Shown here: positions 1 through 64,000 of the stretch, piece by piece | How the letters are laid out: every line of letters begins with the position of its first letter | Position numbering within the stretch: the stretch's first letter is position 1 | IMG/VR virus record: IMGVR_UViG_3300042907_001325 | Location: 7,259-71,258 of that record | Direction: 5' to 3' (one strand) | Source of the DNA: a virus | Length of the DNA stretch: 64,000 bases | The notes under the pieces: generated by a model | The model's input: only the letters and a program-made list of their open reading frames with translations | Told to the model about the DNA's origin: nothing | The model's database searches: none | Made by a program: the position numbers and the translations under genes

Positions 1-657
1 GTCAAATTTTTCTACTTTTAATTTATCTATTGTTTCAGACAATTTTGTTTTAATTTCAGACTCTTTTTCATTTTCTAAAAGATTTGTTAATTTAACAATT
101 GTATTTTTTTGTAAAGTTTTAAATTTTCTTTTAAGTAATGTAGTGTCTTCAGACATTAATTGAATAAATTCTTTTTTTGCGGATTCGTCAAGATTTTCAA
201 TATAACCATTCATTGTTTGGTTGGCGATGTTAATCATCGACTTTAATGGAAGATTAATTGACTCTTTTATAGGTTCAGGTTTACTTGAAACTAATATTTT
301 AATTAAATTTTTCTTTGACTCAACTCTCTCCATTAAATCCAATTTATTTACATAAACCAAAGAATCAATATTAATATATTGATTTGATACATTTTTAGAT
401 GATATTCTTGTTGTTTTAATTGTTGGGGTTAATTTTTGTATTAAATTAATACCCTCTTCCAAAAAATCTTTTGCCTCTGTTTCAGTTAATCCTTGAGGTG
501 TTGTTAATTGGTCATATAATGAATATAGACGTGACATGTTTTTATTGTTCAACACATCTTGTTTGAACTCTTTTAATGATTTCTTAAATTCCTGTTTATT
601 ATTATAGGATTTTAATAAATTATTTTCAATAATAGATTTAATTTCTCCAAAAGTCAT
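1..657 (-). CDS. Hypothetical protein downstream of portal (3' end runs off window)
   Basis: Hand-translated: ATG at 657, MTFGEIKSIIENNLLKSY..., open to position 1; TATTTAT upstream. Confidence 0.8.
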   Translation of the reverse strand, partial: MTFGEIKSIIENNLLKSYNNKQEFKKSLKEFKQDVLNNKNMSRLYSLYDQLTTPQGLTETEAKDFLEEGINLIQKLTPTIKTTRISSKNVSNQYINIDSLVYVNKLDLMERVESKKNLIKILVSSKPEPIKESINLPLKSMINIANQTMNGYIENLDESAKKEFIQLMSEDTTLLKRKFKTLQKNTIVKLTNLLENEKESEIKTKLSETIDKLKVEKFD

Positions 658-680
658 TTTGTTTGTTTTGAATATAAATA

Positions 681-2495
681 TTACGAGTTTAACAACTTAT
701 CCAATTCTTTTGATATTTCTCCTAAAGAATCTTGTCCTTGACTTAAATTTAAAAATCTTGAATGTTTATCAAAATTTTGTTCCAATAAAATATTCATGTT
801 AGCTTTTTTAGATTCAGGAGTTATTTCGGCTGCGGGAGGTTCGGCAGGAGGGGGTTCAACATCACCTGCTGGTGGAGCAGACTCAAAACCACCTTCTGAT
901 GGTGCTCCTTCAGCTCCTGTAGTTGATGCATTTCCTGTACTACCTGAGGATTCCCCATATAATTTATCAATATTATCAAAAATTCCGGTTTTACTAATAA
1001 CCGTAGGAGTTGCTTTAAGTTCTTCTCCAACCGCTCTTTCAAGTCTTTGTTGTTGTAAATCCAATTTAATTTCTTCATCAGACCATCCAAAAATATGTTC
1101 TTTGGCCCATGTAGATGATGTGGCTTGAATACCGTTTCCTGGGTCAGCAACCAAATCTTTATATAATAACACTTTTTCTTTCCAAACATCAATTTTTAAC
1201 AAATCTGCTTGAGTTGACGGATTAGTTAATCCTAATGTAAAATTTTGTAACTCATCTTCAAACCCTAATAAAAATAAATGCACAATTGCAATTTTATTTA
1301 ATTCAGAAATCATACTTTTTTGAATTCTGTTTATTGTACGAGCAAATCTAATATCTTGTAACGCCAAATTTTTTCCATCACCAACTACTTCTTCAAATCC
1401 TAAAAATGCTTTAGGAACACGAAGAGCCGTTAATAATTTCTTTTGAATATATTCTATGTCTGCAATTTCTGATAGGTTTGTTGCTCCAGGTAAAGTCGTA
1501 ATTGGGTCTGGCGCTGAAGGGTCACGGACAGGAATAAAATAATCTTGGTCAACCGCCATTTGGTTAAACCTCATATCCACGTTTCCTGTTTTAGAATCCA
1601 CAATTTGTTCTCTTTTGAACTTGTTGGCAACACGGTTTACGTATGCTTCAACGTCATCGTCATTCATATTACCCACAAATACTTTAAACATTCTTCTTTC
1701 AGGAGCTCTTGATGTACGATAGATTAACATCGCATCTTCTGACAATAATAATTGTTTCCAAATACGTCTTGCTTTTTCTAACATAGATGTACCATAAGGA
1801 AGTTTTCGGTCGTCTCCCAATAATCTAAAGTGGGCTATCTCCCATGATTGGAATTCCATGTTTTTATTTTTCCAAGTAAAATGAAGTGGTTTTTTATCAG
1901 TATCTTTAGTAATATCTATAGTGATATTACCGGCCACACCAGATTCTCTACGTTCAATTTCAATTGTTGGTAATTGTTGACAACCAACAATTCCCTTTTC
2001 AGGGTCTAACTTTAAATAAACGAAATTATCACCGTATTTACAAGTATTTCTTGTCCACATTGATAAGTTAGTGTTAATATCTAAGCTATTATTAAATAAA
2101 TCGGCTAAGACAGTTTTAATTCTTTTTGATTCAGAATAAATTTGTAAAATAAAACCATCTTCATTTGTTGTTGTAGATTCTTCAGAATATATGTCTAATG
2201 CTGCCGAAATTTCAGGTGTATATTCCATACTTTCGTAATCATATTGAGCGGATAATCTTGATGGCTCATAATAAACTGCTTGAGTATATAAATTGTTTTC
2301 AACTTTTGCCCATTGATTTGTTAAATAAAATGTTTGTTGAGCTTGAAGTTTTTCTTTCTCGTAATCATCTCGATTTGGTGTACGTAAAAGTTCTTTTTTA
2401 TCAAACTTAAAGGTTGGATAATCTTGATTCAATAGTGAATTTGGACCGAATGTTTTTGATAGTCTCTGCCAGACCGTTAGATTTTCTTGACTCAT
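681..2495 (-). CDS. T4 gp20-like portal protein
   Basis: PEISAALDI, YGTSMLEKARRIWKQL.L.EDAMLIYR..RAPERR.F, DYFIP, LPGA.NL, DIEY..KKL..AL.VP motifs; next to terminase. Confidence 0.93.
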   Translation of the reverse strand: MSQENLTVWQRLSKTFGPNSLLNQDYPTFKFDKKELLRTPNRDDYEKEKLQAQQTFYLTNQWAKVENNLYTQAVYYEPSRLSAQYDYESMEYTPEISAALDIYSEESTTTNEDGFILQIYSESKRIKTVLADLFNNSLDINTNLSMWTRNTCKYGDNFVYLKLDPEKGIVGCQQLPTIEIERRESGVAGNITIDITKDTDKKPLHFTWKNKNMEFQSWEIAHFRLLGDDRKLPYGTSMLEKARRIWKQLLLSEDAMLIYRTSRAPERRMFKVFVGNMNDDDVEAYVNRVANKFKREQIVDSKTGNVDMRFNQMAVDQDYFIPVRDPSAPDPITTLPGATNLSEIADIEYIQKKLLTALRVPKAFLGFEEVVGDGKNLALQDIRFARTINRIQKSMISELNKIAIVHLFLLGFEDELQNFTLGLTNPSTQADLLKIDVWKEKVLLYKDLVADPGNGIQATSSTWAKEHIFGWSDEEIKLDLQQQRLERAVGEELKATPTVISKTGIFDNIDKLYGESSGSTGNASTTGAEGAPSEGGFESAPPAGDVEPPPAEPPAAEITPESKKANMNILLEQNFDKHSRFLNLSQGQDSLGEISKELDKLLNS

Positions 2496-2534
2496 ATTAT
2501 AATTTACTAATTAGTTTGATAAAATAAATACTTA

Positions 2535-4295
2535 TTAGGAACCAAATAACCATCCGTATTTTTGATAATCCGCCTTTGTTGCTTGTCCAACATTATTTAA
2601 ACCACTATCTCTACCCATTTGAGGAATCATAGGATTAAAGAATTCTGACGAATTTTTGTTTTCGGTTACATTTGTTGCCCACGAGTTAATCATTGCTTTG
2701 GTATGGTTTGTAACTTTTTCTAATGATTGGAATGATTTTTCTGCAACATATAGTGCCATAGATACTCCCATAATACAGTCATCATGATGTCCTTTTTGGT
2801 GGTCAGGTCTTCCATTAATATAAATAAACGTATTCATTTCATTGTATAAACGATTTGAATACACTTTAAACCCGTGTCTTACTCCTTCTTCAAATGCTGA
2901 TATAATTTGAACCCTTTTTGAGTTAAAGTTAATTCCTGGAATTCTTTCATTAATCTTTGGGTCCCATTTCCATTTATTTGTGGTATCAACATTGTCGACA
3001 TATAACCCCCCCTGATAACTTAATTCTTGTAATTTTCTTGACGTGGAAATACCCATACCACCTGTAATATCAATAACACAGTAAGCATTATACATTGTTC
3101 CCCATTTATATGCAATTTCTGCCACAACATCTGGTGGAACTTTGGCAACATATTCTAACACCTGTTCCCTTTCGTCAAAATCGATGATTTGGATACATGA
3201 GAAGTCCTCAGAGTCACCTCTTGATACATCGACACCCATCACATACTTGTGTCCGTTTACCGGTTCTTTAAATATCCATAGGGACCCACCCATTAGTTTG
3301 GCTTGTGGTTCACGTAAAGTATTCTTGGATATTTCTTGCATCAATTCAGATTCGAATACATTATCACCCGAACCTAAAAAGTCACATTCTAATTCCTGAG
3401 CAACTTTTCTTCTATCAAACTTCAATTTCTTAACCATACCTTCAAACCATGCGGAACATGGTTTGTATCCTTGTTTAATATAATCGGTTACAACAGAGTG
3501 GTCTCTCTCATATGGATTTTCCATCGATAATTTAATAATATCTTTTTCAGAATATTCTTCTCTATTTAATAGAAAATGTACTAAGTCAGGAGTTTTAACC
3601 ATATACAAATCTTTTGTATATCTTGGGTCACGATACCAAAACATCTCAGATATTTTGAAATCATTCATATTCCTTAATGACTGGTCATAGATTTCATAGT
3701 AAATTTGGTCATATCCGTTTGGTGTGGATACAACGATAACTTTACCACCTGTAGATAGGGACGCCATACAAGCTGACCAGAAATCTGAGTCTGCTTCGAT
3801 AAACGCCGCCTCATCAAAGACAAGAATTGTAGGTGTATAACCCCTCAAGGCATCTTTTGATGTTGCAACGGCTTTAACTTCACAATTATTATTAAGTTTA
3901 AAATGTCTTTGTGAGTTTTTTTCTTTTGAGAATGAAATACCGACCCAATCTGGCCATTGTTCAGTAAAACCTCTAACTTTGTTAGCCATCTCCATTGATG
4001 TATCTAACTTGTTGGCAATAATAAGAATTTTTTCAGGTTTGTTTTTTTGGGCAAATGCCAATTTTTTTGATATCCAAGCGGCGGTTACGGTTGTTACACC
4101 CGCCTGACGATACTTTAATGCAATGTTTTCATTGTATTTGTCGTAATCATCTATTAAACTAACTTGGTCGGGAAATAAATCTAATGGAACATACTTTGAT
4201 ACGGTATTATCGTATGTTTGTAAATAAGTTCTAAGTGCGTAGGGAGTACTCCTTATACACTTTGTTAACTCGATAATTAATTGTTCTTTGTTCAC
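2535..4295 (-). CDS. Terminase large subunit (T4 gp17-like), GTG start
   Basis: KYRQAGVTT Walker A, LVFDEAAF Walker B, STPNG, QELEC, GVDVSRG.S.D and HDDC nuclease motifs. Confidence 0.95.
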   Translation of the reverse strand: MNKEQLIIELTKCIRSTPYALRTYLQTYDNTVSKYVPLDLFPDQVSLIDDYDKYNENIALKYRQAGVTTVTAAWISKKLAFAQKNKPEKILIIANKLDTSMEMANKVRGFTEQWPDWVGISFSKEKNSQRHFKLNNNCEVKAVATSKDALRGYTPTILVFDEAAFIEADSDFWSACMASLSTGGKVIVVSTPNGYDQIYYEIYDQSLRNMNDFKISEMFWYRDPRYTKDLYMVKTPDLVHFLLNREEYSEKDIIKLSMENPYERDHSVVTDYIKQGYKPCSAWFEGMVKKLKFDRRKVAQELECDFLGSGDNVFESELMQEISKNTLREPQAKLMGGSLWIFKEPVNGHKYVMGVDVSRGDSEDFSCIQIIDFDEREQVLEYVAKVPPDVVAEIAYKWGTMYNAYCVIDITGGMGISTSRKLQELSYQGGLYVDNVDTTNKWKWDPKINERIPGINFNSKRVQIISAFEEGVRHGFKVYSNRLYNEMNTFIYINGRPDHQKGHHDDCIMGVSMALYVAEKSFQSLEKVTNHTKAMINSWATNVTENKNSSEFFNPMIPQMGRDSGLNNVGQATKADYQKYGWLFGS

Positions 4296-4301
4296 ACATT
4301 G

Positions 4302-5585
4302 TTATTTAGGTCTTGTTATTCCTAAACTATTTAAGAAATCATCTAAATCATCATCATCATTACTGTCAGGGTCAATATCTTCATCTTCTTTATAATCTTC
4401 AAATTCCTCTTGCATTTGTTTTGCTTCTTCAACAATTTCTTCAAATCGTTTTTTGGCTTTACTAACCTTAGAAGAATCTTCAGAAATGGCATTTCCAATA
4501 ACTTCTAAAAATTCTTTTGCCTCTATTTGATATAATAATACGTGGAAAAAATTTATTAATCCTTTATATTCAGGATTAAAAACATCATCAGGTAATGCAA
4601 ACCGTAATTTTTCAACAATTTCAGGTCCAATACGTAATTGCATTGGCTCGTTTGATAATACATCAGTTTGACCTAACACTTTTGCCCTAAGATTAGAGTC
4701 TGATGGTAAACCAGCTCTACCTTTAGCCTCTTCTAATCCTTTAATAATTTCATGACAAAGAATTGGAAAAAATATTCCAGTTGCAATAATTTTAGTGTCA
4801 GGTTGTTCTTCACCTTCTTCACCTTCTTCTTCATCTGCGTCATCTAATTCAACTTTACCTGCAATACCTTGAGCTGTTTGAGCCATATGTTCAATCGCAT
4901 CTTCAAAATTAAAATACAAAAAATCGGTGATTGCCATTATACCTAAATAATCTCTATATAAAGATGGGTCAATAGCATCTAATCTTGATTTAACTTCAGG
5001 TTTTTGAAAAAGGTAATGTCCTTTTTTTGCTGCTCCTTGAATAAGAGCGTTAATAATATTTCTTTTGTGCTTTTCTAATTCTAAAATTTCCTCATCAGTT
5101 AATTCGTCAAGGTCAAAAGATGGGAATTTTAATTTTTCTTCTTTATCTTCTTCTTCATCTTCTTCATCTTCAGGTTCCATTCTAAAATTACCAGTATCTG
5201 GCATTCCTAAATTAGCCTCAATTTGATATCTTCCTTCAGGAACTTCACTTTCATCTAATGACGATTGTATCGCTAATTCAATTAATTCGTTTTTATGAGC
5301 AGCCTCAATCCTCATGATATCAGGAAATTTTCTCATCATGTCTTTGTAAAGCATTTTTTGAACTTGTTTAGAACTTAAATCTTGGATACCAGTAACCTGT
5401 TTTAACTTATCTGTGACTTTTTGAAACCTATCACTAACTAATCTTTGAACATCGGCAACACCTTTTTTCATTGCAGGATTTGTTGCATAAAGACTATCAG
5501 GACTCGCCAATTTTCTTTCTAAATTTGGGTCCATCCTTTCAGGTGTGTTCCCGTAATTAATCTGTTCTTTTAATTTTCGTCTCAT
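4302..5585 (-). CDS. Acidic hypothetical protein in head gene cluster
   Basis: 427-aa ORF, MRRKLKEQ start, acidic tracts, ALIQGAAKKGHY and HEIIKG blocks. Confidence 0.7.
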   Translation of the reverse strand: MRRKLKEQINYGNTPERMDPNLERKLASPDSLYATNPAMKKGVADVQRLVSDRFQKVTDKLKQVTGIQDLSSKQVQKMLYKDMMRKFPDIMRIEAAHKNELIELAIQSSLDESEVPEGRYQIEANLGMPDTGNFRMEPEDEEDEEEDKEEKLKFPSFDLDELTDEEILELEKHKRNIINALIQGAAKKGHYLFQKPEVKSRLDAIDPSLYRDYLGIMAITDFLYFNFEDAIEHMAQTAQGIAGKVELDDADEEEGEEGEEQPDTKIIATGIFFPILCHEIIKGLEEAKGRAGLPSDSNLRAKVLGQTDVLSNEPMQLRIGPEIVEKLRFALPDDVFNPEYKGLINFFHVLLYQIEAKEFLEVIGNAISEDSSKVSKAKKRFEEIVEEAKQMQEEFEDYKEDEDIDPDSNDDDDLDDFLNSLGITRPK

Positions 5586-5588
5586 AAA

Positions 5589-6365
5589 TTATTTTTCTAA
5601 TAGTTGCATTATTACATCAATTACCTTTTCTTTGGCGTCTTCAGGAGAAACTTTCTTTGCCTTTGGTGCCGGATTTTCTCCAGGATTTGGATTTTTAAAA
5701 GGGTTCTGTCTTTTGCCAGGTTTTGTGCCAGGAGTTGTTCCGGGTTTTGTCGTTGGTTTTGTTGTTGGTGATGGGGAAGTTTCTTGTTCAGAAATATACT
5801 TCATTAAATCACCTTTAGTTATTTTTGGAGGCATGTGTTTTTCCACTATTTTTTGTATTTGAGATTCTAAAAACAAAGATACAGGATTTTTTCCTTCTTT
5901 TAACTGTTTTTTTACAGACATTACACATCTTTCAAATTTTCGGGTTCGTTTTGGTCCAACTTGTGCATGACAAATAGCCCAAGCGTTTGGTTTATCTGTT
6001 TTTTCTTCCGACATACCAATCATTTTACTATTGTGGTTTTCAGGTGATGTGTCATCGTCCATACCATCGTCAGACGCTTGATATTCATCATGAGAACCTT
6101 GTTGTCCTGTATATGCTTGGTCGGCATCTAAATCAAAGTCATCTTCCTCTTCCAATCCGATACCTTTCATTTTTGCACCCACTTCACCTACTTTTTGATT
6201 TAAGATATCAAGGTCTTTAATTTTTTGGGCAATATTAGGATTTGCCACTTGTTCACCCAATAATTTTGAATGTAAGACATTAATTTGTGATTCAGTTAAT
6301 TTACTAACTGTTTTGGGTGATAAACCTTTTTCAACCAAGTTTAGTGCTTTTATATTAGTTTTCAT
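5589..6365 (-). CDS. Hypothetical head-associated protein with several xxE sites
   Basis: LTES, LGEQ, MSEE, LKEG, ISEQ sites; WAIC...ERCV segment; T/P/K-rich linker. Confidence 0.65.
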   Translation of the reverse strand: MKTNIKALNLVEKGLSPKTVSKLTESQINVLHSKLLGEQVANPNIAQKIKDLDILNQKVGEVGAKMKGIGLEEEDDFDLDADQAYTGQQGSHDEYQASDDGMDDDTSPENHNSKMIGMSEEKTDKPNAWAICHAQVGPKRTRKFERCVMSVKKQLKEGKNPVSLFLESQIQKIVEKHMPPKITKGDLMKYISEQETSPSPTTKPTTKPGTTPGTKPGKRQNPFKNPNPGENPAPKAKKVSPEDAKEKVIDVIMQLLEK

Positions 6366-6750
6366 AGACTACTTTTTGTTCAAATTCTAAAACCAAATCT
6401 CTTTCATAGAGTTTGTCCTTTATTTCTTTTTCAGGAGTTCCGAATCGAAATACTAATCTTTTTTGTGATTCTAATTCTTCATCTTCCCATGATAATGCAA
6501 CAATATCATCCATTGCATCTGTCATACAAAAAAAATCAGAGTTCTGAATCAATTCTAATTTCAAATCAGTATTTCTTAAAACTCCTACTTTCTTAATATA
6601 TTTTAATTCAGGTGGTGTTGGGTATCCATTAGAAGGTTTATTTTCCCAAGATTCTCCCCAAACATCCAATTCATCTGAAAAAATAAACTCATATAAATTA
6701 TCTCCCTTATAGTTTGGACCTAATCCATTAACATAAGTTAAATAACTCAT
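6355..6750 (-). CDS. Hypothetical protein
   Basis: 131-aa ORF overlapping both neighbours (translational coupling). Confidence 0.7.
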   Translation of the reverse strand: MSYLTYVNGLGPNYKGDNLYEFIFSDELDVWGESWENKPSNGYPTPPELKYIKKVGVLRNTDLKLELIQNSDFFCMTDAMDDIVALSWEDEELESQKRLVFRFGTPEKEIKDKLYERDLVLEFEQKVVYEN

Positions 6751-8045
6751 AATACTCTTCCGTTTGGCGTAATTTTAAATTGTCTACCATTAGTCTCAAA
6801 TACCAAATTTTTCTTATTTGTAATACCAACAAATTTAGAATTTAAATTTTTAGTTACAAATTTTTCTGCCTCCAATTCTTGTTCTATAGTTTCAGTCATT
6901 TGTTTAACTGATTCCATAATCTTTTTAACAATAGATTTTTTATATAAAGTTTTTTGAACTTGTTTTTCTGTGTGTTCTCTAATTTCTGATTTAGAAACTT
7001 CAAAATATTTTGAAATAACTTTATCTACTTTAGATTCTCCAAAAATACTATCAAAAATTTTTCCATGACCTCCGTAACCTCCATCTTCTTCCTCTTCTTC
7101 CATTTCTCTATCACCGAACGAACCATACATACCTTCTCCCATTTCGGCATCAACAGGAACATCCATATCAGCTTGGATGTCTTCAACTTCACTATCATCA
7201 GTTAAGTCTTCTCCATCCATATCGTCTTCTTGACCATAATCTTCATCTTCGTATTCTTCAAATTTACTAATAATATCTTCCTTATCTTCTTCAGATAACT
7301 CTCCTAAATTAATAGATGATAAAACCATATTAATAACATATTTAATATCTTCAGAAGTCATTCCTTCGCTATTATCTAAAACTCTAATTTTTTGAGTTAA
7401 TTTTCCAGTTAATTTTTGAATTGTTTTAAATGTTACTTGGTCTTCACCTTCCATGTCATCCGTAGGCATTTCATCACCTTCCATATCATCCATAGGTATT
7501 TCTTCTCCACCCATATCATCCATAGGCATTTCTTCACCTCCCATATCATCCATAGGCATTTCTTCACCTCCCATTGGTGATGGTGGTAATTCAGGACTTG
7601 GAACTGCTGGTGGAGCCATAGGTAATTCTGCTGGTGGTCCTGCTGGCATTTCAGGTGCTGCTGGTTTTGGAGTTTTTAACGTGAATCTTTTTTGTTCACC
7701 ATATAAAGACACACCTTCATCATTTTCGTTAAGCCTATTTAACTCACCGGCAACAAGATTTAATCTTTTAAACGCTTGAGAATATGAAGAATAGTATTTT
7801 CTATTTCTCATAGGTTCAATATAATCCGTTTCAGATTCTGAAATGGTTTTTTTAATTATATATCCTTGTCTTTCTCTAACAATTTGATAATTATTTCCAT
7901 CTGCAAGAGAAATTGAATACTCTGATGTCTCATTTTCATTTATAGTCTTAGGGGTCGATTCGTTAAAACGAGCAATTTCCATAATTCTATTTATCTTGTT
8001 TTGGCCAGTAAGTTTTTCACTTCCAATTGGTTTTAAGTTTGACAT
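6747..8045 (-). CDS. Acidic low-complexity scaffold/core-like protein
   Basis: Pro-rich segment, MGGEEMPMDD repeats, many I/L-x-E sites; in head cluster. Confidence 0.55.
   Translation of the reverse strand: MSNLKPIGSEKLTGQNKINRIMEIARFNESTPKTINENETSEYSISLADGNNYQIVRERQGYIIKKTISESETDYIEPMRNRKYYSSYSQAFKRLNLVAGELNRLNENDEGVSLYGEQKRFTLKTPKPAAPEMPAGPPAELPMAPPAVPSPELPPSPMGGEEMPMDDMGGEEMPMDDMGGEEIPMDDMEGDEMPTDDMEGEDQVTFKTIQKLTGKLTQKIRVLDNSEGMTSEDIKYVINMVLSSINLGELSEEDKEDIISKFEEYEDEDYGQEDDMDGEDLTDDSEVEDIQADMDVPVDAEMGEGMYGSFGDREMEEEEEDGGYGGHGKIFDSIFGESKVDKVISKYFEVSKSEIREHTEKQVQKTLYKKSIVKKIMESVKQMTETIEQELEAEKFVTKNLNSKFVGITNKKNLVFETNGRQFKITPNGRVL
7441..7575. repeat. 30-bp tandem repeat encoding MGGEE(M/I)PMDD
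   Basis: tcttcacctcccatatcatccataggcatt-like unit, about 4 copies. Confidence 0.85.
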
Positions 8046-8063
8046 GTTTGTTTTTATTTATTT

Positions 8064-9377
8064 TTAGTTATTTAATCCACCAAATCCTCCAATGCGAATA
8101 GAATTTAATTGTTGGACAGCTTTTCCTTCGTTATTTATGTATACTGGATGAGGGGCTACTCCATCTGCGGGTCCACCCTCGCTAATTGAGCCACCACTAA
8201 AGTTACCTAATATTTCAATAGTGTATGCGTATTGTTGGTCAGCCGATAATCCTGTAAATCCTGGAGTATTAGTTGGTGTTGGTGTTTTTGTTACAGTTGG
8301 AGTATTTGTTACGGTTGGAGTATTTGTTGGTGTATTAGTTGGTGTTACTGTATTAGTTGGTGTTACTGTTGGTGTTACAGTATTAGTTGGTGTATTTGTT
8401 GGAGTTGTAGTATTTGTTGGTGTATTGGTTGGTGTTTTAGTCGGTGTTGTAGTATTTGTTGGTGTTTGAGTTTGAGTAGGTGTCTGAGTATTTGTCTGAG
8501 TATTTGTTTGTGTATTAGTAGGTGTCTGAGTATTTGTTTGTGTTGGTGTTTGAGTTTGAGTGTTTGTTTGTGTTGGTGTTTGAGTTTGAGTAGGTGTTTT
8601 AGTTGTAGTTACTGATGGTGTTGGTGTATTACTTGCAGTATTTGTTGGAGTTACGGTAGGTGTTGGCGTTGGTAATGGGCATGAACCTAGTGAAACAAAG
8701 TTACCATCACCTTGAATTATAATAACTTCTGTCGCACATTTTATAAGTATTTTATATGGTTCTAACGTAAATTTAAAAGTAAATCCGTCACAATCTATAC
8801 CTACAAATGAGGTACCCTTATTTCCACCATATAACTGATATGTTTTACACACATTAGGTGTATTACTTGGAGTTACCGGTATAGTTGGAGTTACTGTTGG
8901 TGTTACGGTTGGTGTTGCAGTTTTAGTTGGTGTGTTTGTATTTGTTGATGTTACAGTATTTGTTGGTGTATTAGTTGGTGTTACTGTTGGTGTTACAGTA
9001 TTAGTAGGTGTTTTAGTTGTAGTTACTGATGGTGTTGGTGTATTACTTGCAGTATTTGTTGGAGTTACGGTAGGTGTTTGAGTAGGTGTTTTAGTTACTG
9101 TTGGTGTATTAGTAGGTGTTGAGGTTGTAGTTGGTGTAGGTGTTACAACCGCCTCACAAGTAATACAATCACGATAATCTACTGATATGGTTACTACTTC
9201 GTCAATAGCTGTTGCAGGTTCTGCATTGTCAATAATATCATAACACCCCGGAGCTGCTCCACTTTTAAACGTTAAATAATAATTACCATTTACTGCCGGT
9301 AATGATGAACTATCAAAATCGACTAATATTGATGCTCCTCCAGAACAAGGACCTATAAGATATGTAACTAATGCCAT
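8064..9377 (-). CDS. Thr/Pro/Asn-rich mucin-like putative virion surface protein with Cys-containing modules
   Basis: Long TPT/TNT repeats separating small Cys-paired domains. Confidence 0.7.
   Translation of the reverse strand: MALVTYLIGPCSGGASILVDFDSSSLPAVNGNYYLTFKSGAAPGCYDIIDNAEPATAIDEVVTISVDYRDCITCEAVVTPTPTTTSTPTNTPTVTKTPTQTPTVTPTNTASNTPTPSVTTTKTPTNTVTPTVTPTNTPTNTVTSTNTNTPTKTATPTVTPTVTPTIPVTPSNTPNVCKTYQLYGGNKGTSFVGIDCDGFTFKFTLEPYKILIKCATEVIIIQGDGNFVSLGSCPLPTPTPTVTPTNTASNTPTPSVTTTKTPTQTQTPTQTNTQTQTPTQTNTQTPTNTQTNTQTNTQTPTQTQTPTNTTTPTKTPTNTPTNTTTPTNTPTNTVTPTVTPTNTVTPTNTPTNTPTVTNTPTVTKTPTPTNTPGFTGLSADQQYAYTIEILGNFSGGSISEGGPADGVAPHPVYINNEGKAVQQLNSIRIGGFGGLNN
8270..9150. repeat. Degenerate codon repeats including a ~76-bp exact duplication (8589-8664 = 9003-9078)
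   Basis: agtaggtgttttagttgtagttactgatggtg...ggtaggtgtt occurs twice. Confidence 0.85.
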
Positions 9378-9453
9378 TTAATTTTTCTTAATAAATATAC
9401 GATTAATGTTAATTATTTGAATATTCTTGAATTGTTATTTAAACTAACAATAT

Positions 9454-10917
9454 TTAATTTTTTTTTGAGGAAAATGATTTAGCTAATTGTATTAAATCTT
9501 TTTCTGATAATTTACCGTCTGGCGTTAAATTATTGTCGGATTGAAAAGATTTGATGATTTTTTCAGTCTCATCTCCAAATTTTCCGTCATTACCAAATTT
9601 AGGTAATAAATACCCTAAACTGATTAAGGCTTTTTGTATTTTTGCAACATCATCATCGTAAGATATCTTTGAATCTGATTTTTTTAAATTTGTAAAATTT
9701 TTACCTGATTTTGTGATAGTTTCTAAATCTGATAAAAAATTTTTTTCATCCTCCTTAGGAACTGTTTTAGTATTTTTTTTTGACCCCGTAAATATTTTAT
9801 CGGCATTATTTAAAAGGTCTTTTAAATGTTTTCCTCTTGGTAATCCAATATGTACATGAGTCGTACTTTCATGACCTATCCATTCTGAAATTTCTCCAAT
9901 ATAGTCGCCAATTTTAACAACATCATCTTTTTTCAATTTAACATTTTTTAAATGAGTATAAAAAATATCAGGAAATTTCCCTGTACCTTTGATAGACACT
10001 TGAGTTCCAAATATTTTACCTGAGTTTTTTCCGGTATCTCTAATTTTAGTTACAACACCATCAGTATAAGAATTTACTACTGTTCCTGGAGGTGAAAATA
10101 TATCCCAAGCATTGTCAGATTGCCAATTACCGAGAGCTCGACCAGAATGGTTTTTAGGTCCGTTTACTAAATCAGTTTTAAAAGTTCCACCAATATTTGT
10201 GGTAGATTCTTTAATTGATAATTCTTTATCGGTTTCTTTGTCTGCCGTGTTAAACAATTTTTCAATATGACCTGACCTTCTTAAAAATTTAAACACAAGA
10301 TTTTCATAAGACAATTCACCATCTTTTTCCAATCCTGACTTTCTATAGTCCTTTAATTTTTCTTTGATTTTTTCCAAATCTTTACCTTCATCAATTGCCG
10401 TATTAATCTTTTCCGTCCAACATTTAATTTTATTTGTTAGGACTTTTTTATCAACATTATTCTTAAATTTTTTTGGTTCAGATATCCATTCATTATTCAT
10501 AACGGAATATACTCCCGAACTATAATGAGATTCTTCAACATCTTGAGCATATAGTTCAACATCGTATCCAAAGATTCGGATATCATGTTTATCGTTAAAC
10601 ACTTGTTTTTTTAAATTAAATAATTCCTTATATAGTTCCGATTGATTTTCATATTGTTGTAAATCAACAATTACGTGTAAATCAAAATCTGAGAACTCGG
10701 ACCAATTGTAATTTGCTAAAGAGCCTGTAAGATGAATATCTTCAACAAAAACCTCATCACCCAAATATTCAATAAATTTTTCTGCAATACGTGAAAGAGC
10801 CTCTCTAACCTTTGGTATCATAACCGATTGGTCAGGTTTTTTAGGGTTTTCCCAAACTTTAGGGTTTAAAGATTCTTTAAGTGAAAAACTATTAAGGATT
10901 TTTTGAAAATTATTCAT
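9454..10917 (-). CDS. Fusion: Pol-beta-type nucleotidyltransferase + M23-like peptidase + peptidoglycan-binding domain
   Basis: LTGSLANYNW..SDFDLH (GS/DxD); DIFSPPGT.V, YTHL, HVHIG; IQKAL..LGY..DGKFG.ET..I..FQ..N.L.PDG. Confidence 0.75.
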   Translation of the reverse strand: MNNFQKILNSFSLKESLNPKVWENPKKPDQSVMIPKVREALSRIAEKFIEYLGDEVFVEDIHLTGSLANYNWSEFSDFDLHVIVDLQQYENQSELYKELFNLKKQVFNDKHDIRIFGYDVELYAQDVEESHYSSGVYSVMNNEWISEPKKFKNNVDKKVLTNKIKCWTEKINTAIDEGKDLEKIKEKLKDYRKSGLEKDGELSYENLVFKFLRRSGHIEKLFNTADKETDKELSIKESTTNIGGTFKTDLVNGPKNHSGRALGNWQSDNAWDIFSPPGTVVNSYTDGVVTKIRDTGKNSGKIFGTQVSIKGTGKFPDIFYTHLKNVKLKKDDVVKIGDYIGEISEWIGHESTTHVHIGLPRGKHLKDLLNNADKIFTGSKKNTKTVPKEDEKNFLSDLETITKSGKNFTNLKKSDSKISYDDDVAKIQKALISLGYLLPKFGNDGKFGDETEKIIKSFQSDNNLTPDGKLSEKDLIQLAKSFSSKKN

Positions 10918-10938
10918 CTTTAATAAATAGTCCGTTAA

Positions 10939-11181
10939 TTAAACTTTTTTATATGAATATTGAGTTGCAATGTTGGTAGTAAAAAATTTACCTTGAGATT
11001 CTGCCAATCTGAATTTTGTATAGACTTGGTGAGGTACTTTGTCGTACTTGTATTTGGCTCCGTTATTGAATTCTACGACCAACTCTTTAGATTCTGTGTC
11101 GTATTCACTTGATTTAATATTTGAAGATTTAATTTCGTTTTTAATCTTCGTCCCATCAATTACTTCTTTGATTATTCCCAT
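10939..11181 (-). CDS. KTSC-domain protein
   Basis: SSNIKS.EYD...L.VEF.NG..Y.Y..VP..VY..F..AES.GKFF. Confidence 0.85.
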   Translation of the reverse strand: MGIIKEVIDGTKIKNEIKSSNIKSSEYDTESKELVVEFNNGAKYKYDKVPHQVYTKFRLAESQGKFFTTNIATQYSYKKV

Positions 11182-11473
11182 TTTTTTTAAGTGGTGTTAG
11201 TTCATTTATTTTTTCTAATAATGGTGTTAGATAAGCACTTAACTCATTAAAATTCATATCAAAACCATAAGATTTAACGTCATTAAGTAAAGAGTTTCTA
11301 TCATTATCAAATTTGTGAAATAAATTCATCATTTTTCTAGTATAATGTGGTGGTTTTTCTAGTTGGTCTTCACTAAACCCCAACTCTTGGAAATGTTGTC
11401 TTAATTCAAGGTATGTATCAAGTAGTTGTCTTAATGTAAATGACTCTTCCAAGAACTTTTCATATAGTTTCAT
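11156..11473 (-). CDS. Hypothetical protein
   Basis: 105-aa ORF, TATTTAT just upstream of ATG. Confidence 0.65.
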   Translation of the reverse strand: MKLYEKFLEESFTLRQLLDTYLELRQHFQELGFSEDQLEKPPHYTRKMMNLFHKFDNDRNSLLNDVKSYGFDMNFNELSAYLTPLLEKINELTPLKKNGNNQRSN

Positions 11474-11485
11474 GAATATAAATAT

Positions 11486-11512
11486 AAAACCCCCACCATT
11501 TGGTGAGGGTTA
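11486..11512. terminator. Hairpin terminator
   Basis: aaaacccccacc-attt-ggtgagggtt, U-tract on minus strand. Confidence 0.55.
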
Positions 11513-11517
11513 TTATA

Positions 11518-11922
11518 TTAGGATTTTAATTTTCTTAATTGGTCTCTAATCTCGATGGACTTTTCAAAGTTTTGTTCTTTGATTGATTCCTTTAATTCCA
11601 ATTCAAGATTTTCAATCATCTCTTTATTGGTTCCCAAGTTTTTAATTTGGTCTCTTAACTTAACCGCTTCTTCAAAATCTTCCATTTCAATCGCTCTTTC
11701 AAGTTTAATATTAAGGTATTCTTCCTTACTCATTTCTTTTGGATTATCATTATCTAAATCCGATAAATCAAATACTTTTACATAACGAGTATATTTGTAA
11801 TTCCCATCAGGAGATTCAAAAGTATTGGTCGTCCAATCTTGTTTATTAAAATCTTCCATGATTTTGTCGTAACGAGCCATTAGGTCGTCAATGTTAAAAT
11901 TAAATTTTCTTCTGTGAAACAT
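11518..11922 (-). CDS. Protein with two UvrB/UvrC (UVR) coiled-coil motifs, McsA-like adaptor candidate
   Basis: LERAIEMEDFEEAVKLRDQI and LKESIKEQNFEKSIEIRDQL; divergent from clpC. Confidence 0.75.
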   Translation of the reverse strand: MFHRRKFNFNIDDLMARYDKIMEDFNKQDWTTNTFESPDGNYKYTRYVKVFDLSDLDNDNPKEMSKEEYLNIKLERAIEMEDFEEAVKLRDQIKNLGTNKEMIENLELELKESIKEQNFEKSIEIRDQLRKLKS

Positions 11923-12013
11923 ATTTTTTTGTTTTTTTAAATTTATTTATTATCTTTGTTCTTGTCAAGTATCATACCGATGATAAATATAAGATATTAT
12001 TTTATATAATCCA

Positions 12014-12056
12014 TGACATTATGTCAGGTTAATAAAATTATTATGACAATTTGTCA
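12014..12056. promoter_or_regulatory. Two TGACA-N3-TGTCA palindromes (12014-12026, 12044-12056)
   Basis: tgacattatgtca and tgacaatttgtca, 30 bp apart, between divergent genes. Confidence 0.65.
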
Positions 12057-12110
12057 AAATATTTGGATATGTATGAAATTTGACCGTAATTTGTAAAACA
12101 ATTAAAAAAT

Positions 12111-14126
12111 ATGAACGACTTAATGGACGACGACGACAAAATGATGAACAAAAAAACTAAATCATCTGGAGAATCTAACACACCTGTGTTAGATAATTTT
12201 AGTAGAGACTTAATGAAACTAGCGGAAGCTGGAAAACTTGACCCCGTTATTGGTCGTGATAGAGAAATCTTAAGGATTGCTCAAATTCTTTCTCGTAGAA
12301 AGAAAAATAACCCGATTATACTCGGAGAACCTGGTTGTGGTAAAACCGCACTTGTTGAAGGATTGGCAATCAAGATTGTAAATGGTGATTGTCCCCGTAA
12401 CTTGGTAGATAAACGTATTGTTAATCTTGACCTTACATCAGTTGTTGCCGGTACAAAGTATCGTGGACAATTTGAAGAAAGAATGAAAGTGATTATCGAA
12501 GAACTTCAATCAAACCCAAACATCATTGTATTCATTGATGAGATTCACACATTGGTTGGTTCAGGAAATTCTTCAGGTTCAATGGATGGTTCAAATATCT
12601 TTAAACCCGCATTGGCACGTGGGGAAATTCAATGTATCGGGGCAACTACATTAGATGAGTTCCGTAAAAACATTGAAAAAGATGGAGCATTGGAACGTAG
12701 ATTCCAAAAGGTAATCGTTGAACCATCATCAATTGATGAAACAATTCAAATCCTTAAGAATGTTCGTGACAAATACGAAGATTTCCACAAGGTGAATTAC
12801 AGCGATGAGGTAATTGAGACTTGTGTTAAGTTGGCAGACCGTTATATCACAGACCGTGAGTTCCCTGATAAAGCATTTGACATTTTGGATGAGGTTGGAG
12901 CAAGAATGCAGACCGAACTAAAGATACCTGAAGCAATTGAGGAGTTAAAAAGACAAGCAGCAGAAATCAAACTTCAAAAAATGGAAGTGGTTAAAAAACA
13001 AAACTACGAACAAGCTGCAGAGCTTCGTGACAAAGAAAAAAAATTGTTACTGAAGTTGGAGCAAGAAAAAATTAAGTTTGATGAAAAGTTGTCCAAAGAA
13101 AAACAACTCATCTTATTGGAACATGTTTATGATGTTGTATCAAACATGACAAAAATCCCTGTAAATAAAATGAGTGTGGATGATACTAAATCTTTGTTGG
13201 ACTTGGACAAAACTTTGATTGACAAAGTTATCGGTCAAAACAATGCGGTAGTTAAGATTGCAAAAGCAATCAAAAGAAATCGTTTGGGTATTAAAGACCC
13301 TAATCGTCCAATTGGGTCATTTGTGTTTTTAGGTTCGACAGGTGTTGGTAAGACATACCTGGCAAAACAATTGGCAAAAGAAATGTTCGGTTCCGAAGAT
13401 GCTCTCATTCGTGTCGACATGTCTGAATACCAAGAGAAACACACAATATCCAAATTAATTGGAGCACCTCCAGGATACGTAGGTTATGAAGAAGGCGGAT
13501 TGTTAACTGAGAAAGTTAAAAACAAACCTTACTCTGTAATCTTATTTGATGAGATTGAAAAAGCTCACAAAGATGTATTCACCATCCTACTTCAGGTTTT
13601 AGATGACGGTCATGTAACCGACAGTTTGGGACGTAAGATTAACTTCAAAAATACCTTGATTATCTTGACATCAAACTTGGGGGTTAAAAAACTACAAGAC
13701 TTTGGGGCTGGTATTGGTTTCTCAAGTAATTCATATAGTAATGAAGAAGCTAAGAAACAAATGTTAATGAAGGAAATGAAAAACTTCTTCTCACCTGAGT
13801 TCATTAATCGTATTGATGATACGGTTGTATTTAACTCATTGACTAAAGAAGACATCAAAAAGATTACCGACATTGAATTAAAGAAGTTGGTGACTCGTCT
13901 TGTAGATATGAAGTACAAAATCACATATGACGAATCTTTGGTTGAGTATTTATCAAAGATTGGATACGATGAATTGTACGGAGCTCGTCCATTGAAGAGA
14001 GCTATTCAGGATAAGGTTGAAGACCTATTGTCAGAAGAAGTTCTAACGGGTAAGATGATTGAAGGTAAGACCTATCACATCAAAGTAGTGGGTGAAAACG
14101 TGGTGGTCCAAAAAAAAGGACGATAA
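12111..14126 (+). CDS. clpC: ClpC-type AAA+ unfoldase lacking the N-terminal Clp-repeat domain
   Basis: Two Walker A motifs (GEPGCGKT, GSTGVGKT), KYRG pore loop, UVR middle domain, GIGF ClpP-docking loop, GARPL. Confidence 0.92.
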   Translation: MNDLMDDDDKMMNKKTKSSGESNTPVLDNFSRDLMKLAEAGKLDPVIGRDREILRIAQILSRRKKNNPIILGEPGCGKTALVEGLAIKIVNGDCPRNLVDKRIVNLDLTSVVAGTKYRGQFEERMKVIIEELQSNPNIIVFIDEIHTLVGSGNSSGSMDGSNIFKPALARGEIQCIGATTLDEFRKNIEKDGALERRFQKVIVEPSSIDETIQILKNVRDKYEDFHKVNYSDEVIETCVKLADRYITDREFPDKAFDILDEVGARMQTELKIPEAIEELKRQAAEIKLQKMEVVKKQNYEQAAELRDKEKKLLLKLEQEKIKFDEKLSKEKQLILLEHVYDVVSNMTKIPVNKMSVDDTKSLLDLDKTLIDKVIGQNNAVVKIAKAIKRNRLGIKDPNRPIGSFVFLGSTGVGKTYLAKQLAKEMFGSEDALIRVDMSEYQEKHTISKLIGAPPGYVGYEEGGLLTEKVKNKPYSVILFDEIEKAHKDVFTILLQVLDDGHVTDSLGRKINFKNTLIILTSNLGVKKLQDFGAGIGFSSNSYSNEEAKKQMLMKEMKNFFSPEFINRIDDTVVFNSLTKEDIKKITDIELKKLVTRLVDMKYKITYDESLVEYLSKIGYDELYGARPLKRAIQDKVEDLLSEEVLTGKMIEGKTYHIKVVGENVVVQKKGR

Positions 14127-14130
14127 TTAA

Positions 14131-14158
14131 GAAAGGGAGATGAAAATCTCCCTTTTGT
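14131..14158 (+). terminator. Intrinsic terminator after clpC
   Basis: aagggagat-gaaa-atctcccttt. Confidence 0.7.
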
Positions 14159-14174
14159 TTTATATTTATATTTG

Positions 14175-14348
14175 ATGAGAGAGTTAATCAGAAAAGTTAT
14201 CAGAGAAATCGTCACAAATAAAGAAATAATTTGTGACAAATGTGGATGGTCGTGGGATATTGTTGATGGCGGCGATGACTTATATATCTGTCATGAATGT
14301 AATCATGATAATGAACCAAAATCGAAATCAAAGTTAGATAAATTATAA
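14175..14348 (+). CDS. 57-aa Zn-ribbon protein with MRELIRKVIRE leader
   Basis: Hand-translated: MRELIRKVIREIVTNKEIICDKCGWSW...YICHECNH...; TATTTAT upstream; below ORF-track cutoff. Confidence 0.7.
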   Translation: MRELIRKVIREIVTNKEIICDKCGWSWDIVDGGDDLYICHECNHDNEPKSKSKLDKL

Positions 14349-14356
14349 AACTTTAT

Positions 14357-15196
14357 TTAAAACACTGACCGATTTCTCCAACCATGTTCAACCATTTCTT
14401 TATAGTGTAATTTATGACCAAGTTTATCAATCATTTTCTTACCCATGTCGATACCATTAATTACGTCTTCAACAACGACGTATTCATGGGTTGTGTGATA
14501 TTGGTAGTATCCAATTGAGAAGTTAATACAAGAGAAGTCAAACTTACCTCTTAACGCATATACGTCAGTATAAGGGTGAACCATGTATCTCATTCTATTT
14601 CCCATACCTTCTGTTAATACCTCATTACAAGCATCAAAAAATTCAGTCTCTCTGTCAAATAAAACTTGACCAAAACATTTTTCAGTAATCATCCAGTTTT
14701 CAGGTGCGTCAAATTGAATACCATATCCAACATTATCAAAAAATGATGAATCCGCCATCATTGAACCTTTACAACCGGTTTCTTCAGATACAAAGAACGC
14801 GGCCTTTACATACGGTAATTCTTTTAATAATCTAAGACATGCAAATACACCACATTTATCATCACCACCAATACCTGTTGGTTCTCCATCATTGTCATAT
14901 GCCTTATATGATAATTTAATTTCTTTTTGAGCATTTGGTAACATTTCCTCTCGGATATTAATATCGTTAAGTCCATGTACCGTATCCGTATGTGAAATTA
15001 CACATGGGAAATAAAATCCTTCAGGAAGTTCTTTTGATTCTTGTTTTGTTGCGTAGACGTTATTATATTCGTCCACATAGTGCTCAATATTATTTTCAGT
15101 TAACCAGTTAACCAAAAACTCAACCATTCTGTCCTCGCGATACGTTGCCGTAGGTACGCTCAAAACGGCTTTAAGTAATTCTAAATTTTGTTCCAT
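14357..15196 (-). CDS. M20/M28-family Zn peptidase
   Basis: SHTDTVH, GGDDKCG, SEETGC.GS, QFD, YHT..E. Confidence 0.8.
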   Translation of the reverse strand: MEQNLELLKAVLSVPTATYREDRMVEFLVNWLTENNIEHYVDEYNNVYATKQESKELPEGFYFPCVISHTDTVHGLNDINIREEMLPNAQKEIKLSYKAYDNDGEPTGIGGDDKCGVFACLRLLKELPYVKAAFFVSEETGCKGSMMADSSFFDNVGYGIQFDAPENWMITEKCFGQVLFDRETEFFDACNEVLTEGMGNRMRYMVHPYTDVYALRGKFDFSCINFSIGYYQYHTTHEYVVVEDVINGIDMGKKMIDKLGHKLHYKEMVEHGWRNRSVF

Positions 15197-15217
15197 AGAG
15201 CAAATATAGAAAATTAT

Positions 15218-17020
15218 TTACACTTCACCAAATTTAAATAACTCTGGTTGATATAATAAATTATTAAATTGCTCTTCATTCAGTTTACGGGTAGTAAATC
15301 CTGTAGGTAGTTGTAATTCAACAACAATTTGCATATTGTCTCTATCAAAATTTTTAACTTTGAAATTTATTGATTCATCTTTTGGTAATTTATACCATTT
15401 ACCTATCTCGTATTTAGATAATATTTTTTGTCTAAGTTCCAAAAATTTTACTATTGGGGTTCCATCTTCTTCAATCTTTTCTAAGATACTATCAAATTGT
15501 CTTCCAACCTCTCTGTTGAATGACTCAGTATCAAAATTATCAGAATCTTGATATTCATATGTGTCGTCATACCAACCGCCCATACTACCGCCACTTTGTT
15601 CAACAATCTGATTAAATAATGAAATAACATCAGTTTTATTGATTTCAAGTCTTGTTGACCACATTAATAGATTTGCCGGTGTTGTTGTAATCTCATCATA
15701 TCTTCTTTTAAGGGCAAATCCTGTAGATTCTAAAACGTCATTAATTTCTTTTGTGATAGATTCTTTGGCGGTAATGCTCATTTCTCTATTTTTTTCTACA
15801 AAATAATCATTTATGATATTATCGGTTTCTGTTTCAAATAAATCTAATAATACCGCAGCTAACTCTTGTTGATACTCATTTAACAAACTAAATGATTTTG
15901 ATGGCAATAAAACGTCTGAGATTTGTTTTATTTTTTCTGTGTTCTCATCATTTAAGTCAGCAAATATAAGATACCCTTCTTTAAAATCGTCATAAATAGT
16001 ATATTCATCCATAAATTCATAATCACTATAACTTGAAGATACCGCATTCATAAACCACACGTCGTCGTCACTTACATCAAAATTTTTAAAAAAATTCTTA
16101 TCATCACCAAAATCAATAACAATTTTACTTTGTCCCAATGGGTCCTTAATTATAACATCAAGAATCGATGGGTCAGAATCTATTAATTCTTCAACAGTTG
16201 CAATCCCCCTTGTAAATTCTCTTAATTTTTTAATGAATTCACCAACACCCGTTAAATCGTCAATAAGGTCACTTTGATTTGGAAAATATTCTTTAAGGTA
16301 TTCAATAGTTTTTGCGAAATCTTGAGCATCAAATACTTCAGTTTTTTTTTCACTTTCATTTTGATATAACGCAATTTTATTGTTAGTTTTTTTATTTAAA
16401 AAATAATATAAATTACCATCTCTTGTATATTTGTCAAAATACGATGTTGACCCTTTTTGAGTTGTACACCATTTGGTGTTGGTACCATAATAACAAGATG
16501 CTGAATGTGATTTTGGTCTAACCACCAACACTTCATCATCTTCATAAATTTTATCAACTTGAGATTTAATCTCCAGTTCAATTTGTTTTTGAGTTTTTCT
16601 ACTATCAATAATGGACATTAATTTCTTAATGAATTGAGGATTTTCATATTGATTAATATCCTTTGGTGAACGAGCAATCCCCACAATATTTGGTACTAAA
16701 TAACTATTATTTGTGTCGGCGATAAATTCAGTTTCCGCTTTCCAAATATCATCTTCAGTTATTCTATTAACATTTACATGGAACCAAGGAATTATTATTC
16801 CAAATAAATCTTGTAGTGATTCTGACTGCCGAACATTTAATCCACCTTTTTCACCTGATAATTCAGGAATAATTTTTTCAAGTTTTTTTGCAATATACTC
16901 AACATATTTGTAGTTTGTTGGGTCAACACTTAATATCCTGTCAATGAATGGGCCATCATACTCAAACCGTTGTTTAAGTTGTTTTGCAATATCTTCCTTT
17001 TTACCTTCAATTATAATCAC
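15218..17020 (-). CDS. Large hypothetical protein, SCxYGxxTxWC family paralog 1
   Basis: ASCYYGTNTKWCTT; N-terminus IIIEGKKED matches paralog 2. Confidence 0.75.
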   Translation of the reverse strand: MIIIEGKKEDIAKQLKQRFEYDGPFIDRILSVDPTNYKYVEYIAKKLEKIIPELSGEKGGLNVRQSESLQDLFGIIIPWFHVNVNRITEDDIWKAETEFIADTNNSYLVPNIVGIARSPKDINQYENPQFIKKLMSIIDSRKTQKQIELEIKSQVDKIYEDDEVLVVRPKSHSASCYYGTNTKWCTTQKGSTSYFDKYTRDGNLYYFLNKKTNNKIALYQNESEKKTEVFDAQDFAKTIEYLKEYFPNQSDLIDDLTGVGEFIKKLREFTRGIATVEELIDSDPSILDVIIKDPLGQSKIVIDFGDDKNFFKNFDVSDDDVWFMNAVSSSYSDYEFMDEYTIYDDFKEGYLIFADLNDENTEKIKQISDVLLPSKSFSLLNEYQQELAAVLLDLFETETDNIINDYFVEKNREMSITAKESITKEINDVLESTGFALKRRYDEITTTPANLLMWSTRLEINKTDVISLFNQIVEQSGGSMGGWYDDTYEYQDSDNFDTESFNREVGRQFDSILEKIEEDGTPIVKFLELRQKILSKYEIGKWYKLPKDESINFKVKNFDRDNMQIVVELQLPTGFTTRKLNEEQFNNLLYQPELFKFGEV

Positions 17021-17073
17021 AGGATATTTTTACAATAAATACCAATTTTGTTTGTAATATTTATTTTTTGTCC

Positions 17074-17110
17074 TATCTTTGTATTTATAATATTACAAGT
17101 TATTTGACAT
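17074..17110 (+). promoter_or_regulatory. Bacteroidota-type promoter and boxA-like element for tmRNA
   Basis: TATCTTTG at 17074-17081; AAGTTATTTGACAT at 17097-17110. Confidence 0.55.
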
Positions 17111-17112
17111 AT

Positions 17113-17521
17113 GGGGGTGTTTTTGGATTTGACAGGTATTGGCTGAAGACAAAGGGCACGTGGAGACTGAATTAATCTCCTTAAAAACTGATTCACAAAA
17201 ACAATCGGCGACGTTTTATCGAAAATGGAAACTCTTGGTTTACTAAGAGGTTCTGAAGTTACTGTATCCTAAGAGGTTTACGGAAACGGGGGGTCGGTGG
17301 ACACATAACCTAGCAACAGAAGTCTTTATGGTGGAATACGATTGAACCATAAATCGAGTCGTCCATTGGTTGTTGATTTACGATGGTGAAGAACAAATCA
17401 ACTTTGTTTTTGGTCAAATTAAAACCAAATATTTTGGGGTATTAGAAAATACCAACCTAAACGTGTAGTCCTTATCTGACAGGATATTATGGACCGGAGT
17501 TCGAGCCTCCGCACCTCCACC
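17113..17521 (+). ncRNA. ssrA: tmRNA
   Basis: GGGGGTG/CACCTCC-A acceptor with G3:U; GGATTTGAC 5' motif; T arm CGGAG-TTCGAGC-CTCCG; PK1 GGAGA/TCTCC plus TGAATT/GATTCA; tag frame 17207-17272. Confidence 0.92.
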
Positions 17522-17524
17522 GTA

Positions 17525-17554
17525 GACCTCAATAGAAATATTGAGGTTTTTTTT
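17525..17554 (+). terminator. tmRNA terminator
   Basis: acctcaat-agaaat-attgaggt followed by T tract. Confidence 0.8.
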
Positions 17555-17620
17555 ATTACTTTTTTCCGTAGTAATTAATCATTAAACAACTCATAAGTAC
17601 AAAATCGCATATTTATTATT

Positions 17621-19147
17621 ATGAGATTAACTCCAATCCTTATTGTTGAAGGTCGTAAAGAAGATTTACGTAAAAAATACACTGAAAAATTTAAGGAGTA
17701 TCCCGAAAATTTAGATTTTATTTTGGGTATTTCAGATTTAGCAGATACCAACTTCAAATATGCCGATTTTGTGTTAAAGAATACAAATCCAAACGCCTCT
17801 TCTGAAGAAGTTGAACATATTGTAGACCTTGTTAAAGATTTTGATAGATTTCAACCATCATTAGAGATTAAAGATATTAACAAATATGATGTCTATAAAT
17901 TAGTGACCGCAATTGACAAACATAGAGAAACCTCAAAAACTCAACAAAAAAAATCAATTGATACCTCAGACGCCAAAAAATTATACGAAGACGATAACCT
18001 ATTAATTGTTAAACCTTTAACTTACGAATCGTCTTGTAAATATGGTTCAGGTACAAGATGGTGTACTACCAGTACACAATCTCATTTTAAAGGTTATACT
18101 GAAGATGGCCAATCCTTATATTACGTCATTCTTAAGAAATTTGACAGAAGTAATAAGTTTTATAAAATTGCAATTCATATGAAACCAAATTTGGAAACAT
18201 GGTATGACGCAACTGATGAAGTAATGTCAGACAGAGAAAAAGAAGTTTTTAATCTTGGAGCTCCAAAAGTAATTCAAACAATTAGAAAAAATTATGAGGA
18301 AAGTTTAAATAAAAAATACGATTTATTTTTTAAAAATTTGTTTAATTTTAATAATTACAAATTCGCTAATGTATCATCATTATTTAAAACAACACACAAA
18401 ATAGGGATTGAATTTCAAAAACCAGAACTTATTTCGGATATGCCAAATCATGCAACAATTGAGTTAAATATTTCAGTTGATGAGGATAATATCGACCAAT
18501 ATTTGGTTATGATTACTTATGATGTTAGAAAAATGGAAAATATTTACAATGGTAATGATATTCTTTTTACTATTGGATACTCAGGCGATGATTTTGAAAT
18601 TAAACCTGAATTTGATTTTGGTATTGAAAATGTGACAAACAAAGTTCAAATCTATATACCTAATTTTCATTATTTTGATGATAAAACCATCATCAATACT
18701 TTCAATGAAATTTGTCGGAAGATTGAGTCGCAAGTTATTAATAAAATGAAAGAAAATGACGAGTTTATGTTAAGTATAACTGATGGAAAAGGAAAAACCG
18801 TTTGGACACCAAACAGAAGTTCTTATGGTTTTACATTTAAAAGAAACTCCGGATTAATTAAAAAACTTATAGATTATTTGGATTCAGGAAAAGAAGGAAC
18901 AAAATTAGATTTTTTAGTTGCTATTGGTTCGTTAGATAAAATGAATATTAATGGTAAACCACAATATTCGCATAAAAACAAAAATGATTGGAGGATATCA
19001 TCAGAATTTAGAGGTCAATTAAGCGCATTCTTTAATTCAGCCAAATTAGCCGGAATATTAGATTACGATAAAAAAGGTAATCAATTCATTTTGAAAAAAG
19101 GGAAAAATTTTGATAAGTTCAAAGAAGGACAACTTGAAGCTATTTAA
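17621..19147 (+). CDS. Large hypothetical protein, SCxYGxxTxWC family paralog 2
   Basis: SSCKYGSGTRWCTT; leader ILIVEGRKED; TATTTAT just before ATG. Confidence 0.75.
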   Translation: MRLTPILIVEGRKEDLRKKYTEKFKEYPENLDFILGISDLADTNFKYADFVLKNTNPNASSEEVEHIVDLVKDFDRFQPSLEIKDINKYDVYKLVTAIDKHRETSKTQQKKSIDTSDAKKLYEDDNLLIVKPLTYESSCKYGSGTRWCTTSTQSHFKGYTEDGQSLYYVILKKFDRSNKFYKIAIHMKPNLETWYDATDEVMSDREKEVFNLGAPKVIQTIRKNYEESLNKKYDLFFKNLFNFNNYKFANVSSLFKTTHKIGIEFQKPELISDMPNHATIELNISVDEDNIDQYLVMITYDVRKMENIYNGNDILFTIGYSGDDFEIKPEFDFGIENVTNKVQIYIPNFHYFDDKTIINTFNEICRKIESQVINKMKENDEFMLSITDGKGKTVWTPNRSSYGFTFKRNSGLIKKLIDYLDSGKEGTKLDFLVAIGSLDKMNINGKPQYSHKNKNDWRISSEFRGQLSAFFNSAKLAGILDYDKKGNQFILKKGKNFDKFKEGQLEAI

Positions 19148-19368
19148 GGTTTTTTAGACAATCTTCTCAAGTATATATAAACTCCAAAAAATAACACCGC
19201 AACGCAATACAAAATAGCATTGGCCTTCCATAAACTTCCTGTCCACGACATTAGTCCATACTGAATAACGTCGAATCCAAATGGATTCAGGAATAGCGCA
19301 ATCATTAAAGCTAGTTGTGATAGATTTTCCTGAAATGTTTTTCTCCAAGTTTTTATTTTTATTATCAT
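19144..19368 (-). CDS. Small two-TM membrane protein
   Basis: Two hydrophobic helices around FLNPFGFD. Confidence 0.6.
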   Translation of the reverse strand: MIIKIKTWRKTFQENLSQLALMIALFLNPFGFDVIQYGLMSWTGSLWKANAILYCVAVLFFGVYIYLRRLSKKP

Positions 19369-19518
19369 TATCCATGAATATAAATTAAAATTTTATGCCC
19401 ATTACGCTTTGTATTCTAATATAAATATATTATATTTGTATAATGAAACCAATAATAATACTAATTATAATATATGCGATAACACTTACGTATATGCTTA
19501 CCAAAATTTAATTAAATT

Positions 19519-19734
19519 ATGAAAAAATTATTTAGAGCAAAACAAAGTAAAATTGCCGGAATATGTAAAGGACTTTCCCGTTATTTTAATATTGATGAAT
19601 CAGTTATTAGAACAGTATTTGTTGTTCTAATTTTTTTACCATTTCCAATAATAACAATATATTTATTGATGTGGTTGATAATACCAAAAGAAAATAATGA
19701 AAACAATAAACATATTCCTACAAACTTTTATTAA
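19519..19734 (+). CDS. pspC: PspC-domain protein
   Basis: KKLFR...KIAGIC.GL..YFNID...IR..F, IYLLMWLIIP. Confidence 0.85.
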   Translation: MKKLFRAKQSKIAGICKGLSRYFNIDESVIRTVFVVLIFLPFPIITIYLLMWLIIPKENNENNKHIPTNFY

Positions 19735-19833
19735 TTTTTTTAAACGTTTTTATAACCAAAGAAAAAACAATATTGAAATTAAAATAGAAAAAAACGATAA
19801 ACCAAAAATAAAAAAATTAATTTACACTAAGAG

Positions 19834-19858
19834 AACCGACTAATAGTCGGTTTTTTTT
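19834..19858 (+). terminator. Intrinsic terminator
   Basis: aaccgact-aat-agtcggtt followed by T tract. Confidence 0.75.
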
Positions 19859-19879
19859 GTAAATAACATATTTATATGT

Positions 19880-21214
19880 ATGAGTAGTCAAAAAAAATTA
19901 ACTGAAGACATATTATTTTCTTACGATATAATTTTAGAAAATAAAAATTTAATTCGAGAAGCTTTAAATATTGTTCCTCTTGCTAAGACTAATTATTCTC
20001 ATGTTAAATATGATTATGATAATACTAAAAATGACTCAGTTAATAAACCTTTATTAGACGATATGCAAGCTGCTGGACAATCTGTTGGTGTTGTTTTAAC
20101 AATTACTACTGCCAAATCAGGTCATGGAGCAAAAACAAAATCAGGTAATTTAAGTCGACATACGAAACAGACAGCGGTTGATATTTCTAGATTAAATGGT
20201 ATTGGCTCTAACGGAGCGTCAAATGGTACTAATGGTAATTCAGAATTTAGAGCTCTTGGTAATAAAGTTAAAAACGCCTTGGTTTCAATGGGATATAGAT
20301 GGAATTCAGAAAGAGGTAATGATAAAGCTGTTTTGTGGCAAACAGATATGGGTGGTAATCACTTTAACCATTTACATATTTCAAATCAAAGTGAGTCAGG
20401 TTCAGGAGCTCCTGTAGCTTCAACAGATGTTGAAAAACCCACATCAACAGAAACAAACACGTCTGCATCAACAGAAACTAACACGACCGCATCAACAAAA
20501 GTTCCAAAATCAGGAGGAGCAGAAACTTTTGCCAAAAATATTGGGGGTAAAATTTTAAAATCAATAATGGGAATTACAGAATCTTTTAATCTATCATCAT
20601 TTGGTAATAACAGTAAATCTTTAGGCGGTAAAATATTTATACCAAAAAATGATAATGTAAAAATTAAAAGCCCAGTTTCTGGAACCGCTGTTGACATTAT
20701 TTCTAATAGTTCATGTGTTAATCAAATTGTTATTGAATTCAACCATGAAGGACAACCTCATTATTTAGAATATTGTGGAATTAAAAGACCATCAGTTCAA
20801 GTCGGAGAAAAAATATTTATTGACAAAGTATTAGGTCATACAGATTCTAATGTAACCGTAAAATTATATTCTGAAGAAAAAAAAGTTAAGAATATTGATG
20901 TTAATCCATCTGACAATATTGCTCCAGTTGGTAATATTTTTAGAAAAAAAGATGACGAGGATAATAAAGTTAATCGTGACGGTAAAAATGACGAGGATAA
21001 TAAAGTTAATCGTTATAAGATAAAAAATGATTATGACGATAAAAAAAATGATAGTGATTACGATAAAAACAATGATAATGATTACGATTTGAATAATAAA
21101 AATGAATATTCTAAACTATTCCTTAAAGCTTATCGTAATTTAAAAAAATCTTTTTATCCCAAACAAAAAAAGGTTGATGAACAGATTGAGCGAATTAAAT
21201 CGCTATTAAAGTAA
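19880..21214 (+). CDS. Putative peptidoglycan peptidase: M15-like domain plus degenerate M23-like domain
   Basis: SRH....AVDI and HFNHLHIS; IKSPVSG.; C-terminal VDEQIERIKSLLK helix. Confidence 0.6.
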   Translation: MSSQKKLTEDILFSYDIILENKNLIREALNIVPLAKTNYSHVKYDYDNTKNDSVNKPLLDDMQAAGQSVGVVLTITTAKSGHGAKTKSGNLSRHTKQTAVDISRLNGIGSNGASNGTNGNSEFRALGNKVKNALVSMGYRWNSERGNDKAVLWQTDMGGNHFNHLHISNQSESGSGAPVASTDVEKPTSTETNTSASTETNTTASTKVPKSGGAETFAKNIGGKILKSIMGITESFNLSSFGNNSKSLGGKIFIPKNDNVKIKSPVSGTAVDIISNSSCVNQIVIEFNHEGQPHYLEYCGIKRPSVQVGEKIFIDKVLGHTDSNVTVKLYSEEKKVKNIDVNPSDNIAPVGNIFRKKDDEDNKVNRDGKNDEDNKVNRYKIKNDYDDKKNDSDYDKNNDNDYDLNNKNEYSKLFLKAYRNLKKSFYPKQKKVDEQIERIKSLLK

Positions 21215-21257
21215 GTTGTTTGATATTTATAGTATCATAAACCTTTAATCAATTATA

Positions 21258-21422
21258 ATGAATAAAGAACAAATACAAGGGATAGTTAGACACTTACTCA
21301 CATTTATTGGTGGTATTGTTGTTATGAAAGGTCTTACAACTGATTCAGTTGTTCAAGAACTTATCGGAGCATCATTAACCGTTTTTGGTGGTGTATGGTC
21401 AATTATCGTTAAAAAAAAGTAA
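21258..21422 (+). CDS. Small two-TM putative holin (54 aa)
   Basis: Hand-translated: MNKEQIQGIVRHLLTFIGGIVV...GGVWSIIVKKK. Confidence 0.6.
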   Translation: MNKEQIQGIVRHLLTFIGGIVVMKGLTTDSVVQELIGASLTVFGGVWSIIVKKK

Positions 21423-21438
21423 TTATTTAAAATTAACG

Positions 21439-21468
21439 AAAGGGAAGATTATTCTTCCCTTTTTTTTT
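21439..21468. terminator. Terminator between convergent genes
   Basis: aagggaaga-ttat-tcttccctt followed by T tract. Confidence 0.75.
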
Positions 21469-22076
21469 TAATAAACAAAATCAACAAAAAAATAAAAAAC
21501 ACCACCACTATAAATCACACAAGTCGCTGCGATTGTTTTTGATTCATACCCTAACTCATAAAAATATGAGTTACGTAAAACCCCTCGTTGAGCACATTTA
21601 TGTGTGTATGAAGACTCCCAACACATAATCATGTGGTCGGCTAGTTCTTCATAAGTTTCAAACTTATATGTAGTATAACCCCCATTTTCTGTAAGAGTTA
21701 AACGAAATCCTTTATTTTTTGTTGGGTATACATCGTCTAAAAATAAAAATTGATTTGTTGTGTCTTTCCACCATTCATTTCTATCCACATGAAACAATTT
21801 CTTTTGTTCCACATTTTCTAATGTGTTTGGTAATACCACGGTATTATACAATTTTTCTGACCAAGTAAGTTGTAATATTTTGTGGTTATTTTTAAGATAA
21901 GGCCATGCAACATCCAAATCTTTACCATACCCTGTTTGAGTTATGGTATCACGAAATTTGTTTAATTTTTCAAACAACACCAATGAGGCGTGTTTAGTGT
22001 CAAAATTATTATAATCTATTTTTTGTGAAAAGATTACTAACGGGAATAATAAAAGGGATACGATTAAATTTCTCAT
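21468..22076 (-). CDS. Secreted CAP/SCP-like protein 1
   Basis: Signal peptide MRNLIVSLLLFPLVIFSQ; LNKFRD, TEN, CWESSYTHK (W..S..H). Confidence 0.55.
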   Translation of the reverse strand: MRNLIVSLLLFPLVIFSQKIDYNNFDTKHASLVLFEKLNKFRDTITQTGYGKDLDVAWPYLKNNHKILQLTWSEKLYNTVVLPNTLENVEQKKLFHVDRNEWWKDTTNQFLFLDDVYPTKNKGFRLTLTENGGYTTYKFETYEELADHMIMCWESSYTHKCAQRGVLRNSYFYELGYESKTIAATCVIYSGGVFYFFVDFVY

Positions 22077-22118
22077 ACTGTAAAAGTATAAAAAATTTTT
22101 ATTAATACAAAATTATTT

Positions 22119-23765
22119 TTAAATAATTTGAATTCCCCAACCTACTTGTCCTAACATATATCCATCAGGTGTGATTAATTTATCTTTGCCTTCTGGTGAA
22201 TCTACATATCGTATTGCCGCAAGTTTATATTCTGTAACATAGTCGTACTCTAAACCACTATTATCATTGGCTGTTGCCTTATTCCATCCATTCCACATAT
22301 AAGTTTTCCCATTAGCAACTATAGATAAAGATTTACTTGTTATTGTTGTAGGTAGTTTAGTCGTATTGTTAAACGTACCTTGAGTTACAATCGGAATATA
22401 TTCTTCAACCAATTTCATTTCTTCTTTTGAAACAATAAAAAATCCATTAGGGTCTTTATAATGTTTTAATTTAACTCCCGCCAAATTTGGAGATAATGTG
22501 CCTAAATCGGTTTCATACATTTGTTCGGCTACTGCTATTTCGTTTTTAGATGCAAATTCTTTTGGAACATCTTGGTGAGCAACCGCGGCAGTTCCCATAT
22601 TTGTAGGTCGACCTCTTTCATCATACACTTTTGGTCTAACTCCTGACAAATCCTTTCCTTGTTTTTCCCAATTTGTTGTAATTTCAGGTGTTACCAATAC
22701 TGATTTATCAAATGAAAAATTAGGTATTTCAATAACAAAACGTCTATTAACACCATATTTTGTTTTGTCAGTTGCTGGCCATCCAGATTCTTCACCACCA
22801 AATTGAGTTGTTTGACCTTTACCAACACCAGCAAGAATACCGTTTAATTCAGGTAATTTATCCACTAAATAATTAACAATTACTCCGGCTCTTTGTTGTG
22901 ACAATTCTAAATCGCTTTGTTCCGCAGTTTTACCATTTCTATATACCATTTTTGGGTCACTGTCTCTTGACGCATATCCATTAACACCAATTGGTTTTTT
23001 TGACGATAAAAACTCAATATATTTCTTATATGCTTCGTCACCATTTTGTTTTTTAAAATCTAAAACCTTTATAATGTATTCATCAAGTTTTGCCTTTGCT
23101 TCAGGTTTTAATTCCGCTTTACCAATAACAAATGGGTCTGACATTGTGGATTCACCAAACGATATGTTTATTGAATTGTATACAGGTGGGGTAACTGTTG
23201 TACCTGTAGTTGTAATTGGTATTGCTCCAACGGCAACTTTAAATGATTGTAATTTTCTAGTTTGACCTAATATAAAATTAGTTTTTTCTGCAATTCCGCC
23301 AAATAACGTCCCGTTTTTAAATTCGGCTGCGGCTCCATTAGCAGCACTTAAATTAATTGTCCCCACTTTAACTTTATCGCCTGTTAATGTTGGTGTTTCA
23401 GTACTATCTTCTTGATTTTGTTTAACTTGTTTTCCTTGTGATTTAACTTCTTGACCAAAATATTTTTGATGAATTTTTTTGTCGTATTTTACACTAGTAT
23501 ATGATGCTTTCTCATCTTCAGAAGCATTTCTATATGCATCATTAAAATCACTATATGTTTTATATCCTAATTCAGTTCCTTTTGCGGTGGGAATAAATTC
23601 TCCATTTGGTCCTGTAGCACAAATAGGTACTCCATTATACGACCAAACCCTCCAATTTTTATCTTGTTCAGATAAAATCATCATTTGTTCCGATAATGTC
23701 TTTTTAGTGTCGTAACCGCTTAAAAGCTTAAACCTATTAATTTCTTCAAATAATTTATTATTCAT
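22119..23765 (-). CDS. OmpA-like peptidoglycan-binding protein with EEINRF...KTLSEQ leader
   Basis: F..GKAELKPEAKAKLD, VNGYAS, LELSQQRA..IVNYL, G.GQ, NRRFVI. Confidence 0.7.
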   Translation of the reverse strand: MNNKLFEEINRFKLLSGYDTKKTLSEQMMILSEQDKNWRVWSYNGVPICATGPNGEFIPTAKGTELGYKTYSDFNDAYRNASEDEKASYTSVKYDKKIHQKYFGQEVKSQGKQVKQNQEDSTETPTLTGDKVKVGTINLSAANGAAAEFKNGTLFGGIAEKTNFILGQTRKLQSFKVAVGAIPITTTGTTVTPPVYNSINISFGESTMSDPFVIGKAELKPEAKAKLDEYIIKVLDFKKQNGDEAYKKYIEFLSSKKPIGVNGYASRDSDPKMVYRNGKTAEQSDLELSQQRAGVIVNYLVDKLPELNGILAGVGKGQTTQFGGEESGWPATDKTKYGVNRRFVIEIPNFSFDKSVLVTPEITTNWEKQGKDLSGVRPKVYDERGRPTNMGTAAVAHQDVPKEFASKNEIAVAEQMYETDLGTLSPNLAGVKLKHYKDPNGFFIVSKEEMKLVEEYIPIVTQGTFNNTTKLPTTITSKSLSIVANGKTYMWNGWNKATANDNSGLEYDYVTEYKLAAIRYVDSPEGKDKLITPDGYMLGQVGWGIQII

Positions 23766-23793
23766 TGTAACTTTAATTATAAATACTTAAGAT

Positions 23794-24510
23794 TTAGTTA
23801 ATAAACGACTCTTCATATAAAGTGTCTATTTGTTGTTCTTCGGTATTATAGGTATGGTCCAAAGTAACCGTTGAGGTGTTAAAATCAAATATGAATGCTC
23901 CATCAGACCCTTCATTAATTTCCCAACCACCAAAATTATTTTCAAGTTGTTGGTAACACCAATCTTCAATTCCTGATGGTACCGCGTCAGTTCCGGGGTT
24001 AAAATGATTTTCTACAAATCCCGAATCACCACCACCATTGTATTCTAATTTTAAGATACCATCAGATGGTACCTCAACATGACGTAAATCTTCATCCATC
24101 CATTTATCAAATCTTTCCTTGTCATCGGTAGAATCATATTCAATCGTCTGTGAATTACCTCTACCGTAATAGAAAAGTTCGTGACATACGTCAATTGTTT
24201 TATCCCTACAATCAATTCTAATAAGAATTCGTTGATGATTAATCGCATCAACCTCGGTATTTAAATTATCTAAAGAATCAGCATATTTAATAACTTTTTT
24301 TAATATTGGATATAATCCTTTAGGGATATCAGCGCTATAGTTATTTGAAAAGTGAGTAATATACCGCCAATCAATATTTTCGGAGTTAATTTCAGTATCC
24401 TCGTATTCCATTTCAATTTCAATATACCCTTCCATCATACCCAACGATTGTAGGTATCTTGATGTTCTCATTAAGTATTGTTTTTCTTCTGATGTTAATA
24501 TTCCTTTCAT
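23794..24510 (-). CDS. DUF6878-like protein (start revised to ATG 24510)
   Basis: YNGGGDSG and GWEINEGSDG motifs; TATTTA just before ATG 24510. Confidence 0.6.
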   Translation of the reverse strand: MKGILTSEEKQYLMRTSRYLQSLGMMEGYIEIEMEYEDTEINSENIDWRYITHFSNNYSADIPKGLYPILKKVIKYADSLDNLNTEVDAINHQRILIRIDCRDKTIDVCHELFYYGRGNSQTIEYDSTDDKERFDKWMDEDLRHVEVPSDGILKLEYNGGGDSGFVENHFNPGTDAVPSGIEDWCYQQLENNFGGWEINEGSDGAFIFDFNTSTVTLDHTYNTEEQQIDTLYEESFIN

Positions 24511-24521
24511 ACTATTAAATA

Positions 24522-24869
24522 TTAGTCTTCTATTTTTATTGTCCTCAACATCCACTGAGGTCGTTTATTTTCCAAAATATTGTTAATCCATTCTTTTGCT
24601 GATGGAACGTAATTATTACAATCTTCCTTAACATGTTGTTCTCCAACATATCGAGTGTAAACAATTTTTCCATCACTATTTTTGAATTCTGTACCAAATC
24701 GTTTTTCCATTTCAAAAATTCCTTCACTATGGTGTCTAAACATTCTATGTAATGAGTCTCCAATCCAACCTTTGGTCTCATCTAACCATTCATGTAAGTG
24801 AATATAATCTTCAGGAATTCCACCAAATTTTTTTGCGGAGCTTTTTGAATGTAAGTTGGGATGAGACAT
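24522..24869 (-). CDS. DUF6915-like protein
   Basis: HP..HS.SSAKKFGG.PEDY...H.W.DETK, HR..RHHSEGI, EQHVKED. Confidence 0.7.
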   Translation of the reverse strand: MSHPNLHSKSSAKKFGGIPEDYIHLHEWLDETKGWIGDSLHRMFRHHSEGIFEMEKRFGTEFKNSDGKIVYTRYVGEQHVKEDCNNYVPSAKEWINNILENKRPQWMLRTIKIED

Positions 24870-24921
24870 AATTGTTTATTTTAAATATTTAATTTTAATA
24901 ATTCTTATAATCTACGTAATG

Positions 24922-24993
24922 TAGTCCCGTCTGGATTCGAACCAGAAATAGAAGATTAGAAATCTACTGTGATATCCCTTTCACTACGGAACC
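24922..24993 (-). tRNA. tRNA-Arg(UCU)
   Basis: GGTTCCG/CGGGACT acceptor; loop TT-TCT-AA; GGTTCGAATCC. Confidence 0.88.
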
Positions 24994-24998
24994 ATATT

Positions 24999-25224
24999 GT
25001 AGTATTTATTAGTTGGCTTGCCCCACCTGAGATTACGGTGGGTAAATTTATCTTCTATTTTCATATTGAAAATACGTGACGGTCTTACCCGCGCATAAAA
25101 GTCAAACATACTTGGTAGATTTGTTACGTCTATTATCCAAGAACCCCCTCTATAAAGTCGTGGAAGGTGACAACTATACCATTTATCAGTAACGGTACCA
25201 AAACTACTGAGTATCTCTTACTCA
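24999..25224 (-). ncRNA. Candidate structured ncRNA (~225 nt) directly upstream of tRNA-Arg
   Basis: No track ORF, higher GC; nested stems GTAGT/ACTAC and TAGTTG/CAACTA with at least 5 hairpins. Confidence 0.55.
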
Positions 25225-25236
25225 TTTGTTGTTAAG

Positions 25237-25338
25237 TCATTTATTATAATAATATCTATCATATAAATATCTTTCATATTCTTCTGAGTCAATAAACTCT
25301 TCATAAATTTCTTGATGTATGTCTATGAAGTTTTCCAT
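25237..25338 (-). CDS. 33-aa acidic/Tyr-rich peptide
   Basis: MENFIDIHQEIYEEFIDSEEYERYLYDRYYYNK; TATATTTG upstream. Confidence 0.45.
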   Translation of the reverse strand: MENFIDIHQEIYEEFIDSEEYERYLYDRYYYNK

Positions 25339-25422
25339 ATTTTTGTTTTTAACAAATATACAAACTTATTTCAAATAGTAACTTTTTTATTATAAAATTA
25401 CTATTTATTATAAAAAAGTTTT

Positions 25423-26511
25423 ATGAAAATAATGGTAACGGAACAACAATTAAGAGTTTTAAATAAATTTTTAATAACAGAAGGTAATATTGATTTTACT
25501 AAACCGTATATAGTTGTAACACCAGCAAAACTTGGAGAGACATACGTTCGCATAAAAGGGTTTATTACTTTTTCAGTTGCTTCGTCTGAAATGGCAACAA
25601 ATGCCGTTACAGCCGCAATAAATACAATATTAGCCGACCTTAAAAATAAAGGGTATTCAACAAAAGGTTTGAGTTTTTTAAATATATATGGAGGAGCGAG
25701 CAATTATTTAAATGGAGCAATGAAGGCCGATAAAATAATGACAGATGTTGAAGGATTTTTTAGTTCAACTTCATTTAAGTTTGCCGAGAATAACCTGCCA
25801 AGTTACCCTGGTGAAGCAAACAGAGCAAAAAATTTGGAATATGCTCAAGCAAGGTGTGCGGTTTTAAAAAACGCATTAATAAAAAATTTCCCTCCCACAG
25901 CAGCTGCTGTGATAAGAGAACCAACTTCATTTGTAATGGATACTGGCGGAGTTGTTGATTCAAAAAGAGACTTAACCAAATATCCTGTTCCAGGCCAAAT
26001 GGCGATGTTTGTCGCTAAGGTTGATATACAACCTTTAACTAGTATAACGACATATAACGAAATAGGTCCAAATAATATAATGACTGGGTCTTATTATTGT
26101 AATGGTAAAAACTCACTTGGGATTGTTGCCGAAGAAGATACATATGTTGAACAATGTAAAAATCAAGGCGGATTACCAATTAAGGATGGAAAATTTATGT
26201 CTGGTTTTGAAATTAAATGGGCCGCAGATGTGGTAGGTAACCCAAAGGTAATTCCTATTATGAGATGGAATATTTTTTGGAAGGAATCTATTAATAGGGT
26301 TAATGGTAAAGAAACAAAGTCATATTCTCCTTTTAAGGTGACTAGAGTAATGTATAAAAATGAATGGTCCTCTATGGCAAAAATTCCTGAAGGTACGACA
26401 ACTATTAATGACCCATCTTTAAAATATTTTATGGGACTTAAGGAAAATGACCCAAATGGTGGAACGGCTTGGAAAAAATTTCTTGCTCCCCCATACGGAG
26501 TTGCCAAGTAA
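25423..26511 (+). CDS. Divergent OmpA-like protein with MKIMVTEQQL...LITEG leader
   Basis: NIYGGAS...NLEYAQARC..LKNAL resembles the OmpA_C signature. Confidence 0.5.
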   Translation: MKIMVTEQQLRVLNKFLITEGNIDFTKPYIVVTPAKLGETYVRIKGFITFSVASSEMATNAVTAAINTILADLKNKGYSTKGLSFLNIYGGASNYLNGAMKADKIMTDVEGFFSSTSFKFAENNLPSYPGEANRAKNLEYAQARCAVLKNALIKNFPPTAAAVIREPTSFVMDTGGVVDSKRDLTKYPVPGQMAMFVAKVDIQPLTSITTYNEIGPNNIMTGSYYCNGKNSLGIVAEEDTYVEQCKNQGGLPIKDGKFMSGFEIKWAADVVGNPKVIPIMRWNIFWKESINRVNGKETKSYSPFKVTRVMYKNEWSSMAKIPEGTTTINDPSLKYFMGLKENDPNGGTAWKKFLAPPYGVAK

Positions 26512-26535
26512 TAACTTACAACAAAAAATTTTTAA

Positions 26536-27108
26536 TTAAAATTTTATATAAGTTAAATTTACAAAATTAACAAATATAAAATATTTACCTGTTATTGATT
26601 TTTTAACGGAACATGAAATTAATCCACTGAACCCAAAAACATTTGTAAAATTACTCTCAATAGTTTTTTTATGCGGTGGAGAATTTAACCAAGCTTTAAC
26701 ACTAATTGATGCAAACTCTTGATATGTTGATAATTCATAGTTTTCAAAAACATTAAGTATCTCAGCATACGAATTCATATCTAACATATCTAAAGTCAAT
26801 TCCGAGACTTTATTTATAACACATATTTCTTTGTATATTTTTTCATTAATAACTTTGTTGGTTCTATCGTATTTTGGGTGAAAACCTAAATCAGATTTGG
26901 CATTAAGTAATGCATGTTTTGAGGTAATTTCTTGATTAACTACTTTAGATTTTGACAATACACCAATACCAATATTTTTTCTATGTTCATTAATTTGTTT
27001 AATAATTTCAGATTCAAGAATATCGTAATTAATAACACCGTTTTCAATCTTTTGAGAGTACCCAAAAAAAGAAAAAATAAATACAATAAACACAATAATA
27101 TAATTCAT
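26536..27108 (-). CDS. Secreted CAP/SCP-domain protein 2
   Basis: Signal peptide ...FFGYSQ; INEHRK..G, H, AEI, AWLNSPPHK; TATCTTTG upstream. Confidence 0.75.
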   Translation of the reverse strand: MNYIIVFIVFIFSFFGYSQKIENGVINYDILESEIIKQINEHRKNIGIGVLSKSKVVNQEITSKHALLNAKSDLGFHPKYDRTNKVINEKIYKEICVINKVSELTLDMLDMNSYAEILNVFENYELSTYQEFASISVKAWLNSPPHKKTIESNFTNVFGFSGLISCSVKKSITGKYFIFVNFVNLTYIKF

Positions 27109-27187
27109 AACTTTTATTTTTAGATTGTTTGTTTAACAAAGATATGGTATTTAATTCAATTGGCAATGAAGATTATTCATTATTTTG

Positions 27188-27260
27188 CGGTCCCGACGGG
27201 ATTCGAACCCGTATCTCGCACCGTGACAGGGTGGAATTGTAACCATTCAACCACGGGACC
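27188..27260 (-). tRNA. tRNA-Asp(GUC)
   Basis: GGTCCCG/CGGGACC; loop CT-GTC-AC; GGTTCGAATCC. Confidence 0.9.
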
Positions 27261-27373
27261 AAAAGTTTGTGAGACCCGCTCCTCACTCTGAACTTGTACT
27301 TTGTTCTATTAAGCGTTTATTTAGTAAAGTCAAGGTATGAACCCTTATCGTAGTAAAGCTTGGTTGGCTATAG

Positions 27374-27445
27374 TAGTCCCACCGGGAATCGAACCCGACT
27401 TTCCAGGATGAAAACCTGACGACCTAACCGATAGTCGATGGGACC
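27374..27445 (-). tRNA. tRNA-Glu(UUC)
   Basis: GGTCCCA/TGGGACT; TCAGG-TTTTCAT-CCTGG; GGTTCGATTCC. Confidence 0.9.
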
Positions 27446-27520
27446 AAAAATAAGGGTAGACACGGGCCTAGCTAGCCATCTTTCAGGAAAGGCCCTTACG
27501 AATATTCTACCCTTTTGTTG

Positions 27521-27593
27521 TTGCGGGAACAGGGTTCGAACCTGTAATCTAGGCTTATGAGACCTAGCGGATGACCAATTTCCACATCCCGCG
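27521..27593 (-). tRNA. tRNA-Met(CAU), initiator-like
   Basis: CGCGGGA/TCCCGCA with C1:A72 mismatch; loop CT-CAT-AA. Confidence 0.85.
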
Positions 27594-27598
27594 ATATG

Positions 27599-27672
27599 TA
27601 GTTAATATTGGACTCGAACCAATGACCTATTCCGTATCAGGGAATTGCTCTAACCAACTGAGCTAATTAACT
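27599..27672 (-). tRNA. tRNA-Ile(GAU)
   Basis: AGTTAAT/ATTAACT; ATTCC-CTGATAC-GGAAT; TAGCTCAGTTGGTTAGAGC. Confidence 0.9.
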
Positions 27673-27749
27673 ATGTCCTCGTCTTTCCGAGATGTCAACT
27701 AAATTTCTTGGTAGAGGCACCTTTACACGGCCTTCAGTTCTACTTGTGG

Positions 27750-27826
27750 TGGGGTAACTAATGGGAATTGAACCCATGGCACAAGGTACCACAAACCTTT
27801 GCTCTACCAACTGAGCTATAGTTACC
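27750..27826 (-). tRNA. tRNA-His(GUG) with G-1 and encoded CCA
   Basis: G-GTAACTA/TAGTTAC-C-CCA; AAGGT-TTGTGGT-ACCTT. Confidence 0.9.
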
Positions 27827-27933
27827 ATTTATTTGTGATTCATAGTTGACACACACTCTTGTCTCACCATCTTATGTCAACAGGTTAATGTACTTTACAA
27901 GTTTCCCGTTTCTTACTTCACACAATATTTTAA

Positions 27934-28013
27934 TTTCAAAGAACTTTTCTTTTTGTGTGGGAGTGAGTCCACCAACACATTTACTCACCCCCATCGTTTC
28001 TTCTACAAATATA
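27934..28013 (-). promoter_or_regulatory. tRNA operon leader: TATATTTG promoter, hairpin and boxA-like element
   Basis: TATATTTG (28013-28006); TGGGGGTGAGT/ACTCACTCCCA stem; AAGTTCTTTGAAA (27946-27934). Confidence 0.6.
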
Positions 28014-28066
28014 TGTAGTTTATTTCAATCTACCAAACAATTTATATAGATTATTTTAATAAATTA

Positions 28067-28639
28067 TTACTTTTTAATTTTACTTTCGCATTTTGAACAA
28101 AGTTCGTCACCATTTCCTTTAGTTATTTCTAACGCACAATTGTCGGTAGTACAATGGTCAAGACCTGATAGGTGAGCATATTCGTGTATTAAAGTTCTTT
28201 TTAAAGTTTGGGTACTAACTATTGCCGTAGTACCGTTACCTGCCGCACAACCTCTAACGTGTGGATATTCTTCATTTAAGGTTAATTTTTCATTAGTGAT
28301 GTAAAAAACTTTTTTACCTGAAATTTCCAAGTGGTCAAGAGCTTCACTACATTTAAGTCCATTTGAGTTATAAAACTCATTATTTAAATCAATGGACCCG
28401 TCTATAGTACATTGTATATTGTAATACCCCTCAAGAATGTTTTCAGCTTTTACTAAATCAGATTGATTAAAATCTCCTAAACCTTTAATGCAAACCACAT
28501 CGTCTAAGTCATTAAAAATACCAATATTTATTTTGGGAAAATCCCAATTGTGTTTTTCTAAATGCTCACAACCTTGCTTAGTTGCCTCAATTATTATGAC
28601 ACCCCATAAAACGTATAATAAAAATGTGTAAATCTTCAT
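28067..28639 (-). CDS. Membrane-anchored or secreted archaemetzincin-like Zn metalloprotease
   Basis: HEYAHLSGLDHC....C and LC..C; N-terminal hydrophobic helix. Confidence 0.75.
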   Translation of the reverse strand: MKIYTFLLYVLWGVIIIEATKQGCEHLEKHNWDFPKINIGIFNDLDDVVCIKGLGDFNQSDLVKAENILEGYYNIQCTIDGSIDLNNEFYNSNGLKCSEALDHLEISGKKVFYITNEKLTLNEEYPHVRGCAAGNGTTAIVSTQTLKRTLIHEYAHLSGLDHCTTDNCALEITKGNGDELCSKCESKIKK

Positions 28640-28654
28640 ACTACAAATATATAA

Positions 28655-29149
28655 TTAATTAATTTTAAATGCACTTTTTAGAGGTCTTTTTATTTTTATA
28701 GAATCCTCATAGTTACCAATCACAACACCATCTTTAATTGTAAAAGCGTGACCAGTAACCAACATAAAGAATGTTCCAACAGGGTTTTGTTTTGTAAACG
28801 TACCTACAGTCATTTTACGGTTAACTTTCACTCCTTTTACCTTAACCTCATAGTCCAAAGTTTGTACGCCAAAATTGTTAATTTTACCAACACACTTAAC
28901 TTTTTTGTAGTTTATTTGTGTTCTATTTTTTGCAAGTTCTTGCATTTTAAATGATGTACCATATGTTCCTTGTCGGTCTTTACGTCCAAATTTTTCTTTA
29001 ACATATTTATGAGCGGTATCATAAGGTATCTCAAAACAAGATGCAAACGCTCTAACAACACAATCTCTATTTTCGTGTTTTGCGATTACAGAATCATCGT
29101 AATTTTTAATTGCCTTTGATGTAGATTCATATGGTAATATGTTTTTCAT
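28655..29149 (-). CDS. Hypothetical protein with DCVVRA and GHAF motifs (possible Cys-His peptidase fold)
   Basis: 164-aa ORF; TATCTTTG-N4-ATG. Confidence 0.6.
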   Translation of the reverse strand: MKNILPYESTSKAIKNYDDSVIAKHENRDCVVRAFASCFEIPYDTAHKYVKEKFGRKDRQGTYGTSFKMQELAKNRTQINYKKVKCVGKINNFGVQTLDYEVKVKGVKVNRKMTVGTFTKQNPVGTFFMLVTGHAFTIKDGVVIGNYEDSIKIKRPLKSAFKIN

Positions 29150-29250
29150 ACCACAAAGATACTATAATAAGTTGACTTTGCAATAAATTTTTTTTATATT
29201 TTTTTTTTATTTATTAAAAAAACTAAACTTATAAAAACAAATAATTAAAA

Positions 29251-29571
29251 ATGGAAGATTATATAACCCCCTCAGAACAAGAAGGTCAAGAACAAAGCAA
29301 ACAAGACTTAATTAACGCATCGTTAATATTTGCAAGAGCTTTAGGTCTTATTTTTAAAAACGATGAAGGTATTGTTGTTGATATTAATGAAGACGTTAAA
29401 TTAGGTGATGAGGTTAAAAAAGTTATTGTATTCAAACAAAACAATCAAGTTCACATTTATAAGTGTGATGAAGATGTTCAAGAAGGTACTGCAGTTAATT
29501 TAGGACAACCTGACGGTGAAGCACCATCTGAACCAATTGCCGAAAGTGAAACACCAATTGTTGAAGAATAA
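29251..29571 (+). CDS. Acidic hypothetical protein
   Basis: 106-aa ORF upstream of clpP. Confidence 0.65.
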   Translation: MEDYITPSEQEGQEQSKQDLINASLIFARALGLIFKNDEGIVVDINEDVKLGDEVKKVIVFKQNNQVHIYKCDEDVQEGTAVNLGQPDGEAPSEPIAESETPIVEE

Positions 29572-29634
29572 TTTAAATCAATTTTGAAATTTCAAATAGT
29601 TTAACTATATTTTTATCTCACTAAAATATTAAAT

Positions 29635-30315
29635 ATGAATTACGGAAACGACTTTAAATCTTATTACACTCAACATTTGGGTAAACCATCATCACATATC
29701 GATTATTTCTCACAACAAATTGAATCATCTATGACTCCATATATTTTGGAAGAAAGAGAATTGAGAGTAACTCAAATGGATATCTTTTCACGATTAATGA
29801 GAGACCGATTATTATGGGTTGCGGGACCTGTTAATGATACCATGTCAACAATTGTACAAGCACAACTAATGTTTTTAGATTCAACCGACAAAAACGACAT
29901 TACAATGCATATTGACTCACCTGGAGGAAGCGTTAAATCTGGTTTATCTATGGTTGATGTTATGGAATATATTAATTGTGATATTCGTACGGTAAATACA
30001 GGTATGGCAGCATCAATGGGGTCAGTATTGTTAGGAGCAGGAACCAAAGGTAAACGTTCATCATTACGTTTTTCTAAAACAATGTTACATCAAACATCAG
30101 GTGGTGCTGGAGGTAACATTCAAGATGCTCGTATTAACATGATTGAATGGGAAAAAACCAATAAAATTCTTTTTGAGTTGTTGGGGTCTTATTGTGGTAA
30201 AAAAGCAGAACAAGTAATGAAAGATGCAACTCGTGATTTGTGGTTAAGTGCCGATGAAGCTCTTAAATATGGAATAATTGACGAAGTTGTTAAAACAAAA
30301 AAGAAGGGTAATTAA
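29635..30315 (+). CDS. clpP: ATP-dependent Clp protease proteolytic subunit
   Basis: MDIFSRLMRDR, DSPGGSV, GMAASMG, MLHQ, RDLWLSA.EA..YG.ID; Bacteroidota-like TPYILEER prefix. Confidence 0.95.
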   Translation: MNYGNDFKSYYTQHLGKPSSHIDYFSQQIESSMTPYILEERELRVTQMDIFSRLMRDRLLWVAGPVNDTMSTIVQAQLMFLDSTDKNDITMHIDSPGGSVKSGLSMVDVMEYINCDIRTVNTGMAASMGSVLLGAGTKGKRSSLRFSKTMLHQTSGGAGGNIQDARINMIEWEKTNKILFELLGSYCGKKAEQVMKDATRDLWLSADEALKYGIIDEVVKTKKKGN

Positions 30316-30328
30316 CCCTTCTTTTTTT
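30300..30328 (+). terminator. Terminator overlapping the clpP stop
   Basis: aaagaagggt-aatta-acccttcttt followed by T tract. Confidence 0.7.
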
Positions 30329-30404
30329 AGATTTTAGAACACCCCCTTTGTTTTATTCATCTTTATATTCAAGAGTTTTCACTCTATGAATTTTTTTATC
30401 TAAA

Positions 30405-31061
30405 TTATGCTGGTGTTTCTGCCGATAATTTAGATTCAACTTTTTCTGCATTACTTGTAAATTTACTAAATAACTCACAAATTCCTTTTGAAAATGCCCC
30501 TTCAAGACCTTCTATAAATGACGATTCTTTAATCACGCCACCAAGACTATTCCTTAAAAATGAATACCCAATACCATCAAAACCTTTTGCTTGTTGTAAA
30601 CTCATAACTAACGATTCTGCGACACTTTCAGCAACTAATTTTGTGAATAATTTACAATCACCAAAAGATTTAATTAAGTCACTGGGTTTTGATGTTAAAT
30701 ATGATACTATAAAATTTGTCATATATCCTTCACCAAAAAATTTAGATACTATATTTTTTATAATTGGTTCAAAAAATGTTTGGGTTGCATTTCCAAAAAA
30801 CCCACCAAAAATACCCTTAAGGGCTCCACCTAAGTCTTGCTCTAAAATTAATCCATTGGACTCTAAGTAAGATAGTTCTCGTAATATATTAAAAGATAAT
30901 TGAGCCTTTTTATTTTCAGATAATTTATTAAAATCATCCTTAGTTTTAATGTGCTCAACAAGCACTAAAATTCTGCTTTTAACTAAATTTTCTTTAATTA
31001 AATTCTTATTTTTTTGTGTTTTAATCTCTAATAAAGATTGTCTTACTTTTTTTTCTAACAT
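30405..31061 (-). CDS. Hypothetical protein with xxE-rich N-terminus
   Basis: SLLE, LIKE, LSE, ILEQ sites followed by amphipathic Gly/Phe helices. Confidence 0.65.
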   Translation of the reverse strand: MLEKKVRQSLLEIKTQKNKNLIKENLVKSRILVLVEHIKTKDDFNKLSENKKAQLSFNILRELSYLESNGLILEQDLGGALKGIFGGFFGNATQTFFEPIIKNIVSKFFGEGYMTNFIVSYLTSKPSDLIKSFGDCKLFTKLVAESVAESLVMSLQQAKGFDGIGYSFLRNSLGGVIKESSFIEGLEGAFSKGICELFSKFTSNAEKVESKLSAETPA

Positions 31062-31071
31062 AATTAGATTT

Positions 31072-32115
31072 TTAATTTAATTTCCATATTGAAGTATCAC
31101 CATACGTTCTTGGTGCTTCTTTACCACCAGGTGCTGATTTACCACCTCCCATTAGGTAGTCTATATATCCATCATACTTTTTGCCACCAAAAAGACCTTC
31201 CCACCGTGTATAATATCGATTTTTACACGCTTGAGCCTTTTCTTTCATAGGTATGATTTCATTAGGTTCAAAATTTAGGGAGTTTACGTATGCAAAATAA
31301 TATGATTCAATTACAGTTTTACAATCATCATCATTTTCTGGAGTTTGGTCTTTAACAGCGTCTTCAAATGCTCTTGTAATATCAGAATTTTTAATTGTTC
31401 CTCGTGGACTAAACATATATAAATCCTCAACGAATATACCCTCAGATTTTGGACTAACTAACTCTTTTTTCCAAGATTTTTCTTGTTCAGCATCAACATC
31501 TTTTTCCAATTTATATCCTTGGGCTTGCCATTTCTTAATAACCACTTTTTGTCTTTCATCTAAACCGTCTGTTATACCACTACCTGAAGTTCTTCTATAT
31601 AAAGTTCTTCCATCGGATATTTTTTTCTCATACATCACAGGATTTTCAATATTTTCTTTAGTATCGGTAGAAATCAATTCTTCGTAAGTTTTCCAACCAC
31701 CTTCGGTTTTAAGGTTTGTAATGTTTGCATCTGTTGCAATTCCAGCAATTCTTGCGGCTTCGGCAGCAGCTTCTGCGGCAGCTTTATCTGACTCTTTTTT
31801 ATTTAACGTAGTGGCAATTGCCGCACATCTCCACCTTCCACTTTTAGACCCGTCAACAAATACATACGTGAAATCCCCATAATAGTCAACCATTTTTGTT
31901 TTGTCTATTTGACTCTGTACACGATATATTGCCCGACCATTGTCTTTTCTTGTGTATAGGTTTCCACCCTTAGGAAAACACCCCGAAGCCATTGCAATTC
32001 TAAGTTTTTCTGTATCGTCAGCGAGGTCTTCTTTTAATAGAAAAGTTTTTTCTCTTTCTTTAGAATGCATTTTTAAGATATGTCTTACTTCTTCTTCGTT
32101 AATATTAATTTTCAT
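31072..32115 (-). CDS. Hypothetical protein with INEEEVRHILKMH leader
   Basis: 347-aa ORF; leader ends LLKED. Confidence 0.7.
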   Translation of the reverse strand: MKININEEEVRHILKMHSKEREKTFLLKEDLADDTEKLRIAMASGCFPKGGNLYTRKDNGRAIYRVQSQIDKTKMVDYYGDFTYVFVDGSKSGRWRCAAIATTLNKKESDKAAAEAAAEAARIAGIATDANITNLKTEGGWKTYEELISTDTKENIENPVMYEKKISDGRTLYRRTSGSGITDGLDERQKVVIKKWQAQGYKLEKDVDAEQEKSWKKELVSPKSEGIFVEDLYMFSPRGTIKNSDITRAFEDAVKDQTPENDDDCKTVIESYYFAYVNSLNFEPNEIIPMKEKAQACKNRYYTRWEGLFGGKKYDGYIDYLMGGGKSAPGGKEAPRTYGDTSIWKLN

Positions 32116-32142
32116 TTTTTTGGTTATTAATTTTATCTTTTG

Positions 32143-33132
32143 TTAAATGTTCATTGGGTCTTCACCATCTATCAGGTCAACATTCGGGTCAACAACAGGT
32201 GTAACCTTTGAGCCACAAGCCACGTCAACAGTATTTTGTGTTATTTCAGTTCCAGGTAAACCTTTGGCAACTAATGCTGACTGAGTTCCTGTTCCAAATG
32301 CACCATCAGTTTTAATAGATAAACATCCTTGAACTTTTCTAACGGTTTCGTTTTTACAATACATTGCAATTGGAAATGTGTCAGGACATGTTTTATACTT
32401 ACTTGGTGTAGGATTAGGGTTTGGTGTAGGATTAGGGTTTGGTTCTGGGTCTGGGTTTGGAACAGGTGGTGGTATTGGGCTATTGTCTTTAAACAACCAC
32501 CAAAGAACACCTACAGTTGCTATTCCTGCACCAACTTTTAATAGTGTGGGCCACGACATACCCGCTTTAATCCTTGCAACAAGACTTTTTCCTGTACTAG
32601 ACTTTCCAAGGTCAATAGCATCTTGTTTATTGTTTGTTCCTGTGCCCCTTTTTTTAGGTATGTAAGTTTTTGCAAGGTTTGCGTTTTTAGTTTTTGCGGT
32701 GTTAACTGCCGAAACTATATCATCGCTAGTTTTTAATTTTCCTGATGCAATATCTCTAATTACCTCAACTTTAGACATTTGTTTAAGTTGAGGACCCATA
32801 ACACCGGCGGGATATCCAGACTTCAAATCTGCCCTTATTGCCGATTTTAATTCTTTTTCAAATGCTATAACATCCTTTACCAAAAGAGATTCCAATCTAG
32901 CCGCGCTTATTCCAAGTTGAAACTCTGCCTTCAGTGTCGCCACAGTTTTACCTGCAAATCTACCAGTTTTAATTTTTCCCAAATTTTTTAATAAAGCGTC
33001 TGTCGCATAATTTTCGTTTAATAATTCAAAGTTTTTTGAATCTACTTTAATATTTTCAGTTAAAGTAAGGTTTGTGTTGTAATTAGAAAGTGTTCTATAT
33101 CTTTCTAATTCTTCTGATAATAAGTTTTTCAT
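32143..33132 (-). CDS. TM protein with PNP linker and C-terminal PG-binding-like domain
   Basis: Leader EELERYRTLSNY...TLTEN; TM GAGIATVGVLWWLF; VRKVQGCL...DGAFG..TQSAL. Confidence 0.65.
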   Translation of the reverse strand: MKNLLSEELERYRTLSNYNTNLTLTENIKVDSKNFELLNENYATDALLKNLGKIKTGRFAGKTVATLKAEFQLGISAARLESLLVKDVIAFEKELKSAIRADLKSGYPAGVMGPQLKQMSKVEVIRDIASGKLKTSDDIVSAVNTAKTKNANLAKTYIPKKRGTGTNNKQDAIDLGKSSTGKSLVARIKAGMSWPTLLKVGAGIATVGVLWWLFKDNSPIPPPVPNPDPEPNPNPTPNPNPTPSKYKTCPDTFPIAMYCKNETVRKVQGCLSIKTDGAFGTGTQSALVAKGLPGTEITQNTVDVACGSKVTPVVDPNVDLIDGEDPMNI

Positions 33133-33160
33133 ATAATATAAATATTAATCATTATGTAAT

Positions 33161-34531
33161 TTACGCAAATTCTTTGTTAATATAATCTTCTATTGACATT
33201 CCTTTTTCTTTTTGAAAATTAGATTCAATTTCCGTAGTATCCTGTGTTTGTCCTTGATAAATCTCAACCCCTTTTTTTATTGCTTTATCCGCTACCGTAA
33301 TAATACCTGATGTTGTTGCACCAGCCTTAGCACCTTTAACAAATTTTTGTGATGCGGTAAGTGTTGGAGCAACCGTTTTACTTGCCTTTATGGAACCTTT
33401 GCTAGCGGCTGTCGACAAATTTGATAAAGATTTTGCCATGTCTTTTAAAAACTTATTGGCTTTACCTAATATACCTGATAACCATTTGGAACCTTTAGCA
33501 AATTTTGTGGTTTTTAAATAAGATACCGCTTTGGATAAAAGTCTAGGAACGGAAGACAGAGCTCCGGCAATTTTTTGAATGAATTTTACTGTGTTTGGAG
33601 CAGTTTTTGCAATTGCCGCAAATTGTGTCATTGTTTTAGCCCCCCTAAAAACCTTAAATGCTGCTCTGGCGGCTGCCGCGACTCCACCGGCAAATACTAA
33701 TCCTAAAACATCACACCCAATCATTAACCACCTCAACCATGTTGGCATATCTTTATCTTCATAATCACCACTGGCGACCTCATATATATCTAAACCTACA
33801 ACAAATGCCCATGGAACCCATTGAACGCCCTTTCCAATACCTGTCGCAATTAATATTGAATCTAAAACAATACCAACAGGGTTATACAGTAAACTTCGTA
33901 TTTTACGAGCTAAGTATAGAACCCCCTTACCTAATAATTCAAGTATTTTTTTGAAATCAAGTTGACTAATTGCAATTCCGGCTTTTTTAAGTCCTTCCCA
34001 ACCTTTTTTTCCCATGTCGACAATGTCATTACCAAATTTTTTTCCTGCGTCAGACCAAAACTTTCCAATACCCTTAGCCGCCCCTTTAACGTCACCCTTA
34101 AACTTATCCCAACTGTATTCACTAAGTAATTCTTTAAAGATTGGTTTTAGTTTTGACATATCGCCATTAGTAGATTCTGTTAAAAGTAAAGATTTAATAG
34201 TGTTATTAATATTTTCTTTAATTTGTTGTGGTACATTGTTTGCGACATTAAATGAATGAGATATAAATAATTTAAAATTGTCAAAATTTTCCCAAATATC
34301 ACCTAAATTCTTTTTAGAATGTAAATCATATAATTCATCAAGTAAAATTAAATATTTGTTATCAGGAGATATCCAATCAGTAATTACAACACATTCTGAG
34401 CTTACAGATGTATCTACAAAATTTTCAATAAGTGATAGTTTATTTTCGTTTAAAGTTTTTGCAGGATTATACGACATTCGTAATCTTATTTCATTTAAAG
34501 ATTCTTCAGCGGTATATCTAGTGTTAATCAT
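33161..34531 (-). CDS. Multi-TM Ala/Lys-rich hypothetical protein
   Basis: Leader EIRLRMSYNPAKTLNEN; hydrophobic helices in the middle. Confidence 0.65.
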   Translation of the reverse strand: MINTRYTAEESLNEIRLRMSYNPAKTLNENKLSLIENFVDTSVSSECVVITDWISPDNKYLILLDELYDLHSKKNLGDIWENFDNFKLFISHSFNVANNVPQQIKENINNTIKSLLLTESTNGDMSKLKPIFKELLSEYSWDKFKGDVKGAAKGIGKFWSDAGKKFGNDIVDMGKKGWEGLKKAGIAISQLDFKKILELLGKGVLYLARKIRSLLYNPVGIVLDSILIATGIGKGVQWVPWAFVVGLDIYEVASGDYEDKDMPTWLRWLMIGCDVLGLVFAGGVAAAARAAFKVFRGAKTMTQFAAIAKTAPNTVKFIQKIAGALSSVPRLLSKAVSYLKTTKFAKGSKWLSGILGKANKFLKDMAKSLSNLSTAASKGSIKASKTVAPTLTASQKFVKGAKAGATTSGIITVADKAIKKGVEIYQGQTQDTTEIESNFQKEKGMSIEDYINKEFA

Positions 34532-34577
34532 AAGATTTTTATAATAAATATATGGATATTGATAATAATTTAAATTT

Positions 34578-34826
34578 TTACCAAACTTGGTTTGCAGAAC
34601 CCCTAGTTAATCCTGTTACCCATTTTTCCCCCTTTTTCCCTAACATGTTTGCATGTCCTCTTTTTGTTTGATATGAATCCTCCCATTTTGGAACATTTCC
34701 ACCGCCACCACCTGTTGATGCTGCGGCAGCTTCTTGTTCTCCTAATTCTCCGTCAATTTTTTCTTCAAAATTTGAGTAAGAATTTTTATTAAAAAAATCA
34801 ATTAAATAATCAACATCTAAATTCAT
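34578..34826 (-). CDS. Small hypothetical protein
   Basis: LGEQ site, then duplicated W...(K/T)RG.AN motif; TATTTAT before ATG. Confidence 0.65.
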   Translation of the reverse strand: MNLDVDYLIDFFNKNSYSNFEEKIDGELGEQEAAAASTGGGGGNVPKWEDSYQTKRGHANMLGKKGEKWVTGLTRGSANQVW

Positions 34827-34873
34827 ATTAATAAATATTTTTATAATTGAAAAAAAGTATTTATATTTGTACT

Positions 34874-35410
34874 ATGGAAAAAATATTTGTGGTTTTAGGG
34901 TTTTTGTTTCTCCTGACTGGTTGTGAGAAATATGTTGTTGAAAAAAGTGATATCACTTTAAGTGGTAAATATGTTATATCAAAACTTAATGTTATTAATG
35001 TTGACCAAAATCAAACTCAAGATTCTTTATATTTAATGGGGTCAACATATATTAATGATAATCTACCAAAACCATTTGATTCTATTGTAATTGATAATTT
35101 TTATCTACACATGGATTATTCAACAATTAGAATTAATATGTTAGGAGTAACTTCAACAGGTCAAGATATTTGGGAATATGGTAATTCTTCTGATGAAATT
35201 TTTTACGATATTTTAGGTAATAACTCTTATAATAATGGATACATACAATTTACATATGTAACATCAGATGGTTATGCGGCAACAATGACTTTTTTAATTG
35301 AAGACGACGGATTTGAATCGTTACAACTTAAAAGTTCTGGTGCTTGGTTTGAAAGTGAAATGGGGCAAAAACAAGTAATGACATTAGGGTTGACAAGAGT
35401 TGGCCCTTAA
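34874..35410 (+). CDS. Lipoprotein (start revised to ATG 34874)
   Basis: MEKIFVVLGFLFLLTGC lipobox; TATATTTG-N4-ATG. Confidence 0.75.
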   Translation: MEKIFVVLGFLFLLTGCEKYVVEKSDITLSGKYVISKLNVINVDQNQTQDSLYLMGSTYINDNLPKPFDSIVIDNFYLHMDYSTIRINMLGVTSTGQDIWEYGNSSDEIFYDILGNNSYNNGYIQFTYVTSDGYAATMTFLIEDDGFESLQLKSSGAWFESEMGQKQVMTLGLTRVGP

Positions 35411-35712
35411 TAATATTCCGTTTTTGGTAATAATTTTGGGTTTACCTCATAATATTCATTTAGAAATGATATAAGAACTTCTTCATCCAACTCAATTTTT
35501 GGGTCTTCATAGTAATCTTCCTCATCTTCAAATTCATCATTGTAAAATCCAAAATCTTCTGATTCAAGAATGTATCCATATTCTTCAGAAATTAAATAAT
35601 CTATATTATCTGTTCTAAGAACGTCTTCACTATCATTAATGGTTCTGAATGACACTTCTAAAATGTTTGATTCTGTATTCAGGAAGTACGACACAATTTC
35701 TTTAATTTCCAT
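35407..35712 (-). CDS. Acidic hypothetical protein
   Basis: 101-aa ORF. Confidence 0.65.
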   Translation of the reverse strand: MEIKEIVSYFLNTESNILEVSFRTINDSEDVLRTDNIDYLISEEYGYILESEDFGFYNDEFEDEEDYYEDPKIELDEEVLISFLNEYYEVNPKLLPKTEYY

Positions 35713-35798
35713 AACATTTATTTTAATTAGAAATATATAGAAAAATGTAAAAATCTACATATTATAAAAAAACCCCTATTTTTGTAGGGGTTTTTGTT

Positions 35799-36818
35799 TT
35801 AATTATATTTGTTAAAACGATTGAACATTTCTGTTATTTTATTTTTTTGAATAAAAAACGATTCTTTTAAATCATCATCAATTTCCATATCACCATTAGG
35901 TTCTACCATACCTAAATATTCTCCACTAGAATTAAATGAAGGAACCGTTTCACTACCATCGTCCATATCATCGTCCTCATCATAGTCGTCATCGTCATCG
36001 TCGTTATAGTTGTCTTCATCGTCGTCATCATCGTTGTCATCATCGTCGTCATCAAAAGCGGATTGCATTGGTTCGTAAGAGTTAATTGTATTATCTTCTA
36101 ATTCATTTACATTATATCCACTATTTGGGCCATTAGATTCAAAGTCATACGCTCCCCACTCATTTTCTTCAAGTTCGCAATCATCATCTTCATCTAATTC
36201 AATGTAATCAACATCCTCGTCATCATTATCGTCTTCATCACCAAAATTAAAGTTTTTATCACCATAATATGGGTTATACATACTTCGGTCTTTATAATCT
36301 TCTTCGTCATTATAATCGTCTTCATCACCTCTAAGTAAATCATCAATTTCTTCGGGACTCATTTTATTAGGGAATTTTTTATTACCAAATCTTGGGTGTC
36401 CATCATCCATACCACCTAATTCTTGAATGTTTGTTTTACCTGTACCTCCACATTGTTCACATACCTTACCTTCATTTGTTTCTCCACCACATTGTTCACA
36501 TACTTTACCTTCATTTGTTTCTCCACCACCACATTGTTCGCATACCTTACCTTCATTTGTTTCTCCACCACATGACTCACAAACGTTTTTATCATTAACT
36601 CCTTCGTTAATTCCCATATTGGTGTATTTTTTAATTTCACCTCTATTATTTACAACAAATCCGTCTTTGTCACCAGCATCATCATAAACGTATAATGGTT
36701 GGCGATTTGATACTTGCGGTTGCATTGTTTGGTATCCGTTATAAACACTTTTATGTTGGTCTAAAATATCTGTCTTATCTGTTGCCGATAATTGACCTAA
36801 TCCAAAATATCCTCTCAT
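35799..36818 (-). CDS. Very acidic protein with tandem CxxC-GG-ETNE repeats
   Basis: Four VCE.CGG units; poly-Asp tract; DKTDILDQH leader. Confidence 0.7.
   Translation of the reverse strand: MRGYFGLGQLSATDKTDILDQHKSVYNGYQTMQPQVSNRQPLYVYDDAGDKDGFVVNNRGEIKKYTNMGINEGVNDKNVCESCGGETNEGKVCEQCGGGETNEGKVCEQCGGETNEGKVCEQCGGTGKTNIQELGGMDDGHPRFGNKKFPNKMSPEEIDDLLRGDEDDYNDEEDYKDRSMYNPYYGDKNFNFGDEDDNDDEDVDYIELDEDDDCELEENEWGAYDFESNGPNSGYNVNELEDNTINSYEPMQSAFDDDDDDNDDDDDEDNYNDDDDDDYDEDDDMDDGSETVPSFNSSGEYLGMVEPNGDMEIDDDLKESFFIQKNKITEMFNRFNKYN
36441..36583. repeat. 36-39 bp tandem repeat
   Basis: ccacattgttcacataccttaccttcatttgtttctcca-like unit, 3 full copies plus a partial. Confidence 0.85.
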
Positions 36819-36892
36819 AGTTTTTTATTTATAAATACTTCTTAAACTCCAATTTATTTGACATACCAAAAAATAAGAGTTATGTTTTTATT

Positions 36893-37150
36893 ATGGGGAT
36901 TATTGAGGATTATAATATTGATGAAATTGCCGAAGGAGCAGTAATATTAGATGGATTAAATAATGCAATTATTGGAGTAGTTGAGGAATTTGGTAATAGT
37001 CCAAGAATCTTATATTCAAAACATAAAATTTTAGAAATTTTGACATCTCAATCTTCGATGACATGGTCTGAAGCTGAGGAGTTTTATGATTTTAATATTT
37101 TAGGGTTACACGCCGGAGAACAAAATCCAATTTTTTTAATAACAGAATAA
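36893..37150 (+). CDS. Phage-type hypothetical protein
   Basis: DGL..AIIG...Y, EAEEFYDFNILG...GE..PIF pattern. Confidence 0.7.
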   Translation: MGIIEDYNIDEIAEGAVILDGLNNAIIGVVEEFGNSPRILYSKHKILEILTSQSSMTWSEAEEFYDFNILGLHAGEQNPIFLITE

Positions 37151-37184
37151 TTCTTATTTTTGTTCATATTAAATCCATTAAATT

Positions 37185-37682
37185 ATGAATATATTTTTTT
37201 TAGATGAAGATGTTAAAAAATGTGCTCAATATCATGTTGACAAACACGTAGTTAAAATGATTTTGGAAACCGCTCAGTTATTGTGTGGGGTTCATCACGT
37301 AACCGCTCATGATACCTCTCATGTTCCATACAAGTTGTCACATAAAAATCACCCATGTTCTATTTGGTGTCGTGAATCATTATCAAACTATTTGTATTTG
37401 TGTGAATTGGGTTTGGAATTATGTAAAGAATACACTTACCGATATGGTAAACGACATAAATCTCAAGATGTTATTGAGTGGTGTTTAATTAATAAACCAA
37501 ACATCCCTGATATTGAATTTACAGAACCAGCTAAGGCGATGCCTGATGAATATAAAGTTAAATCCGTAGTTGAATCCTATAGAAATTATTATGTAGGTGC
37601 AAAATCAGGATTTGCAATTTGGAAAAATAGAGAAAAACCTTTTTGGTTTGAAAAAAAAGTGTTAGATTTACAATATAATTAA
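37185..37682 (+). CDS. Pyrimidine-dimer DNA glycosylase/endonuclease V-like protein
   Basis: MNIFFLD...CAQYH.DKHVVKMILE.AQLL, HKNHPC.IW, EYTYRYGK.H, AMPDEYK. Confidence 0.8.
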   Translation: MNIFFLDEDVKKCAQYHVDKHVVKMILETAQLLCGVHHVTAHDTSHVPYKLSHKNHPCSIWCRESLSNYLYLCELGLELCKEYTYRYGKRHKSQDVIEWCLINKPNIPDIEFTEPAKAMPDEYKVKSVVESYRNYYVGAKSGFAIWKNREKPFWFEKKVLDLQYN

Positions 37683-37736
37683 AATAACATTCACAATTAA
37701 TAAAAAAAAGTTAAATTAAATCTTACCACCAATAAT

Positions 37737-37922
37737 ATGAGTTGTACTGAGTGTCCATGGTCAATCAAAAATAAACACAACAAAAGAATCGTGGAATTTT
37801 CCAAACGAATGGATAAACCCCACAATTGCCATATGGTGAATGGAGGAAAAGAACTATGGAATATAAAAGAAAAAACAAAATGTTTTGGAAGAAAAGAATA
37901 CGAAAAAATTAACAATCAATAA
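37737..37922 (+). CDS. Small Cys/His-rich putative Zn-binding protein
   Basis: CTECPW...HNCHM...C.G. Confidence 0.6.
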   Translation: MSCTECPWSIKNKHNKRIVEFSKRMDKPHNCHMVNGGKELWNIKEKTKCFGRKEYEKINNQ

Positions 37923-37936
37923 TAAAAATAACTAAT

Positions 37937-38161
37937 ATGCAAACACTCACATTTAACACAACAACAAAAATTGTTCAACTTTTAGATGGACAATCATTAA
38001 TTCAATCAAAAATTCTTCAAAGCTATGAAAATGTTTCTACCGTTAGATGTTCGGAGTTAGGATTTTATGAGGTAATGCAAAAATTATCTGAAGATTCTAT
38101 GACAACAATTCCGGTGTTTAGAGCACCAATCGCAAACACAAACATGACTATTTATAAATAA
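37937..38161 (+). CDS. Hypothetical protein
   Basis: 74-aa ORF in a co-oriented run. Confidence 0.6.
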   Translation: MQTLTFNTTTKIVQLLDGQSLIQSKILQSYENVSTVRCSELGFYEVMQKLSEDSMTTIPVFRAPIANTNMTIYK

Positions 38162-38211
38162 TTAAATTAAAATTACATAAATACATACTTAAGAAAGGAG
38201 GATTAATTACT

Positions 38212-38412
38212 ATGACAAATGAGGAAAGAGTTGAAGAAAGATTAATACATGCGTACCAAAGAGGGTATTATGATAAAGTAATGTCTCAAATTAAAGACTT
38301 GGAGATGAGGAATCCTAGTGAGAATAGGTACCGACTATATGATATTGTTTGCGATAAATTAAAATCGGAATGGTTAAAAGAAAATAATGAATCCATTATA
38401 GAAAATACTTAA
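38212..38412 (+). CDS. Hypothetical protein
   Basis: 66-aa ORF. Confidence 0.55.
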   Translation: MTNEERVEERLIHAYQRGYYDKVMSQIKDLEMRNPSENRYRLYDIVCDKLKSEWLKENNESIIENT

Positions 38413-38417
38413 ATCTA

Positions 38418-39026
38418 TTAAGTAAAATTTACATATAACAACAAAAGTTTATCTGAGAATTTTCTAACATATTGATTAAATCGACCCATATCATCAAAAT
38501 CAATATCAATATCATTACTTTCAAGGTATTTTATAATTCCTGTGATTAATTCATTTTTAGATTCTTCCGCCATTTCTAAAACTTCTTGAAAAGATTCATT
38601 ATCTTCTTGGTTTTCTCCATAATATCGGTCAATCCATTCTCTACCCGAATATAAAAATGGTGGAGCTTGAAGCATATTAATTACACCAGACTTTTTTACT
38701 TTAAGTAAATAATCTCTAAAAAATCGCCAATTAAAATTTTCAAAAATTTCTGGATTATTTCCAAAAAAAGCATATTCGTTTTGTTCGGTGATTTGTGTTG
38801 TAGTGTCTTTAACCCAACTATCAGTGGCCGATAATAGACTTAAATTACTACCATTATCCCAATCAACAGCAATAATTTTACTATCTGGTTCAAAAGGGTC
38901 ACTCACAGTTCTTATAACAGTCCCTAATGTCATTGGGGGAACATCTGTTTCACCATCCATGTGAAGACACATAATTCTATCACCTTTAGATGTTGGAGGA
39001 TTTAATTCTCTTTTAATTTTACTCAT
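38418..39026 (-). CDS. Two-domain protein, DUF4314-like N-terminus
   Basis: GDRI...HM....VP..T.GTV...D....V.WDNGS.LSL...D; ITEQ junction; SGVINM second domain. Confidence 0.6.
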   Translation of the reverse strand: MSKIKRELNPPTSKGDRIMCLHMDGETDVPPMTLGTVIRTVSDPFEPDSKIIAVDWDNGSNLSLLSATDSWVKDTTTQITEQNEYAFFGNNPEIFENFNWRFFRDYLLKVKKSGVINMLQAPPFLYSGREWIDRYYGENQEDNESFQEVLEMAEESKNELITGIIKYLESNDIDIDFDDMGRFNQYVRKFSDKLLLLYVNFT

Positions 39027-39059
39027 AACAATAAATATCTTTAGTATATTTATAAATAT

Positions 39060-39689
39060 ATGGAATTTTTAATTACAGAATCTCAACTAAAACTAATTTT
39101 ACAAGAACAAGACCAATCTAAGATGAGTGATTACATGAAAGAAATGTACTCATACACTAAAAATCTTGTTGAAAAATCCAAAAAAATTTATGGGTTAAAT
39201 CTTAAATTACTTTTAACATGGGGAGCATCAATTGGTGGATTTGTATTACCATTAGATAATTTTATTAAAACAGGTAGATTTGAATTAAATGATGTTGAAC
39301 AAACATTAATCTTAATTGGTATTGCTTGTTCAATTTTCTACGATAATTCAAGAACATTAAAATTAATTTATAAAAAAATTAAAGAACATGGTCTTGAAGA
39401 TGTATTCAAAGAAGTTTTAGTTAAATCCAAAAATTTAAAAAGTTCGTTCTTAAGATTTTTATCTTCCGTCAATGTAACCGTAAGTTCAAGTTTAGATTTA
39501 CTAGCGTATTCATTTTTAATCCCAATTATTACCGATATTTTAGATGCGTCAGTAAATGGCGGTGATATTGAAATAATGTCAAAAACTATCGCAAAAAGAT
39601 TAATTGCTTCAGGAGTTGTAATTGTTAGTCAGGTATTTTTATCTGAAACAATCAAAAAGTTAATTAAAAAATTTAGTCGACAAACATAG
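39060..39689 (+). CDS. Membrane protein with MEFLITESQL leader
   Basis: Leader ends ILQEQ; hydrophobic helices. Confidence 0.65.
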   Translation: MEFLITESQLKLILQEQDQSKMSDYMKEMYSYTKNLVEKSKKIYGLNLKLLLTWGASIGGFVLPLDNFIKTGRFELNDVEQTLILIGIACSIFYDNSRTLKLIYKKIKEHGLEDVFKEVLVKSKNLKSSFLRFLSSVNVTVSSSLDLLAYSFLIPIITDILDASVNGGDIEIMSKTIAKRLIASGVVIVSQVFLSETIKKLIKKFSRQT

Positions 39690-40428
39690 AACTGTCAAAC
39701 CCTAAATTATTGTATTTGAGTTCAGATTCTTTACCATTAATTCTATCAAGATAATAATGAGCATTGTAATATACATTGGCGTCAAGATGTTCTATTTTAG
39801 TGGTAGGGTCTAAAACCATATAGATATTATCTATTATTTCATCTCGAAATTCATGATTATCTTGCAACATATCATTAAGTACTGTTGCAAATTTATCAAT
39901 TTCACTTGGATTAATGTTTAATTCTCCATCATTCACAATAACATTGGATACGTCATAATAAAAATAAAAATCAATCGATTCATAATGGTCGTAAAACTTT
40001 TTTGCCTTCTTCCATTTTAAACTACCACTAATTTTAATTAAGTCAACTATCTTATTTTTATAAACGTTACCATTGTTTATTGAGAAGTTTGACATATTCC
40101 CATTTAACGCATTTATAATTTCATTTTGGTCTTCTTTAGTAATATAAACCCCCATTTTAGGTACTGGTCTACCATCAACTAAAATTTTTTCATTATATGA
40201 TATTACCGAACCAAGATAAGTACTAAACCTATTAATAATGTGACTGATGTCTTGACTAAATTTTTCCACAACAAATGACTGCCCTTTTTTTGGTAAAACA
40301 ACGTTAACTACAGTGTCTATTGCCCAATCTTGATAAGGTTCTACAGATATAAATTGATATTCAAATCCATCCACGTTAAATGTTTCTGACATTAAAATTT
40401 TTTTAATAGTTTTAAAGTTATCAATCAT
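39673..40428 (-). CDS. Hypothetical protein
   Basis: 251-aa ORF coupled to upstream gene (TAATG overlap). Confidence 0.65.
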   Translation of the reverse strand: MIDNFKTIKKILMSETFNVDGFEYQFISVEPYQDWAIDTVVNVVLPKKGQSFVVEKFSQDISHIINRFSTYLGSVISYNEKILVDGRPVPKMGVYITKEDQNEIINALNGNMSNFSINNGNVYKNKIVDLIKISGSLKWKKAKKFYDHYESIDFYFYYDVSNVIVNDGELNINPSEIDKFATVLNDMLQDNHEFRDEIIDNIYMVLDPTTKIEHLDANVYYNAHYYLDRINGKESELKYNNLGFDSSMFVD

Positions 40429-41447
40429 TATTTTGACTTAAGTATTTGGTTTATAACAGTCTCCATGTTTTTTGGATTTAAATTATGTTTTGATTGGTTT
40501 TTATTAAACCAATTTCTTACAATATCCTCAAAAGGTTTTCTTTCTTTTTGTGCCCTCCTTTTAAATCCAATAATTTGTGACTCTAACTCATGAGATTGTG
40601 TGTAATATTTTAAAGATTTTTTTGGTTCTTTTTTTGGAAATTCATATCCCGAATCTTTTTGAATTAAGTGTTGTAATTCATGGGCGACTAATTCATTTAA
40701 TTCAAAATGAAGCTCCTCTAATGTTTCTCTGTCTAAATTTGGGTTTGACTCGATTATAATATCAATTGTGTCCTCATCTGGATAATATGCACCATCAACA
40801 TCAATTGTATCAATTTCATCATTTAATCTCATTGACAAATTAACAGTAAAACTTGATTTTAATTGTGGGAATTCATAAACCATATCCCCTCCACTAATTT
40901 CCTCAGGTAATTGATAATCACCTTCTTTTTGGTGTTTAAAAATTTTTAATATGTCTTTTACAACTTGTCGAATAACACTACTATATTTACCCTCATTAAG
41001 GAGACTTTCATTTATATTTTTTGTGTGATTGCCGCTAATTTTATTAATAATTCGAGTACAATCTACATAATTATTAATATTAAAATATTTCAAAAATTCA
41101 CGTAAAATACTATTCATGCTGTTTTTTATTTCATACAAAACAAAATATGTATTTTTATGTTCCCCTCTTTTAATCGAATAATCTTGGGTTTGTTCAATTT
41201 TAGAAAGATGATTTAAGATTATTTTTCCAGTAACATCTTGAGTTTTTTCTAACGATATTGTATATTCGATGACATCACTCCATTCACCAATAGTAATCAT
41301 AGGTTTGATATTAGTTACGTTAATTTTAACCTCAACATCAAAAGGATACGTAATATTAAATGAGTGCGAATTTAAAAATTTGTTAAGTCTTTCTATCGTT
41401 AAACTTAACTCAGGCTCTAAAGGTTCTTTAAAATTATTTATATCCAT
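40428..41447 (-). CDS. Two-domain protein with C-terminal HExxH zincin-like domain (start revised to 41447)
   Basis: AHELQH..Q...YY...HELE; INESLLNEG junction. Confidence 0.6.
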   Translation of the reverse strand: MDINNFKEPLEPELSLTIERLNKFLNSHSFNITYPFDVEVKINVTNIKPMITIGEWSDVIEYTISLEKTQDVTGKIILNHLSKIEQTQDYSIKRGEHKNTYFVLYEIKNSMNSILREFLKYFNINNYVDCTRIINKISGNHTKNINESLLNEGKYSSVIRQVVKDILKIFKHQKEGDYQLPEEISGGDMVYEFPQLKSSFTVNLSMRLNDEIDTIDVDGAYYPDEDTIDIIIESNPNLDRETLEELHFELNELVAHELQHLIQKDSGYEFPKKEPKKSLKYYTQSHELESQIIGFKRRAQKERKPFEDIVRNWFNKNQSKHNLNPKNMETVINQILKSK

Positions 41448-41461
41448 TATACATAAATACT

Positions 41462-41884
41462 TCAATATTGAATAGATAATCCAACCCCTAATCTAAATCC
41501 GTCCATATAATTTATTCCAACCGCAAAATCAATACCAGACTTATTTTTAGATATCATCCTAATTGGATAAATTTTAACCCAAATATCAGGAGTAATATCA
41601 ACATTATCAAAATAGGTTTTAAAATATATACCCCCCATGATACTAAAACTATTTTTTTTATTCACATACGTTAAACCAACTCTATTCACGATTGAAAGTG
41701 GAGTTGTATAAATATATGGTTGTGGAAAAGTCGTAAAAAAATATCCTCCAACATAAACCCCAACTTGTCTATAATTGTAAGAGGCCACCAAACTTTTTTG
41801 ACTTGGCACATATAAAATATCTGATTGTTGAGCCCTTACAATTACAGACACAAATAGTAATATTATTGTTATTGATTTTTTCAT
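41462..41884 (-). CDS. Secreted small beta-barrel-like outer-membrane protein (start revised to 41884)
   Basis: Signal peptide ...IVRAQQ; alternating beta strands ending LGVGLSIQY; TATCTTTG-N4-ATG. Confidence 0.55.
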   Translation of the reverse strand: MKKSITIILLFVSVIVRAQQSDILYVPSQKSLVASYNYRQVGVYVGGYFFTTFPQPYIYTTPLSIVNRVGLTYVNKKNSFSIMGGIYFKTYFDNVDITPDIWVKIYPIRMISKNKSGIDFAVGINYMDGFRLGVGLSIQY

Positions 41885-41958
41885 AAAACAAAGATACAAA
41901 AATAAGTTTGATGTTTAATTTTATTTTTACTATTATTTTAAATAAAAAATTATAAAAT

Positions 41959-42927
41959 ATGTCTAAAATCACGGAATTAAAAAAACAAAACCCATCATTA
42001 TCTTTTGATGGGGTAAACATTATAAATAAATTAATGGGTAAAAGTAAATATACCGAAATGATGATTGCTTTCATAAAGAATAGTAAACTTAATGAGTTAA
42101 ACATGTCTCGTAAATCGTGGGAAAATGAACTTAAAGATATGGGAGTAAACGATGATAATTTTATTAAAAGTTTGGATATTTTTGAGTTAAATCATCTAAT
42201 GTATTTTATTAATTCATATATTGGTTACAATAAATTGAAACTTATAAATAAATTTATTGAATTAAATGAAAAGAATTTAATTAAAAATAATGATTTAACA
42301 ACATATAAATCATTTGATGAGATAGAACTCCAAATTTCATTATCGGAACTAAAAACCATTGATAAAGAGTTTGAACGACAAATTAAAAAATTATATGAAA
42401 CTGATGAGTGGTTGGTATGTAAACCTTTATCATATCAATCATCGTTAAAATATGGAGCGTCAACAAAATGGTGTACGGCATCAAAAGACCAACCTGACTA
42501 TTATTTTAGATACAGTAAAAGAGGAATTTTAATTTATTCGATTAATAAAAAAACAGGTAATAAAATTGCCGGATTTAAAAGTCTTGATATTAGTTACGAA
42601 AATGAAACATCTTTTTGGGACATAAACGACCAGAGAATTGATTCTATGGATAGTGGATTACCCGATGATGTTTTAAATATTTTTAGAAATGAATTTTTAA
42701 ATACAAAACAATGTAACTGGGATATTTTAACTGACGAAGAACGAAATAAACAAGTTTTGTGGTTTGAAAATAACAAAAATAAACGAATGGAATTGTGTCA
42801 AGAAGGAGAAACCCAAGAATTAGGTGAGGCAGTTGGCAGATTGGGTGATGCAGTTGGTAGATTAATTCCATTTGATAGAACAACAACTAATGGTCCTCAG
42901 TTTTCAGAGCCAACCATAGCAAATTAA
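41959..42927 (+). CDS. SCxYGxxTxWC family paralog 3, no xxE leader
   Basis: KKLYE..EWLV.KPL...SSLKYGASTKWCTA...YF..Y...G.L.Y.INKKT..KIA. Confidence 0.75.
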   Translation: MSKITELKKQNPSLSFDGVNIINKLMGKSKYTEMMIAFIKNSKLNELNMSRKSWENELKDMGVNDDNFIKSLDIFELNHLMYFINSYIGYNKLKLINKFIELNEKNLIKNNDLTTYKSFDEIELQISLSELKTIDKEFERQIKKLYETDEWLVCKPLSYQSSLKYGASTKWCTASKDQPDYYFRYSKRGILIYSINKKTGNKIAGFKSLDISYENETSFWDINDQRIDSMDSGLPDDVLNIFRNEFLNTKQCNWDILTDEERNKQVLWFENNKNKRMELCQEGETQELGEAVGRLGDAVGRLIPFDRTTTNGPQFSEPTIAN

Positions 42928-42958
42928 TTAATTTTATCTATTTATATTAAAGATTATT

Positions 42959-43378
42959 ATGAATGAATTAGAACCATTAATATATGATAGTGAATTTTTA
43001 CCAAACGTACAAATTGCAATTGTTGTAGATGAACATCCACAATATAAAGACCTAAAACCATTATTTGATGAGTATGGATATGGATTTGTTGTACCTGGTA
43101 AAAATTTAATTATTATTGATGGAGAACAATTTATAGATAATTTTAATTCAGATGTTTTAAAATTTGTCGAAGCTCATGAAGTGTCTCACATTATTATGGG
43201 TCATGACGGACCAAGAAGTGATGAAGATGAATTGGATGCAGATTTAGGGGCGTACATTTTATTAAAACAATCAGATAAAACAGATTCAATAAAAACCTTA
43301 TTAAAAAATTTTAAAAATAGACACGGTATAAAATTTAACGAAAATTTACTAGAAAAAGTAAAAAAATATTTTATTTAA
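42959..43378 (+). CDS. Small HExxH metallopeptidase-like protein
   Basis: AHEVSH...GH......E.DAD. Confidence 0.65.
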   Translation: MNELEPLIYDSEFLPNVQIAIVVDEHPQYKDLKPLFDEYGYGFVVPGKNLIIIDGEQFIDNFNSDVLKFVEAHEVSHIIMGHDGPRSDEDELDADLGAYILLKQSDKTDSIKTLLKNFKNRHGIKFNENLLEKVKKYFI

Positions 43379-43443
43379 AAGACTTATTAATTTATTTTGA
43401 CGAATCTTATTTTTTTTGTTATATTTGTAATAAAAATAAAATT

Positions 43444-43665
43444 ATGGGAGCAATTAGTAATCATTACGGGGACATTTCAAATTGGATTGGAAAGACCATC
43501 AAATCTTGTAAAACACAAGAACAAACATTTGCGGTAGATAAACTAATAAAAAATTTTCAAAATAAACTTATTAGTAAATCTCCATCAGATTATTGTCCAA
43601 ACCAATACTATGACATTATCAAACCGTTAAAAGCACAATTGGAGTGTAAACGCGAAAATTTGTAA
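43444..43665 (+). CDS. Hypothetical protein
   Basis: 73 aa; TATATTTG upstream; I.SC.T..Q motif also in the 52500 gene. Confidence 0.6.
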   Translation: MGAISNHYGDISNWIGKTIKSCKTQEQTFAVDKLIKNFQNKLISKSPSDYCPNQYYDIIKPLKAQLECKRENL

Positions 43666-43698
43666 AAATTTACTGTTTTTTTAGTATTTATATACTAT

Positions 43699-44340
43699 AT
43701 GGAAAATAACAGTCAATTCTCAAGATTACCAAAAAAACAACTATTATTAATTGTTGAAAAATTATTGGATGAAGGGTTTTCCTCCGAAAATCCTTATGAT
43801 GGAGATTTTGAAGAGTATTATAAAAAGTTAACAAGTATTAGTAAGTACTTTAATATTCGTGCGGTTCATGAAGATGTTGAGTTCATCTCAAAATTTATCC
43901 AAATAAACGACCGTATGCTTCCAGATATCTTTGAAAATGGTACTACTTCTGTATACTACAACAGTCTTGTAATCCCAAGTTTAAAGACATACGAATTACG
44001 TTACAGTGTTTGGGGTTCATGTACTTATGATGATTATATGAGTCAAAAAATAGATTCTTACGATATTGATTGGGTTAAAGATTCGGCCTATCAAATGATG
44101 AATGATGGTAATTGGGATTTATATGACGGTAATAATATAAGGGATACTGAGTACGATAATTATGATGACTCAGAGTTCTCTTTTGATAAAGTTGTACTCT
44201 ATGAGGATAAAAATGTAATTGATGAATCATTCTCTAATAGAACATTAATTGAACATACGAGAAAATCAATTTTATCCTTGGACCGAAAAAACCTTTTAAG
44301 ATTAAAATCAATGATTAACTCAAGACTTAAGTCTTTGTAA
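43699..44340 (+). CDS. Hypothetical protein, probable paralog of 60936-61439
   Basis: SRLPKKQLLLI vs SNLPDKLLVRLI; YF.I; P.LK; SY...; DG/EG...D.EY/VYD. Confidence 0.65.
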   Translation: MENNSQFSRLPKKQLLLIVEKLLDEGFSSENPYDGDFEEYYKKLTSISKYFNIRAVHEDVEFISKFIQINDRMLPDIFENGTTSVYYNSLVIPSLKTYELRYSVWGSCTYDDYMSQKIDSYDIDWVKDSAYQMMNDGNWDLYDGNNIRDTEYDNYDDSEFSFDKVVLYEDKNVIDESFSNRTLIEHTRKSILSLDRKNLLRLKSMINSRLKSL

Positions 44341-44541
44341 TTTTTTTGGGTTACTGTTATTAACTAAATCACCTAAAGTTTTCTTTTTTGTGTCCGGAAT
44401 TTCAAATCCTTTTTTCCACTTGTGTTCTACAGATATAGGCCCTGACTTAGTTTTAGAATAGTCGTATTTCCAAATAGACTGACAGTATTCGTCTTCATAT
44501 ATTCTTTCAAATTTAGTTTGTTTTTCTATTTTTTGTGACAT
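44320..44541 (-). CDS. Hypothetical protein
   Basis: 73 aa, WKYD...GPISVE; CATCTTTG-N4-ATG. Confidence 0.6.
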   Translation of the reverse strand: MSQKIEKQTKFERIYEDEYCQSIWKYDYSKTKSGPISVEHKWKKGFEIPDTKKKTLGDLVNNSNPKKLQRLKS

Positions 44542-44558
44542 AATACAAAGATGTGAAA

Positions 44559-45593
44559 TTATTTTGGATTATCTAAACTTTTATAATATTCATCCTCAGC
44601 CTCATAATCGGAACGACAAAATCCTGACTGTGACTCTTTATTTGGAGTTCCGTGAACATTTAAAAATGTAATTTCATCTAATTCTGTAGTTTTACATTGT
44701 TTTTTTAATTTAACCAAAGTTTCACCATTATAAACTCGAATATTCCAAAATTTTGATTCATTAGAAACACACCAATTTTCACACATATGTTTTCGATAAC
44801 CCTTAGAATCTTCACATGCTCCCACGGATTTTTTAATTTGTACGGGAATCCATTTATTTTCAGGATTTTTGACAACCATATCAATTCCAATCATATCCAT
44901 AAATGAATAATCCCCAGAATATGTGATAACATTAGACCCACCTAATTGTTCTGTAATATAGTCATAAAACTTATCTTCAATTTCTTGACCGTCTTTTGTT
45001 TTTTGGGATATTGTTTGATTAATTTTATTTCTAATTTCTTGTTTGTTTGTTGTCTCGATTTTACCCATAAAATTTTCAAATGGGGTAATGCCATCATTAT
45101 TTTTATAATCAAAAAAATATTTTAAAGAATCTTCAAAAGAGACTGAGGTTTTATATTTTTCAGGTAATTCTACTGTTATCATATAAGCCGCAGCACTATA
45201 ATTAGTGTTTAATTTGTTTAATAAATCATATTGTTGTTTCTCATCCCAAATAACAAACTTTTCAGTAAATTTGGTCATCGCCTCTATTATATAACTTCTT
45301 AATTTTGGACAAGACAATTTAAACTTTCCAAGTGCGTCAATCACCATGTCTCTTCTTTCTGAAAAAAACTCTATTCCTTTATCATATTTAACCGCCCTTA
45401 CACCGGTCTCGTAGGTTGAAAGGTATTCTTTCTTATAATCTTCTAAAGCTTTGCTAACTTTTCGAGTATTTTTCATTAATTTATTTTCGGCAAATTTACA
45501 CCATCGGTAATCATTGGTATTTTTCTCAAAAAAATCACACCCTACTAATGTTTTCTTTGATTCATTTAAAATTTTTTTAATTAAATCTCTCAT
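44559..45593 (-). CDS. Protein with MRDLIKKILNE leader and PD-(D/E)xK-like C-terminal domain
   Basis: G..IE...., DMIGIDMVV....W.PVQIK. Confidence 0.5.
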   Translation of the reverse strand: MRDLIKKILNESKKTLVGCDFFEKNTNDYRWCKFAENKLMKNTRKVSKALEDYKKEYLSTYETGVRAVKYDKGIEFFSERRDMVIDALGKFKLSCPKLRSYIIEAMTKFTEKFVIWDEKQQYDLLNKLNTNYSAAAYMITVELPEKYKTSVSFEDSLKYFFDYKNNDGITPFENFMGKIETTNKQEIRNKINQTISQKTKDGQEIEDKFYDYITEQLGGSNVITYSGDYSFMDMIGIDMVVKNPENKWIPVQIKKSVGACEDSKGYRKHMCENWCVSNESKFWNIRVYNGETLVKLKKQCKTTELDEITFLNVHGTPNKESQSGFCRSDYEAEDEYYKSLDNPK

Positions 45594-45620
45594 ATCTCTA
45601 AATACAATTATAATATTGTA

Positions 45621-45890
45621 TTATGTATTTTTTTTTTCTTTTTGTATTTGACTTACAATGTATCCAGATATTGCAAATTCAATACTAGCCCAAATTGCAA
45701 TATCTGTACTGTCCAGTTTATCTATATTAACCATTAAAAAATAAATCATACCAAATTGACCAACTAAAAATGCAACACCTGACTCAACTCGTTTTTTAGA
45801 GAAATAAGATATTTCAACGCTGTATAACTTTATTAGTTCTTTTATTAACCATTTAATATTTGACCATCCAAAAAACCATTTCTTTTCCAT
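45621..45890 (-). CDS. Two-TM membrane protein (holin-like)
   Basis: SKKRVESGVAF followed by two TM helices and a basic tail. Confidence 0.55.
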   Translation of the reverse strand: MEKKWFFGWSNIKWLIKELIKLYSVEISYFSKKRVESGVAFLVGQFGMIYFLMVNIDKLDSTDIAIWASIEFAISGYIVSQIQKEKKNT

Positions 45891-45973
45891 ATATCATTTA
45901 TTAGATAAATATATGAAAATAAAAAAGGAGAGATAATCTCTTAATTTTTAATTATTATAAAATATTTATAATA

Positions 45974-46061
45974 AAACAAGCCCCCCCAATTAATTTGGGG
46001 ATTTTAGGACCGTTACTGTTTCGGTAACAAATTAAAGAGGGATTCGCTACCCCTCTTTTTT
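45974..46061 (+). ncRNA. Candidate small RNA
   Basis: TATTTAT at 45963, two hairpins and a terminator, no ORF. Confidence 0.35.
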
Positions 46062-46117
46062 ATGTCAAGTTTAATTAACCTACATTTTTTGATAATTTTT
46101 ATTATATTATTATAATA

Positions 46118-46402
46118 ATGGATAATAAAAGAAGACTTTTTCGTTTAATTGAAGTGTACCTTAATGGATTTAAGGGTGACTTGGTGGAGTCAATTTATGG
46201 TAATAGGTCAATAATTAAAGTTCATACCGTAAATTTTGGAGTTTCAGATAATAGTGTGTTGGTTGAACTTGTCGTTATTTTGGGTGACGTTATAAATGAA
46301 GAAATTTTGGACACTTCATTAACGGAAATCTTAATTCAAGATGCTCTCGTTTATTTTTTTCCTGAAAAAACTATTAAAACAATTATAAGGTGGGATGTTT
46401 AA
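46118..46402 (+). CDS. Hypothetical protein
   Basis: 94-aa ORF. Confidence 0.6.
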   Translation: MDNKRRLFRLIEVYLNGFKGDLVESIYGNRSIIKVHTVNFGVSDNSVLVELVVILGDVINEEILDTSLTEILIQDALVYFFPEKTIKTIIRWDV

Positions 46403-47016
46403 TTTTGTCTATTTGATGACAAGTATCCTGCAACTCTTTCTGAACGTGTTTTAAAATATTCTATTTCACTATCGGTAAGTTGTTTAGGTTCTAAAAAATC
46501 AACACCAACTGACCCCATAAGTTTTGATGTTCCAAAGTCAAATAACCCAACAATATAACTTGATTTTGCACCTGTTGCCTCAGCACCTGCCTTTAAACCA
46601 TAAGTTGCAACTGTTTCATCCTCATAATTAGGAATTGCAATAAATTTTGTTGTTAACATTTCGGAAAAACATCTTGAGTATAAAGATATTGGAATATTTG
46701 TAAAAATGGTCGACACGGGTAAGACTCCTGCGGCGTCTACTTCATATACAACTGAAAATTTTTGCATTGACTTATTTGAATGTAAAAAATGTCCTCCGTT
46801 GTGAAATTGTGTTATCCAAACTCTATCGGCATCTAATTTTTTTAAAACTTCTTCTATTTCTGTTGTTATTTTTTCCGTAGAATAAAGTTCAATTTCTAAC
46901 TCATCTTTAGGTTTTGTTAATTTTTTTTTAACCCACAGTATTGCCACTGGTCCAAATAACGCTGTTATCAACGCCACTAACACACTTCCAAATATTTCCA
47001 TAAAATGTTGATTCAT
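46399..47016 (-). CDS. N-terminal TM plus GAF-like domain protein (T4 holin T-like architecture)
   Basis: Single TM; ADRVWITQFHNGG; GAKS.Y..., MGSVGVDF. Confidence 0.5.
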   Translation of the reverse strand: MNQHFMEIFGSVLVALITALFGPVAILWVKKKLTKPKDELEIELYSTEKITTEIEEVLKKLDADRVWITQFHNGGHFLHSNKSMQKFSVVYEVDAAGVLPVSTIFTNIPISLYSRCFSEMLTTKFIAIPNYEDETVATYGLKAGAEATGAKSSYIVGLFDFGTSKLMGSVGVDFLEPKQLTDSEIEYFKTRSERVAGYLSSNRQN

Positions 47017-47079
47017 CAATCCCTTTAACTTTTAAATAAATATGGTCAACAAAGAAAAAGAACAATGTATCCAATTTTT

Positions 47080-47460
47080 TTAATCTATTTTTGTCCATGT
47101 CATATCCGAATTTAACACCACAGAATAAACATGTTTTTTGTTCCATTCTGATGGACTAATGATTGATAATGAATACTTACCATCTGAATCCTCATATAAG
47201 TGATATATTTCACCTATAATCGGTTCAAATTTATATTTGGACTCGTATACCGTTTGAGTGATTAAAAACGATTTTTGAAGGGTTTCTGCTTGTTCTACAA
47301 TTTCTTTGTATCTTCGGTCAAAAACTTTAGTAACCTTATCAAGACCGTTTTTCTTGAATGTCGTTAAATCAACAGGTTTAATAGATGGAGCACTGGCGTT
47401 ACTACCGTATGGAAGTAATCCAGGTGTGTCCGCAATATTATCAGGTTTCTTATCCCACAT
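47080..47460 (-). CDS. DUF2452-like protein (probable start MWDKK)
   Basis: LPYGSN.SAP.IKP, FEPIIG.IYHLY, LS.ISP.EW, LNSD.TW. Confidence 0.7.
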   Translation of the reverse strand: MWDKKPDNIADTPGLLPYGSNASAPSIKPVDLTTFKKNGLDKVTKVFDRRYKEIVEQAETLQKSFLITQTVYESKYKFEPIIGEIYHLYEDSDGKYSLSIISPSEWNKKHVYSVVLNSDMTWTKID

Positions 47461-47523
47461 AAAAAAAAAATGTCCCACAATTGTGAGACATTAATTATAG
47501 ATATATTTTATATAAGAATCAAA

Positions 47524-48009
47524 TTATTGACCTTTAATCATTCCCATTCCATGTTTTAAGAATTCTTTTGCTCTTGGAGACACATGTTGCATCCTATAAA
47601 CCGATTCAATGTCTTTAACAAGTTCTTCCCCGTGTTCGTTTTCTTTGTAAAGTTCAATAATCTTGTCCATTGCTCCACCACACTCTTTTTTTGTTTCGTC
47701 AAAATAGTTGTAAGGTTTAAAACTTTTTAAATGGTTCATTACCTCACTTGCCAAATGTTCACCACCATCAGAGACTTTTGGGTGTAACCTAAGAGTTTTT
47801 AATAACTCTAATTTATCAACTAAACCGTTAACTCCGGTTGGTCTAATCTTCACACCTTGAATATAGTCTTGTGGTTCATCATGACCAACAATCTCCTCAA
47901 GAGATTTTACATTTCCACCGTGGCAGAATTTTCGGTCATCTTCTTCTCTTAAAACTCGTCTAACTAATCTTGTTAAATCTCTTTCTGTCAATCTTTGAAC
48001 TCTTCTCAT
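47524..48009 (-). CDS. RLTE-leader cassette protein
   Basis: MRRVQRLTERDLTRLVRRVLREE; TATTTAT before ATG. Confidence 0.75.
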   Translation of the reverse strand: MRRVQRLTERDLTRLVRRVLREEDDRKFCHGGNVKSLEEIVGHDEPQDYIQGVKIRPTGVNGLVDKLELLKTLRLHPKVSDGGEHLASEVMNHLKSFKPYNYFDETKKECGGAMDKIIELYKENEHGEELVKDIESVYRMQHVSPRAKEFLKHGMGMIKGQ

Positions 48010-48061
48010 ACAAATAAATATATTGATTTTGTTTATTATATGTAAATAGTCTTAAATTTGA

Positions 48062-48259
48062 TTAAAACAACTTTTGTGTGTCGGTATATAATTTTTTCAT
48101 ATTTGACTCAATTATATTAATTTGTCGTTGGTCTTCATCTGTAATTTCAAAATTTTTAGCTTTGATTAATCTAACTTGTTCTTCAAGTCTTTGGTATCTT
48201 AAAACCATATCATCATAAAGTCTAGCTTTTTCTTCTTGTGTTAAATGTTGTGCTCCCAT
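48062..48259 (-). CDS. Small coiled-coil protein
   Basis: 65-aa ORF. Confidence 0.6.
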   Translation of the reverse strand: MGAQHLTQEEKARLYDDMVLRYQRLEEQVRLIKAKNFEITDEDQRQINIIESNMKKLYTDTQKLF

Positions 48260-48297
48260 TGTTTTTTTTTTAAATGATAATTCTTATTTTAAGTATA

Positions 48298-48495
48298 TCA
48301 AGAGATTTTATTTTTTTTTTGGTCGTTCCAATCCATCCAAAATGCAAGAGCGACAATAATATTCATTCCAAATGATGCGAGTATTTCATAGATGTCCTTA
48401 TAAACATTCATTGTTATGTGAATGTGACCAACAATCCAAAATGGCATTGCCATATTTGACCCAATCCATCTTATCGCATAAATTATTAAAGGCAT
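48298..48495 (-). CDS. Small membrane protein
   Basis: Hydrophobic 65-aa ORF. Confidence 0.55.
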   Translation of the reverse strand: MPLIIYAIRWIGSNMAMPFWIVGHIHITMNVYKDIYEILASFGMNIIVALAFWMDWNDQKKNKIS

Positions 48496-48526
48496 TTATG
48501 GTAAGTTTAGTAAAAAGTTTTAATTG

Positions 48527-48958
48527 TTAAATGATTTCAATTGAGTTAATCTTATCTCCTTGTTGTATTTGGTCAATTATATCAAGTCCCTCCATGACTT
48601 TACCAAAACACGTATGGTTTCCATCAAGGTGTTGTGTTCCTTGTCTGTTATGACATATGAAGAACTGAGAACCACCTGTGTTACGTCCAGCGTGAGCCAT
48701 TGACAACACACCTTTTTCGTGGAATTGTTTTGGTGCGGTTACTTCACATGTAATGTTGTATCCTGGCCCACCATTACCAACTCCATTAGGACATCCACCT
48801 TGTATTACAAAGTTTGGGATGACTCTGTGGAAATTTAATCCGTCATAGAATTTTTTACTAATTAAACTTTTGAAGTTTTCTGTGGTGATTGGCGTTTCGT
48901 TGTCATACAACTCAGCAATCATATCACCTTTGCTTGTTGAAATTTTTACTTTACTCAT
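48527..48958 (-). CDS. ppiA: Cyclophilin-type peptidyl-prolyl isomerase
   Basis: FYDGL.FHRVIPNFVIQGGCP, GVLSMAHAG.NTGGSQFFI, HLDGNHT.FG. Confidence 0.93.
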   Translation of the reverse strand: MSKVKISTSKGDMIAELYDNETPITTENFKSLISKKFYDGLNFHRVIPNFVIQGGCPNGVGNGGPGYNITCEVTAPKQFHEKGVLSMAHAGRNTGGSQFFICHNRQGTQHLDGNHTCFGKVMEGLDIIDQIQQGDKINSIEII

Positions 48959-49070
48959 ATATTTTATTTTTTAAAAAAATAAGTAAAATATATTATTGTA
49001 TCAATAGTTAATTATGTTGAAAATTATCTTAATAGACTTGTTTTAACATAATATTTTATAAATATCAATC

Positions 49071-49256
49071 TTATTGCAGTATCTTCCAAACTTTTTTAAT
49101 CGGTAATCCAAGTAGGTCATCAAAATGTCCAATAGCAAATTTTGAATCTTTATCACTATAATTTCTAATTTCAAAAACTAAAACTTCTCCTGAACGAATT
49201 GTTTGTTCATCAGTAATAGTATAATCTTGGCCTTCTATGTTAATTGTTTTTGTCAT
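49071..49256 (-). CDS. Hypothetical protein
   Basis: 61 aa, overlaps upstream stop. Confidence 0.5.
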   Translation of the reverse strand: MTKTINIEGQDYTITDEQTIRSGEVLVFEIRNYSDKDSKFAIGHFDDLLGLPIKKVWKILQ

Positions 49257-49573
49257 AAGTTTTTATTGTTATTCCATTTCCATCCAAAAAATAATTTCAT
49301 AAATGTTCTATGTATCCAATTTGGTGTTTTATCTAAAAATATACGAAACTTTTTTTTATCTCCAATAGAATAACTACCAACATTTTTATTTGTTATTAGT
49401 TTTTTGTATTCCAAATATGGTTTTTCTGTATGAACTACTTTATGAAAATTATCAAGACCAATTTTATCAATTTTAATATCTAAAATTTCTCTTTTCTTTT
49501 TAGGTTTGTAATATTTTTTTTTTGGTTCTTTTTGAACGTTTATTTCAGTTTTAAGGTTTGTTTCTTTTTCCAT
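49253..49573 (-). CDS. Basic hypothetical protein
   Basis: PNWIHR.FMKLFFGWKW C-terminus. Confidence 0.6.
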   Translation of the reverse strand: MEKETNLKTEINVQKEPKKKYYKPKKKREILDIKIDKIGLDNFHKVVHTEKPYLEYKKLITNKNVGSYSIGDKKKFRIFLDKTPNWIHRTFMKLFFGWKWNNNKNL

Positions 49574-49577
49574 TTTT

Positions 49578-50024
49578 TTAGTTTACGATTAAGTTTTCAA
49601 TAATTACAAATCCAATTAATCCTTCGATATAATCGACGATTTGTTCTTCAGTACATTCAGAGATTTTTTTAAAATTAATTTCTCCATGTTTAGGTGTTTC
49701 AGGAATTAATTTTAAGTTTTCTAAGATTGAAAGATTTTCTAAGTTTATAACATATTTATCCATATTTTCATCCAAAACAACTTTAATATTCCCCATTAAT
49801 ATTTTTTTGTGTTCGTCATAGTAGTCAGGATGAAGTAATCCTTCCAATGATGGGTACATTGTTATTGTATCGGCACCTCCTCTAAATGAATTTCTATTAA
49901 TTTGAGAGGAAATCTGTGTGAATTTATCTAATAATGTCTTATTCCAATTTAATTGTACTCCAACATCTGGTTCAATAGTTTCTTTCCAACCCATAAAATC
50001 CCAATTAACAATATTTTCTTTCAT
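49578..50024 (-). CDS. Small protein resembling a fragment of a gp23-type major capsid protein
   Basis: WDFMGWK...WNKTLLDKFTQISSQINRNSFRGGADTI. Confidence 0.5.
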   Translation of the reverse strand: MKENIVNWDFMGWKETIEPDVGVQLNWNKTLLDKFTQISSQINRNSFRGGADTITMYPSLEGLLHPDYYDEHKKILMGNIKVVLDENMDKYVINLENLSILENLKLIPETPKHGEINFKKISECTEEQIVDYIEGLIGFVIIENLIVN

Positions 50025-50119
50025 ATTTTAAAATATAGTAATAAAAAATTAATAAAAAAGTTGTTATAATGAATTTTATGTATATCTTTGTTTTATTATT
50101 AATTTAAAAACAAAAAAAA

Positions 50120-50260
50120 ATGGCAAAAGCAAAAACTTTATCAACTTCAGGTAAAACAGGAAGACCAAAAACAAAACGTCCTGGAATTCACGCAAAGACA
50201 AAATCTTCAAAATTAAAAAAATCTAAAAATTACAAAAAACTTTACTGCGGACAGGGTTAA
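50120..50260 (+). CDS. 46-aa highly basic protein
   Basis: MAKAKTLSTSGKTGRPKTKRPGIHAKTKSSKLKKSKNYKKLYCGQG; TATCTTTG upstream. Confidence 0.7.
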   Translation: MAKAKTLSTSGKTGRPKTKRPGIHAKTKSSKLKKSKNYKKLYCGQG

Positions 50261-50291
50261 GATTAACCACTATTAATAAAAAAACCCCTAA

Positions 50292-50408
50292 TTACAGGGG
50301 TTTTTTTATTTTACTTAAAAAATTAGTAACTTTTTCAATTCGTTTAACGTTTTTGGACAAATTTCTTCTATTTTTCTTTTTTTTACCTTCTTTTTTTGTT
50401 TTTGCCAT
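50292..50408 (-). CDS. 38-aa basic peptide
   Basis: MAKTKKEGKKKKNRRNLSKNVKRIEKVTNFLSKIKKPL; ends inside a bidirectional hairpin at 50281-50307. Confidence 0.45.
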   Translation of the reverse strand: MAKTKKEGKKKKNRRNLSKNVKRIEKVTNFLSKIKKPL

Positions 50409-50433
50409 ATCTTTTATATTTTTATTGGTAAAA

Positions 50434-51393
50434 TTAACGAACAGGTTGGTTTCCAGTTATTGCCGCTCCAGCCTTTGCTCTAAGATTTTGTATTCCTCTA
50501 CCAAATCCAGTATCTGCACCCATTCCTAATGCACTCCTTACTTTACCTCTACCTAACGTGTTTTTTAATTTACTAATTGTTGCGTCAGTTTTTTCAAATG
50601 AGTCAAACATACTTTCTTTTTGTTTTGGGTCTGTAATTTTGTCCCATGCAGAACCAATTTCTGATTTTAACCAAGCGTCAAGTTCAGGAATATTAGTTGA
50701 TTTTCTCTCTGGTGTTACAGATTGAACTGGTGAAAGTGAATTAAAAATTTGAGATAATTCAGAATTCTCTAATACTTTTTGATATTTTGGTGATTTTGTT
50801 ATTGGGTCTACAATAACGACATGGGCCAAATCTTTATTCAAAGTACCATCTGTAATCGCCTTTGTTAATGTTTCTTTAGTATATGTTATTGGCGTCGCTT
50901 TACCATCAACAGATACTTTATATTCAGCTATTTCAGGAGCTACTTTAGCAAACATAGATTTTAAATCTTCTGCAGTTCCGGCTGTAATCCAATTTGGCAT
51001 ACCTTCTTTCCATACTTTGGTGTCTGCTTTAATTTCTCCTTTTGATATTGCATCTTGTAATTGTGTGGCGTCCATAACTACATTACCAGTTGCGGTTTTA
51101 ACGGTATATGATGTTGTACTTGGAGCCGCTTTTTTTGCTATTAGATAGTCACTTAGAGCTTTTTTTGTGTAAGTCCCATATTTTCCGTCCTCTTTCAATG
51201 CAATCCATCCCGGAGTACTCACATTTTTTTTATTTAATTTTATTTGTATATCCTTCACAGTTGCGTTAGGGACATTTGGGTCTATTTTACTAAGAGCCGC
51301 CTGAGTTTCAACAGATTGTTCAAAAATATTTTTTTTATAGAGATTTAAAATTTCTCTTTTTTCACTTTCAGTTATAATTAATCTTTTTCCCAT
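50434..51393 (-). CDS. PG-binding plus GYF_2 (DUF4339)-like protein with ITESEKREIL leader
   Basis: VKDIQIKLN...L.EDGKYG..TKKAL; L...I.KG.I..DT.VWKEGM.NW..A. Confidence 0.65.
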   Translation of the reverse strand: MGKRLIITESEKREILNLYKKNIFEQSVETQAALSKIDPNVPNATVKDIQIKLNKKNVSTPGWIALKEDGKYGTYTKKALSDYLIAKKAAPSTTSYTVKTATGNVVMDATQLQDAISKGEIKADTKVWKEGMPNWITAGTAEDLKSMFAKVAPEIAEYKVSVDGKATPITYTKETLTKAITDGTLNKDLAHVVIVDPITKSPKYQKVLENSELSQIFNSLSPVQSVTPERKSTNIPELDAWLKSEIGSAWDKITDPKQKESMFDSFEKTDATISKLKNTLGRGKVRSALGMGADTGFGRGIQNLRAKAGAAITGNQPVR

Positions 51394-51415
51394 TTTATTA
51401 TATGTGTTATATTAT

Positions 51416-52081
51416 TTATTGTATCTCAGCGGCAATTTTAGCTAAGGCAGCCTCGTCGTAGTTATCCACATCTGATATAATCTTTTCATTTTCAGGAGCT
51501 TGCACTGTTTGTACCGGTTGAACAACTGACTTAACTTCTGGAGTTTTAACCTCTCGAGTTTTAACCTCTTGAGACTTAACCTGTTCTGTATTTTTATTGT
51601 TTTCTATTTTCTTTTCAATGGTTTTACCCTTTACAAAAGTTTGAGATAACTGACATAAAGCAGAAACTTTCTGTGTTAATGTGGGGATATTTTCAATGTA
51701 AAAAAGATTTTTACATTTACCAATCGTTTGTGGACAAGGAGGTAATTTTTGTTCCGTTCCAATTGAAAATTTACCACTACTACAAGTATAATAAATATTA
51801 CCCTTTCCTGACCCATCGACATTACCCGCGATATTTCCAACTTTTTGCCAATTAGTATTAGCATATAAAATACCTTTATTTCCTATATTAAAAGTGGTGC
51901 CTTTAAATAATTTAAGTTCAGACCCCCCATCGAATTTATTTTCAAGTTCAACCGTAGCACCGAGAGTAAATGAAGTTGGAATTGGGGTATCTTCCATTAA
52001 ATAGTGGTTTTTCGTGGCAGTTTTATGTAGTTCTAATATTCTATTTTTTTCTTCCAGTAATATTTTATTAATATTTATCAT
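51416..52081 (-). CDS. Hypothetical protein with EEKNRILELH leader
   Basis: Leader ends YLMED; EVK repeats. Confidence 0.65.
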   Translation of the reverse strand: MININKILLEEKNRILELHKTATKNHYLMEDTPIPTSFTLGATVELENKFDGGSELKLFKGTTFNIGNKGILYANTNWQKVGNIAGNVDGSGKGNIYYTCSSGKFSIGTEQKLPPCPQTIGKCKNLFYIENIPTLTQKVSALCQLSQTFVKGKTIEKKIENNKNTEQVKSQEVKTREVKTPEVKSVVQPVQTVQAPENEKIISDVDNYDEAALAKIAAEIQ

Positions 52082-52106
52082 ATCTTAAATTTATTTTTTA
52101 TTTATT

Positions 52107-52433
52107 TTAATTTGAACCTGTGTGTCTTTTTCTTGGTTCCATTTTTTCATAGTAACCTTCTTTAGAACCTTCCCAATCCCAAGGTAAATCATGTTCCATA
52201 TTGTATTTAATTTTTTTTTCGGAAATACCTTTTAATTTTGCAATAATTCGTTTAAGAAATGGCTGTGATTGGTCTTCATCTTCATCTTCTTCAGTAACCA
52301 AAGGTTTTGAATCTCCAAGTTTAGAGTTTGCTAACCTTGAAAAACTCTCAGTCATAACTTTCATTCCTCCGGTATGTTGGTTTCGGATATTATTTTTTTC
52401 CTCGTCTGATAAATCATTTAATAGGTGTTTCAT
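52107..52433 (-). CDS. Hypothetical protein with EEKNNIRNQH leader
   Basis: MTES and VTEE sites. Confidence 0.65.
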   Translation of the reverse strand: MKHLLNDLSDEEKNNIRNQHTGGMKVMTESFSRLANSKLGDSKPLVTEEDEDEDQSQPFLKRIIAKLKGISEKKIKYNMEHDLPWDWEGSKEGYYEKMEPRKRHTGSN

Positions 52434-52499
52434 AATTTGTTTTATTATAAATATACAATAATTACAATAATTAAAATTATTTGCAACTAAATTGACACA

Positions 52500-53528
52500 T
52501 TAAACGCTGAACACTATCAATCTTTTAGAACTATAACCCAAATTTTTTAAATATTGTTTTAATTCATCCCTGAATATCTCTCGATAACTATTCCAAGAAC
52601 TTGCAGAATAAACAAGTCCTATCTCTCCAAGAAGTTTGGAAGTATTTGTGTTAAATTTTATTGAGTGTAATACGGATTTATTCCCCCAAGTTTTAATATC
52701 CTTTTTAATTTTTTTATTAAGAACATTTTTAACCCATTCATCAACACCTAAAAGGGTAAATCCATCTTGAAAAAAAAAATCAATATTTCCATGAACGGGA
52801 CTCCCCATTTCAAACCCCAAATAATTTGTGATTAAATGCTTAAGTTCTCTTGAAAACTGTTTTATCTCATCCAAACTTCCATCGTATTTCATTGCAGGTT
52901 CAAACTCTGCGGTCATCCAACCTCGAACCACAAATGGTGTGTCTTCTTTAAAATGGATTTTAACAAAATCAGGTATGTCATACTTGGATATAAAATGGTC
53001 AAGAATTTTTTTAAATCTTTTAGTGAATATAATATCCTTTTTAAGGGATGGTAATTTTCTAACTTCTTTCTTAACTAATGCACGACCAATATTTGTCATT
53101 TGAGTTAATGTATTATTATATCTAATATCATAATCAGAAACTTCGTATTCCGTACCGAATTCTTTGATGTATTTTTTAACTAATAAGGACATAGGATATT
53201 CACCAATCTCATCGCCATGATTTTTTTTTATCCAAGTTCTAAATTCCATGACAAAAACTTCCAAAAAATCTTCATCACTATATCCTGATATGTCAACATC
53301 TTCCGTAATTGTACTAATAATTGATTCTTCAATTTTAAAATCACGTTTCAATTTCATCTTCATAATCCCAACAGAGTTATTAAGTTTTTTATACTCGTTA
53401 GAATCACCATAAATAGAATAATCTTTAATAAAATGATTAATATCTTTAATAATTTCCTTAAGTTCATGCTGAGTATTACATGAAGTTATCTTCATAAGTA
53501 AATCATTAAAAGTTTGTCTTTTATTCAT
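52500..53528 (-). CDS. Two-domain hypothetical protein (start revised to ATG 53528)
   Basis: TATTTAT-N4-ATG; IEESIISTITED junction. Confidence 0.65.
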   Translation of the reverse strand: MNKRQTFNDLLMKITSCNTQHELKEIIKDINHFIKDYSIYGDSNEYKKLNNSVGIMKMKLKRDFKIEESIISTITEDVDISGYSDEDFLEVFVMEFRTWIKKNHGDEIGEYPMSLLVKKYIKEFGTEYEVSDYDIRYNNTLTQMTNIGRALVKKEVRKLPSLKKDIIFTKRFKKILDHFISKYDIPDFVKIHFKEDTPFVVRGWMTAEFEPAMKYDGSLDEIKQFSRELKHLITNYLGFEMGSPVHGNIDFFFQDGFTLLGVDEWVKNVLNKKIKKDIKTWGNKSVLHSIKFNTNTSKLLGEIGLVYSASSWNSYREIFRDELKQYLKNLGYSSKRLIVFSV

Positions 53529-53571
53529 AACAATAAATACTAAAAAAATCCAAATTATTATTGGGTATAGT

Positions 53572-54606
53572 TTAATCCGTAAATGTATTATTGATTCTGT
53601 AATCAAATACGACCAATAATCCTGTTGATTTTCTTAATGTATGTTTTAAGTCGTAAATTAACTCATCAAAAACAGACATTTTAGTTGCCGAATGTAAATT
53701 TATCGTTAATTTAAGATAAATTCCAGGTGTTGTATCATACATATTTCCTTCCATGTCAGTTCTTGCTCCTGAAATCATAACCACCTCATCAACACTTATA
53801 CTATCAATTATGTCCACCTCATCACAAGTACTAAAACTAATATGACTTGCGTAGTTATCAGCATTATATTCATTACACTGTTTTTTGATGTATTCTACAT
53901 TATCATCAATAATTTCCTGAAATAATTCTTTTTTGCTTAACTTTTGTTCAGTTATAGTTTTCTCAGTGTCATCAACATCTATTGGTGATAATTTATTGTT
54001 AGATGTTTTTGGTGGAATTGGTGGGTCCAATATAAATTTATCATTAACCCATTTTCTTAACTCATTTTCAACAAAGTATTCAGGAACTTCCTGATTGTTT
54101 GGCATACTATCTGCCAAATTGGCAATATGTCTGGCAAATTTAATTTTATATTTATCATCCAACATGGTCATTAGACCATCAGATATAAAAAATATTTTTG
54201 AAAATGGGTCATCAAAATTAATTTCACCTTCAACAATTTTAAATGAATTTAGAATTGCCTTACCCCAAAACGTTTTATAACTTTCAGTTTCTGTTAAACT
54301 TGGTTTTAATATTTTATTAATTGCTCTTGCAACACCCGCAATAATACCAGGAATCATTAATTGTGGTAGAAAAAATGGAATTAATCTAATTGTTGCTTTA
54401 AATCCACCCTCACCAACATGTTTATATATTCTATTTTTAGATGATTCTTGAACTAATGCTTTTAACTGACCAAAAGTAATTTTACCTTGAGATTTACAAA
54501 ATTTTTCACTGTCACAAATGTTTTTTGCCGCGGTTTTGGATGGTTCAATATTTTCATCTTCCCCAATTAAAGTTTTATATTGTGATTCAGTAATAACGTA
54601 TTTCAT
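53572..54606 (-). CDS. Two-domain protein with MKYVITESQY leader
   Basis: Hydrophobic segment; TITEQ junction. Confidence 0.65.
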   Translation of the reverse strand: MKYVITESQYKTLIGEDENIEPSKTAAKNICDSEKFCKSQGKITFGQLKALVQESSKNRIYKHVGEGGFKATIRLIPFFLPQLMIPGIIAGVARAINKILKPSLTETESYKTFWGKAILNSFKIVEGEINFDDPFSKIFFISDGLMTMLDDKYKIKFARHIANLADSMPNNQEVPEYFVENELRKWVNDKFILDPPIPPKTSNNKLSPIDVDDTEKTITEQKLSKKELFQEIIDDNVEYIKKQCNEYNADNYASHISFSTCDEVDIIDSISVDEVVMISGARTDMEGNMYDTTPGIYLKLTINLHSATKMSVFDELIYDLKHTLRKSTGLLVVFDYRINNTFTD

Positions 54607-54684
54607 ATAACGATAAATACTCTATAAAACAAAAAACCCCACCTATTATGGATGGGGTTTAAAATAGTTAAAAATATTTTTTTA

Positions 54685-55293
54685 TTATTTAATATCTGAA
54701 CTTTCAATTAATGTGTATGTAAAATGATTGCCGTGTACTTTAGCAGCTTTTTTACAAATAGAGATAAATTCATTAAAATCTTTTACTCGTTTAAACACCT
54801 GACAACCTTCTGACCAATTTTCTACCCAAGTAGAATCAACACCAGATTTATGTATATTAATACCAAACATTCCCGTATCTTGTTTAACTTCATCAAAAGT
54901 TAAATCTTTATTATCATCTCTCCACACAGTAACTTCTTGTAATCTTTGACAAACCGCTTCATATTTTCCTTGATGTAATGATAATGCGTATGCTCCTCTA
55001 TATTGTCCCGGTACTAATCTTGCAACACCATTTTTATTATGGAATTGTTTAACTCCTTTTTTTCCTGGGTCGCAGGTTGCTTTCCAGCAATAAAATTGTT
55101 CTACTAATTGAGCATCTTTAAAAGACACTGTTAAACAGTCATCAAATACATTAGTCACTTTTTTATATATGCCAGGTAAGTTATTTCTTACTCCTACTAT
55201 ATTTACATCGTAAGTTTTATTTGAGGCATCTTCAAACCATTTATATCCTTTTGATTTTACGGCCGTTTTGATTTGTTCTTTTGTATAACACAT
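54685..55293 (-). CDS. Putative cell-wall enzyme/endolysin (His/Cys, L,D-transpeptidase-like fold)
   Basis: NIVGVRN, FDD, T.DPG, GINIH, WSEGCQV. Confidence 0.55.
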   Translation of the reverse strand: MCYTKEQIKTAVKSKGYKWFEDASNKTYDVNIVGVRNNLPGIYKKVTNVFDDCLTVSFKDAQLVEQFYCWKATCDPGKKGVKQFHNKNGVARLVPGQYRGAYALSLHQGKYEAVCQRLQEVTVWRDDNKDLTFDEVKQDTGMFGINIHKSGVDSTWVENWSEGCQVFKRVKDFNEFISICKKAAKVHGNHFTYTLIESSDIK

Positions 55294-55517
55294 ATTCTAA
55301 TTTATTAATAAATATTACATAAAACAAAAACCTCCACCTGATAAAGGAAGTGGAGGTTAGTTTTATTTTTTTATTTTAGTATCCGTAGTCGTATCGTACC
55401 AAATAACAATAAGAAGTAATATATTAAAAATAATTAGTTTAACGAAGTTTGAAGTTAAAATAATTAAAACTAAAAATAAGAATATAATACAATATATTAT
55501 ATATGTGTCCAAAATAA

Positions 55518-55739
55518 CTATGACTTTATAACACTCAATTCTTTGGCCCTTTCAACTGCGATATCTTTAGTCTTAAATCCTTTCTCAATCAATTTTTTAG
55601 AATGATAAATATTATAAACTGTAGACCCCACCTCTTTTTTGTCTCCTCTACCTGGTTGTTTTCTCATAACATCCACGGCATAAACATCTAAATAACCAAC
55701 TTTACAAATGTAACGACCTCTTGTTGAACCTTTTCCCAT
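55518..55739 (-). CDS. Small basic hypothetical protein
   Basis: 73 aa; TATATTTG upstream. Confidence 0.65.
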   Translation of the reverse strand: MGKGSTRGRYICKVGYLDVYAVDVMRKQPGRGDKKEVGSTVYNIYHSKKLIEKGFKTKDIAVERAKELSVIKS

Positions 55740-55889
55740 TTTTATTTTTTTTGTTTTAATTAATACTTCTACAAATATACTAATTTATTTTTATTCTGTC
55801 CATTAATATTATTTTTTTTTAAATATTTTTTTCTTTGAATTAAACTTAGTACATTTGTTATAAGTTAAACTAAAAAAAAAATAGAAATT

Positions 55890-56225
55890 ATGTTAAAGTC
55901 AAAAAAAGAAGCTAACGAATATAAAAACTGTTCACTTATTAAATTAAAAAGTGTACGTATGATTTATCGTTTTTTATCATATACGAATTTAGATAATGTA
56001 AACTTTTTTTTTACTTTTTTTGTGTTAGGATTTTTTGTTTTCCTTTTTAATAAGGTGAATATTTTAACTTCATCATTGTTTGTCATTTTTCATTATTTTT
56101 TCTTTTGGAAATACCTTATATTAAATAAAAAATTTAAACTAGTTAACGATAAGGACAGAGAAGAAATTGAAGAAGTAATTTTTTTCTTGGATGAGTTTAT
56201 AAAAAACAAAAAACCCCACCGATGA
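55890..56225 (+). CDS. Two-TM membrane protein
   Basis: Phe-rich helices; TACATTTG upstream. Confidence 0.55.
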   Translation: MLKSKKEANEYKNCSLIKLKSVRMIYRFLSYTNLDNVNFFFTFFVLGFFVFLFNKVNILTSSLFVIFHYFFFWKYLILNKKFKLVNDKDREEIEEVIFFLDEFIKNKKPHR

Positions 56226-56252
56226 GGTAGGGTTTAAAGTTTTAATTTTTAG

Positions 56253-56945
56253 TTAGTCTTTCTTTTCCTTAAGTTTTTTGCTGTACTCAGCAAGAGTGAC
56301 TGGTGTTCCTACTGGATAAGGAAATCCTGATTTAGCGGCAGTTATTGATTTCATACCATTTTTAGCGGGAACTGCTTTACGTAATGGAAATGCCGCCTCA
56401 TTAAGTGGCCCATAAACTTTAGCCAATACAATACCTGTAGATGTTGTATCAAAAACAACTCCTGGCATCGCAAACATATTACTCTCACTTGTACTTGGAG
56501 AATCTAAATTAATTATAAAAGACCTATTAACTGGAGACATCATTTCCCACTCCTTAGTTGAAGGGTTAAATTGGGGGATAGTAGTTGTTGAATCATAATA
56601 CCAAAATAAAGACCATATAGTATTATCTGTTCCGTCAGGAGTTTGGAAGTTTTTACTCACATTAAACTTTCCGTATGTTTCACTAACACCCTTCATTGCT
56701 AAGTTGGAAATAGATGGTCCTGACAGTACGGGACATATTGCACATCCTTCATCAAACTCAACACCTTGCACAACAATCTTTCTTCCTGTAGGTACCGCCC
56801 CTGATGCCCCACAAAAAGCAAAAGAACCCTTATGTATCTTAATAATTTTATCAGATTTAATATCTTCTAACGTTTCAGTTTTTGTTTCTGTATTACAACT
56901 AAATAACATAGTGGCTGTAACAATACTCAATAATAATTTTTTCAT
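56253..56945 (-). CDS. Lipoprotein
   Basis: MKKLLLSIVTATMLFSC lipobox; FAFCGAS and CAICPV. Confidence 0.75.
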   Translation of the reverse strand: MKKLLLSIVTATMLFSCNTETKTETLEDIKSDKIIKIHKGSFAFCGASGAVPTGRKIVVQGVEFDEGCAICPVLSGPSISNLAMKGVSETYGKFNVSKNFQTPDGTDNTIWSLFWYYDSTTTIPQFNPSTKEWEMMSPVNRSFIINLDSPSTSESNMFAMPGVVFDTTSTGIVLAKVYGPLNEAAFPLRKAVPAKNGMKSITAAKSGFPYPVGTPVTLAEYSKKLKEKKD

Positions 56946-57030
56946 AGTTTATAATTTTTATTAATAAATATTACATAAAACAAAAAACCCCCAATCAAAT
57001 GAAAGGGGGTTTAAATTAGTTAATATTATA

Positions 57031-57588
57031 TTACGATTTACTTCTTTCTCTATTTGTTTCTCTTTTTGAATAAGAAAAACAAGCCAATATAATACCAAGA
57101 ACCATTACTAATAACGCCATACCAGCATTACCACGACCCAAACCCATGTATTGTTCGTTTATCTCATGTATTTTAGTGAAAAATTCACTCTGACTCCAAC
57201 CTGATACTTCACCGGCAATACTGATTAATCCTGTCGCACTTGCCAATCCTCCAGCGTAAATTCCAAGATTTGAGATAAAATCTTTAACTCTACTAATAAT
57301 ACCTTCATTTATATAACCTTCGTCCACTAATTTTGATTCTTCGTCGTCTAATTTATTTATTATCTTTTCAAGATTCACCTCTTTAGATTTTTTAAGTATC
57401 TTTGATAGTTCTGCGTCAGTTAAATCACTAAAAACCTCATTTTTAAAGAAATTTTTTGATGCATTAACGGCTTTTTTAAAATTATCAAAAGAACCTCGAA
57501 TAAGTCCTTTTTCTTTTTCTTTTTCAGTTATTATTGTTTTGGCAATTCTCACCAAATCTCTTTCTGTTAATCTTATAATTCTTGCCAT
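57031..57588 (-). CDS. RLTE-leader cassette protein, two-TM cargo
   Basis: MARIIRLTERDLVRIAKTIITE; INEG site, then two hydrophobic helices. Confidence 0.75.
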   Translation of the reverse strand: MARIIRLTERDLVRIAKTIITEKEKEKGLIRGSFDNFKKAVNASKNFFKNEVFSDLTDAELSKILKKSKEVNLEKIINKLDDEESKLVDEGYINEGIISRVKDFISNLGIYAGGLASATGLISIAGEVSGWSQSEFFTKIHEINEQYMGLGRGNAGMALLVMVLGIILACFSYSKRETNRERSKS

Positions 57589-57593
57589 AGTGT

Positions 57594-57800
57594 TTATATT
57601 GTTATTTGTGCGTCAATCTTAGTACCATTCATATTACAATCGGTTAATATTAATGAACCGTTTCTAACTTCCCATGTTCCACTAGTTCCACACGTTCCAT
57701 CCTGAACATCATTAAGTGTGAATCTTTCTTGGTCTTCTTTAATTACTCGTCTAACCAATCGTGTTAAATCTCTTTCAGTTAATCTTACAGTTCTTCTCAT
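57594..57800 (-). CDS. RLTE-leader cassette protein, ~45-aa beta cargo
   Basis: MRRTVRLTERDLTRLVRRVIKED. Confidence 0.75.
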   Translation of the reverse strand: MRRTVRLTERDLTRLVRRVIKEDQERFTLNDVQDGTCGTSGTWEVRNGSLILTDCNMNGTKIDAQITI

Positions 57801-57886
57801 AGTAGTTTAATTTATTAATAAATATAACATAAAACAAAAAAACAACACCTTTGTGGGTGTTGTCATGTAAAATATATGTGGGGGGG

Positions 57887-58402
57887 TTATGCTTTTAGAG
57901 ATTGACCTTGATTCTGTACTTTACAACCGTCAATTGATATCCCTTTTTTAAATTTTTTAACCAATCCCCAAATTGTGTCCCATGTTATGGTGTGTTCACC
58001 ACTTAAATCTTGATATAATGTTTTACCAAATTTTTTATTATAGGCATTTAATACGGAACCCATTTGTTGTTGAGTTTTTATTTCAGATAAAACTTTTGTT
58101 AAATCGTTAGATGCTCCAACCCCTGTCATTGAATTGTGTAGTCGTAATATCCATGATTGAATTGTTTTATCTAATTGGTTTGGTTGACCAGATATCCCTC
58201 TTAATTTGCCAAATAATTCTAAAGACAATTCACCCGATGATTTATAAGTTTTACATCCTGTTTGAGGGGTATTTCCTACCCCTATATCAACACTATACCC
58301 TAATTCAGGCATAGCTTCTAAACCACCTAAAAATTGTTCTTTAATAACCCGTCTAACAAGTCTTGTTAAATCTGATTCCGTTAATCTTACAGTTCTTTTC
58401 AT
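57887..58402 (-). CDS. RLTE-leader cassette protein with annexin-like repeat
   Basis: MKRTVRLTESDLTRLVRRVIKEQ; LHNSMTGVGA...AYNKKFGKTLYQDLSGE. Confidence 0.7.
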   Translation of the reverse strand: MKRTVRLTESDLTRLVRRVIKEQFLGGLEAMPELGYSVDIGVGNTPQTGCKTYKSSGELSLELFGKLRGISGQPNQLDKTIQSWILRLHNSMTGVGASNDLTKVLSEIKTQQQMGSVLNAYNKKFGKTLYQDLSGEHTITWDTIWGLVKKFKKGISIDGCKVQNQGQSLKA

Positions 58403-58403
58403 A

Positions 58404-58577
58404 TTAAATGTCCCGTTTATCCATCAAGTTTAAATATTCGACAATGGCAGTTAATCCTGTCCCAAATGATATTCCAAGACAACCAAAAATCATTAATGAA
58501 TTCATGTTGTCCCAAAAAAATAAAACTAATAAAATCTGAGAAACACACATTACAAAATTTAAAATAAAAGGTATCAT
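58404..58577 (-). CDS. 57-aa two-TM protein
   Basis: Hand-translated MIPFILNFVMCVSQILLVLFFW...; TATTTAT before ATG. Confidence 0.55.
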   Translation of the reverse strand: MIPFILNFVMCVSQILLVLFFWDNMNSLMIFGCLGISFGTGLTAIVEYLNLMDKRDI

Positions 58578-58594
58578 ATTATATAAATACTGTA

Positions 58595-58741
58595 TTAAAC
58601 CAATTCTTTACTATAAAGGTTTGCCAATATAACTCTTGCAAATTTAAAATCTTTAACACGATTTAACTTCAATCCATAGGCAACAGCAATCGATTTAAGG
58701 TATGGGTAAGCTTCATTAAGGGTCATTTTTCCTATTTCCAT
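58595..58741 (-). CDS. 48-aa hypothetical protein
   Basis: Hand-translated MEIGKMTLNEAYPYLKSIAVAYGLKLNRVKDFKFARVILANLYSKELV. Confidence 0.55.
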   Translation of the reverse strand: MEIGKMTLNEAYPYLKSIAVAYGLKLNRVKDFKFARVILANLYSKELV

Positions 58742-58895
58742 AATTTGTTTCTTAAAATGTATTTTAATAATTTATATCGTAGTCTATACAACATGTTCAA
58801 AAGTTTTTATAAATATAAAAAAATAAAATGAAATAAAAAACCCCACTCTTATTAGGAATAGGGGTTTGTTATATATTTTTTATAGGTTTTTTTTA

Positions 58896-59291
58896 TTAAA
58901 AAAGACATTCAAATAATTTGCCAACATCGGCTGACAATCTTTCACCTCCAAGTATTCCCGATTCCGAAATTAATAGAAGGGTTATCCCACTTATAGCCAA
59001 CGCACCGCCAGCAACAAACTGAACTCCTGGTGTCGCTAAAGCCAATGCCATAATTCCAAGTGCGTATGACCCTGCGGCTGTTGTTAAAACCGCCAAACTA
59101 CTTAATCGTTTTCCAGTAATACAACTTTTGATTTGTTTTTCCATACTTGGATTTTTTTCTCCTGCGGCATATTTTTGTTTTGCAGTTTTAATCGCTGATG
59201 TAAAGCTGTTAGACTCTTCACTTTCTTCTCTTATAACTCGTCTAACCAATCTTGTTAAATCTCTTTCTGTTAATCTTACAATTCTTCCCAT
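58896..59291 (-). CDS. RLTE-leader cassette protein, Gly/Ala-rich hydrophobic hairpin
   Basis: MGRIVRLTERDLTRLVRRVIREE; long hydrophobic stretch between two Cys. Confidence 0.75.
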   Translation of the reverse strand: MGRIVRLTERDLTRLVRRVIREESEESNSFTSAIKTAKQKYAAGEKNPSMEKQIKSCITGKRLSSLAVLTTAAGSYALGIMALALATPGVQFVAGGALAISGITLLLISESGILGGERLSADVGKLFECLF

Positions 59292-59385
59292 AGTGTTTTA
59301 ATTTATTAATAAATAGTATGATAATCAAAAAAAAAAACCCACTCTTATTAGAAAGTGGGGAATTAATTTAAATTATATGATTTTA

Positions 59386-59832
59386 TTAACTTCTTTTATT
59401 TAATGTTACATAACATACACCGCTAATTCCTGAAATTTCTCCCTCACCTTGTGCAACTATTTTTGCATTTCCTGATTTCATTTCTCCAGCTAATCTTTTA
59501 GATTGGTCTAACGGGATAGTAAATACTTTCCCTGTATTATCCACTCCCGCAATACCATTATCTGTTTTATTGTTCCATAATTTTGATATCACCACAGGTC
59601 CTTTATATGCTGACATAAATTTTCCAAAAACATTCTTGCCACAGTTAACACTTACTTTATAATTGTTCATCAAGTTTTTTACATTTTTCGCATTTAACAT
59701 ACCATTTGGTGATGAATTAATGGTAATACCATCAATAACCGCAGCCTCATTTATATTATTTTTTTCTTCACTTAGAACTCGTCTAACAATTCTAGTTAAA
59801 TCTGATTCCGTTAATCTTATAATTCTTGACAT
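59386..59832 (-). CDS. RLTE-leader cassette protein
   Basis: MSRIIRLTESDLTRIVRRVLSEE...INEA. Confidence 0.75.
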   Translation of the reverse strand: MSRIIRLTESDLTRIVRRVLSEEKNNINEAAVIDGITINSSPNGMLNAKNVKNLMNNYKVSVNCGKNVFGKFMSAYKGPVVISKLWNNKTDNGIAGVDNTGKVFTIPLDQSKRLAGEMKSGNAKIVAQGEGEISGISGVCYVTLNKRS

Positions 59833-59849
59833 AGTATTTTAATTAAATA

Positions 59850-60086
59850 TTACAACAAACCAAGTTCTGGGTTATCGATTATTTCATTTCCAACATCTGA
59901 CGCTGCCGCTGAAATAGATTGTCCAATACTATCATCATCACCATCCCAGTCTGTTCTATCTTGAGCCTTTGTTTCATGTTTATCTTCTCTTGCTTCTTTT
60001 CTAGATTCTCCATCCTGAATATCAGTTTTTTTCTCTTCTCTAGCGGTTTCTCTGTCTGCTCTACGTGTTTGTGCACCTTTTCCCAT
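59850..60086 (-). CDS. Small highly charged disordered protein
   Basis: RETAREEKK / RKEAREDKH repeats; TATTTAT upstream. Confidence 0.55.
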   Translation of the reverse strand: MGKGAQTRRADRETAREEKKTDIQDGESRKEAREDKHETKAQDRTDWDGDDDSIGQSISAAASDVGNEIIDNPELGLL

Positions 60087-60196
60087 AATTAATTTTGTTT
60101 ATTATAAATATAAAAAAAAACCGAATGTTTTCTCGTTCTGGTTAAAAAGATGAATTTATTCTCCTTACCTTGTTTTAAAAGTTGCAATGAAATTAA

Positions 60197-60538
60197 TTAG
60201 TATGCGTATTCCTCTTCACCTCTGGAAAATGTGGTGATTCTTGATTCTTCCACAGGTAAGTTGTAATGTTTGTAAAGCCATTTAGATAACGCGGACTGAA
60301 TATCTTTAAATCCTACCATAGAGAACATATTGATTACACTAGTATAAGCTTCGTCTAGCACATAAGCATAATACCCTTGACCATAATCAGTAAGAATAAC
60401 AATAATTATGGGGTCACCATTGTCATTCACTAACGTAAATTTATCATCTTCTAATTGATGATGTAACTTACCAAATTGAGTTGTAATGAAATTATCAATA
60501 ATGTTATCAAGTTTACTTTCAGTAATAATATAATTCAT
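60197..60538 (-). CDS. MNYIITESKL-leader protein
   Basis: Leader shared with the 60572 gene; C-terminal KWLYKHYNLPV. Confidence 0.7.
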   Translation of the reverse strand: MNYIITESKLDNIIDNFITTQFGKLHHQLEDDKFTLVNDNGDPIIIVILTDYGQGYYAYVLDEAYTSVINMFSMVGFKDIQSALSKWLYKHYNLPVEESRITTFSRGEEEYAY

Positions 60539-60571
60539 TTGTCAGATACTTTAATTATTTTTATAAATACT

Positions 60572-60934
60572 TTACAGGTCCTGAATGGTTTTCACAGATA
60601 CGCCAAACCTTTCAGTGAACCACTCCTTAAATATTTCATGCCATCTATCACCAAAATACCCATTTAATGACGCTAAATATTTATTTTCAATCTCAATAAT
60701 GGGAGCCTTGTTTTTCATATCCTCAGAATTATCATCAAACCATTCAGGACCATACCACCAAAAACAATCATCTTCATCCTCAGAATCACCAAGATATGCT
60801 CGTAATGCATTATCATCCTCATTGTAAAAATCATCTAATGGGTGAGTCCAATGAAGTTCATCTTCAGGAAATAGTTCATTAAGATAATCAATGACTATTT
60901 TTTCAAATTTAGACTCTTTGATAATATATTTCAT
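60572..60934 (-). CDS. MKYIIKESKF-leader protein
   Basis: C-terminal EWFTERFGVSV, similar to neighbour. Confidence 0.7.
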   Translation of the reverse strand: MKYIIKESKFEKIVIDYLNELFPEDELHWTHPLDDFYNEDDNALRAYLGDSEDEDDCFWWYGPEWFDDNSEDMKNKAPIIEIENKYLASLNGYFGDRWHEIFKEWFTERFGVSVKTIQDL

Positions 60935-60935
60935 A

Positions 60936-61439
60936 TTATTTTTCAGTTCCCACTACAGTAATTTGTACAACCCTATCATCATCTGTTTCACTATCGTAAA
61001 CCTCATTATCCAATTGTTTTCCTTCCCAATACAGATAAAATTCATCTTCTCTCATATCAGATAAATTATCGTCATTTAACACACAATAAGAAGGTATTAT
61101 TGTTTCATAATACCTTGTCCCAGATTCAGTATAGTCTTCAGTATGAAGTACCTTTAATATTTTAAGTTTTGGTCTTTCAATTGGAATCTCAGGATTAACA
61201 TTTAAATTTACTAATTCACACAAATAACTATAATCGTTAAAATTGGGGTTATTAATTCCAAAGTATACCAAAGCCGATTTAACCAAATCAAGATTAGAAA
61301 GAATCTCGGATATATCAATTTCCTCAATATCAATTTCTTCAAATTTTTCGTAAATTAATAGTATTAATCTTACCAATAATTTATCAGGTAAATTACTAAT
61401 CTCTGTTGGTGCTCTGGCGTTTTGGTAGGGAGAACTCAT
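60936..61439 (-). CDS. Hypothetical protein, probable paralog of 43699-44340
   Basis: Shared motifs listed under the paralog. Confidence 0.65.
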   Translation of the reverse strand: MSSPYQNARAPTEISNLPDKLLVRLILLIYEKFEEIDIEEIDISEILSNLDLVKSALVYFGINNPNFNDYSYLCELVNLNVNPEIPIERPKLKILKVLHTEDYTESGTRYYETIIPSYCVLNDDNLSDMREDEFYLYWEGKQLDNEVYDSETDDDRVVQITVVGTEK

Positions 61440-61563
61440 TATTAAATTATAAAAATATATGTTTATTGAATATAAATATAATACAAAATTAAAATAAGGG
61501 GTTTATTTCACATTGTATCCCTTATCCATCAACCGGTCGAATTTTTCGACTCTCGGTAAATCG

Positions 61564-61773
61564 TTACTCTACAATAAATTTTCTTGATTCCTCTTTAAGT
61601 CCTCTTAATAATCCTTTTTTGTATGCAACATAATCTTTTTCATATTTATATGGCCAAGCAATTAAGTAAGTATTTCTTTCACTTTTTGGATAAGTAAATA
61701 AATCACTTTTTAATTTCTTTTTAATCTTTCGTGGCAATCTAAATTTTTTGTTTTTTTGAGACATATCTTTCAT
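61564..61773 (-). CDS. Small basic protein
   Basis: FRLPRKIKKKLK; TATCTTTG upstream. Confidence 0.6.
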   Translation of the reverse strand: MKDMSQKNKKFRLPRKIKKKLKSDLFTYPKSERNTYLIAWPYKYEKDYVAYKKGLLRGLKEESRKFIVE

Positions 61774-61885
61774 TACAGTGGGTTTTTATATAAAGACAAA
61801 GATAGTAAATTATTTTAAATTTTACAAATATACCGTAAATCTTATTGGGAATGGGGGATTAATTTAGATTTTTTAATGACCATCA

Positions 61886-62803
61886 TCATTTTTTATTTTC
61901 CTGGATTACCCGTTTAACAATACGGGTTAAATCTGATTCTTTCAGAGATTCATTATTATCACTTTCTGTAATATCTTTATAAACATCATTAATAAACTCC
62001 CAAATAGGTGAATAATATCTATCGGTAGATATTGTTTCTTCATCTTTCATTTCTGTTGGTTGGTGTCTTTCCATTGCGTTCGCAATAAGTTCTTGCGGAA
62101 TATCCAATTCTTTTGAGATTTCAGATGCCATTTTATCAATAACATTACTATCCATAGAAACCAAAGAATTATATTGTTCCACTTTTGATTGGAAGTTAGG
62201 TTTTAATGTTTTATTTAAAACCTTGAAAATTTCTTTATCTTCTGCATATCCTCTAATCTTAGGGTTTTCTTCACCATAAGATTTAATAAAATTAACAAAA
62301 TTATCATAAATATTACCTTTTGATTTTTCACGAATAACTTCGCCAGTATTACACAAATATTCTACCGTTCCGTCGTCATATAGTTTTAATTTTGCGGGAA
62401 AATTATATGAATCTAACTGACCCGCCTTATAATCTTTTGTATCAGTAAATGAATATTCTGAAGAAAAAGACTTCATATCAATTATTATTTGATAATAGTC
62501 TTTTATTTTTTTATACTCAACTTGAAGGTTGTCCGTGTCTTTTGAAATCAATTCCATTATTGATTCCAACTCTTTATAACAAGTCGACTTTATTAGACCT
62601 TTAGAAAATAACCCAAATAATTGTACTAATATTTTTCTACCAAAAAGTTTAATAGCCGCAAATGAAACCAAAGTTCCTCCGATAAGTGTTAAATAGTCGT
62701 TTAACCCTTCATTGACAGGTTTCTTTTTTGTTTTATTTTCTTTAATAACTCGTCTAACCAATCTTGTTAAATCTCTTTCTGTTAATCTTGTAATTCTTCC
62801 CAT
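61886..62803 (-). CDS. RLTE-leader cassette protein with the motif at both termini and one TM
   Basis: MGRITRLTERDLTRLVRRVIKE ... LKESDLTRIVKRVIQENKK. Confidence 0.78.
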   Translation of the reverse strand: MGRITRLTERDLTRLVRRVIKENKTKKKPVNEGLNDYLTLIGGTLVSFAAIKLFGRKILVQLFGLFSKGLIKSTCYKELESIMELISKDTDNLQVEYKKIKDYYQIIIDMKSFSSEYSFTDTKDYKAGQLDSYNFPAKLKLYDDGTVEYLCNTGEVIREKSKGNIYDNFVNFIKSYGEENPKIRGYAEDKEIFKVLNKTLKPNFQSKVEQYNSLVSMDSNVIDKMASEISKELDIPQELIANAMERHQPTEMKDEETISTDRYYSPIWEFINDVYKDITESDNNESLKESDLTRIVKRVIQENKK

Positions 62804-62835
62804 AATATTATTTGTTTTTTAATGACCTGAAAGTA

Positions 62836-63129
62836 TTAAAAATCACTATAATCAATACTATCATAAAGTTTTTCTTCTATTTCTGACGCTAATTCATCAT
62901 AATGGTGGTCTCTTAAAACATCAATAATATACCATTCATCAATTTCATCGATTGCGTCTGGTGAAAATCCAAGTTCGTTTAACAGAAAATCTTCAGCTAT
63001 TTTTATTAACTCTTTAAGCGACTTATTTTCAAAATCACTATCATAATCATCATCGTCATCCATTTCGCTAATAACTCTTTTAACGATACGAGACAAATCG
63101 GATTCAGTTAATCTTGTAATTCTTGCCAT
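62836..63129 (-). CDS. RLTE-leader cassette protein, acidic cargo
   Basis: MARITRLTESDLSRIVKRVISEM followed by a D/E-rich domain. Confidence 0.75.
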   Translation of the reverse strand: MARITRLTESDLSRIVKRVISEMDDDDDYDSDFENKSLKELIKIAEDFLLNELGFSPDAIDEIDEWYIIDVLRDHHYDELASEIEEKLYDSIDYSDF

Positions 63130-63213
63130 AATATTTTAATTTATTAATAAATACTTCATAATACAAAAAACCCCAAACTTATTAGGAATGGGGGAATTAA
63201 TTGTATGGTTTTA

Positions 63214-63570
63214 TTACTTGGTACTACAACTTCTCAAATAATATGCTCCCCATACGGCCAAACCTAGAGTGAGAGGTACCATTACTCCAACCCCACCCAT
63301 CATTGCCATGTGGATAGCCACGGCTCCTGATAAATAAGATGAAAGCAATACGGCCCCATACTTAGACGTTTTTGGGATAATAAATAATATCACACCAGCA
63401 AGTTCAACCACACCAAGCAAAGCAAGATAAGGAAGAAGATTCATAAATGTGAAGTTATTAACCATTTCTTCAGTTCCCACAATTTTAGAAACCGAAGACA
63501 TTCCCAACATAGACGCAACAAAGACGGTTAACAACCACCCCAAGTTTTTAAATGTAAGATATTTTTTCAT
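63214..63570 (-). CDS. DoxX-family membrane protein
   Basis: S...KI.G..EMV..F, LG.VEL....L..IPKT..YG..LL..YL.GAVAIH. Confidence 0.8.
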   Translation of the reverse strand: MKKYLTFKNLGWLLTVFVASMLGMSSVSKIVGTEEMVNNFTFMNLLPYLALLGVVELAGVILFIIPKTSKYGAVLLSSYLSGAVAIHMAMMGGVGVMVPLTLGLAVWGAYYLRSCSTK

Positions 63571-63658
63571 ATGACAAATTATAAAATAAATTATTTAATA
63601 AGTCAAATTAATTTTTTGATAAAATATCGCTAACGATTTTATTGACAATGTTGGATAC

Positions 63659-63991
63659 TTACGATTCTACACCAAAATCCATATATACATCATCAAATGT
63701 TGGAAGTAATTCGTGGATGTATTCATACAACTTATTTAGTTGACCCATCTTTGGAATCTCATCAAATTTAAAGTTCATCTCAAACTCGGAACTTACCCAA
63801 CGTTGGCCCACATTAATACTATGCAATTTGGGCAAGCCTTCAATTCTATTATATAAGGTGGGGAGAATCCCATTAATCATGCCCCTAAGTTTATTTGAAA
63901 ATTCTTCTTCATTTAGAAACTTATATTGTAAAATAAGGTCTTCATCGGTCAAACCAATATAAGGTAATACTTCATCAATATTTTCCCCCAA
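63659..63991 (-). CDS. Hypothetical protein (may begin beyond the window edge)
   Basis: 110-aa ORF at the window end. Confidence 0.55.
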   Translation of the reverse strand: MGENIDEVLPYIGLTDEDLILQYKFLNEEEFSNKLRGMINGILPTLYNRIEGLPKLHSINVGQRWVSSEFEMNFKFDEIPKMGQLNKLYEYIHELLPTFDDVYMDFGVES

Positions 63992-64000
63992 TTCATATAA

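What the first reader, a model, noticed from the sequence alone, without database searches (positions are those of the whole stretch)
17113..17521. Phage tmRNA with a long non-canonical tag: (A)GDVLSKMETLGLLRGSEVTVS*
Seen: an intact tRNA-like domain and PK1, then a 21-codon frame from GGC 17207 to TAA 17272. Known: bacterial tags are usually about 10 aa and end in AA (Bacteroidota typically ...YALAA), the ClpX degron. This tag ends in VTVS. Inference: it may rescue ribosomes while evading host ClpXP, or route products to the phage's own ClpCP.
Basis: partly seen in the sequence, partly recalled or inferred. Interest (0 to 1): 0.78.

Follow-up and report, generated by a model that had tools for sequence, protein, structure and literature searches.

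The report
Giant-phage tmRNA with double-length tag
A roughly 300-kb lake phage that probably infects Bacteroidota carries its own ribosome-rescue RNA, which writes a protein tag about twice the usual length; every related phage examined keeps this tag, and its unusual last residue in this window is only a local single-base variant.

Summary
Rfam finds a full-length tmRNA at 17113-17522 (+) (104.4 bits). The tag frame GGC 17207 to TAA 17270-17272 reads GDVLSKMETLGLLRGSEVTVS.

The window is part of a jumbo-phage record that is 24% complete. It also encodes a ClpC without an N-domain, and ClpP.

All 77 related loci examined carry a homologous 21-22-codon tag. The peptide is under selection:
- pN/pS is 0.60 in frame, against 0.92 and 1.29 out of frame.
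- Leu and Arg codon families switch while the residue stays the same.

Cellular Bacteroidota tags in 52 of 55 loci are 8-10 aa and end in AA. The phage frame runs through the helix-5 hairpin, where those tmRNAs stop, which suggests an ancestral stop codon was lost.

44 of 47 distinct family tags end in Ala, so escape from ClpXP is not supported.

Reading of the tag by the phage ClpC-ClpP is plausible: synteny is 47 of 47. It is untested. This scan has already noted this phage family on other DNA.

The parts
17074..17081 (+). TATCTTTG, a match to the TAnnTTTG motif, 31 nt upstream of the mature 5' end. It is a possible Bacteroidota-type promoter element.
Evidence: The motif occurs 142 times in the window against 113 +/- 9 in shuffles (1 of 100 shuffles reach 142), so the enrichment is weak. 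No sigma-70-type promoter was found in 16900-17700.
17113..17522 (+). One-piece tmRNA gene (ssrA), 410 nt.
   Evidence: Rfam RF00023, 104.4 bits, E 9.6e-40, full model. Homologues occur in 77 related loci.
17162..17195 (+). Pseudoknot PK1 (two interleaved stems), followed by the 11-nt spacer 17196-17206.
   Evidence: Rfam alignment and the sequence. The pairings were read by eye.
17207..17272 (+). Tag reading frame: resume codon GGC, 21 sense codons giving GDVLSKMETLGLLRGSEVTVS, and stop TAA at 17270-17272. The last codon, TCC 17267-17269, is the Ala-to-Ser variant.
   Evidence: In-frame pN/pS is 0.60 against 0.92 and 1.29 in the other frames.
17227..17254 (+). Hairpin inside the tag frame, the positional equivalent of helix 5. 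Its loop, 17239-17242, lies in the invariant Gly11-Leu12 codons.
   Evidence: present in the MFE and centroid folds. Covariation test. The Rfam model aligns its helix-5 hairpin here.
17524..17557 (+). Intrinsic terminator: an 11-bp stem followed by a T-run, directly after the tmRNA.
   Evidence: 1 found; 0.5 +/- 0.9 in shuffles.
12111..14126 (+). ClpC-type double-AAA+ unfoldase of 671 aa without the N-terminal Clp-repeat domain. It has an IGF ClpP-docking loop at residue 535 and a GYVG pore loop at 455.
   Evidence: Cellular Bacteroidota homologues are 842-850 aa and have the N-domain.
14357..15196 (-). M20-like peptidase lying between ClpC and the tmRNA.
   Evidence: phrog_4191 peptidase, E 1.5e-32. 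The Pfam Peptidase_M20 hit is below its cut-off (21.6 against 24.6 bits).
29635..30315 (+). Phage ClpP (226 aa).
   Evidence: PF00574, 189.9 bits.

Best explanation
This is a working, phage-encoded one-piece tmRNA.

Proposed mechanism:
1. It is transcribed as its own unit and ends at the intrinsic terminator.
2. Its 3' end is completed by a CCA-adding enzyme, and it is charged with alanine through the G3:U70 pair.
3. With SmpB (the host's, or a phage copy as in some relatives) it enters stalled ribosomes.
4. Translation resumes at GGC 17207 and appends (A)GDVLSKMETLGLLRGSEVTVS.

Origin of the long tag. The tag is about twice the length of tags in the host phylum. The frame reads through the helix-5 hairpin, where cellular tmRNAs stop, and continues about 10 more codons. 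The most likely cause is an ancestral loss of the stop codon.

Function of the tag. The extended peptide is itself under selection across the phage clade and nearly always ends in a nonpolar stretch plus Ala. I therefore read it as a clade-specific degradation tag. Its C-terminus is threaded by a Clp-type unfoldase, and its conserved middle (K-[ML]-x-x-[LIV]-G-L) adds specificity. The leading candidate reader is the phage's own N-domain-less ClpC, docked on phage or host ClpP.

The window's ...VS ending is a recent single-base variant of the family's ...VA.

Shown: the RNA, the frame, its conservation, selection on the peptide, the hairpin inside the frame, and the synteny with ClpC.
Inferred: charging, SmpB use, the stop-loss origin, the degron function, and which protease reads the tag.
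For: - tmRNA identity and resume codon.
- No start codon in the frame.
- Homologous 21-22-codon tag in 77 of 77 loci. Resume codons are GGC 69, GGA 4 and GAC 4. There are 47 distinct peptides.
- Selection on the peptide:
  - Summed entropy by codon position is 20.5 / 14.9 / 29.5.
  - Leu12 is invariant but coded by TTA, CTT, CTA and TTG. Arg14 is coded by AGA and CGT. The terminal Ala uses all four codons.
  - pN/pS is 0.60 in frame, against 0.92 and 1.29 out of frame.
- Cellular Bacteroidota-phylum tags are 8-10 aa and end in AA in 52 of 55 loci.
- Helix-5 geometry:
  - Cellular: loop centre 33.5 nt from the resume codon and stop centre 32 nt (47 sequences).
  - Phage: loop centre 35 nt and stop centre 65 nt. 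The loop overlaps codons 11-12 in 48 of 61 sequences.
  - Rfam aligns its helix-5 loop, which holds the model's stop codon, to the phage Leu12 codon.
- Covariation in the hairpin: score 0.343 against 0.186 +/- 0.016 in shuffles (0 of 500 reach it), and above all slid registers.
- Synteny: the tmRNA lies 2.0-5.6 kb downstream of ClpC in 47 of 47 ClpC-seeded loci with enough flank. ClpC is upstream in 6 of 6 tmRNA-seeded loci with enough flank.
- ClpC in this clade has [IVL]GF in 80 of 81 sequences, GYVG in 79 of 81, and never an N-domain.
- Phage ClpP is in the window.
- No ClpX, Lon or SspB in the 3 complete relatives.
- Terminator.
Against: - Nothing tests whether any protease reads the tag.
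- ClpP is missing from 1 of 3 complete relatives that still have the tag and ClpC. SmpB is missing from another. Neither partner is fixed in the clade.
- The window's record shows no SmpB, but it is only 24% complete.
- An Ala-terminated nonpolar end could also be read by host ClpXP, which the two Bacteroidota genomes checked both have.
- RNAalifold finds no fixed-column consensus helix in the tag region. Only 64.8% of cells pair under the window's hairpin, so the helix shifts register between subgroups.
- An RNA-structure constraint overlaps the peptide constraint and may inflate apparent conservation. pN/pS of 0.60 is only moderate, and distances are near saturation (pS 0.58).
- For the last four codons the frame control is not clean: 0.57 in frame against 1.06 and 0.54.
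- Expression was not shown. The RNA runs were never laid.
Confidence: 0.55

Rival explanations
1. The tmRNA works as described, but the tag is read only by host proteases (ClpXP, Lon or others). The nearby phage ClpC, ClpP and peptidase serve other purposes, and the synteny reflects a conserved genome block rather than a pathway.
For: - The family tag ends in nonpolar residues plus Ala (44 of 47 distinct tags), as host tags do.
- Host-lineage genomes have ClpX (2 of 2) and Lon (1 of 1).
- Phage ClpP is absent from 1 of 3 complete relatives.
- ClpC and the tmRNA are separated by two other genes.
Against: - Only 7 of 47 distinct tags end in AA, the ending found in all 52 cellular tags read.
- This reading leaves the 11-12 extra residues under selection without a role.
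- Synteny with ClpC has no exception in the loci that could be assessed.
Confidence: 0.25
2. One reading: the tag rescues ribosomes but has evolved to escape degradation by host ClpXP. It either stabilises rescued products or reserves them for another fate.
For: - The window's tag ends in VS, and most family tags end in VA rather than AA.
- The tag is unlike any cellular tag read here.
- No relative of one tag subtype was found among the genomes of 185,579 species (a narrow test).
Against: - The Ser is a one-base variant on four contigs.
- The terminal Ala is kept in 70 of 77 loci with all four codons. That points to selection for a C-terminal Ala, which is the opposite of escape.
- Escape would be achieved more simply by a charged end, and none of the 47 distinct tags has one.
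Confidence: 0.1
3. The tag peptide itself does not matter. The phage needs only ribosome rescue, and the apparent conservation of the frame is a by-product of RNA structure in the mRNA-like domain.
For: A hairpin with compensatory changes overlaps codons 7-16. Changes at residues 9-10 go together with the choice of Arg14 codon (read by eye).
Against: - Variation peaks at third codon positions, also in codons 1-8, which lie outside the hairpin.
- Residues are kept through switches between six-fold codon families.
- pN/pS is lowest in the tag frame.
- The stop codon position and the terminal Ala are kept in nearly all loci.
Confidence: 0.07
4. It is not a working gene. It is a decayed copy or an attachment-site remnant of a host ssrA gene picked up by the phage.
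For: ARAGORN fails on it. The CCA end is not fully encoded. The Rfam score is lower than for cellular Bacteroidota tmRNAs (104 bits against 105-198).
Against: - It matches the full model, with an intact acceptor stem, T-arm and PK1.
- It is conserved with an open frame in 77 of 77 loci across a clade whose ClpC diverges down to 69% identity.
- It has its own terminator.
- It shows almost no sequence similarity to cellular tmRNAs beyond the 3' end (best 19 bits), so it is not a recent capture.
Confidence: 0.03

Closest known systems
Cellular one-piece tmRNA (SsrA, Rfam RF00023) of Bacteroidota
   Same: Same overall plan: a tRNA-like domain with G3:U70, PK1, an A-rich spacer, a resume codon with no start codon, a hairpin about 33-35 nt after the resume codon, and further pseudoknots. 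A Gly resume codon is also common in the cellular tags read here, such as GENNYALAA and GNTQYAMAA.
   Different: - The tag is 21-22 aa, against 8-10 aa.
- The stop lies about 30 nt beyond the helix-5 loop, not in or next to it.
- The ending is mostly VA (VS in the window), not AA.
- Sequence similarity is limited to the 3' end (19 bits).
- It is encoded by a phage.
Previously reported phage tmRNAs: the mycobacteriophage Bxz1 group, Bacillus phage G, and huge phages from metagenomes
   Same: Large phages carrying their own tmRNA, sometimes with SmpB, are on record:
- PMC4131195, passages seen.
- PMC7162821, passages seen.
- PMC12484599, passages seen. This gives phage G a 13-residue tag, AKLNITNNELQVA.
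   Different: - None of the passages I saw describes a tag conserved across a phage clade, selection on the peptide, a frame running through helix 5, or a link to a ClpC without an N-domain.
- Those studies used ARAGORN, which misses this gene and 62 of 77 relatives.
- I could not see the supplementary tables of PMC7162821. They may list such tmRNAs.
Long tmRNA tags of Mycoplasma and Mesoplasma, read by Lon instead of ClpXP
   Same: This is a precedent for a lengthened tag whose internal residues retarget it to a different AAA+ protease. The Mesoplasma florum tag and mf-Lon pair is used as an orthogonal degradation system (PMC9097571 and PMC10873288, search listing and start of abstract only). 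The original biochemical work is recalled, not read.
   Different: No Lon is encoded by the phages checked (0 of 3 complete relatives and the window's record). The candidate reader here is a ClpC-type unfoldase. No biochemistry exists for this tag.
Degradation of ssrA-tagged proteins by ClpXP or ClpAP with the SspB adaptor (E. coli model)
   Same: It works the same way in outline: a C-terminal nonpolar, Ala-ended tag added by trans-translation, and an AAA+ unfoldase with an IGF-type loop docking on ClpP. That ClpA can read such tags through its pore without its N-domain is recalled knowledge.
   Different: The phages encode neither ClpX nor SspB. The unfoldase is of ClpC type, which in cells normally depends on adaptors that bind the N-domain missing here (recalled). 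The tag is twice as long.

Membership tests
tmRNA (Rfam RF00023) | Covariance-model score above the curated gathering score over the full model | tested here: met
   104.4 bits against 47; model positions 1-374 of 374.
tmRNA (Rfam RF00023) | tRNA-Ala-like domain: 7-bp acceptor stem with G3:U70, T-arm, discriminator A, and a CCA end | tested here: met
   The stem, G17115:T17516, the T-arm and A17519 are present (pairings read by eye). Only CC of the CCA is encoded (then G17522), so a CCA-adding enzyme is needed. Many relatives encode only one C.
tmRNA (Rfam RF00023) | PK1 followed by a short single-stranded spacer and a resume codon that opens a short frame without a start codon | tested here: met
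   PK1 17162-17195, an 11-nt spacer, and GGC 17207 aligned to the model's resume codon. No start codon in the frame. The register is kept in 77 of 77 loci.
tmRNA (Rfam RF00023) | Tag stop codon in or next to the helix-5 hairpin | tested here: not met
   The hairpin at the helix-5 position (loop 17239-17242) lies inside the frame, and the stop is 28 nt further on. Phage stop centre is 65 nt from the resume codon, against 32 nt in 47 cellular sequences. This is a departure within the family, not grounds to exclude it.
tmRNA (Rfam RF00023) | Pseudoknots PK2-PK4 between the tag frame and the 3' tRNA-like half | tested here: inconclusive
   The model aligns this part with low posterior probabilities and a 59-nt insertion. 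This block is swapped wholesale among close relatives.
tmRNA (Rfam RF00023) | Works with SmpB | tested here: inconclusive
   No SmpB in the 71-kb record, which is 24% complete. SmpB is present in 2 of 3 complete relatives. The host's SmpB could serve.
tmRNA (Rfam RF00023) | Expressed as a stable RNA, charged with Ala, and adds the tag in vivo | not testable with these tools
   18 RNA runs hold 35-50% of the sampled words of 16950-17650.
Canonical ssrA degron (ClpX-type, ending in AA) | Tag of about 10 residues whose last two residues are Ala-Ala | tested here: not met
   The window's tag has 21 residues and ends in VS. In the family, 7 of 47 distinct tags end in AA and 28 in VA. All 52 cellular tags read end in AA.
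Canonical ssrA degron (ClpX-type, ending in AA) | Degraded by ClpXP | not testable with these tools
   This needs biochemistry. ClpX is present in 2 of 2 host-lineage genomes and 0 of 3 complete phages.
ClpC-type class I Hsp100 unfoldase (for the candidate reader at 12111-14126) | Two AAA+ modules, a UVR-type middle domain, a ClpP-docking [IVL]GF loop, and an N-terminal double Clp-repeat domain | tested here: not met
   Present: AAA, AAA_lid_9, AAA_2, ClpB_D2-small and a UVR hit, IGF at residue 535 and GYVG at 455. Absent: the N-domain, here and in all 81 clade members. It works like a ClpC and is a truncated member of that family.

The most novel reading that the evidence does not exclude
A large clade of roughly 300-kb Bacteroidota phages runs a private tag-and-destroy pathway. 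Their tmRNA lost the stop codon in helix 5 and so gained a 21-22-residue tag. The conserved middle of that tag makes it a substrate of the phage's own adaptor-free, N-domain-less ClpC, docked on phage or host ClpP. The neighbouring M20-like peptidase then finishes the job. In this way the phage clears and recycles stalled translation products independently of the host's ClpXP. This would be a natural counterpart of the orthogonal Mesoplasma tag and Lon pair.
Probability: 0.3. Interest if true: 0.8.

Novelty: new variant of a known kind. Interest (0 to 1): 0.58.

Why it matters
Phage tmRNAs are listed in genome papers but hardly studied. Three things make this one worth attention:

- **A testable case.** The tag is long, specific to a phage clade and under selection as a peptide. 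It is always inherited with an unfoldase that lacks the domain through which cellular ClpC is regulated. If the two work together, the pair is a compact, naturally orthogonal degron-protease system. It would also show that giant phages take over protein quality control as well as translation.
- **A simple evolutionary route.** Loss of the stop codon in helix 5 shows how a tmRNA tag can be lengthened and then retargeted.
- **An annotation gap.** ARAGORN, the usual annotation tool, misses this gene and 62 of 77 relatives. Such tmRNAs are probably under-counted in phage catalogues.

Tried and rejected
- **ARAGORN.** It found no tmRNA in the window. In tmRNA-only mode on 77 relatives it called 15. 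Seven of those calls gave the long tag, six gave a shorter tag starting at an internal Ala codon of the same frame, and two gave a tag from elsewhere in the RNA. I rejected the short calls because codons 1-13 show the same third-position variation as the rest and because the Rfam resume position is GGC 17207.
- **GenBank phages.** A blastn search with the tmRNA found no match.
- **Tag in cellular genomes.** The full tag alignment was too variable for the pattern builder. A narrower alignment gave 55 pattern matches and 0 confirmed. This tests only the G[NK]TFAKMA subtype, so it is a narrow negative.
- **RNAalifold on the tag region.** It predicted no consensus pairs. I kept the hairpin only because each sequence folds into one and because the explicit pair count beat the shuffles and the slid registers.
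- **Last four codons.** pN/pS for these gave no clean contrast between frames, so I do not rely on it. The case for a selected terminal Ala rests on codon usage.
- **RNA pairing as the cause of Ala-to-Ser.** I checked whether the change compensates for a change in an RNA partner strand. The putative partner region is identical in the window and in VA-type relatives, so it does not.
- **Promoter.** The sigma-70 scan found none. The TAnnTTTG motif is only weakly enriched.
- **Expression.** 18 metatranscriptome runs from 17 studies hold 35-50% of the sampled words of 16950-17650, of which the tmRNA makes up 58%. They were never laid, so I do not know which part they hold and I do not count this as evidence.
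- **Literature.** Four searches found no paper describing this family's tag.
- **Capsid-targeting idea.** I considered and dropped the idea that the tag is a capsid-targeting or prohead-protease signal. An [IL]-x-E motif is present in only some subtypes (read by eye).
Full report
**What is there.** Rfam's tmRNA model matches window 17113-17522 (+) over its whole length (104.4 bits, gathering score 47, E 9.6e-40). ARAGORN reports six tRNAs in the window but no tmRNA. The sequence and the model alignment show these features:
- a 7-bp acceptor stem with the G3:U70 wobble that marks alanine identity (G17115:T17516);
- a T-arm, and discriminator A17519 followed by CC and then G, so the CCA end is not fully encoded;
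- an H-type PK1 at 17162-17195;
- an 11-nt A-rich spacer, then GGC at 17207 aligned to the model's resume codon.

From there, 21 sense codons give GDVLSKMETLGLLRGSEVTVS, and TAA follows at 17270-17272. The frame has no start codon. An intrinsic terminator follows at 17524-17549.

**What genome it is.** The window is part of an IMG/VR virus record of 71,258 bases that CheckV rates 24% complete. Relatives reach 309-321 kb, some with terminal repeats. The window encodes:
- a T4-type portal and large terminase;
- a 671-aa ClpC-type ATPase at 12111-14126;
- a ClpP at 29635-30315.

The ATPase has both Walker A/B pairs, a GYVG pore loop and an IGF ClpP-docking loop. It lacks the roughly 175-residue N-terminal Clp-repeat domain found in its 842-850-aa Bacteroidota homologues.

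Its closest cellular relatives are 55-60% identical, and 77 of the 80 kept loci carry Bacteroidota names by title. Together with the Gly resume codon, which is also common in cellular Bacteroidota tags, this points to a Bacteroidota host. The TAnnTTTG motif is only weakly enriched (142 against 113 +/- 9).

**Is the tag real and conserved?**

*Relatives.* The ClpC protein recovered 80 related viral loci, and a 31-nt piece of the tmRNA recovered 21 more. nhmmer found the tmRNA in 83 of 104 loci held, and 77 of these hits were longer than 300 nt. One of the 77 is the window's own record, and L003 and L086 are one contig.

*Tag frame.* All 77 carry a homologous tag in the same register. 68 were found by a first motif. 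The other 9 differ in one or two key residues or use GAC as the resume codon. Across the 77:
- there are 60 distinct tag DNA sequences and 47 distinct peptides, 39 of 21 aa and 8 of 22 aa;
- the consensus is GNVLxKMAxLGLxRExxVVVA;
- the resume codon is GGC in 69 loci, GGA in 4 and GAC in 4.

*Selection on the peptide.*
- Variation peaks at third codon positions (summed entropy 20.5 / 14.9 / 29.5), and this also holds in the first 13 codons.
- Gly11 and Leu12 are invariant, yet Leu12 is coded by TTA, CTT, CTA and TTG.
- Arg14 is coded by AGA and CGT, and the terminal Ala by all four codons.
- Over the first 17 codons, pN/pS is 0.60 in frame, against 0.92 and 1.29 in the other frames.

The peptide is therefore under purifying selection. 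That selection is moderate, and distances are near saturation.

**How it compares with host-lineage tags.** I reached real Bacteroidota genomes through the ClpC loci. tmRNA was found in 147 of 151 genomes sampled across the phylum as GTDB defines it.

I read tags in 55 loci: the 30 best-scoring, 20 that I picked from the longer, lower-scoring class, and 5 from named genomes. ARAGORN called 54 of them:
- 52 have tags of 8-10 residues, all ending in AA (GENNYALAA, ANYNYALAA, DNNYSYRLAA, ADDYSYAMAA, GNTQYAMAA and similar);
- two calls look wrong (L187, L236), and one locus had no call.

The phage tag is about twice as long. At the sequence level the phage tmRNA resembles the cellular ones only at its 3' end (best 19 bits). 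A scan of one genome for each of 185,579 species for one tag subtype gave 55 pattern matches and none confirmed. That is a narrow negative.

**Where the extra length comes from.**

*Cellular tmRNAs.* The last tag codons form the 5' strand of the helix-5 hairpin, and the stop lies in or beside its loop. In 47 distinct sequences the first hairpin loop is centred 33.5 nt from the resume codon and the stop 32 nt. By a crude MFE measure, the stop overlaps the loop within one base in 23 of 47.

*Phage tmRNAs.* A hairpin sits at the same distance. The loop centre is 35 nt, and the loop overlaps codons 11-12 in 48 of 61 distinct sequences. The stop, however, is at 65 nt. In the window the loop (17239-17242) falls in the Gly11-Leu12 codons. 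Rfam aligns its helix-5 loop, which holds the model's stop codon, to that Leu codon, though with low posterior probability.

*Covariation.* Stem sequences differ widely between subgroups.
- Against a conserved helix: RNAalifold finds no fixed-column consensus.
- For it: counting the window's hairpin across 58 distinct sequences gives 64.8% paired cells against 53.0 +/- 1.4 in shuffles. The covariation score is 0.343 against 0.186 +/- 0.016 (0 of 500 shuffles reach it), above every slid register (maximum 0.243). Seven of 10 pairs change on both sides.

*Reading.* I read this as helix 5 kept in place while the frame now runs through it. The simplest origin is loss of the ancestral stop in the loop and extension to the next stop. 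The first nine residues of some family tags (GNTFAKMAA) also resemble a whole cellular tag (GNTQYAMAA). This origin is an inference.

**The ...VS ending.** The window differs from its nearest VA-type relatives by a single G-to-T change at 17267 (GCC to TCC). The same change occurs in three other contigs (L003 = L086, L092, L004), so it is a real variant and not a sequencing error. The putative RNA partner region does not change with it.

Across the family, 44 of 47 distinct tags end in Ala (VA 28, AA 7, GA 4, TA 2, others 3), two end in Ile and one in Ser. But the family keeps a nonpolar, Ala-terminated end. That is what one expects of a tag still meant to be threaded by a Clp-type unfoldase, not of one built to escape it.

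**Who reads the tag?** This is not shown.

In favour of the phage ClpC:
- The tmRNA lies 2.0-5.6 kb (median 2.7 kb) downstream of ClpC on the same strand in 47 of 47 ClpC-seeded loci with at least 6 kb of flank, and in 14 more with less flank.
- ClpC lies upstream in 6 of 6 tmRNA-seeded loci with at least 6 kb of flank.
- Across 81 clade members, ClpC keeps [IVL]GF in 80 and GYVG in 79, and never has an N-domain.
- The three complete relatives encode no ClpX, Lon or SspB.

Against:
- One complete relative has the tag and ClpC (with its IGF loop) but no ClpP. Another lacks SmpB.
- Two genes separate ClpC from the tmRNA.
- Host-lineage genomes have ClpX (2 of 2) and Lon (1 of 1).

The synteny counts come from loci that are related to each other. 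They show joint inheritance, not function.

**Known or new?** Phage tmRNAs are known. Examples are the mycobacteriophage Bxz1 group, Bacillus phage G and mycobacteriophage DS6A (PMC4131195, passages). Huge phages carry tmRNA and SmpB (PMC7162821, passages). Phage G has a 13-residue tag (PMC12484599, passages). The commonest tag length in the current tmRNA database is 10 aa (PMC11915505, passage).

Four full-text searches found nothing on this family's tag. Supplements were closed, and the library is incomplete.

This scan has met the same phage family on other DNA, with the same reading (notes e1-5689334, e1-5391265, e1-5595073, e1-5959945). Those are unchecked notes, and I tested the overlapping claims here independently. 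What I add here:
- the frame-controlled evidence for selection on the peptide;
- the geometry showing that the frame runs through helix 5;
- the demonstration that the VS ending is a local variant;
- the mosaic middle block.

**Verdict.** It is a new variant of a known kind, a tmRNA with an extended tag. The hypothesis that it pairs with the phage's N-domain-less ClpC is attractive but untested.

Noticed in passing
window 17325-17455; L003, L092, L004, L089: The tmRNAs are mosaic. L003, L092 and L004 share the window's 5' half (including the TCC codon) and its 3' end, but carry a completely different PK2-PK4 middle block. L089, a VA-type relative, has that same block. This suggests recombination within the tmRNA gene among co-circulating phages.
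   Followed up: partly
window 17113-17522 and 77 related loci: ARAGORN misses the window's tmRNA and 62 of 77 relatives even in tmRNA-only mode. Rfam finds the window's copy easily. Phage surveys that rely on ARAGORN probably under-count this family.
   Followed up: partly
window 15218-17020 (-) and 17621-19147 (+): The two large genes that flank the tmRNA (600 and 508 aa) both hit the same PHROG of unknown function, phrog_17056. They have no Pfam family and so look like diverged paralogues.
   Followed up: no
window 11518-11922 (-): A 134-aa protein with two UVR motifs (PF02151, 52 bits, two stretches) is transcribed divergently from the N-domain-less ClpC. ClpC's own middle domain is of UVR type. 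It could be a partner or regulator.
   Followed up: no
G003 (complete relative, 321,403 bp; locus L055): This complete relative has the long tag (with a GAC resume codon) and a ClpC with an IGF loop, but no ClpP hit. Another complete relative, G002, lacks SmpB. Only G001 has a CCA-adding-enzyme family hit.
   Followed up: partly
window 16950-17650: 18 freshwater or lake metatranscriptome runs from 17 studies hold 35-50% of the sampled words of this stretch, of which the tmRNA makes up 58%. They were never laid, so which part they hold is unknown.
   Followed up: no
window 9454-10917 (-): A single 487-aa frame joins a nucleotidyltransferase domain to an M23 peptidase and a peptidoglycan-binding domain.
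   Followed up: no
window 24921-27825 (-): A cluster of six tRNA genes (Arg-TCT, Asp, Glu, Met, Ile, His) on the minus strand.
   Followed up: no
Bacteroidota-phylum genomes: Cellular tmRNAs in the sampled phylum fall into two size classes, about 350-375 nt with high Rfam scores and about 395-405 nt with lower scores. Most of the longer class that I fetched carry ADDYSYAMAA-type tags.
   Followed up: partly

Follow-up and report, generated by a model that had tools for sequence, protein, structure and literature searches.

Eight Minus-Strand Genes Share an N-Terminal Leader

Eight genes of the window, by which we mean the whole 64,000-nucleotide stretch of the IMG/VR record that was analyzed, open with a 22-residue leader of consensus M-x-R-x-x-R-L-T-E-[RS]-D-L-x-R-[LI]-x-x-x-[VI]-[IL]-x-E (Table 1). 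All eight lie on the minus strand at the positions given in the original prediction, and when all six frames of the complete 71,258-bp record were scanned, the strict motif turned up at these eight N-termini only. When the first 30 residues of the eight proteins were aligned, M1, R3, R6, L7, T8, E9, D11, L12, R14, and E22 were invariant, and past residue 22 conservation was zero. Among 239 unique leader proteins, L7, T8, E9, and E22 were 100% conserved and position 20 was I, L, or V in 99%, followed by a sharp drop after E22 (Q23 in 43%, later positions at most 28%). The leader ends in the invariant [VI]-[IL]-x-E, and a second invariant site, L-T-E, lies inside it. Of 169 leader copies from 75 IMG/VR loci, 168 start at a Met and the last at GTG. 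The leader stood at Met1 in 140 of the 150 best representatives, within a few residues of it in four, and behind an internal Met in six; none of the 150 had an internal leader only.

Table 1. Positions of the leader genes, head genes, and repeated elements (window positions unless stated otherwise)
Feature	Position	Strand	Details
Leader gene 1	47524..48009	-	161 aa; leader codons 1-22, 47944-48009; cargo with 2 Cys; TATTTAT element 11 nt upstream
Leader gene 2	57031..57588	-	185 aa; leader 57523-57588; C-terminal TM-like segment, residues 150-168; lake RNA-library contigs cover 57023-57583 in 3 runs
Leader gene 3	57594..57800	-	68 aa; leader 57735-57800; mature part 46 aa, pI 4.1, 2 Cys; hairpin and TATTTATTAATAAATTAAA upstream
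Leader gene 4	57887..58402	-	171 aa; leader 58337-58402; disordered linker 25-49, then annexin-repeat-like helical domain 50-166; Cys50 and Cys160 invariant
Leader gene 5	58896..59291	-	131 aa; leader 59226-59291; TM-like segments 66-84 and 89-107; exact 19-nt promoter-like element at 59297-59315; RNA-library contig 58736-59177, 0 differences
Leader gene 6	59386..59832	-	148 aa; leader 59767-59832; basic cargo, pI 9.5, 2 Cys
Leader gene 7	61886..62803	-	305 aa; leader 62738-62803; C-terminal second leader 61889-61945
Leader gene 8	62836..63129	-	97 aa; leader 63064-63129; very acidic cargo, pI 4.1; exact promoter-like element at 63135-63153
Short leader variant M-x-Y-I-I-[TK]-E-S, two genes	60197-60538, 60572-60934	-	
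Further short-type N-termini	53572-54606 (-), 39060-39689 (+), 50434-51393 (-)		
Regulatory cassette	57806..57870	-	G+C hairpin, T-run, TATTTAT promoter-like element
Other copies of the cassette	54613-54665, 55308-55360, 56190-56242, 56964-57016, 60097-60149, 63147-63199		
Related repeat family, 3 copies	58806-58864, 59302-59360, 63136-63194		
T4-type portal	681-2495	-	PF07230
Large terminase	2535-4295	-	PF03237
gp21-type (S77) prohead protease	record 5737-6459		PF03420; before the window's first base
gp23-type capsid gene	record 1840-3630		locus L079; before the window's first base

The leader is arginine-rich, with a net charge of +4 and a high helical hydrophobic moment; it lacks a hydrophobic core, and no TM-like segment was called in it. 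From its sequence, it would comprise a short basic strand (residues 2-7) and then an amphipathic helix (residues 8-22) that is N-capped and rich in arginine. AlphaFold2 gave a leader helix at 9-24, a disordered linker at 25-49, and a confident domain apart from the leader, which was itself of low confidence and without contact to the cargo; residues 2-7 were not modeled as a strand. A strand plus a helix is also the pattern of the BrnA/RHH-like antitoxin tail that matches the leader on a cellular contig, and the phage has genes for ClpP and for a Clp-type ATPase with two AAA domains. The arginine-rich leader might accordingly be a self-association or nucleic-acid-binding module (resembling the first half of a ribbon-helix-helix, RHH) or a degron for the phage Clp ATPase and ClpP, but we think this very unlikely: conservation ends at E22, so that the second RHH helix is missing, the AlphaFold2 leader is of low confidence and touches no cargo, and neither DNA binding nor degradation explains what need peptidoglycan enzymes or TM hairpins would have of it or gives the I/L-x-E boundary a role.

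The Leader Is Carried by Uncultured Giant Phages

Of 1.84 billion protein-cluster representatives, 5,668 matched a profile of the leader, nearly always at residue 1. In uncultured phages, the profile scan called for by the original prediction found 7 to 15 matches per record, and near-complete records of this kind run to ~270-296 kb; the window's contig, which comes from an uncultured giant freshwater phage, is ~24% of such a genome. The shared leader is confirmed and is no local oddity. It was not found in the 50,697 cultured-phage records searched, and 185,579 cellular genomes yielded only three loci, of which one, on a 3.3-kb MAG contig, is a true copy. The near-total restriction of the leader to viruses speaks for a receptor encoded by the phage.

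Cargo Proteins Are Unrelated and Appear Envelope-Directed

As originally proposed, the eight proteins are unrelated past the leader: no pairwise BLASTP match was significant (best E 0.049, eight-sequence database), and clustering the 239 leader proteins by cargo gave 160 groups, of which 128 hold a single protein. The annexin-like repeat was recovered in part, in leader gene 4, with a Pfam score of 23.1 bits, below the cutoff of 25, and top Foldseek rows that are annexins at E values of at least 0.23. The hydrophobic hairpins were likewise found in part, with two segments in leader gene 5 and one only in leader gene 2. The mature parts of leader genes 8 and 3 are acidic (pI 4.1), as is half of the set across the 239 proteins, where the median pI of the mature part is 5.7.

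Cargo cysteines tend to be paired, with even numbers in 99 and odd numbers in 44 of the 239 proteins, against 62 and 107 in the null. Half of the cargos with a Pfam match (5 of 10) have cell-wall or peptidoglycan-binding domains, and the annotated domains include VanY, YkuD/Tlde1, TseH-like, peptidoglycan-binding, and OmpA-like. Together, the paired cysteines and peptidoglycan-related annotations point to envelope-directed, disulfide-stabilized proteins that are not obviously anti-defense. The anti-defense payload that had been suggested found no support, the few annotated cargos being cell-wall enzymes or peptidoglycan-binding domains, and the membrane-active payload fits a minority only, a TM-like segment being called in 16 of 239 cargos.

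The cysteine pairing, the cell-wall domains, and the charge and hydrophobic moment of the leader would also suit an export or membrane-targeting leader acting in the infected cell, where a cationic amphipathic helix would take envelope-acting cargos (for lysis, superinfection exclusion, or wall remodeling) to the membrane or into the periplasm independently of Sec. The first 16 leader residues, moreover, resemble the helix pattern of double-glycine bacteriocin leaders. However, the leader offers neither a hydrophobic core nor a Gly-Gly site, nor does it show the twin-arginine-plus-hydrophobic layout; a C39 peptidase was found in none of five records and an ABC ATPase above cutoff in none of five near-complete records; and with the leader essentially absent from cellular genomes, no host pathway with comparable native substrates is evident. 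We therefore regard export as unlikely.

A T4-Type Head Module Carries Matching Cleavage-Type Motifs

The T4-type portal and terminase noted originally were both verified (PF07230, E 8.4e-76; PF03237, E 2.4e-14). Between the portal and the gp23-type capsid gene, in an order like that of T4, the record also has a gene for a Peptidase_S77 protein (PF03420, 80.4 bits; cutoff 27), which matches the structure of the T4 prohead core protease (5jbl, E 9e-13). PF03420 was present in 15 of 30 leader-bearing records examined, including five of the six that are at least 90% complete; the 15 in which it was not found comprise 14 fragments (20-61% complete) and one record 93% complete. In T4, gp21 cleaves after Glu in L/I-X-E, and propeptides of 10-20 residues are taken off internal proteins once they have guided them to the core, as excerpts of PMC9026906 and PMC5694885 describe.

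Similar motifs occur at other probable sites in the head proteins of this phage group. The capsid protein propeptide boundary reads L-[IL]-N-E in six of six relatives, followed by a variable stretch, at a position that agrees with the start of mature T4 gp23. I-L-E-A occupies residues 6-9 of the record's own protease, and a conserved head-module protein has an N-terminal [IV]-[IL]-x-E-A-T in four of four relatives. Within the first 30 residues, [VI][IL]xE occurs in 13 of 89 other proteins versus 4.8 ± 1.7 for random internal windows, which reached 13 matches in none of 2,000 draws.

Most likely, the leader acts as the capsid-targeting tag of T4 does, bringing varied proteins into the head and then being removed. 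All checks run agree with such a T4-like leader, as the original prediction of a portable packaging tag would have it, while we infer packaging, cleavage, and injection. We consider it probable, if only slightly so, that the leader is a long capsid-targeting sequence, cleaved off, on a hypervariable, ejected payload. Late in infection, it would tether unrelated proteins by their N termini to the prohead scaffolding core; the gp21-type (S77) protease would cut after Glu22, in [VI]-[IL]-x-E, and probably also after Glu9, in L-T-E, freeing the mature cargo inside the head, to be ejected along with the DNA when the next host is infected. Since the tag would be portable, cargo genes could come and go, fuse, or be exchanged at the leader boundary, and such turnover would give each phage of the ~270-296 kb clade its own set of ~7-15 cargos. 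If so, the phage carries an exchangeable payload into its host.

Several points stand against capsid targeting. The residue following E22 is mostly Q, N, E, or S, whereas A or S follows the inferred sites in the capsid protein, protease, and head-module protein, and 22 strongly conserved residues far exceed the needs of a cleavage site. The paired cysteines and the cell-wall domains suggest an extracytoplasmic role, which export or surface display would fit equally and for which T4 internal proteins are not known. A minority of cargos have TM-like segments, and mature parts as acidic as these would be unexpected in proteins packed against DNA; PF03420 was not found in half of the records; and C-terminal and internal leader copies occur.

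Two copies beyond the eight originally noted are both C-terminal, one in the protein of leader gene 7 and one in a 236-aa protein that lies just outside the window and adjoins the capsid gene. At least two copies, as in fused genes, were present in 26 of the 150 best representatives. A relative of leader gene 7 (P0001, 97.7% identical, 409 aa) has an extra 104-aa module after the second leader. The DNA pattern of the short leader variant was counted three, two, and eight times in three records (G000, G001, and G005) and not at all in the control. One cargo family bears either the long or the short leader, the short form being found on distant homologs; this exchange, like the fused copies, the extra module, and the diversity of cargo clusters, speaks for a portable tag.

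Promoter-Like Elements and Recombination at the Leader

TATTTAT occurs in 41 of 105 upstream windows versus 2.7 expected, and it stands before the portal, protease, and scaffold-position genes and before all transcription units that contain a leader gene; a different element, TAnnTTTG, heads 16 other genes. Because the TATTTAT class comprises 41 of 105 genes, late timing is read solely from its presence before head genes. That the leader genes share the promoter class of structural genes would also suit a virion anchor, in which the leader docks small domains outside the capsid or on the tail or baseplate, in the manner of decoration proteins or fiber adaptors, and is retained uncleaved. Fibers and decorations are usually built from a conserved N-terminal anchor and a variable distal part, and paired cysteines as well as peptidoglycan-binding or OmpA-like domains are typical of extracellularly exposed proteins. 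Such an anchor seems improbable to us, however, as peptidoglycan enzymes (VanY, YkuD/Tlde1, TseH-like) and TM-hairpin cargos are ill-suited to a capsid surface, 22 residues make a very small anchor, fused two-leader proteins are harder to account for, and docking needs no conservation stop at I/L-x-Glu, duplicated as L-T-E.

Seven cassettes of a hairpin and TATTTAT lie among the leader genes within 54.6-63.2 kb, RNA-library contigs connect one leader copy to another, and in the 97.7%-identical relative, module gain or loss falls exactly at a leader. These features could mean that the 66-nt repeat and the hairpin-promoter form a recombination or expression cassette encoding a functionless peptide, similar to the PeSL cassettes of T4-type hyperplastic regions (PMC2839356). 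We give this the least credence, as five of the eight leader genes are without a cassette and invariant leader residues are encoded by two to five synonymous codons (four each for L7 and T8, five for R14). The codon differs at one third of identical leader residues, and this variety indicates selection on the peptide. Recombination at the leader repeat is probably real but secondary.

Comparison with Known Systems

Under the capsid-targeting explanation, the closest counterpart is the T4 capsid-targeting sequence (CTS) of IPI, IPII, IPIII, and Alt, a gp21-removed propeptide at the extreme N terminus that likewise ends in L/I-x-E and sits on unrelated, fast-evolving small proteins of a phage with a gp20 portal, gp23 capsid, and gp21-type protease. 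According to excerpted sections, the CTS is the sole conserved part of the highly diverse T-even internal proteins (PMC3012670) and is regarded as a means to load varied proteins, 10 residues being needed in IPIII (PMC9026906) versus 22 in the leader. The leader differs further in its two invariant protease-type sites, in near letter-for-letter conservation over thousands of cargo clusters, in its 7 to 15 profile matches per record, and in its paired-cysteine and cell-wall cargos; the two are likened by layout and site motif, the leader being known from sequence alone. The phiKZ-like giants SPN3US and 201phi2-1 similarly have a gp21-related protease cutting after Glu, many processed head proteins, and paralog families of head-internal proteins, but with the motif S/A-X-E or A-Q-E and propeptides often longer than 100 residues in paralogous families (PMC5694885 and PMC9026906, in excerpt). 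The leader, in contrast, is one short portable peptide on unrelated folds.

Encapsulin cargo-loading peptides, likened by layout, show that a short terminal peptide suffices to load unrelated cargo into an HK97-fold shell, but they are usually C-terminal, bind the shell, and are kept on cargo that is not ejected. N-terminal markers of polymorphic T6SS effectors such as MIX are also common to exchangeable domains delivered by a contractile machine, and the families of two leader cargo domains (TseH-like and Tlde1/YkuD) got their first names as T6SS effectors. MIX is not known to be cut by a capsid protease, and T6SS markers differ from the leader in machine and loading site; no homology is claimed. 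In the hyperplastic regions of T4-type phages, PeSL elements, each a stem-loop terminator with a promoter, flank small non-essential genes and mediate modular shuffling (PMC2839356, in part), and the seven cassettes among the leader genes resemble them. PeSL promoters are described there as early sigma-70-type, whereas the cassette element here also precedes head genes and, unlike in PeSL, the coding leader is a second repeat able to recombine.

A near-invariant N-terminal peptide on unrelated proteins

The eight leader-bearing open reading frames that the original prediction had placed between 47524 and 63129 are all present there on the (-) strand, and each begins at Met1 with the 22-residue leader M-x-R-x-x-R-L-T-E-[RS]-D-L-x-R-[LI]-[VA]-[RK]-[RT]-[VI]-[IL]-x-E. 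In position and length, all eight leaders agree with a T4-type propeptide (N-terminal, ~10-20 residues). Their alignment has 10 invariant columns, and conservation is absent from residue 23 onward. Complete divergence past the leader, also part of the original prediction, was confirmed: BLASTP within a database of the eight sequences gave no significant pairwise similarity (best E 0.049). The pairwise comparisons and clustering show that the cargos (the parts after residue 22) are unrelated and do not align as one homologous family, which rules out a single protein family, homologous over its whole length, as the explanation of the leader. The record is 71,258 bp long, the window corresponding to its bases 7259-71258, and scanning all of it in six frames revealed the strict motif only at the eight N termini. 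Two further copies of the leader, not noticed in the original prediction, form the last 19 residues of the 305-aa protein encoded at 61886-62803 and the C terminus of a 236-aa protein adjoining the capsid gene, just outside the window.

Because the invariant residues use several synonymous codons among 123 distinct leader-coding DNAs from related loci (four codons for L7, four for T8, and five for R14), selection on the leader is at the peptide level and not the DNA level; the codon differs at one third of identical leader residues. The idea that the leader is purely a DNA-level cassette is contradicted by these data, and we regard it as extremely improbable; common upstream DNA, a hairpin followed by TATTTATTAATAAATTAAA, occurs at only three of the eight leader genes.

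Distribution of the leader

Scanning with a profile of the 30 N-terminal residues, as had been proposed with the original prediction, identified 5,668 proteins at E <= 0.001 among 1.84 billion representatives of clusters at 50% identity. In the best 150 of these 5,668 representatives, the leader lies at Met1 in 140, within a few residues of the start in four, and behind an internal Met in six, the last being probably over-long gene calls; an exclusively internal leader was found in none, and 26 of the 150 carry at least two copies. The pattern R-L-T-E-[RS]-D-L-[TVS]-R matched 487 stretches in IMG/VR. In the 75 loci kept from these, 168 of 169 leader copies start with Met, and the remaining copy has a GTG start with a TATTTAT element upstream. 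Only three loci were found among 185,579 cellular genomes (see table). With the whole leader protein and the 30-residue leader as queries, tblastn against 50,697 cultured phage records found nothing up to E 10, and in the Flavobacterium phage that is the closest cultured capsid relative, neither the long leader (E up to 1) nor the DNA pattern of the short leader described below was detected. A full-text literature search limited to one collection returned two irrelevant papers and no description of the motif, and topic searches there led to T4 and SPN3US papers only.

That the tag is virus-only argues against a role inside infected cells as a leader for export or membrane targeting, as do the absence of the C39 peptidase (PF03412, 0/5 records) and of an ABC ATPase over cut-off (PF00005, 0/5 near-complete records); we consider this explanation unlikely. 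A double-glycine/PCAT leader is ruled out by the same two domain searches and by a leader logo without Gly, and a Sec/Tat signal peptide by the finding of a TM-like window over residues 1-22 in 0/8 proteins and of charge on 9/22 leader residues.

One cellular match, in a BrnA/RHH-like antitoxin, suggests that the leader may have a strand-then-N-capped-helix shape; no homology is claimed. The likeness to RHH-type antitoxins covers the strand and helix A only. A ribbon-helix-helix domain is ruled out, because conservation ends at residue 22 and a variable polar linker follows in place of helix B; the wider proposal of an oligomerisation, RHH-like, or degron module has, in our judgment, little likelihood.

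Putative cleavage sites of a prohead protease

T4 internal proteins are targeted to the scaffolding core by N-terminal propeptides of 10-20 residues, which are removed by the prohead protease gp21, and gp21 cleaves after Glu in the motif L/I-X-E, according to PMC9026906 and PMC5694885. The end of the leader fits this motif: among 239 unique leader proteins, E22 is conserved in 100%, position 20 is I in 91%, L in 6%, and V in 2%, and the conservation falls steeply at residue 23. L7-T8-E9, likewise invariant in the 239 proteins, gives the leader a second site of this form. We judge the chances slightly to favor the leader being a long capsid-targeting propeptide whose cargo is loaded into the head, freed by cleavage, and ejected. 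The leader would attach diverse cargo proteins to the core of the prohead, the S77 protease would remove it at E22 (and E9), and the freed cargo would be ejected at infection. Under a propeptide reading, fused and C-terminal leader copies would be tolerated, since cleavage would excise them; T4 Alt is likewise processed at both ends (PMC9026906).

Motifs of the same kind occur in head proteins of the clade and are probable further cleavage sites: in 6/6 relatives the capsid protein has L-[IL]-N-E at residues 57-60, with a variable stretch behind it and in a position that agrees with where mature T4 gp23 begins; the S77 protease of this record has I-L-E-A at residues 6-9; and the 236-aa head-module protein carries [IV]-[IL]-x-E-A-T at its N terminus in 4/4 relatives. 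Besides the eight leader proteins, 13/89 proteins have [VI][IL]xE within their first 30 residues, compared with 4.8 +/- 1.7 in random internal windows. The residue after E22 is mostly Q, N, E, or S and at the other putative sites is A or S, a mismatch that counts against cleavage. That the leader anchors proteins at the virion surface or in the tail we hold to be improbable, to the same degree as the export leader. V-I-K-E at capsid residues 20-23 was dropped as a candidate site since its Glu is missing in 1/6 relatives.

The phage and its head module

The head module is T4-type with a T4-like gene order (see table), which is also found in a cultured Flavobacterium phage, and the portal and terminase recognized in the original prediction are confirmed by their Pfam matches. 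PF03420 is present in 15/30 leader-bearing records and in 5/6 of those at least 90% complete, counts that take in fragmentary records and are limited by them. CheckV rates the record 24% complete and leader-bearing records rated 93-100% complete measure 272-296 kb; the window is therefore a quarter of a giant phage. Examined records have 7-15 matches to the leader profile each. Its closest cultured relatives by capsid protein are a Microcystis phage and the Flavobacterium phage, the capsid protein being 44% identical to that of the latter across 40% of its length. These relatives, the TAnnTTTG elements described below, and the single match in a Bacteroidetes MAG contig hint weakly at a Bacteroidota host.

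The scaffold-position protein (ending in ...DLMGKLG) and the S77 protease (ending in ...DLMRKLTDYLGK) appear to have a C-terminal tail in common, perhaps a common shell anchor. The 236-aa head-module protein is conserved, with homologs in three related loci (L084-L086), and has an invariant basic four-cysteine core (...PWVNIC...PPCGR...YPKCRAAG...SAC...). Its family ends in a leader-like helix, which in this record is a canonical leader copy. The divergently transcribed neighbor is also Cys-rich, and the two are fused in one relative. Candidate receptors for the leader are the scaffold-position protein, a 233-aa protein rich in L-x-E that may belong to the core, the propeptide of the capsid protein (residues 1-60), and the 236-aa protein.

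Features of the window, the stretch just before it (L079, record positions), and cellular matches to the leader
Feature	Coordinates	Strand	Evidence or remark
Eight leader genes	47524-63129	-	22-residue leader
Large terminase			PF03237; head module
Portal			PF07230, E 8.4e-76; head module
Two small proteins			after portal in head-module order
Prohead protease, 240 aa	L079:5737-6459	-	Peptidase_S77 PF03420, 80.4 bits; structure match 5jbl, E 9e-13
Scaffold-position protein, 566 aa	L079:3667-5367	-	hyper-acidic, pI 4.3, long D/E repeats
gp23-type capsid protein			PF07068, E 9.1e-72; head module
Head-module protein, 236 aa	L079:854-1561	-	adjoins capsid gene
Thr/Pro-repeat protein (TPTNT...), 437 aa	8064-9377	-	largely repeat; adjoins 487-aa fusion
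Nucleotidyltransferase domain + M23 peptidase + PG_binding_1 fusion, 487 aa	9454-10917	-
Clp/Hsp100-type two-AAA ATPase, 671 aa	12111-14126	+	AAA_2, AAA_lid_9, ClpB_D2-small; phrog_4871, E 7e-239
Six tRNA genes (Arg-TCT, Asp, Glu, Met, Ile, His)	24921-27825	-
ClpP	29635-30315	+	PF00574, E 5e-56
Looser N-terminus class	22119-23765, 31072-32115, 32143-33132, 33161-34531, 51416-52081, 52107-52433	-
Cyclophilin-type peptidyl-prolyl isomerase	48527-48958	-	PF00160, E 3e-42; inside leader-gene stretch
Seven 53-nt cassettes	54613-63199		between small genes
Lipoprotein-like protein, 230 aa	56253-56945	-	N terminus ends ...LFSC; among leader genes
DoxX-like membrane protein	63214-63570	-	PF13564, E 3.7e-9; among leader genes
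Cellular locus 1			true N-terminal leader copy; 3.3-kb AT-rich contig binned with Bacteroidetes MAG
Cellular locus 2 (cellular contig L077)	L077:4001-4054	+	C-terminal strand + helix of BrnA/RHH-like antitoxin (...NINIRLTERDLSRLKRKAIEEGIPYQ...)
Cellular locus 3			chance match within an enzyme

Cargo proteins

BLAST clustering divides the 239 leader proteins into 160 groups, of which 128 are singletons; as with T4 proteins that have a capsid targeting sequence (CTS), the mature parts are mutually unrelated and differ from one related phage to another. In a relative 97.7% identical to the 305-aa protein, 104 further residues follow the second leader, at which the window gene ends; this is a recent module gain or loss exactly at a leader. 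An AlphaFold2 model of the 171-aa protein (57887-58402), built on a 41-sequence alignment, has a low-confidence helix at residues 9-24, a disordered linker at 25-49, and a confident helical domain at 50-166, and two invariant Cys lie on the only strands of the model, both short (50-53 and 160-163). The domain is annexin-like at most, PF00191 scoring 23.1 bits, below the gathering cut-off of 25; annexins are the top rows of a Foldseek search with the model, with E values no better than 0.23 and a TM score of 0.35. Distant homologs of this cargo have a shorter leader, M-K-I-I-I-T-E-S-Q-Y-R-L-L-N-E-Q, in which both Glu are kept; elsewhere in the window, other genes too have N termini of this short type (in two of them M-x-Y-I-I-[TK]-E-S), which occur in several copies in relatives.

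Most cargos resemble no described family: 130/140 leader proteins had no Pfam match and 137/140 no PHROG match, and an ESM Atlas search with the 59386-59832 protein found nothing. Five of the ten Pfam-matched cargos have cell-wall or peptidoglycan-binding domains (VanY; a TseH-like hydrolase; PG_binding_1 with YkuD/Tlde1; OmpA; PG_binding_1 alone), and the other five matches are a thioredoxin-like domain and weak GNAT, annexin, and E1-E2 ATPase matches, the last below cut-off. Mature parts contain no Cys in 96 proteins, one in 28, two in 76, three in 14, and four in 22. Even Cys numbers outweigh odd ones by 99 to 44, against a binomial null of 62 +/- 6.5 to 107 +/- 7.6, and the parity is reversed in the other proteins of the record (13 even, 28 odd). 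TM-like segments occur in 16/239 leader proteins, and the median pI of the mature parts is 5.7.

Because of the paired cysteines and the cell-wall domains among annotated cargos, the cargo looks built for an oxidizing, envelope-side life. The anti-defence payload envisaged in the original prediction finds no favor here, since these two features look unlike T4 anti-restriction proteins. With the leader as a propeptide, peptidoglycan enzymes and membrane hairpins would make sense because they would act on the envelope during entry, and paired cysteines because the proteins would wait in particles in oxic water.

Upstream elements and RNA libraries

TATTTAT lies within 45 nt upstream of 41/105 ORFs in the whole record (2.7 expected), heading the portal, protease, and scaffold-position genes, the gene of the 236-aa head-module protein, and an endolysin-like gene, as well as every transcription unit that holds a leader gene. 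TAnnTTTG, which we take to have the form of the Bacteroidota -7 promoter box, lies upstream of 16 other genes. Seven cassettes between small genes, each composed of a G+C hairpin, a T-run, and TATTTAT, recall the PeSL cassettes of hyperplastic regions in T4-type phages (PMC2839356).

Near-identical contigs are present in lake-water RNA libraries, and several leader genes are represented by contigs in four such libraries, which attests to presence only and not to transcription timing, DNA carry-over being possible. Many different contigs stack on the 66 nt that encode the leader and diverge just past them, showing the leader-plus-variable-cargo pattern in nature. Some link one leader copy to another, for example 57583 to 62738; these joints may be true recombinants in related phages or assembly chimeras.

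Relation to T4 capsid targeting

That diverse T4 internal proteins have only a CTS in common is stated in PMC3012670, and PMC9026906 presents the CTS as a means of loading varied proteins, so that the principle is already known from T4; the leader would be alike in function, and homology is not claimed. New are the tag itself (22 residues, two sites, near-invariant), the scale of thousands of cargo clusters, the home in an uncultured giant-phage clade, and the envelope-directed, cysteine-paired character of the cargo.

More tentatively, and with odds that we place well below even, the leader may serve injection throughout a clade of uncultured giant freshwater phages (about 270-296 kb), in which the scaffolding core recognizes the tag and the prohead protease removes it, any of thousands of unrelated payloads can be loaded into the head and enter the host envelope or periplasm at infection, and the leader repeat drives cargo exchange. 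Many payloads would then be small disulfide-stabilized domains or cell-wall enzymes, a phage counterpart of polymorphic T6SS effectors.

If capsid targeting is correct, the 5,668 clusters, of which almost none belongs to a known family, would form the largest capsid-targeted cargo family in nature known to us, and the CTS principle would extend beyond a few coliphage proteins to a major lineage of uncultured phages. Thousands of unannotated proteins would be flagged as candidate injected effectors, with hints that for many the target is the cell envelope and not defence at the DNA level. The leader would also provide an information-rich tag for seeking the CTS receptor of T4-type heads by co-variation, co-folding, and pull-downs, and its short, defined sequence could be used to bring foreign proteins into phage heads. 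Should the packaging idea prove wrong, it would still have to be explained why a 22-mer confined to viruses and strictly to N termini is found on thousands of unrelated proteins.

Other genes of the window

A Clp pair of the phage's own, a Clp ATPase and ClpP, is encoded away from the head module, which has its separate S77 protease. The 437-aa Thr/Pro-repeat protein may be a fibre or spacer. Larger proteins, one with an OmpA-like domain, share a third and looser type of N terminus, roughly M...E-E-x-x-R-[IF]-x-x-L... followed ~10 residues later by [TL]-L-x-E-[QND], which also ends in an L-x-E-type site.
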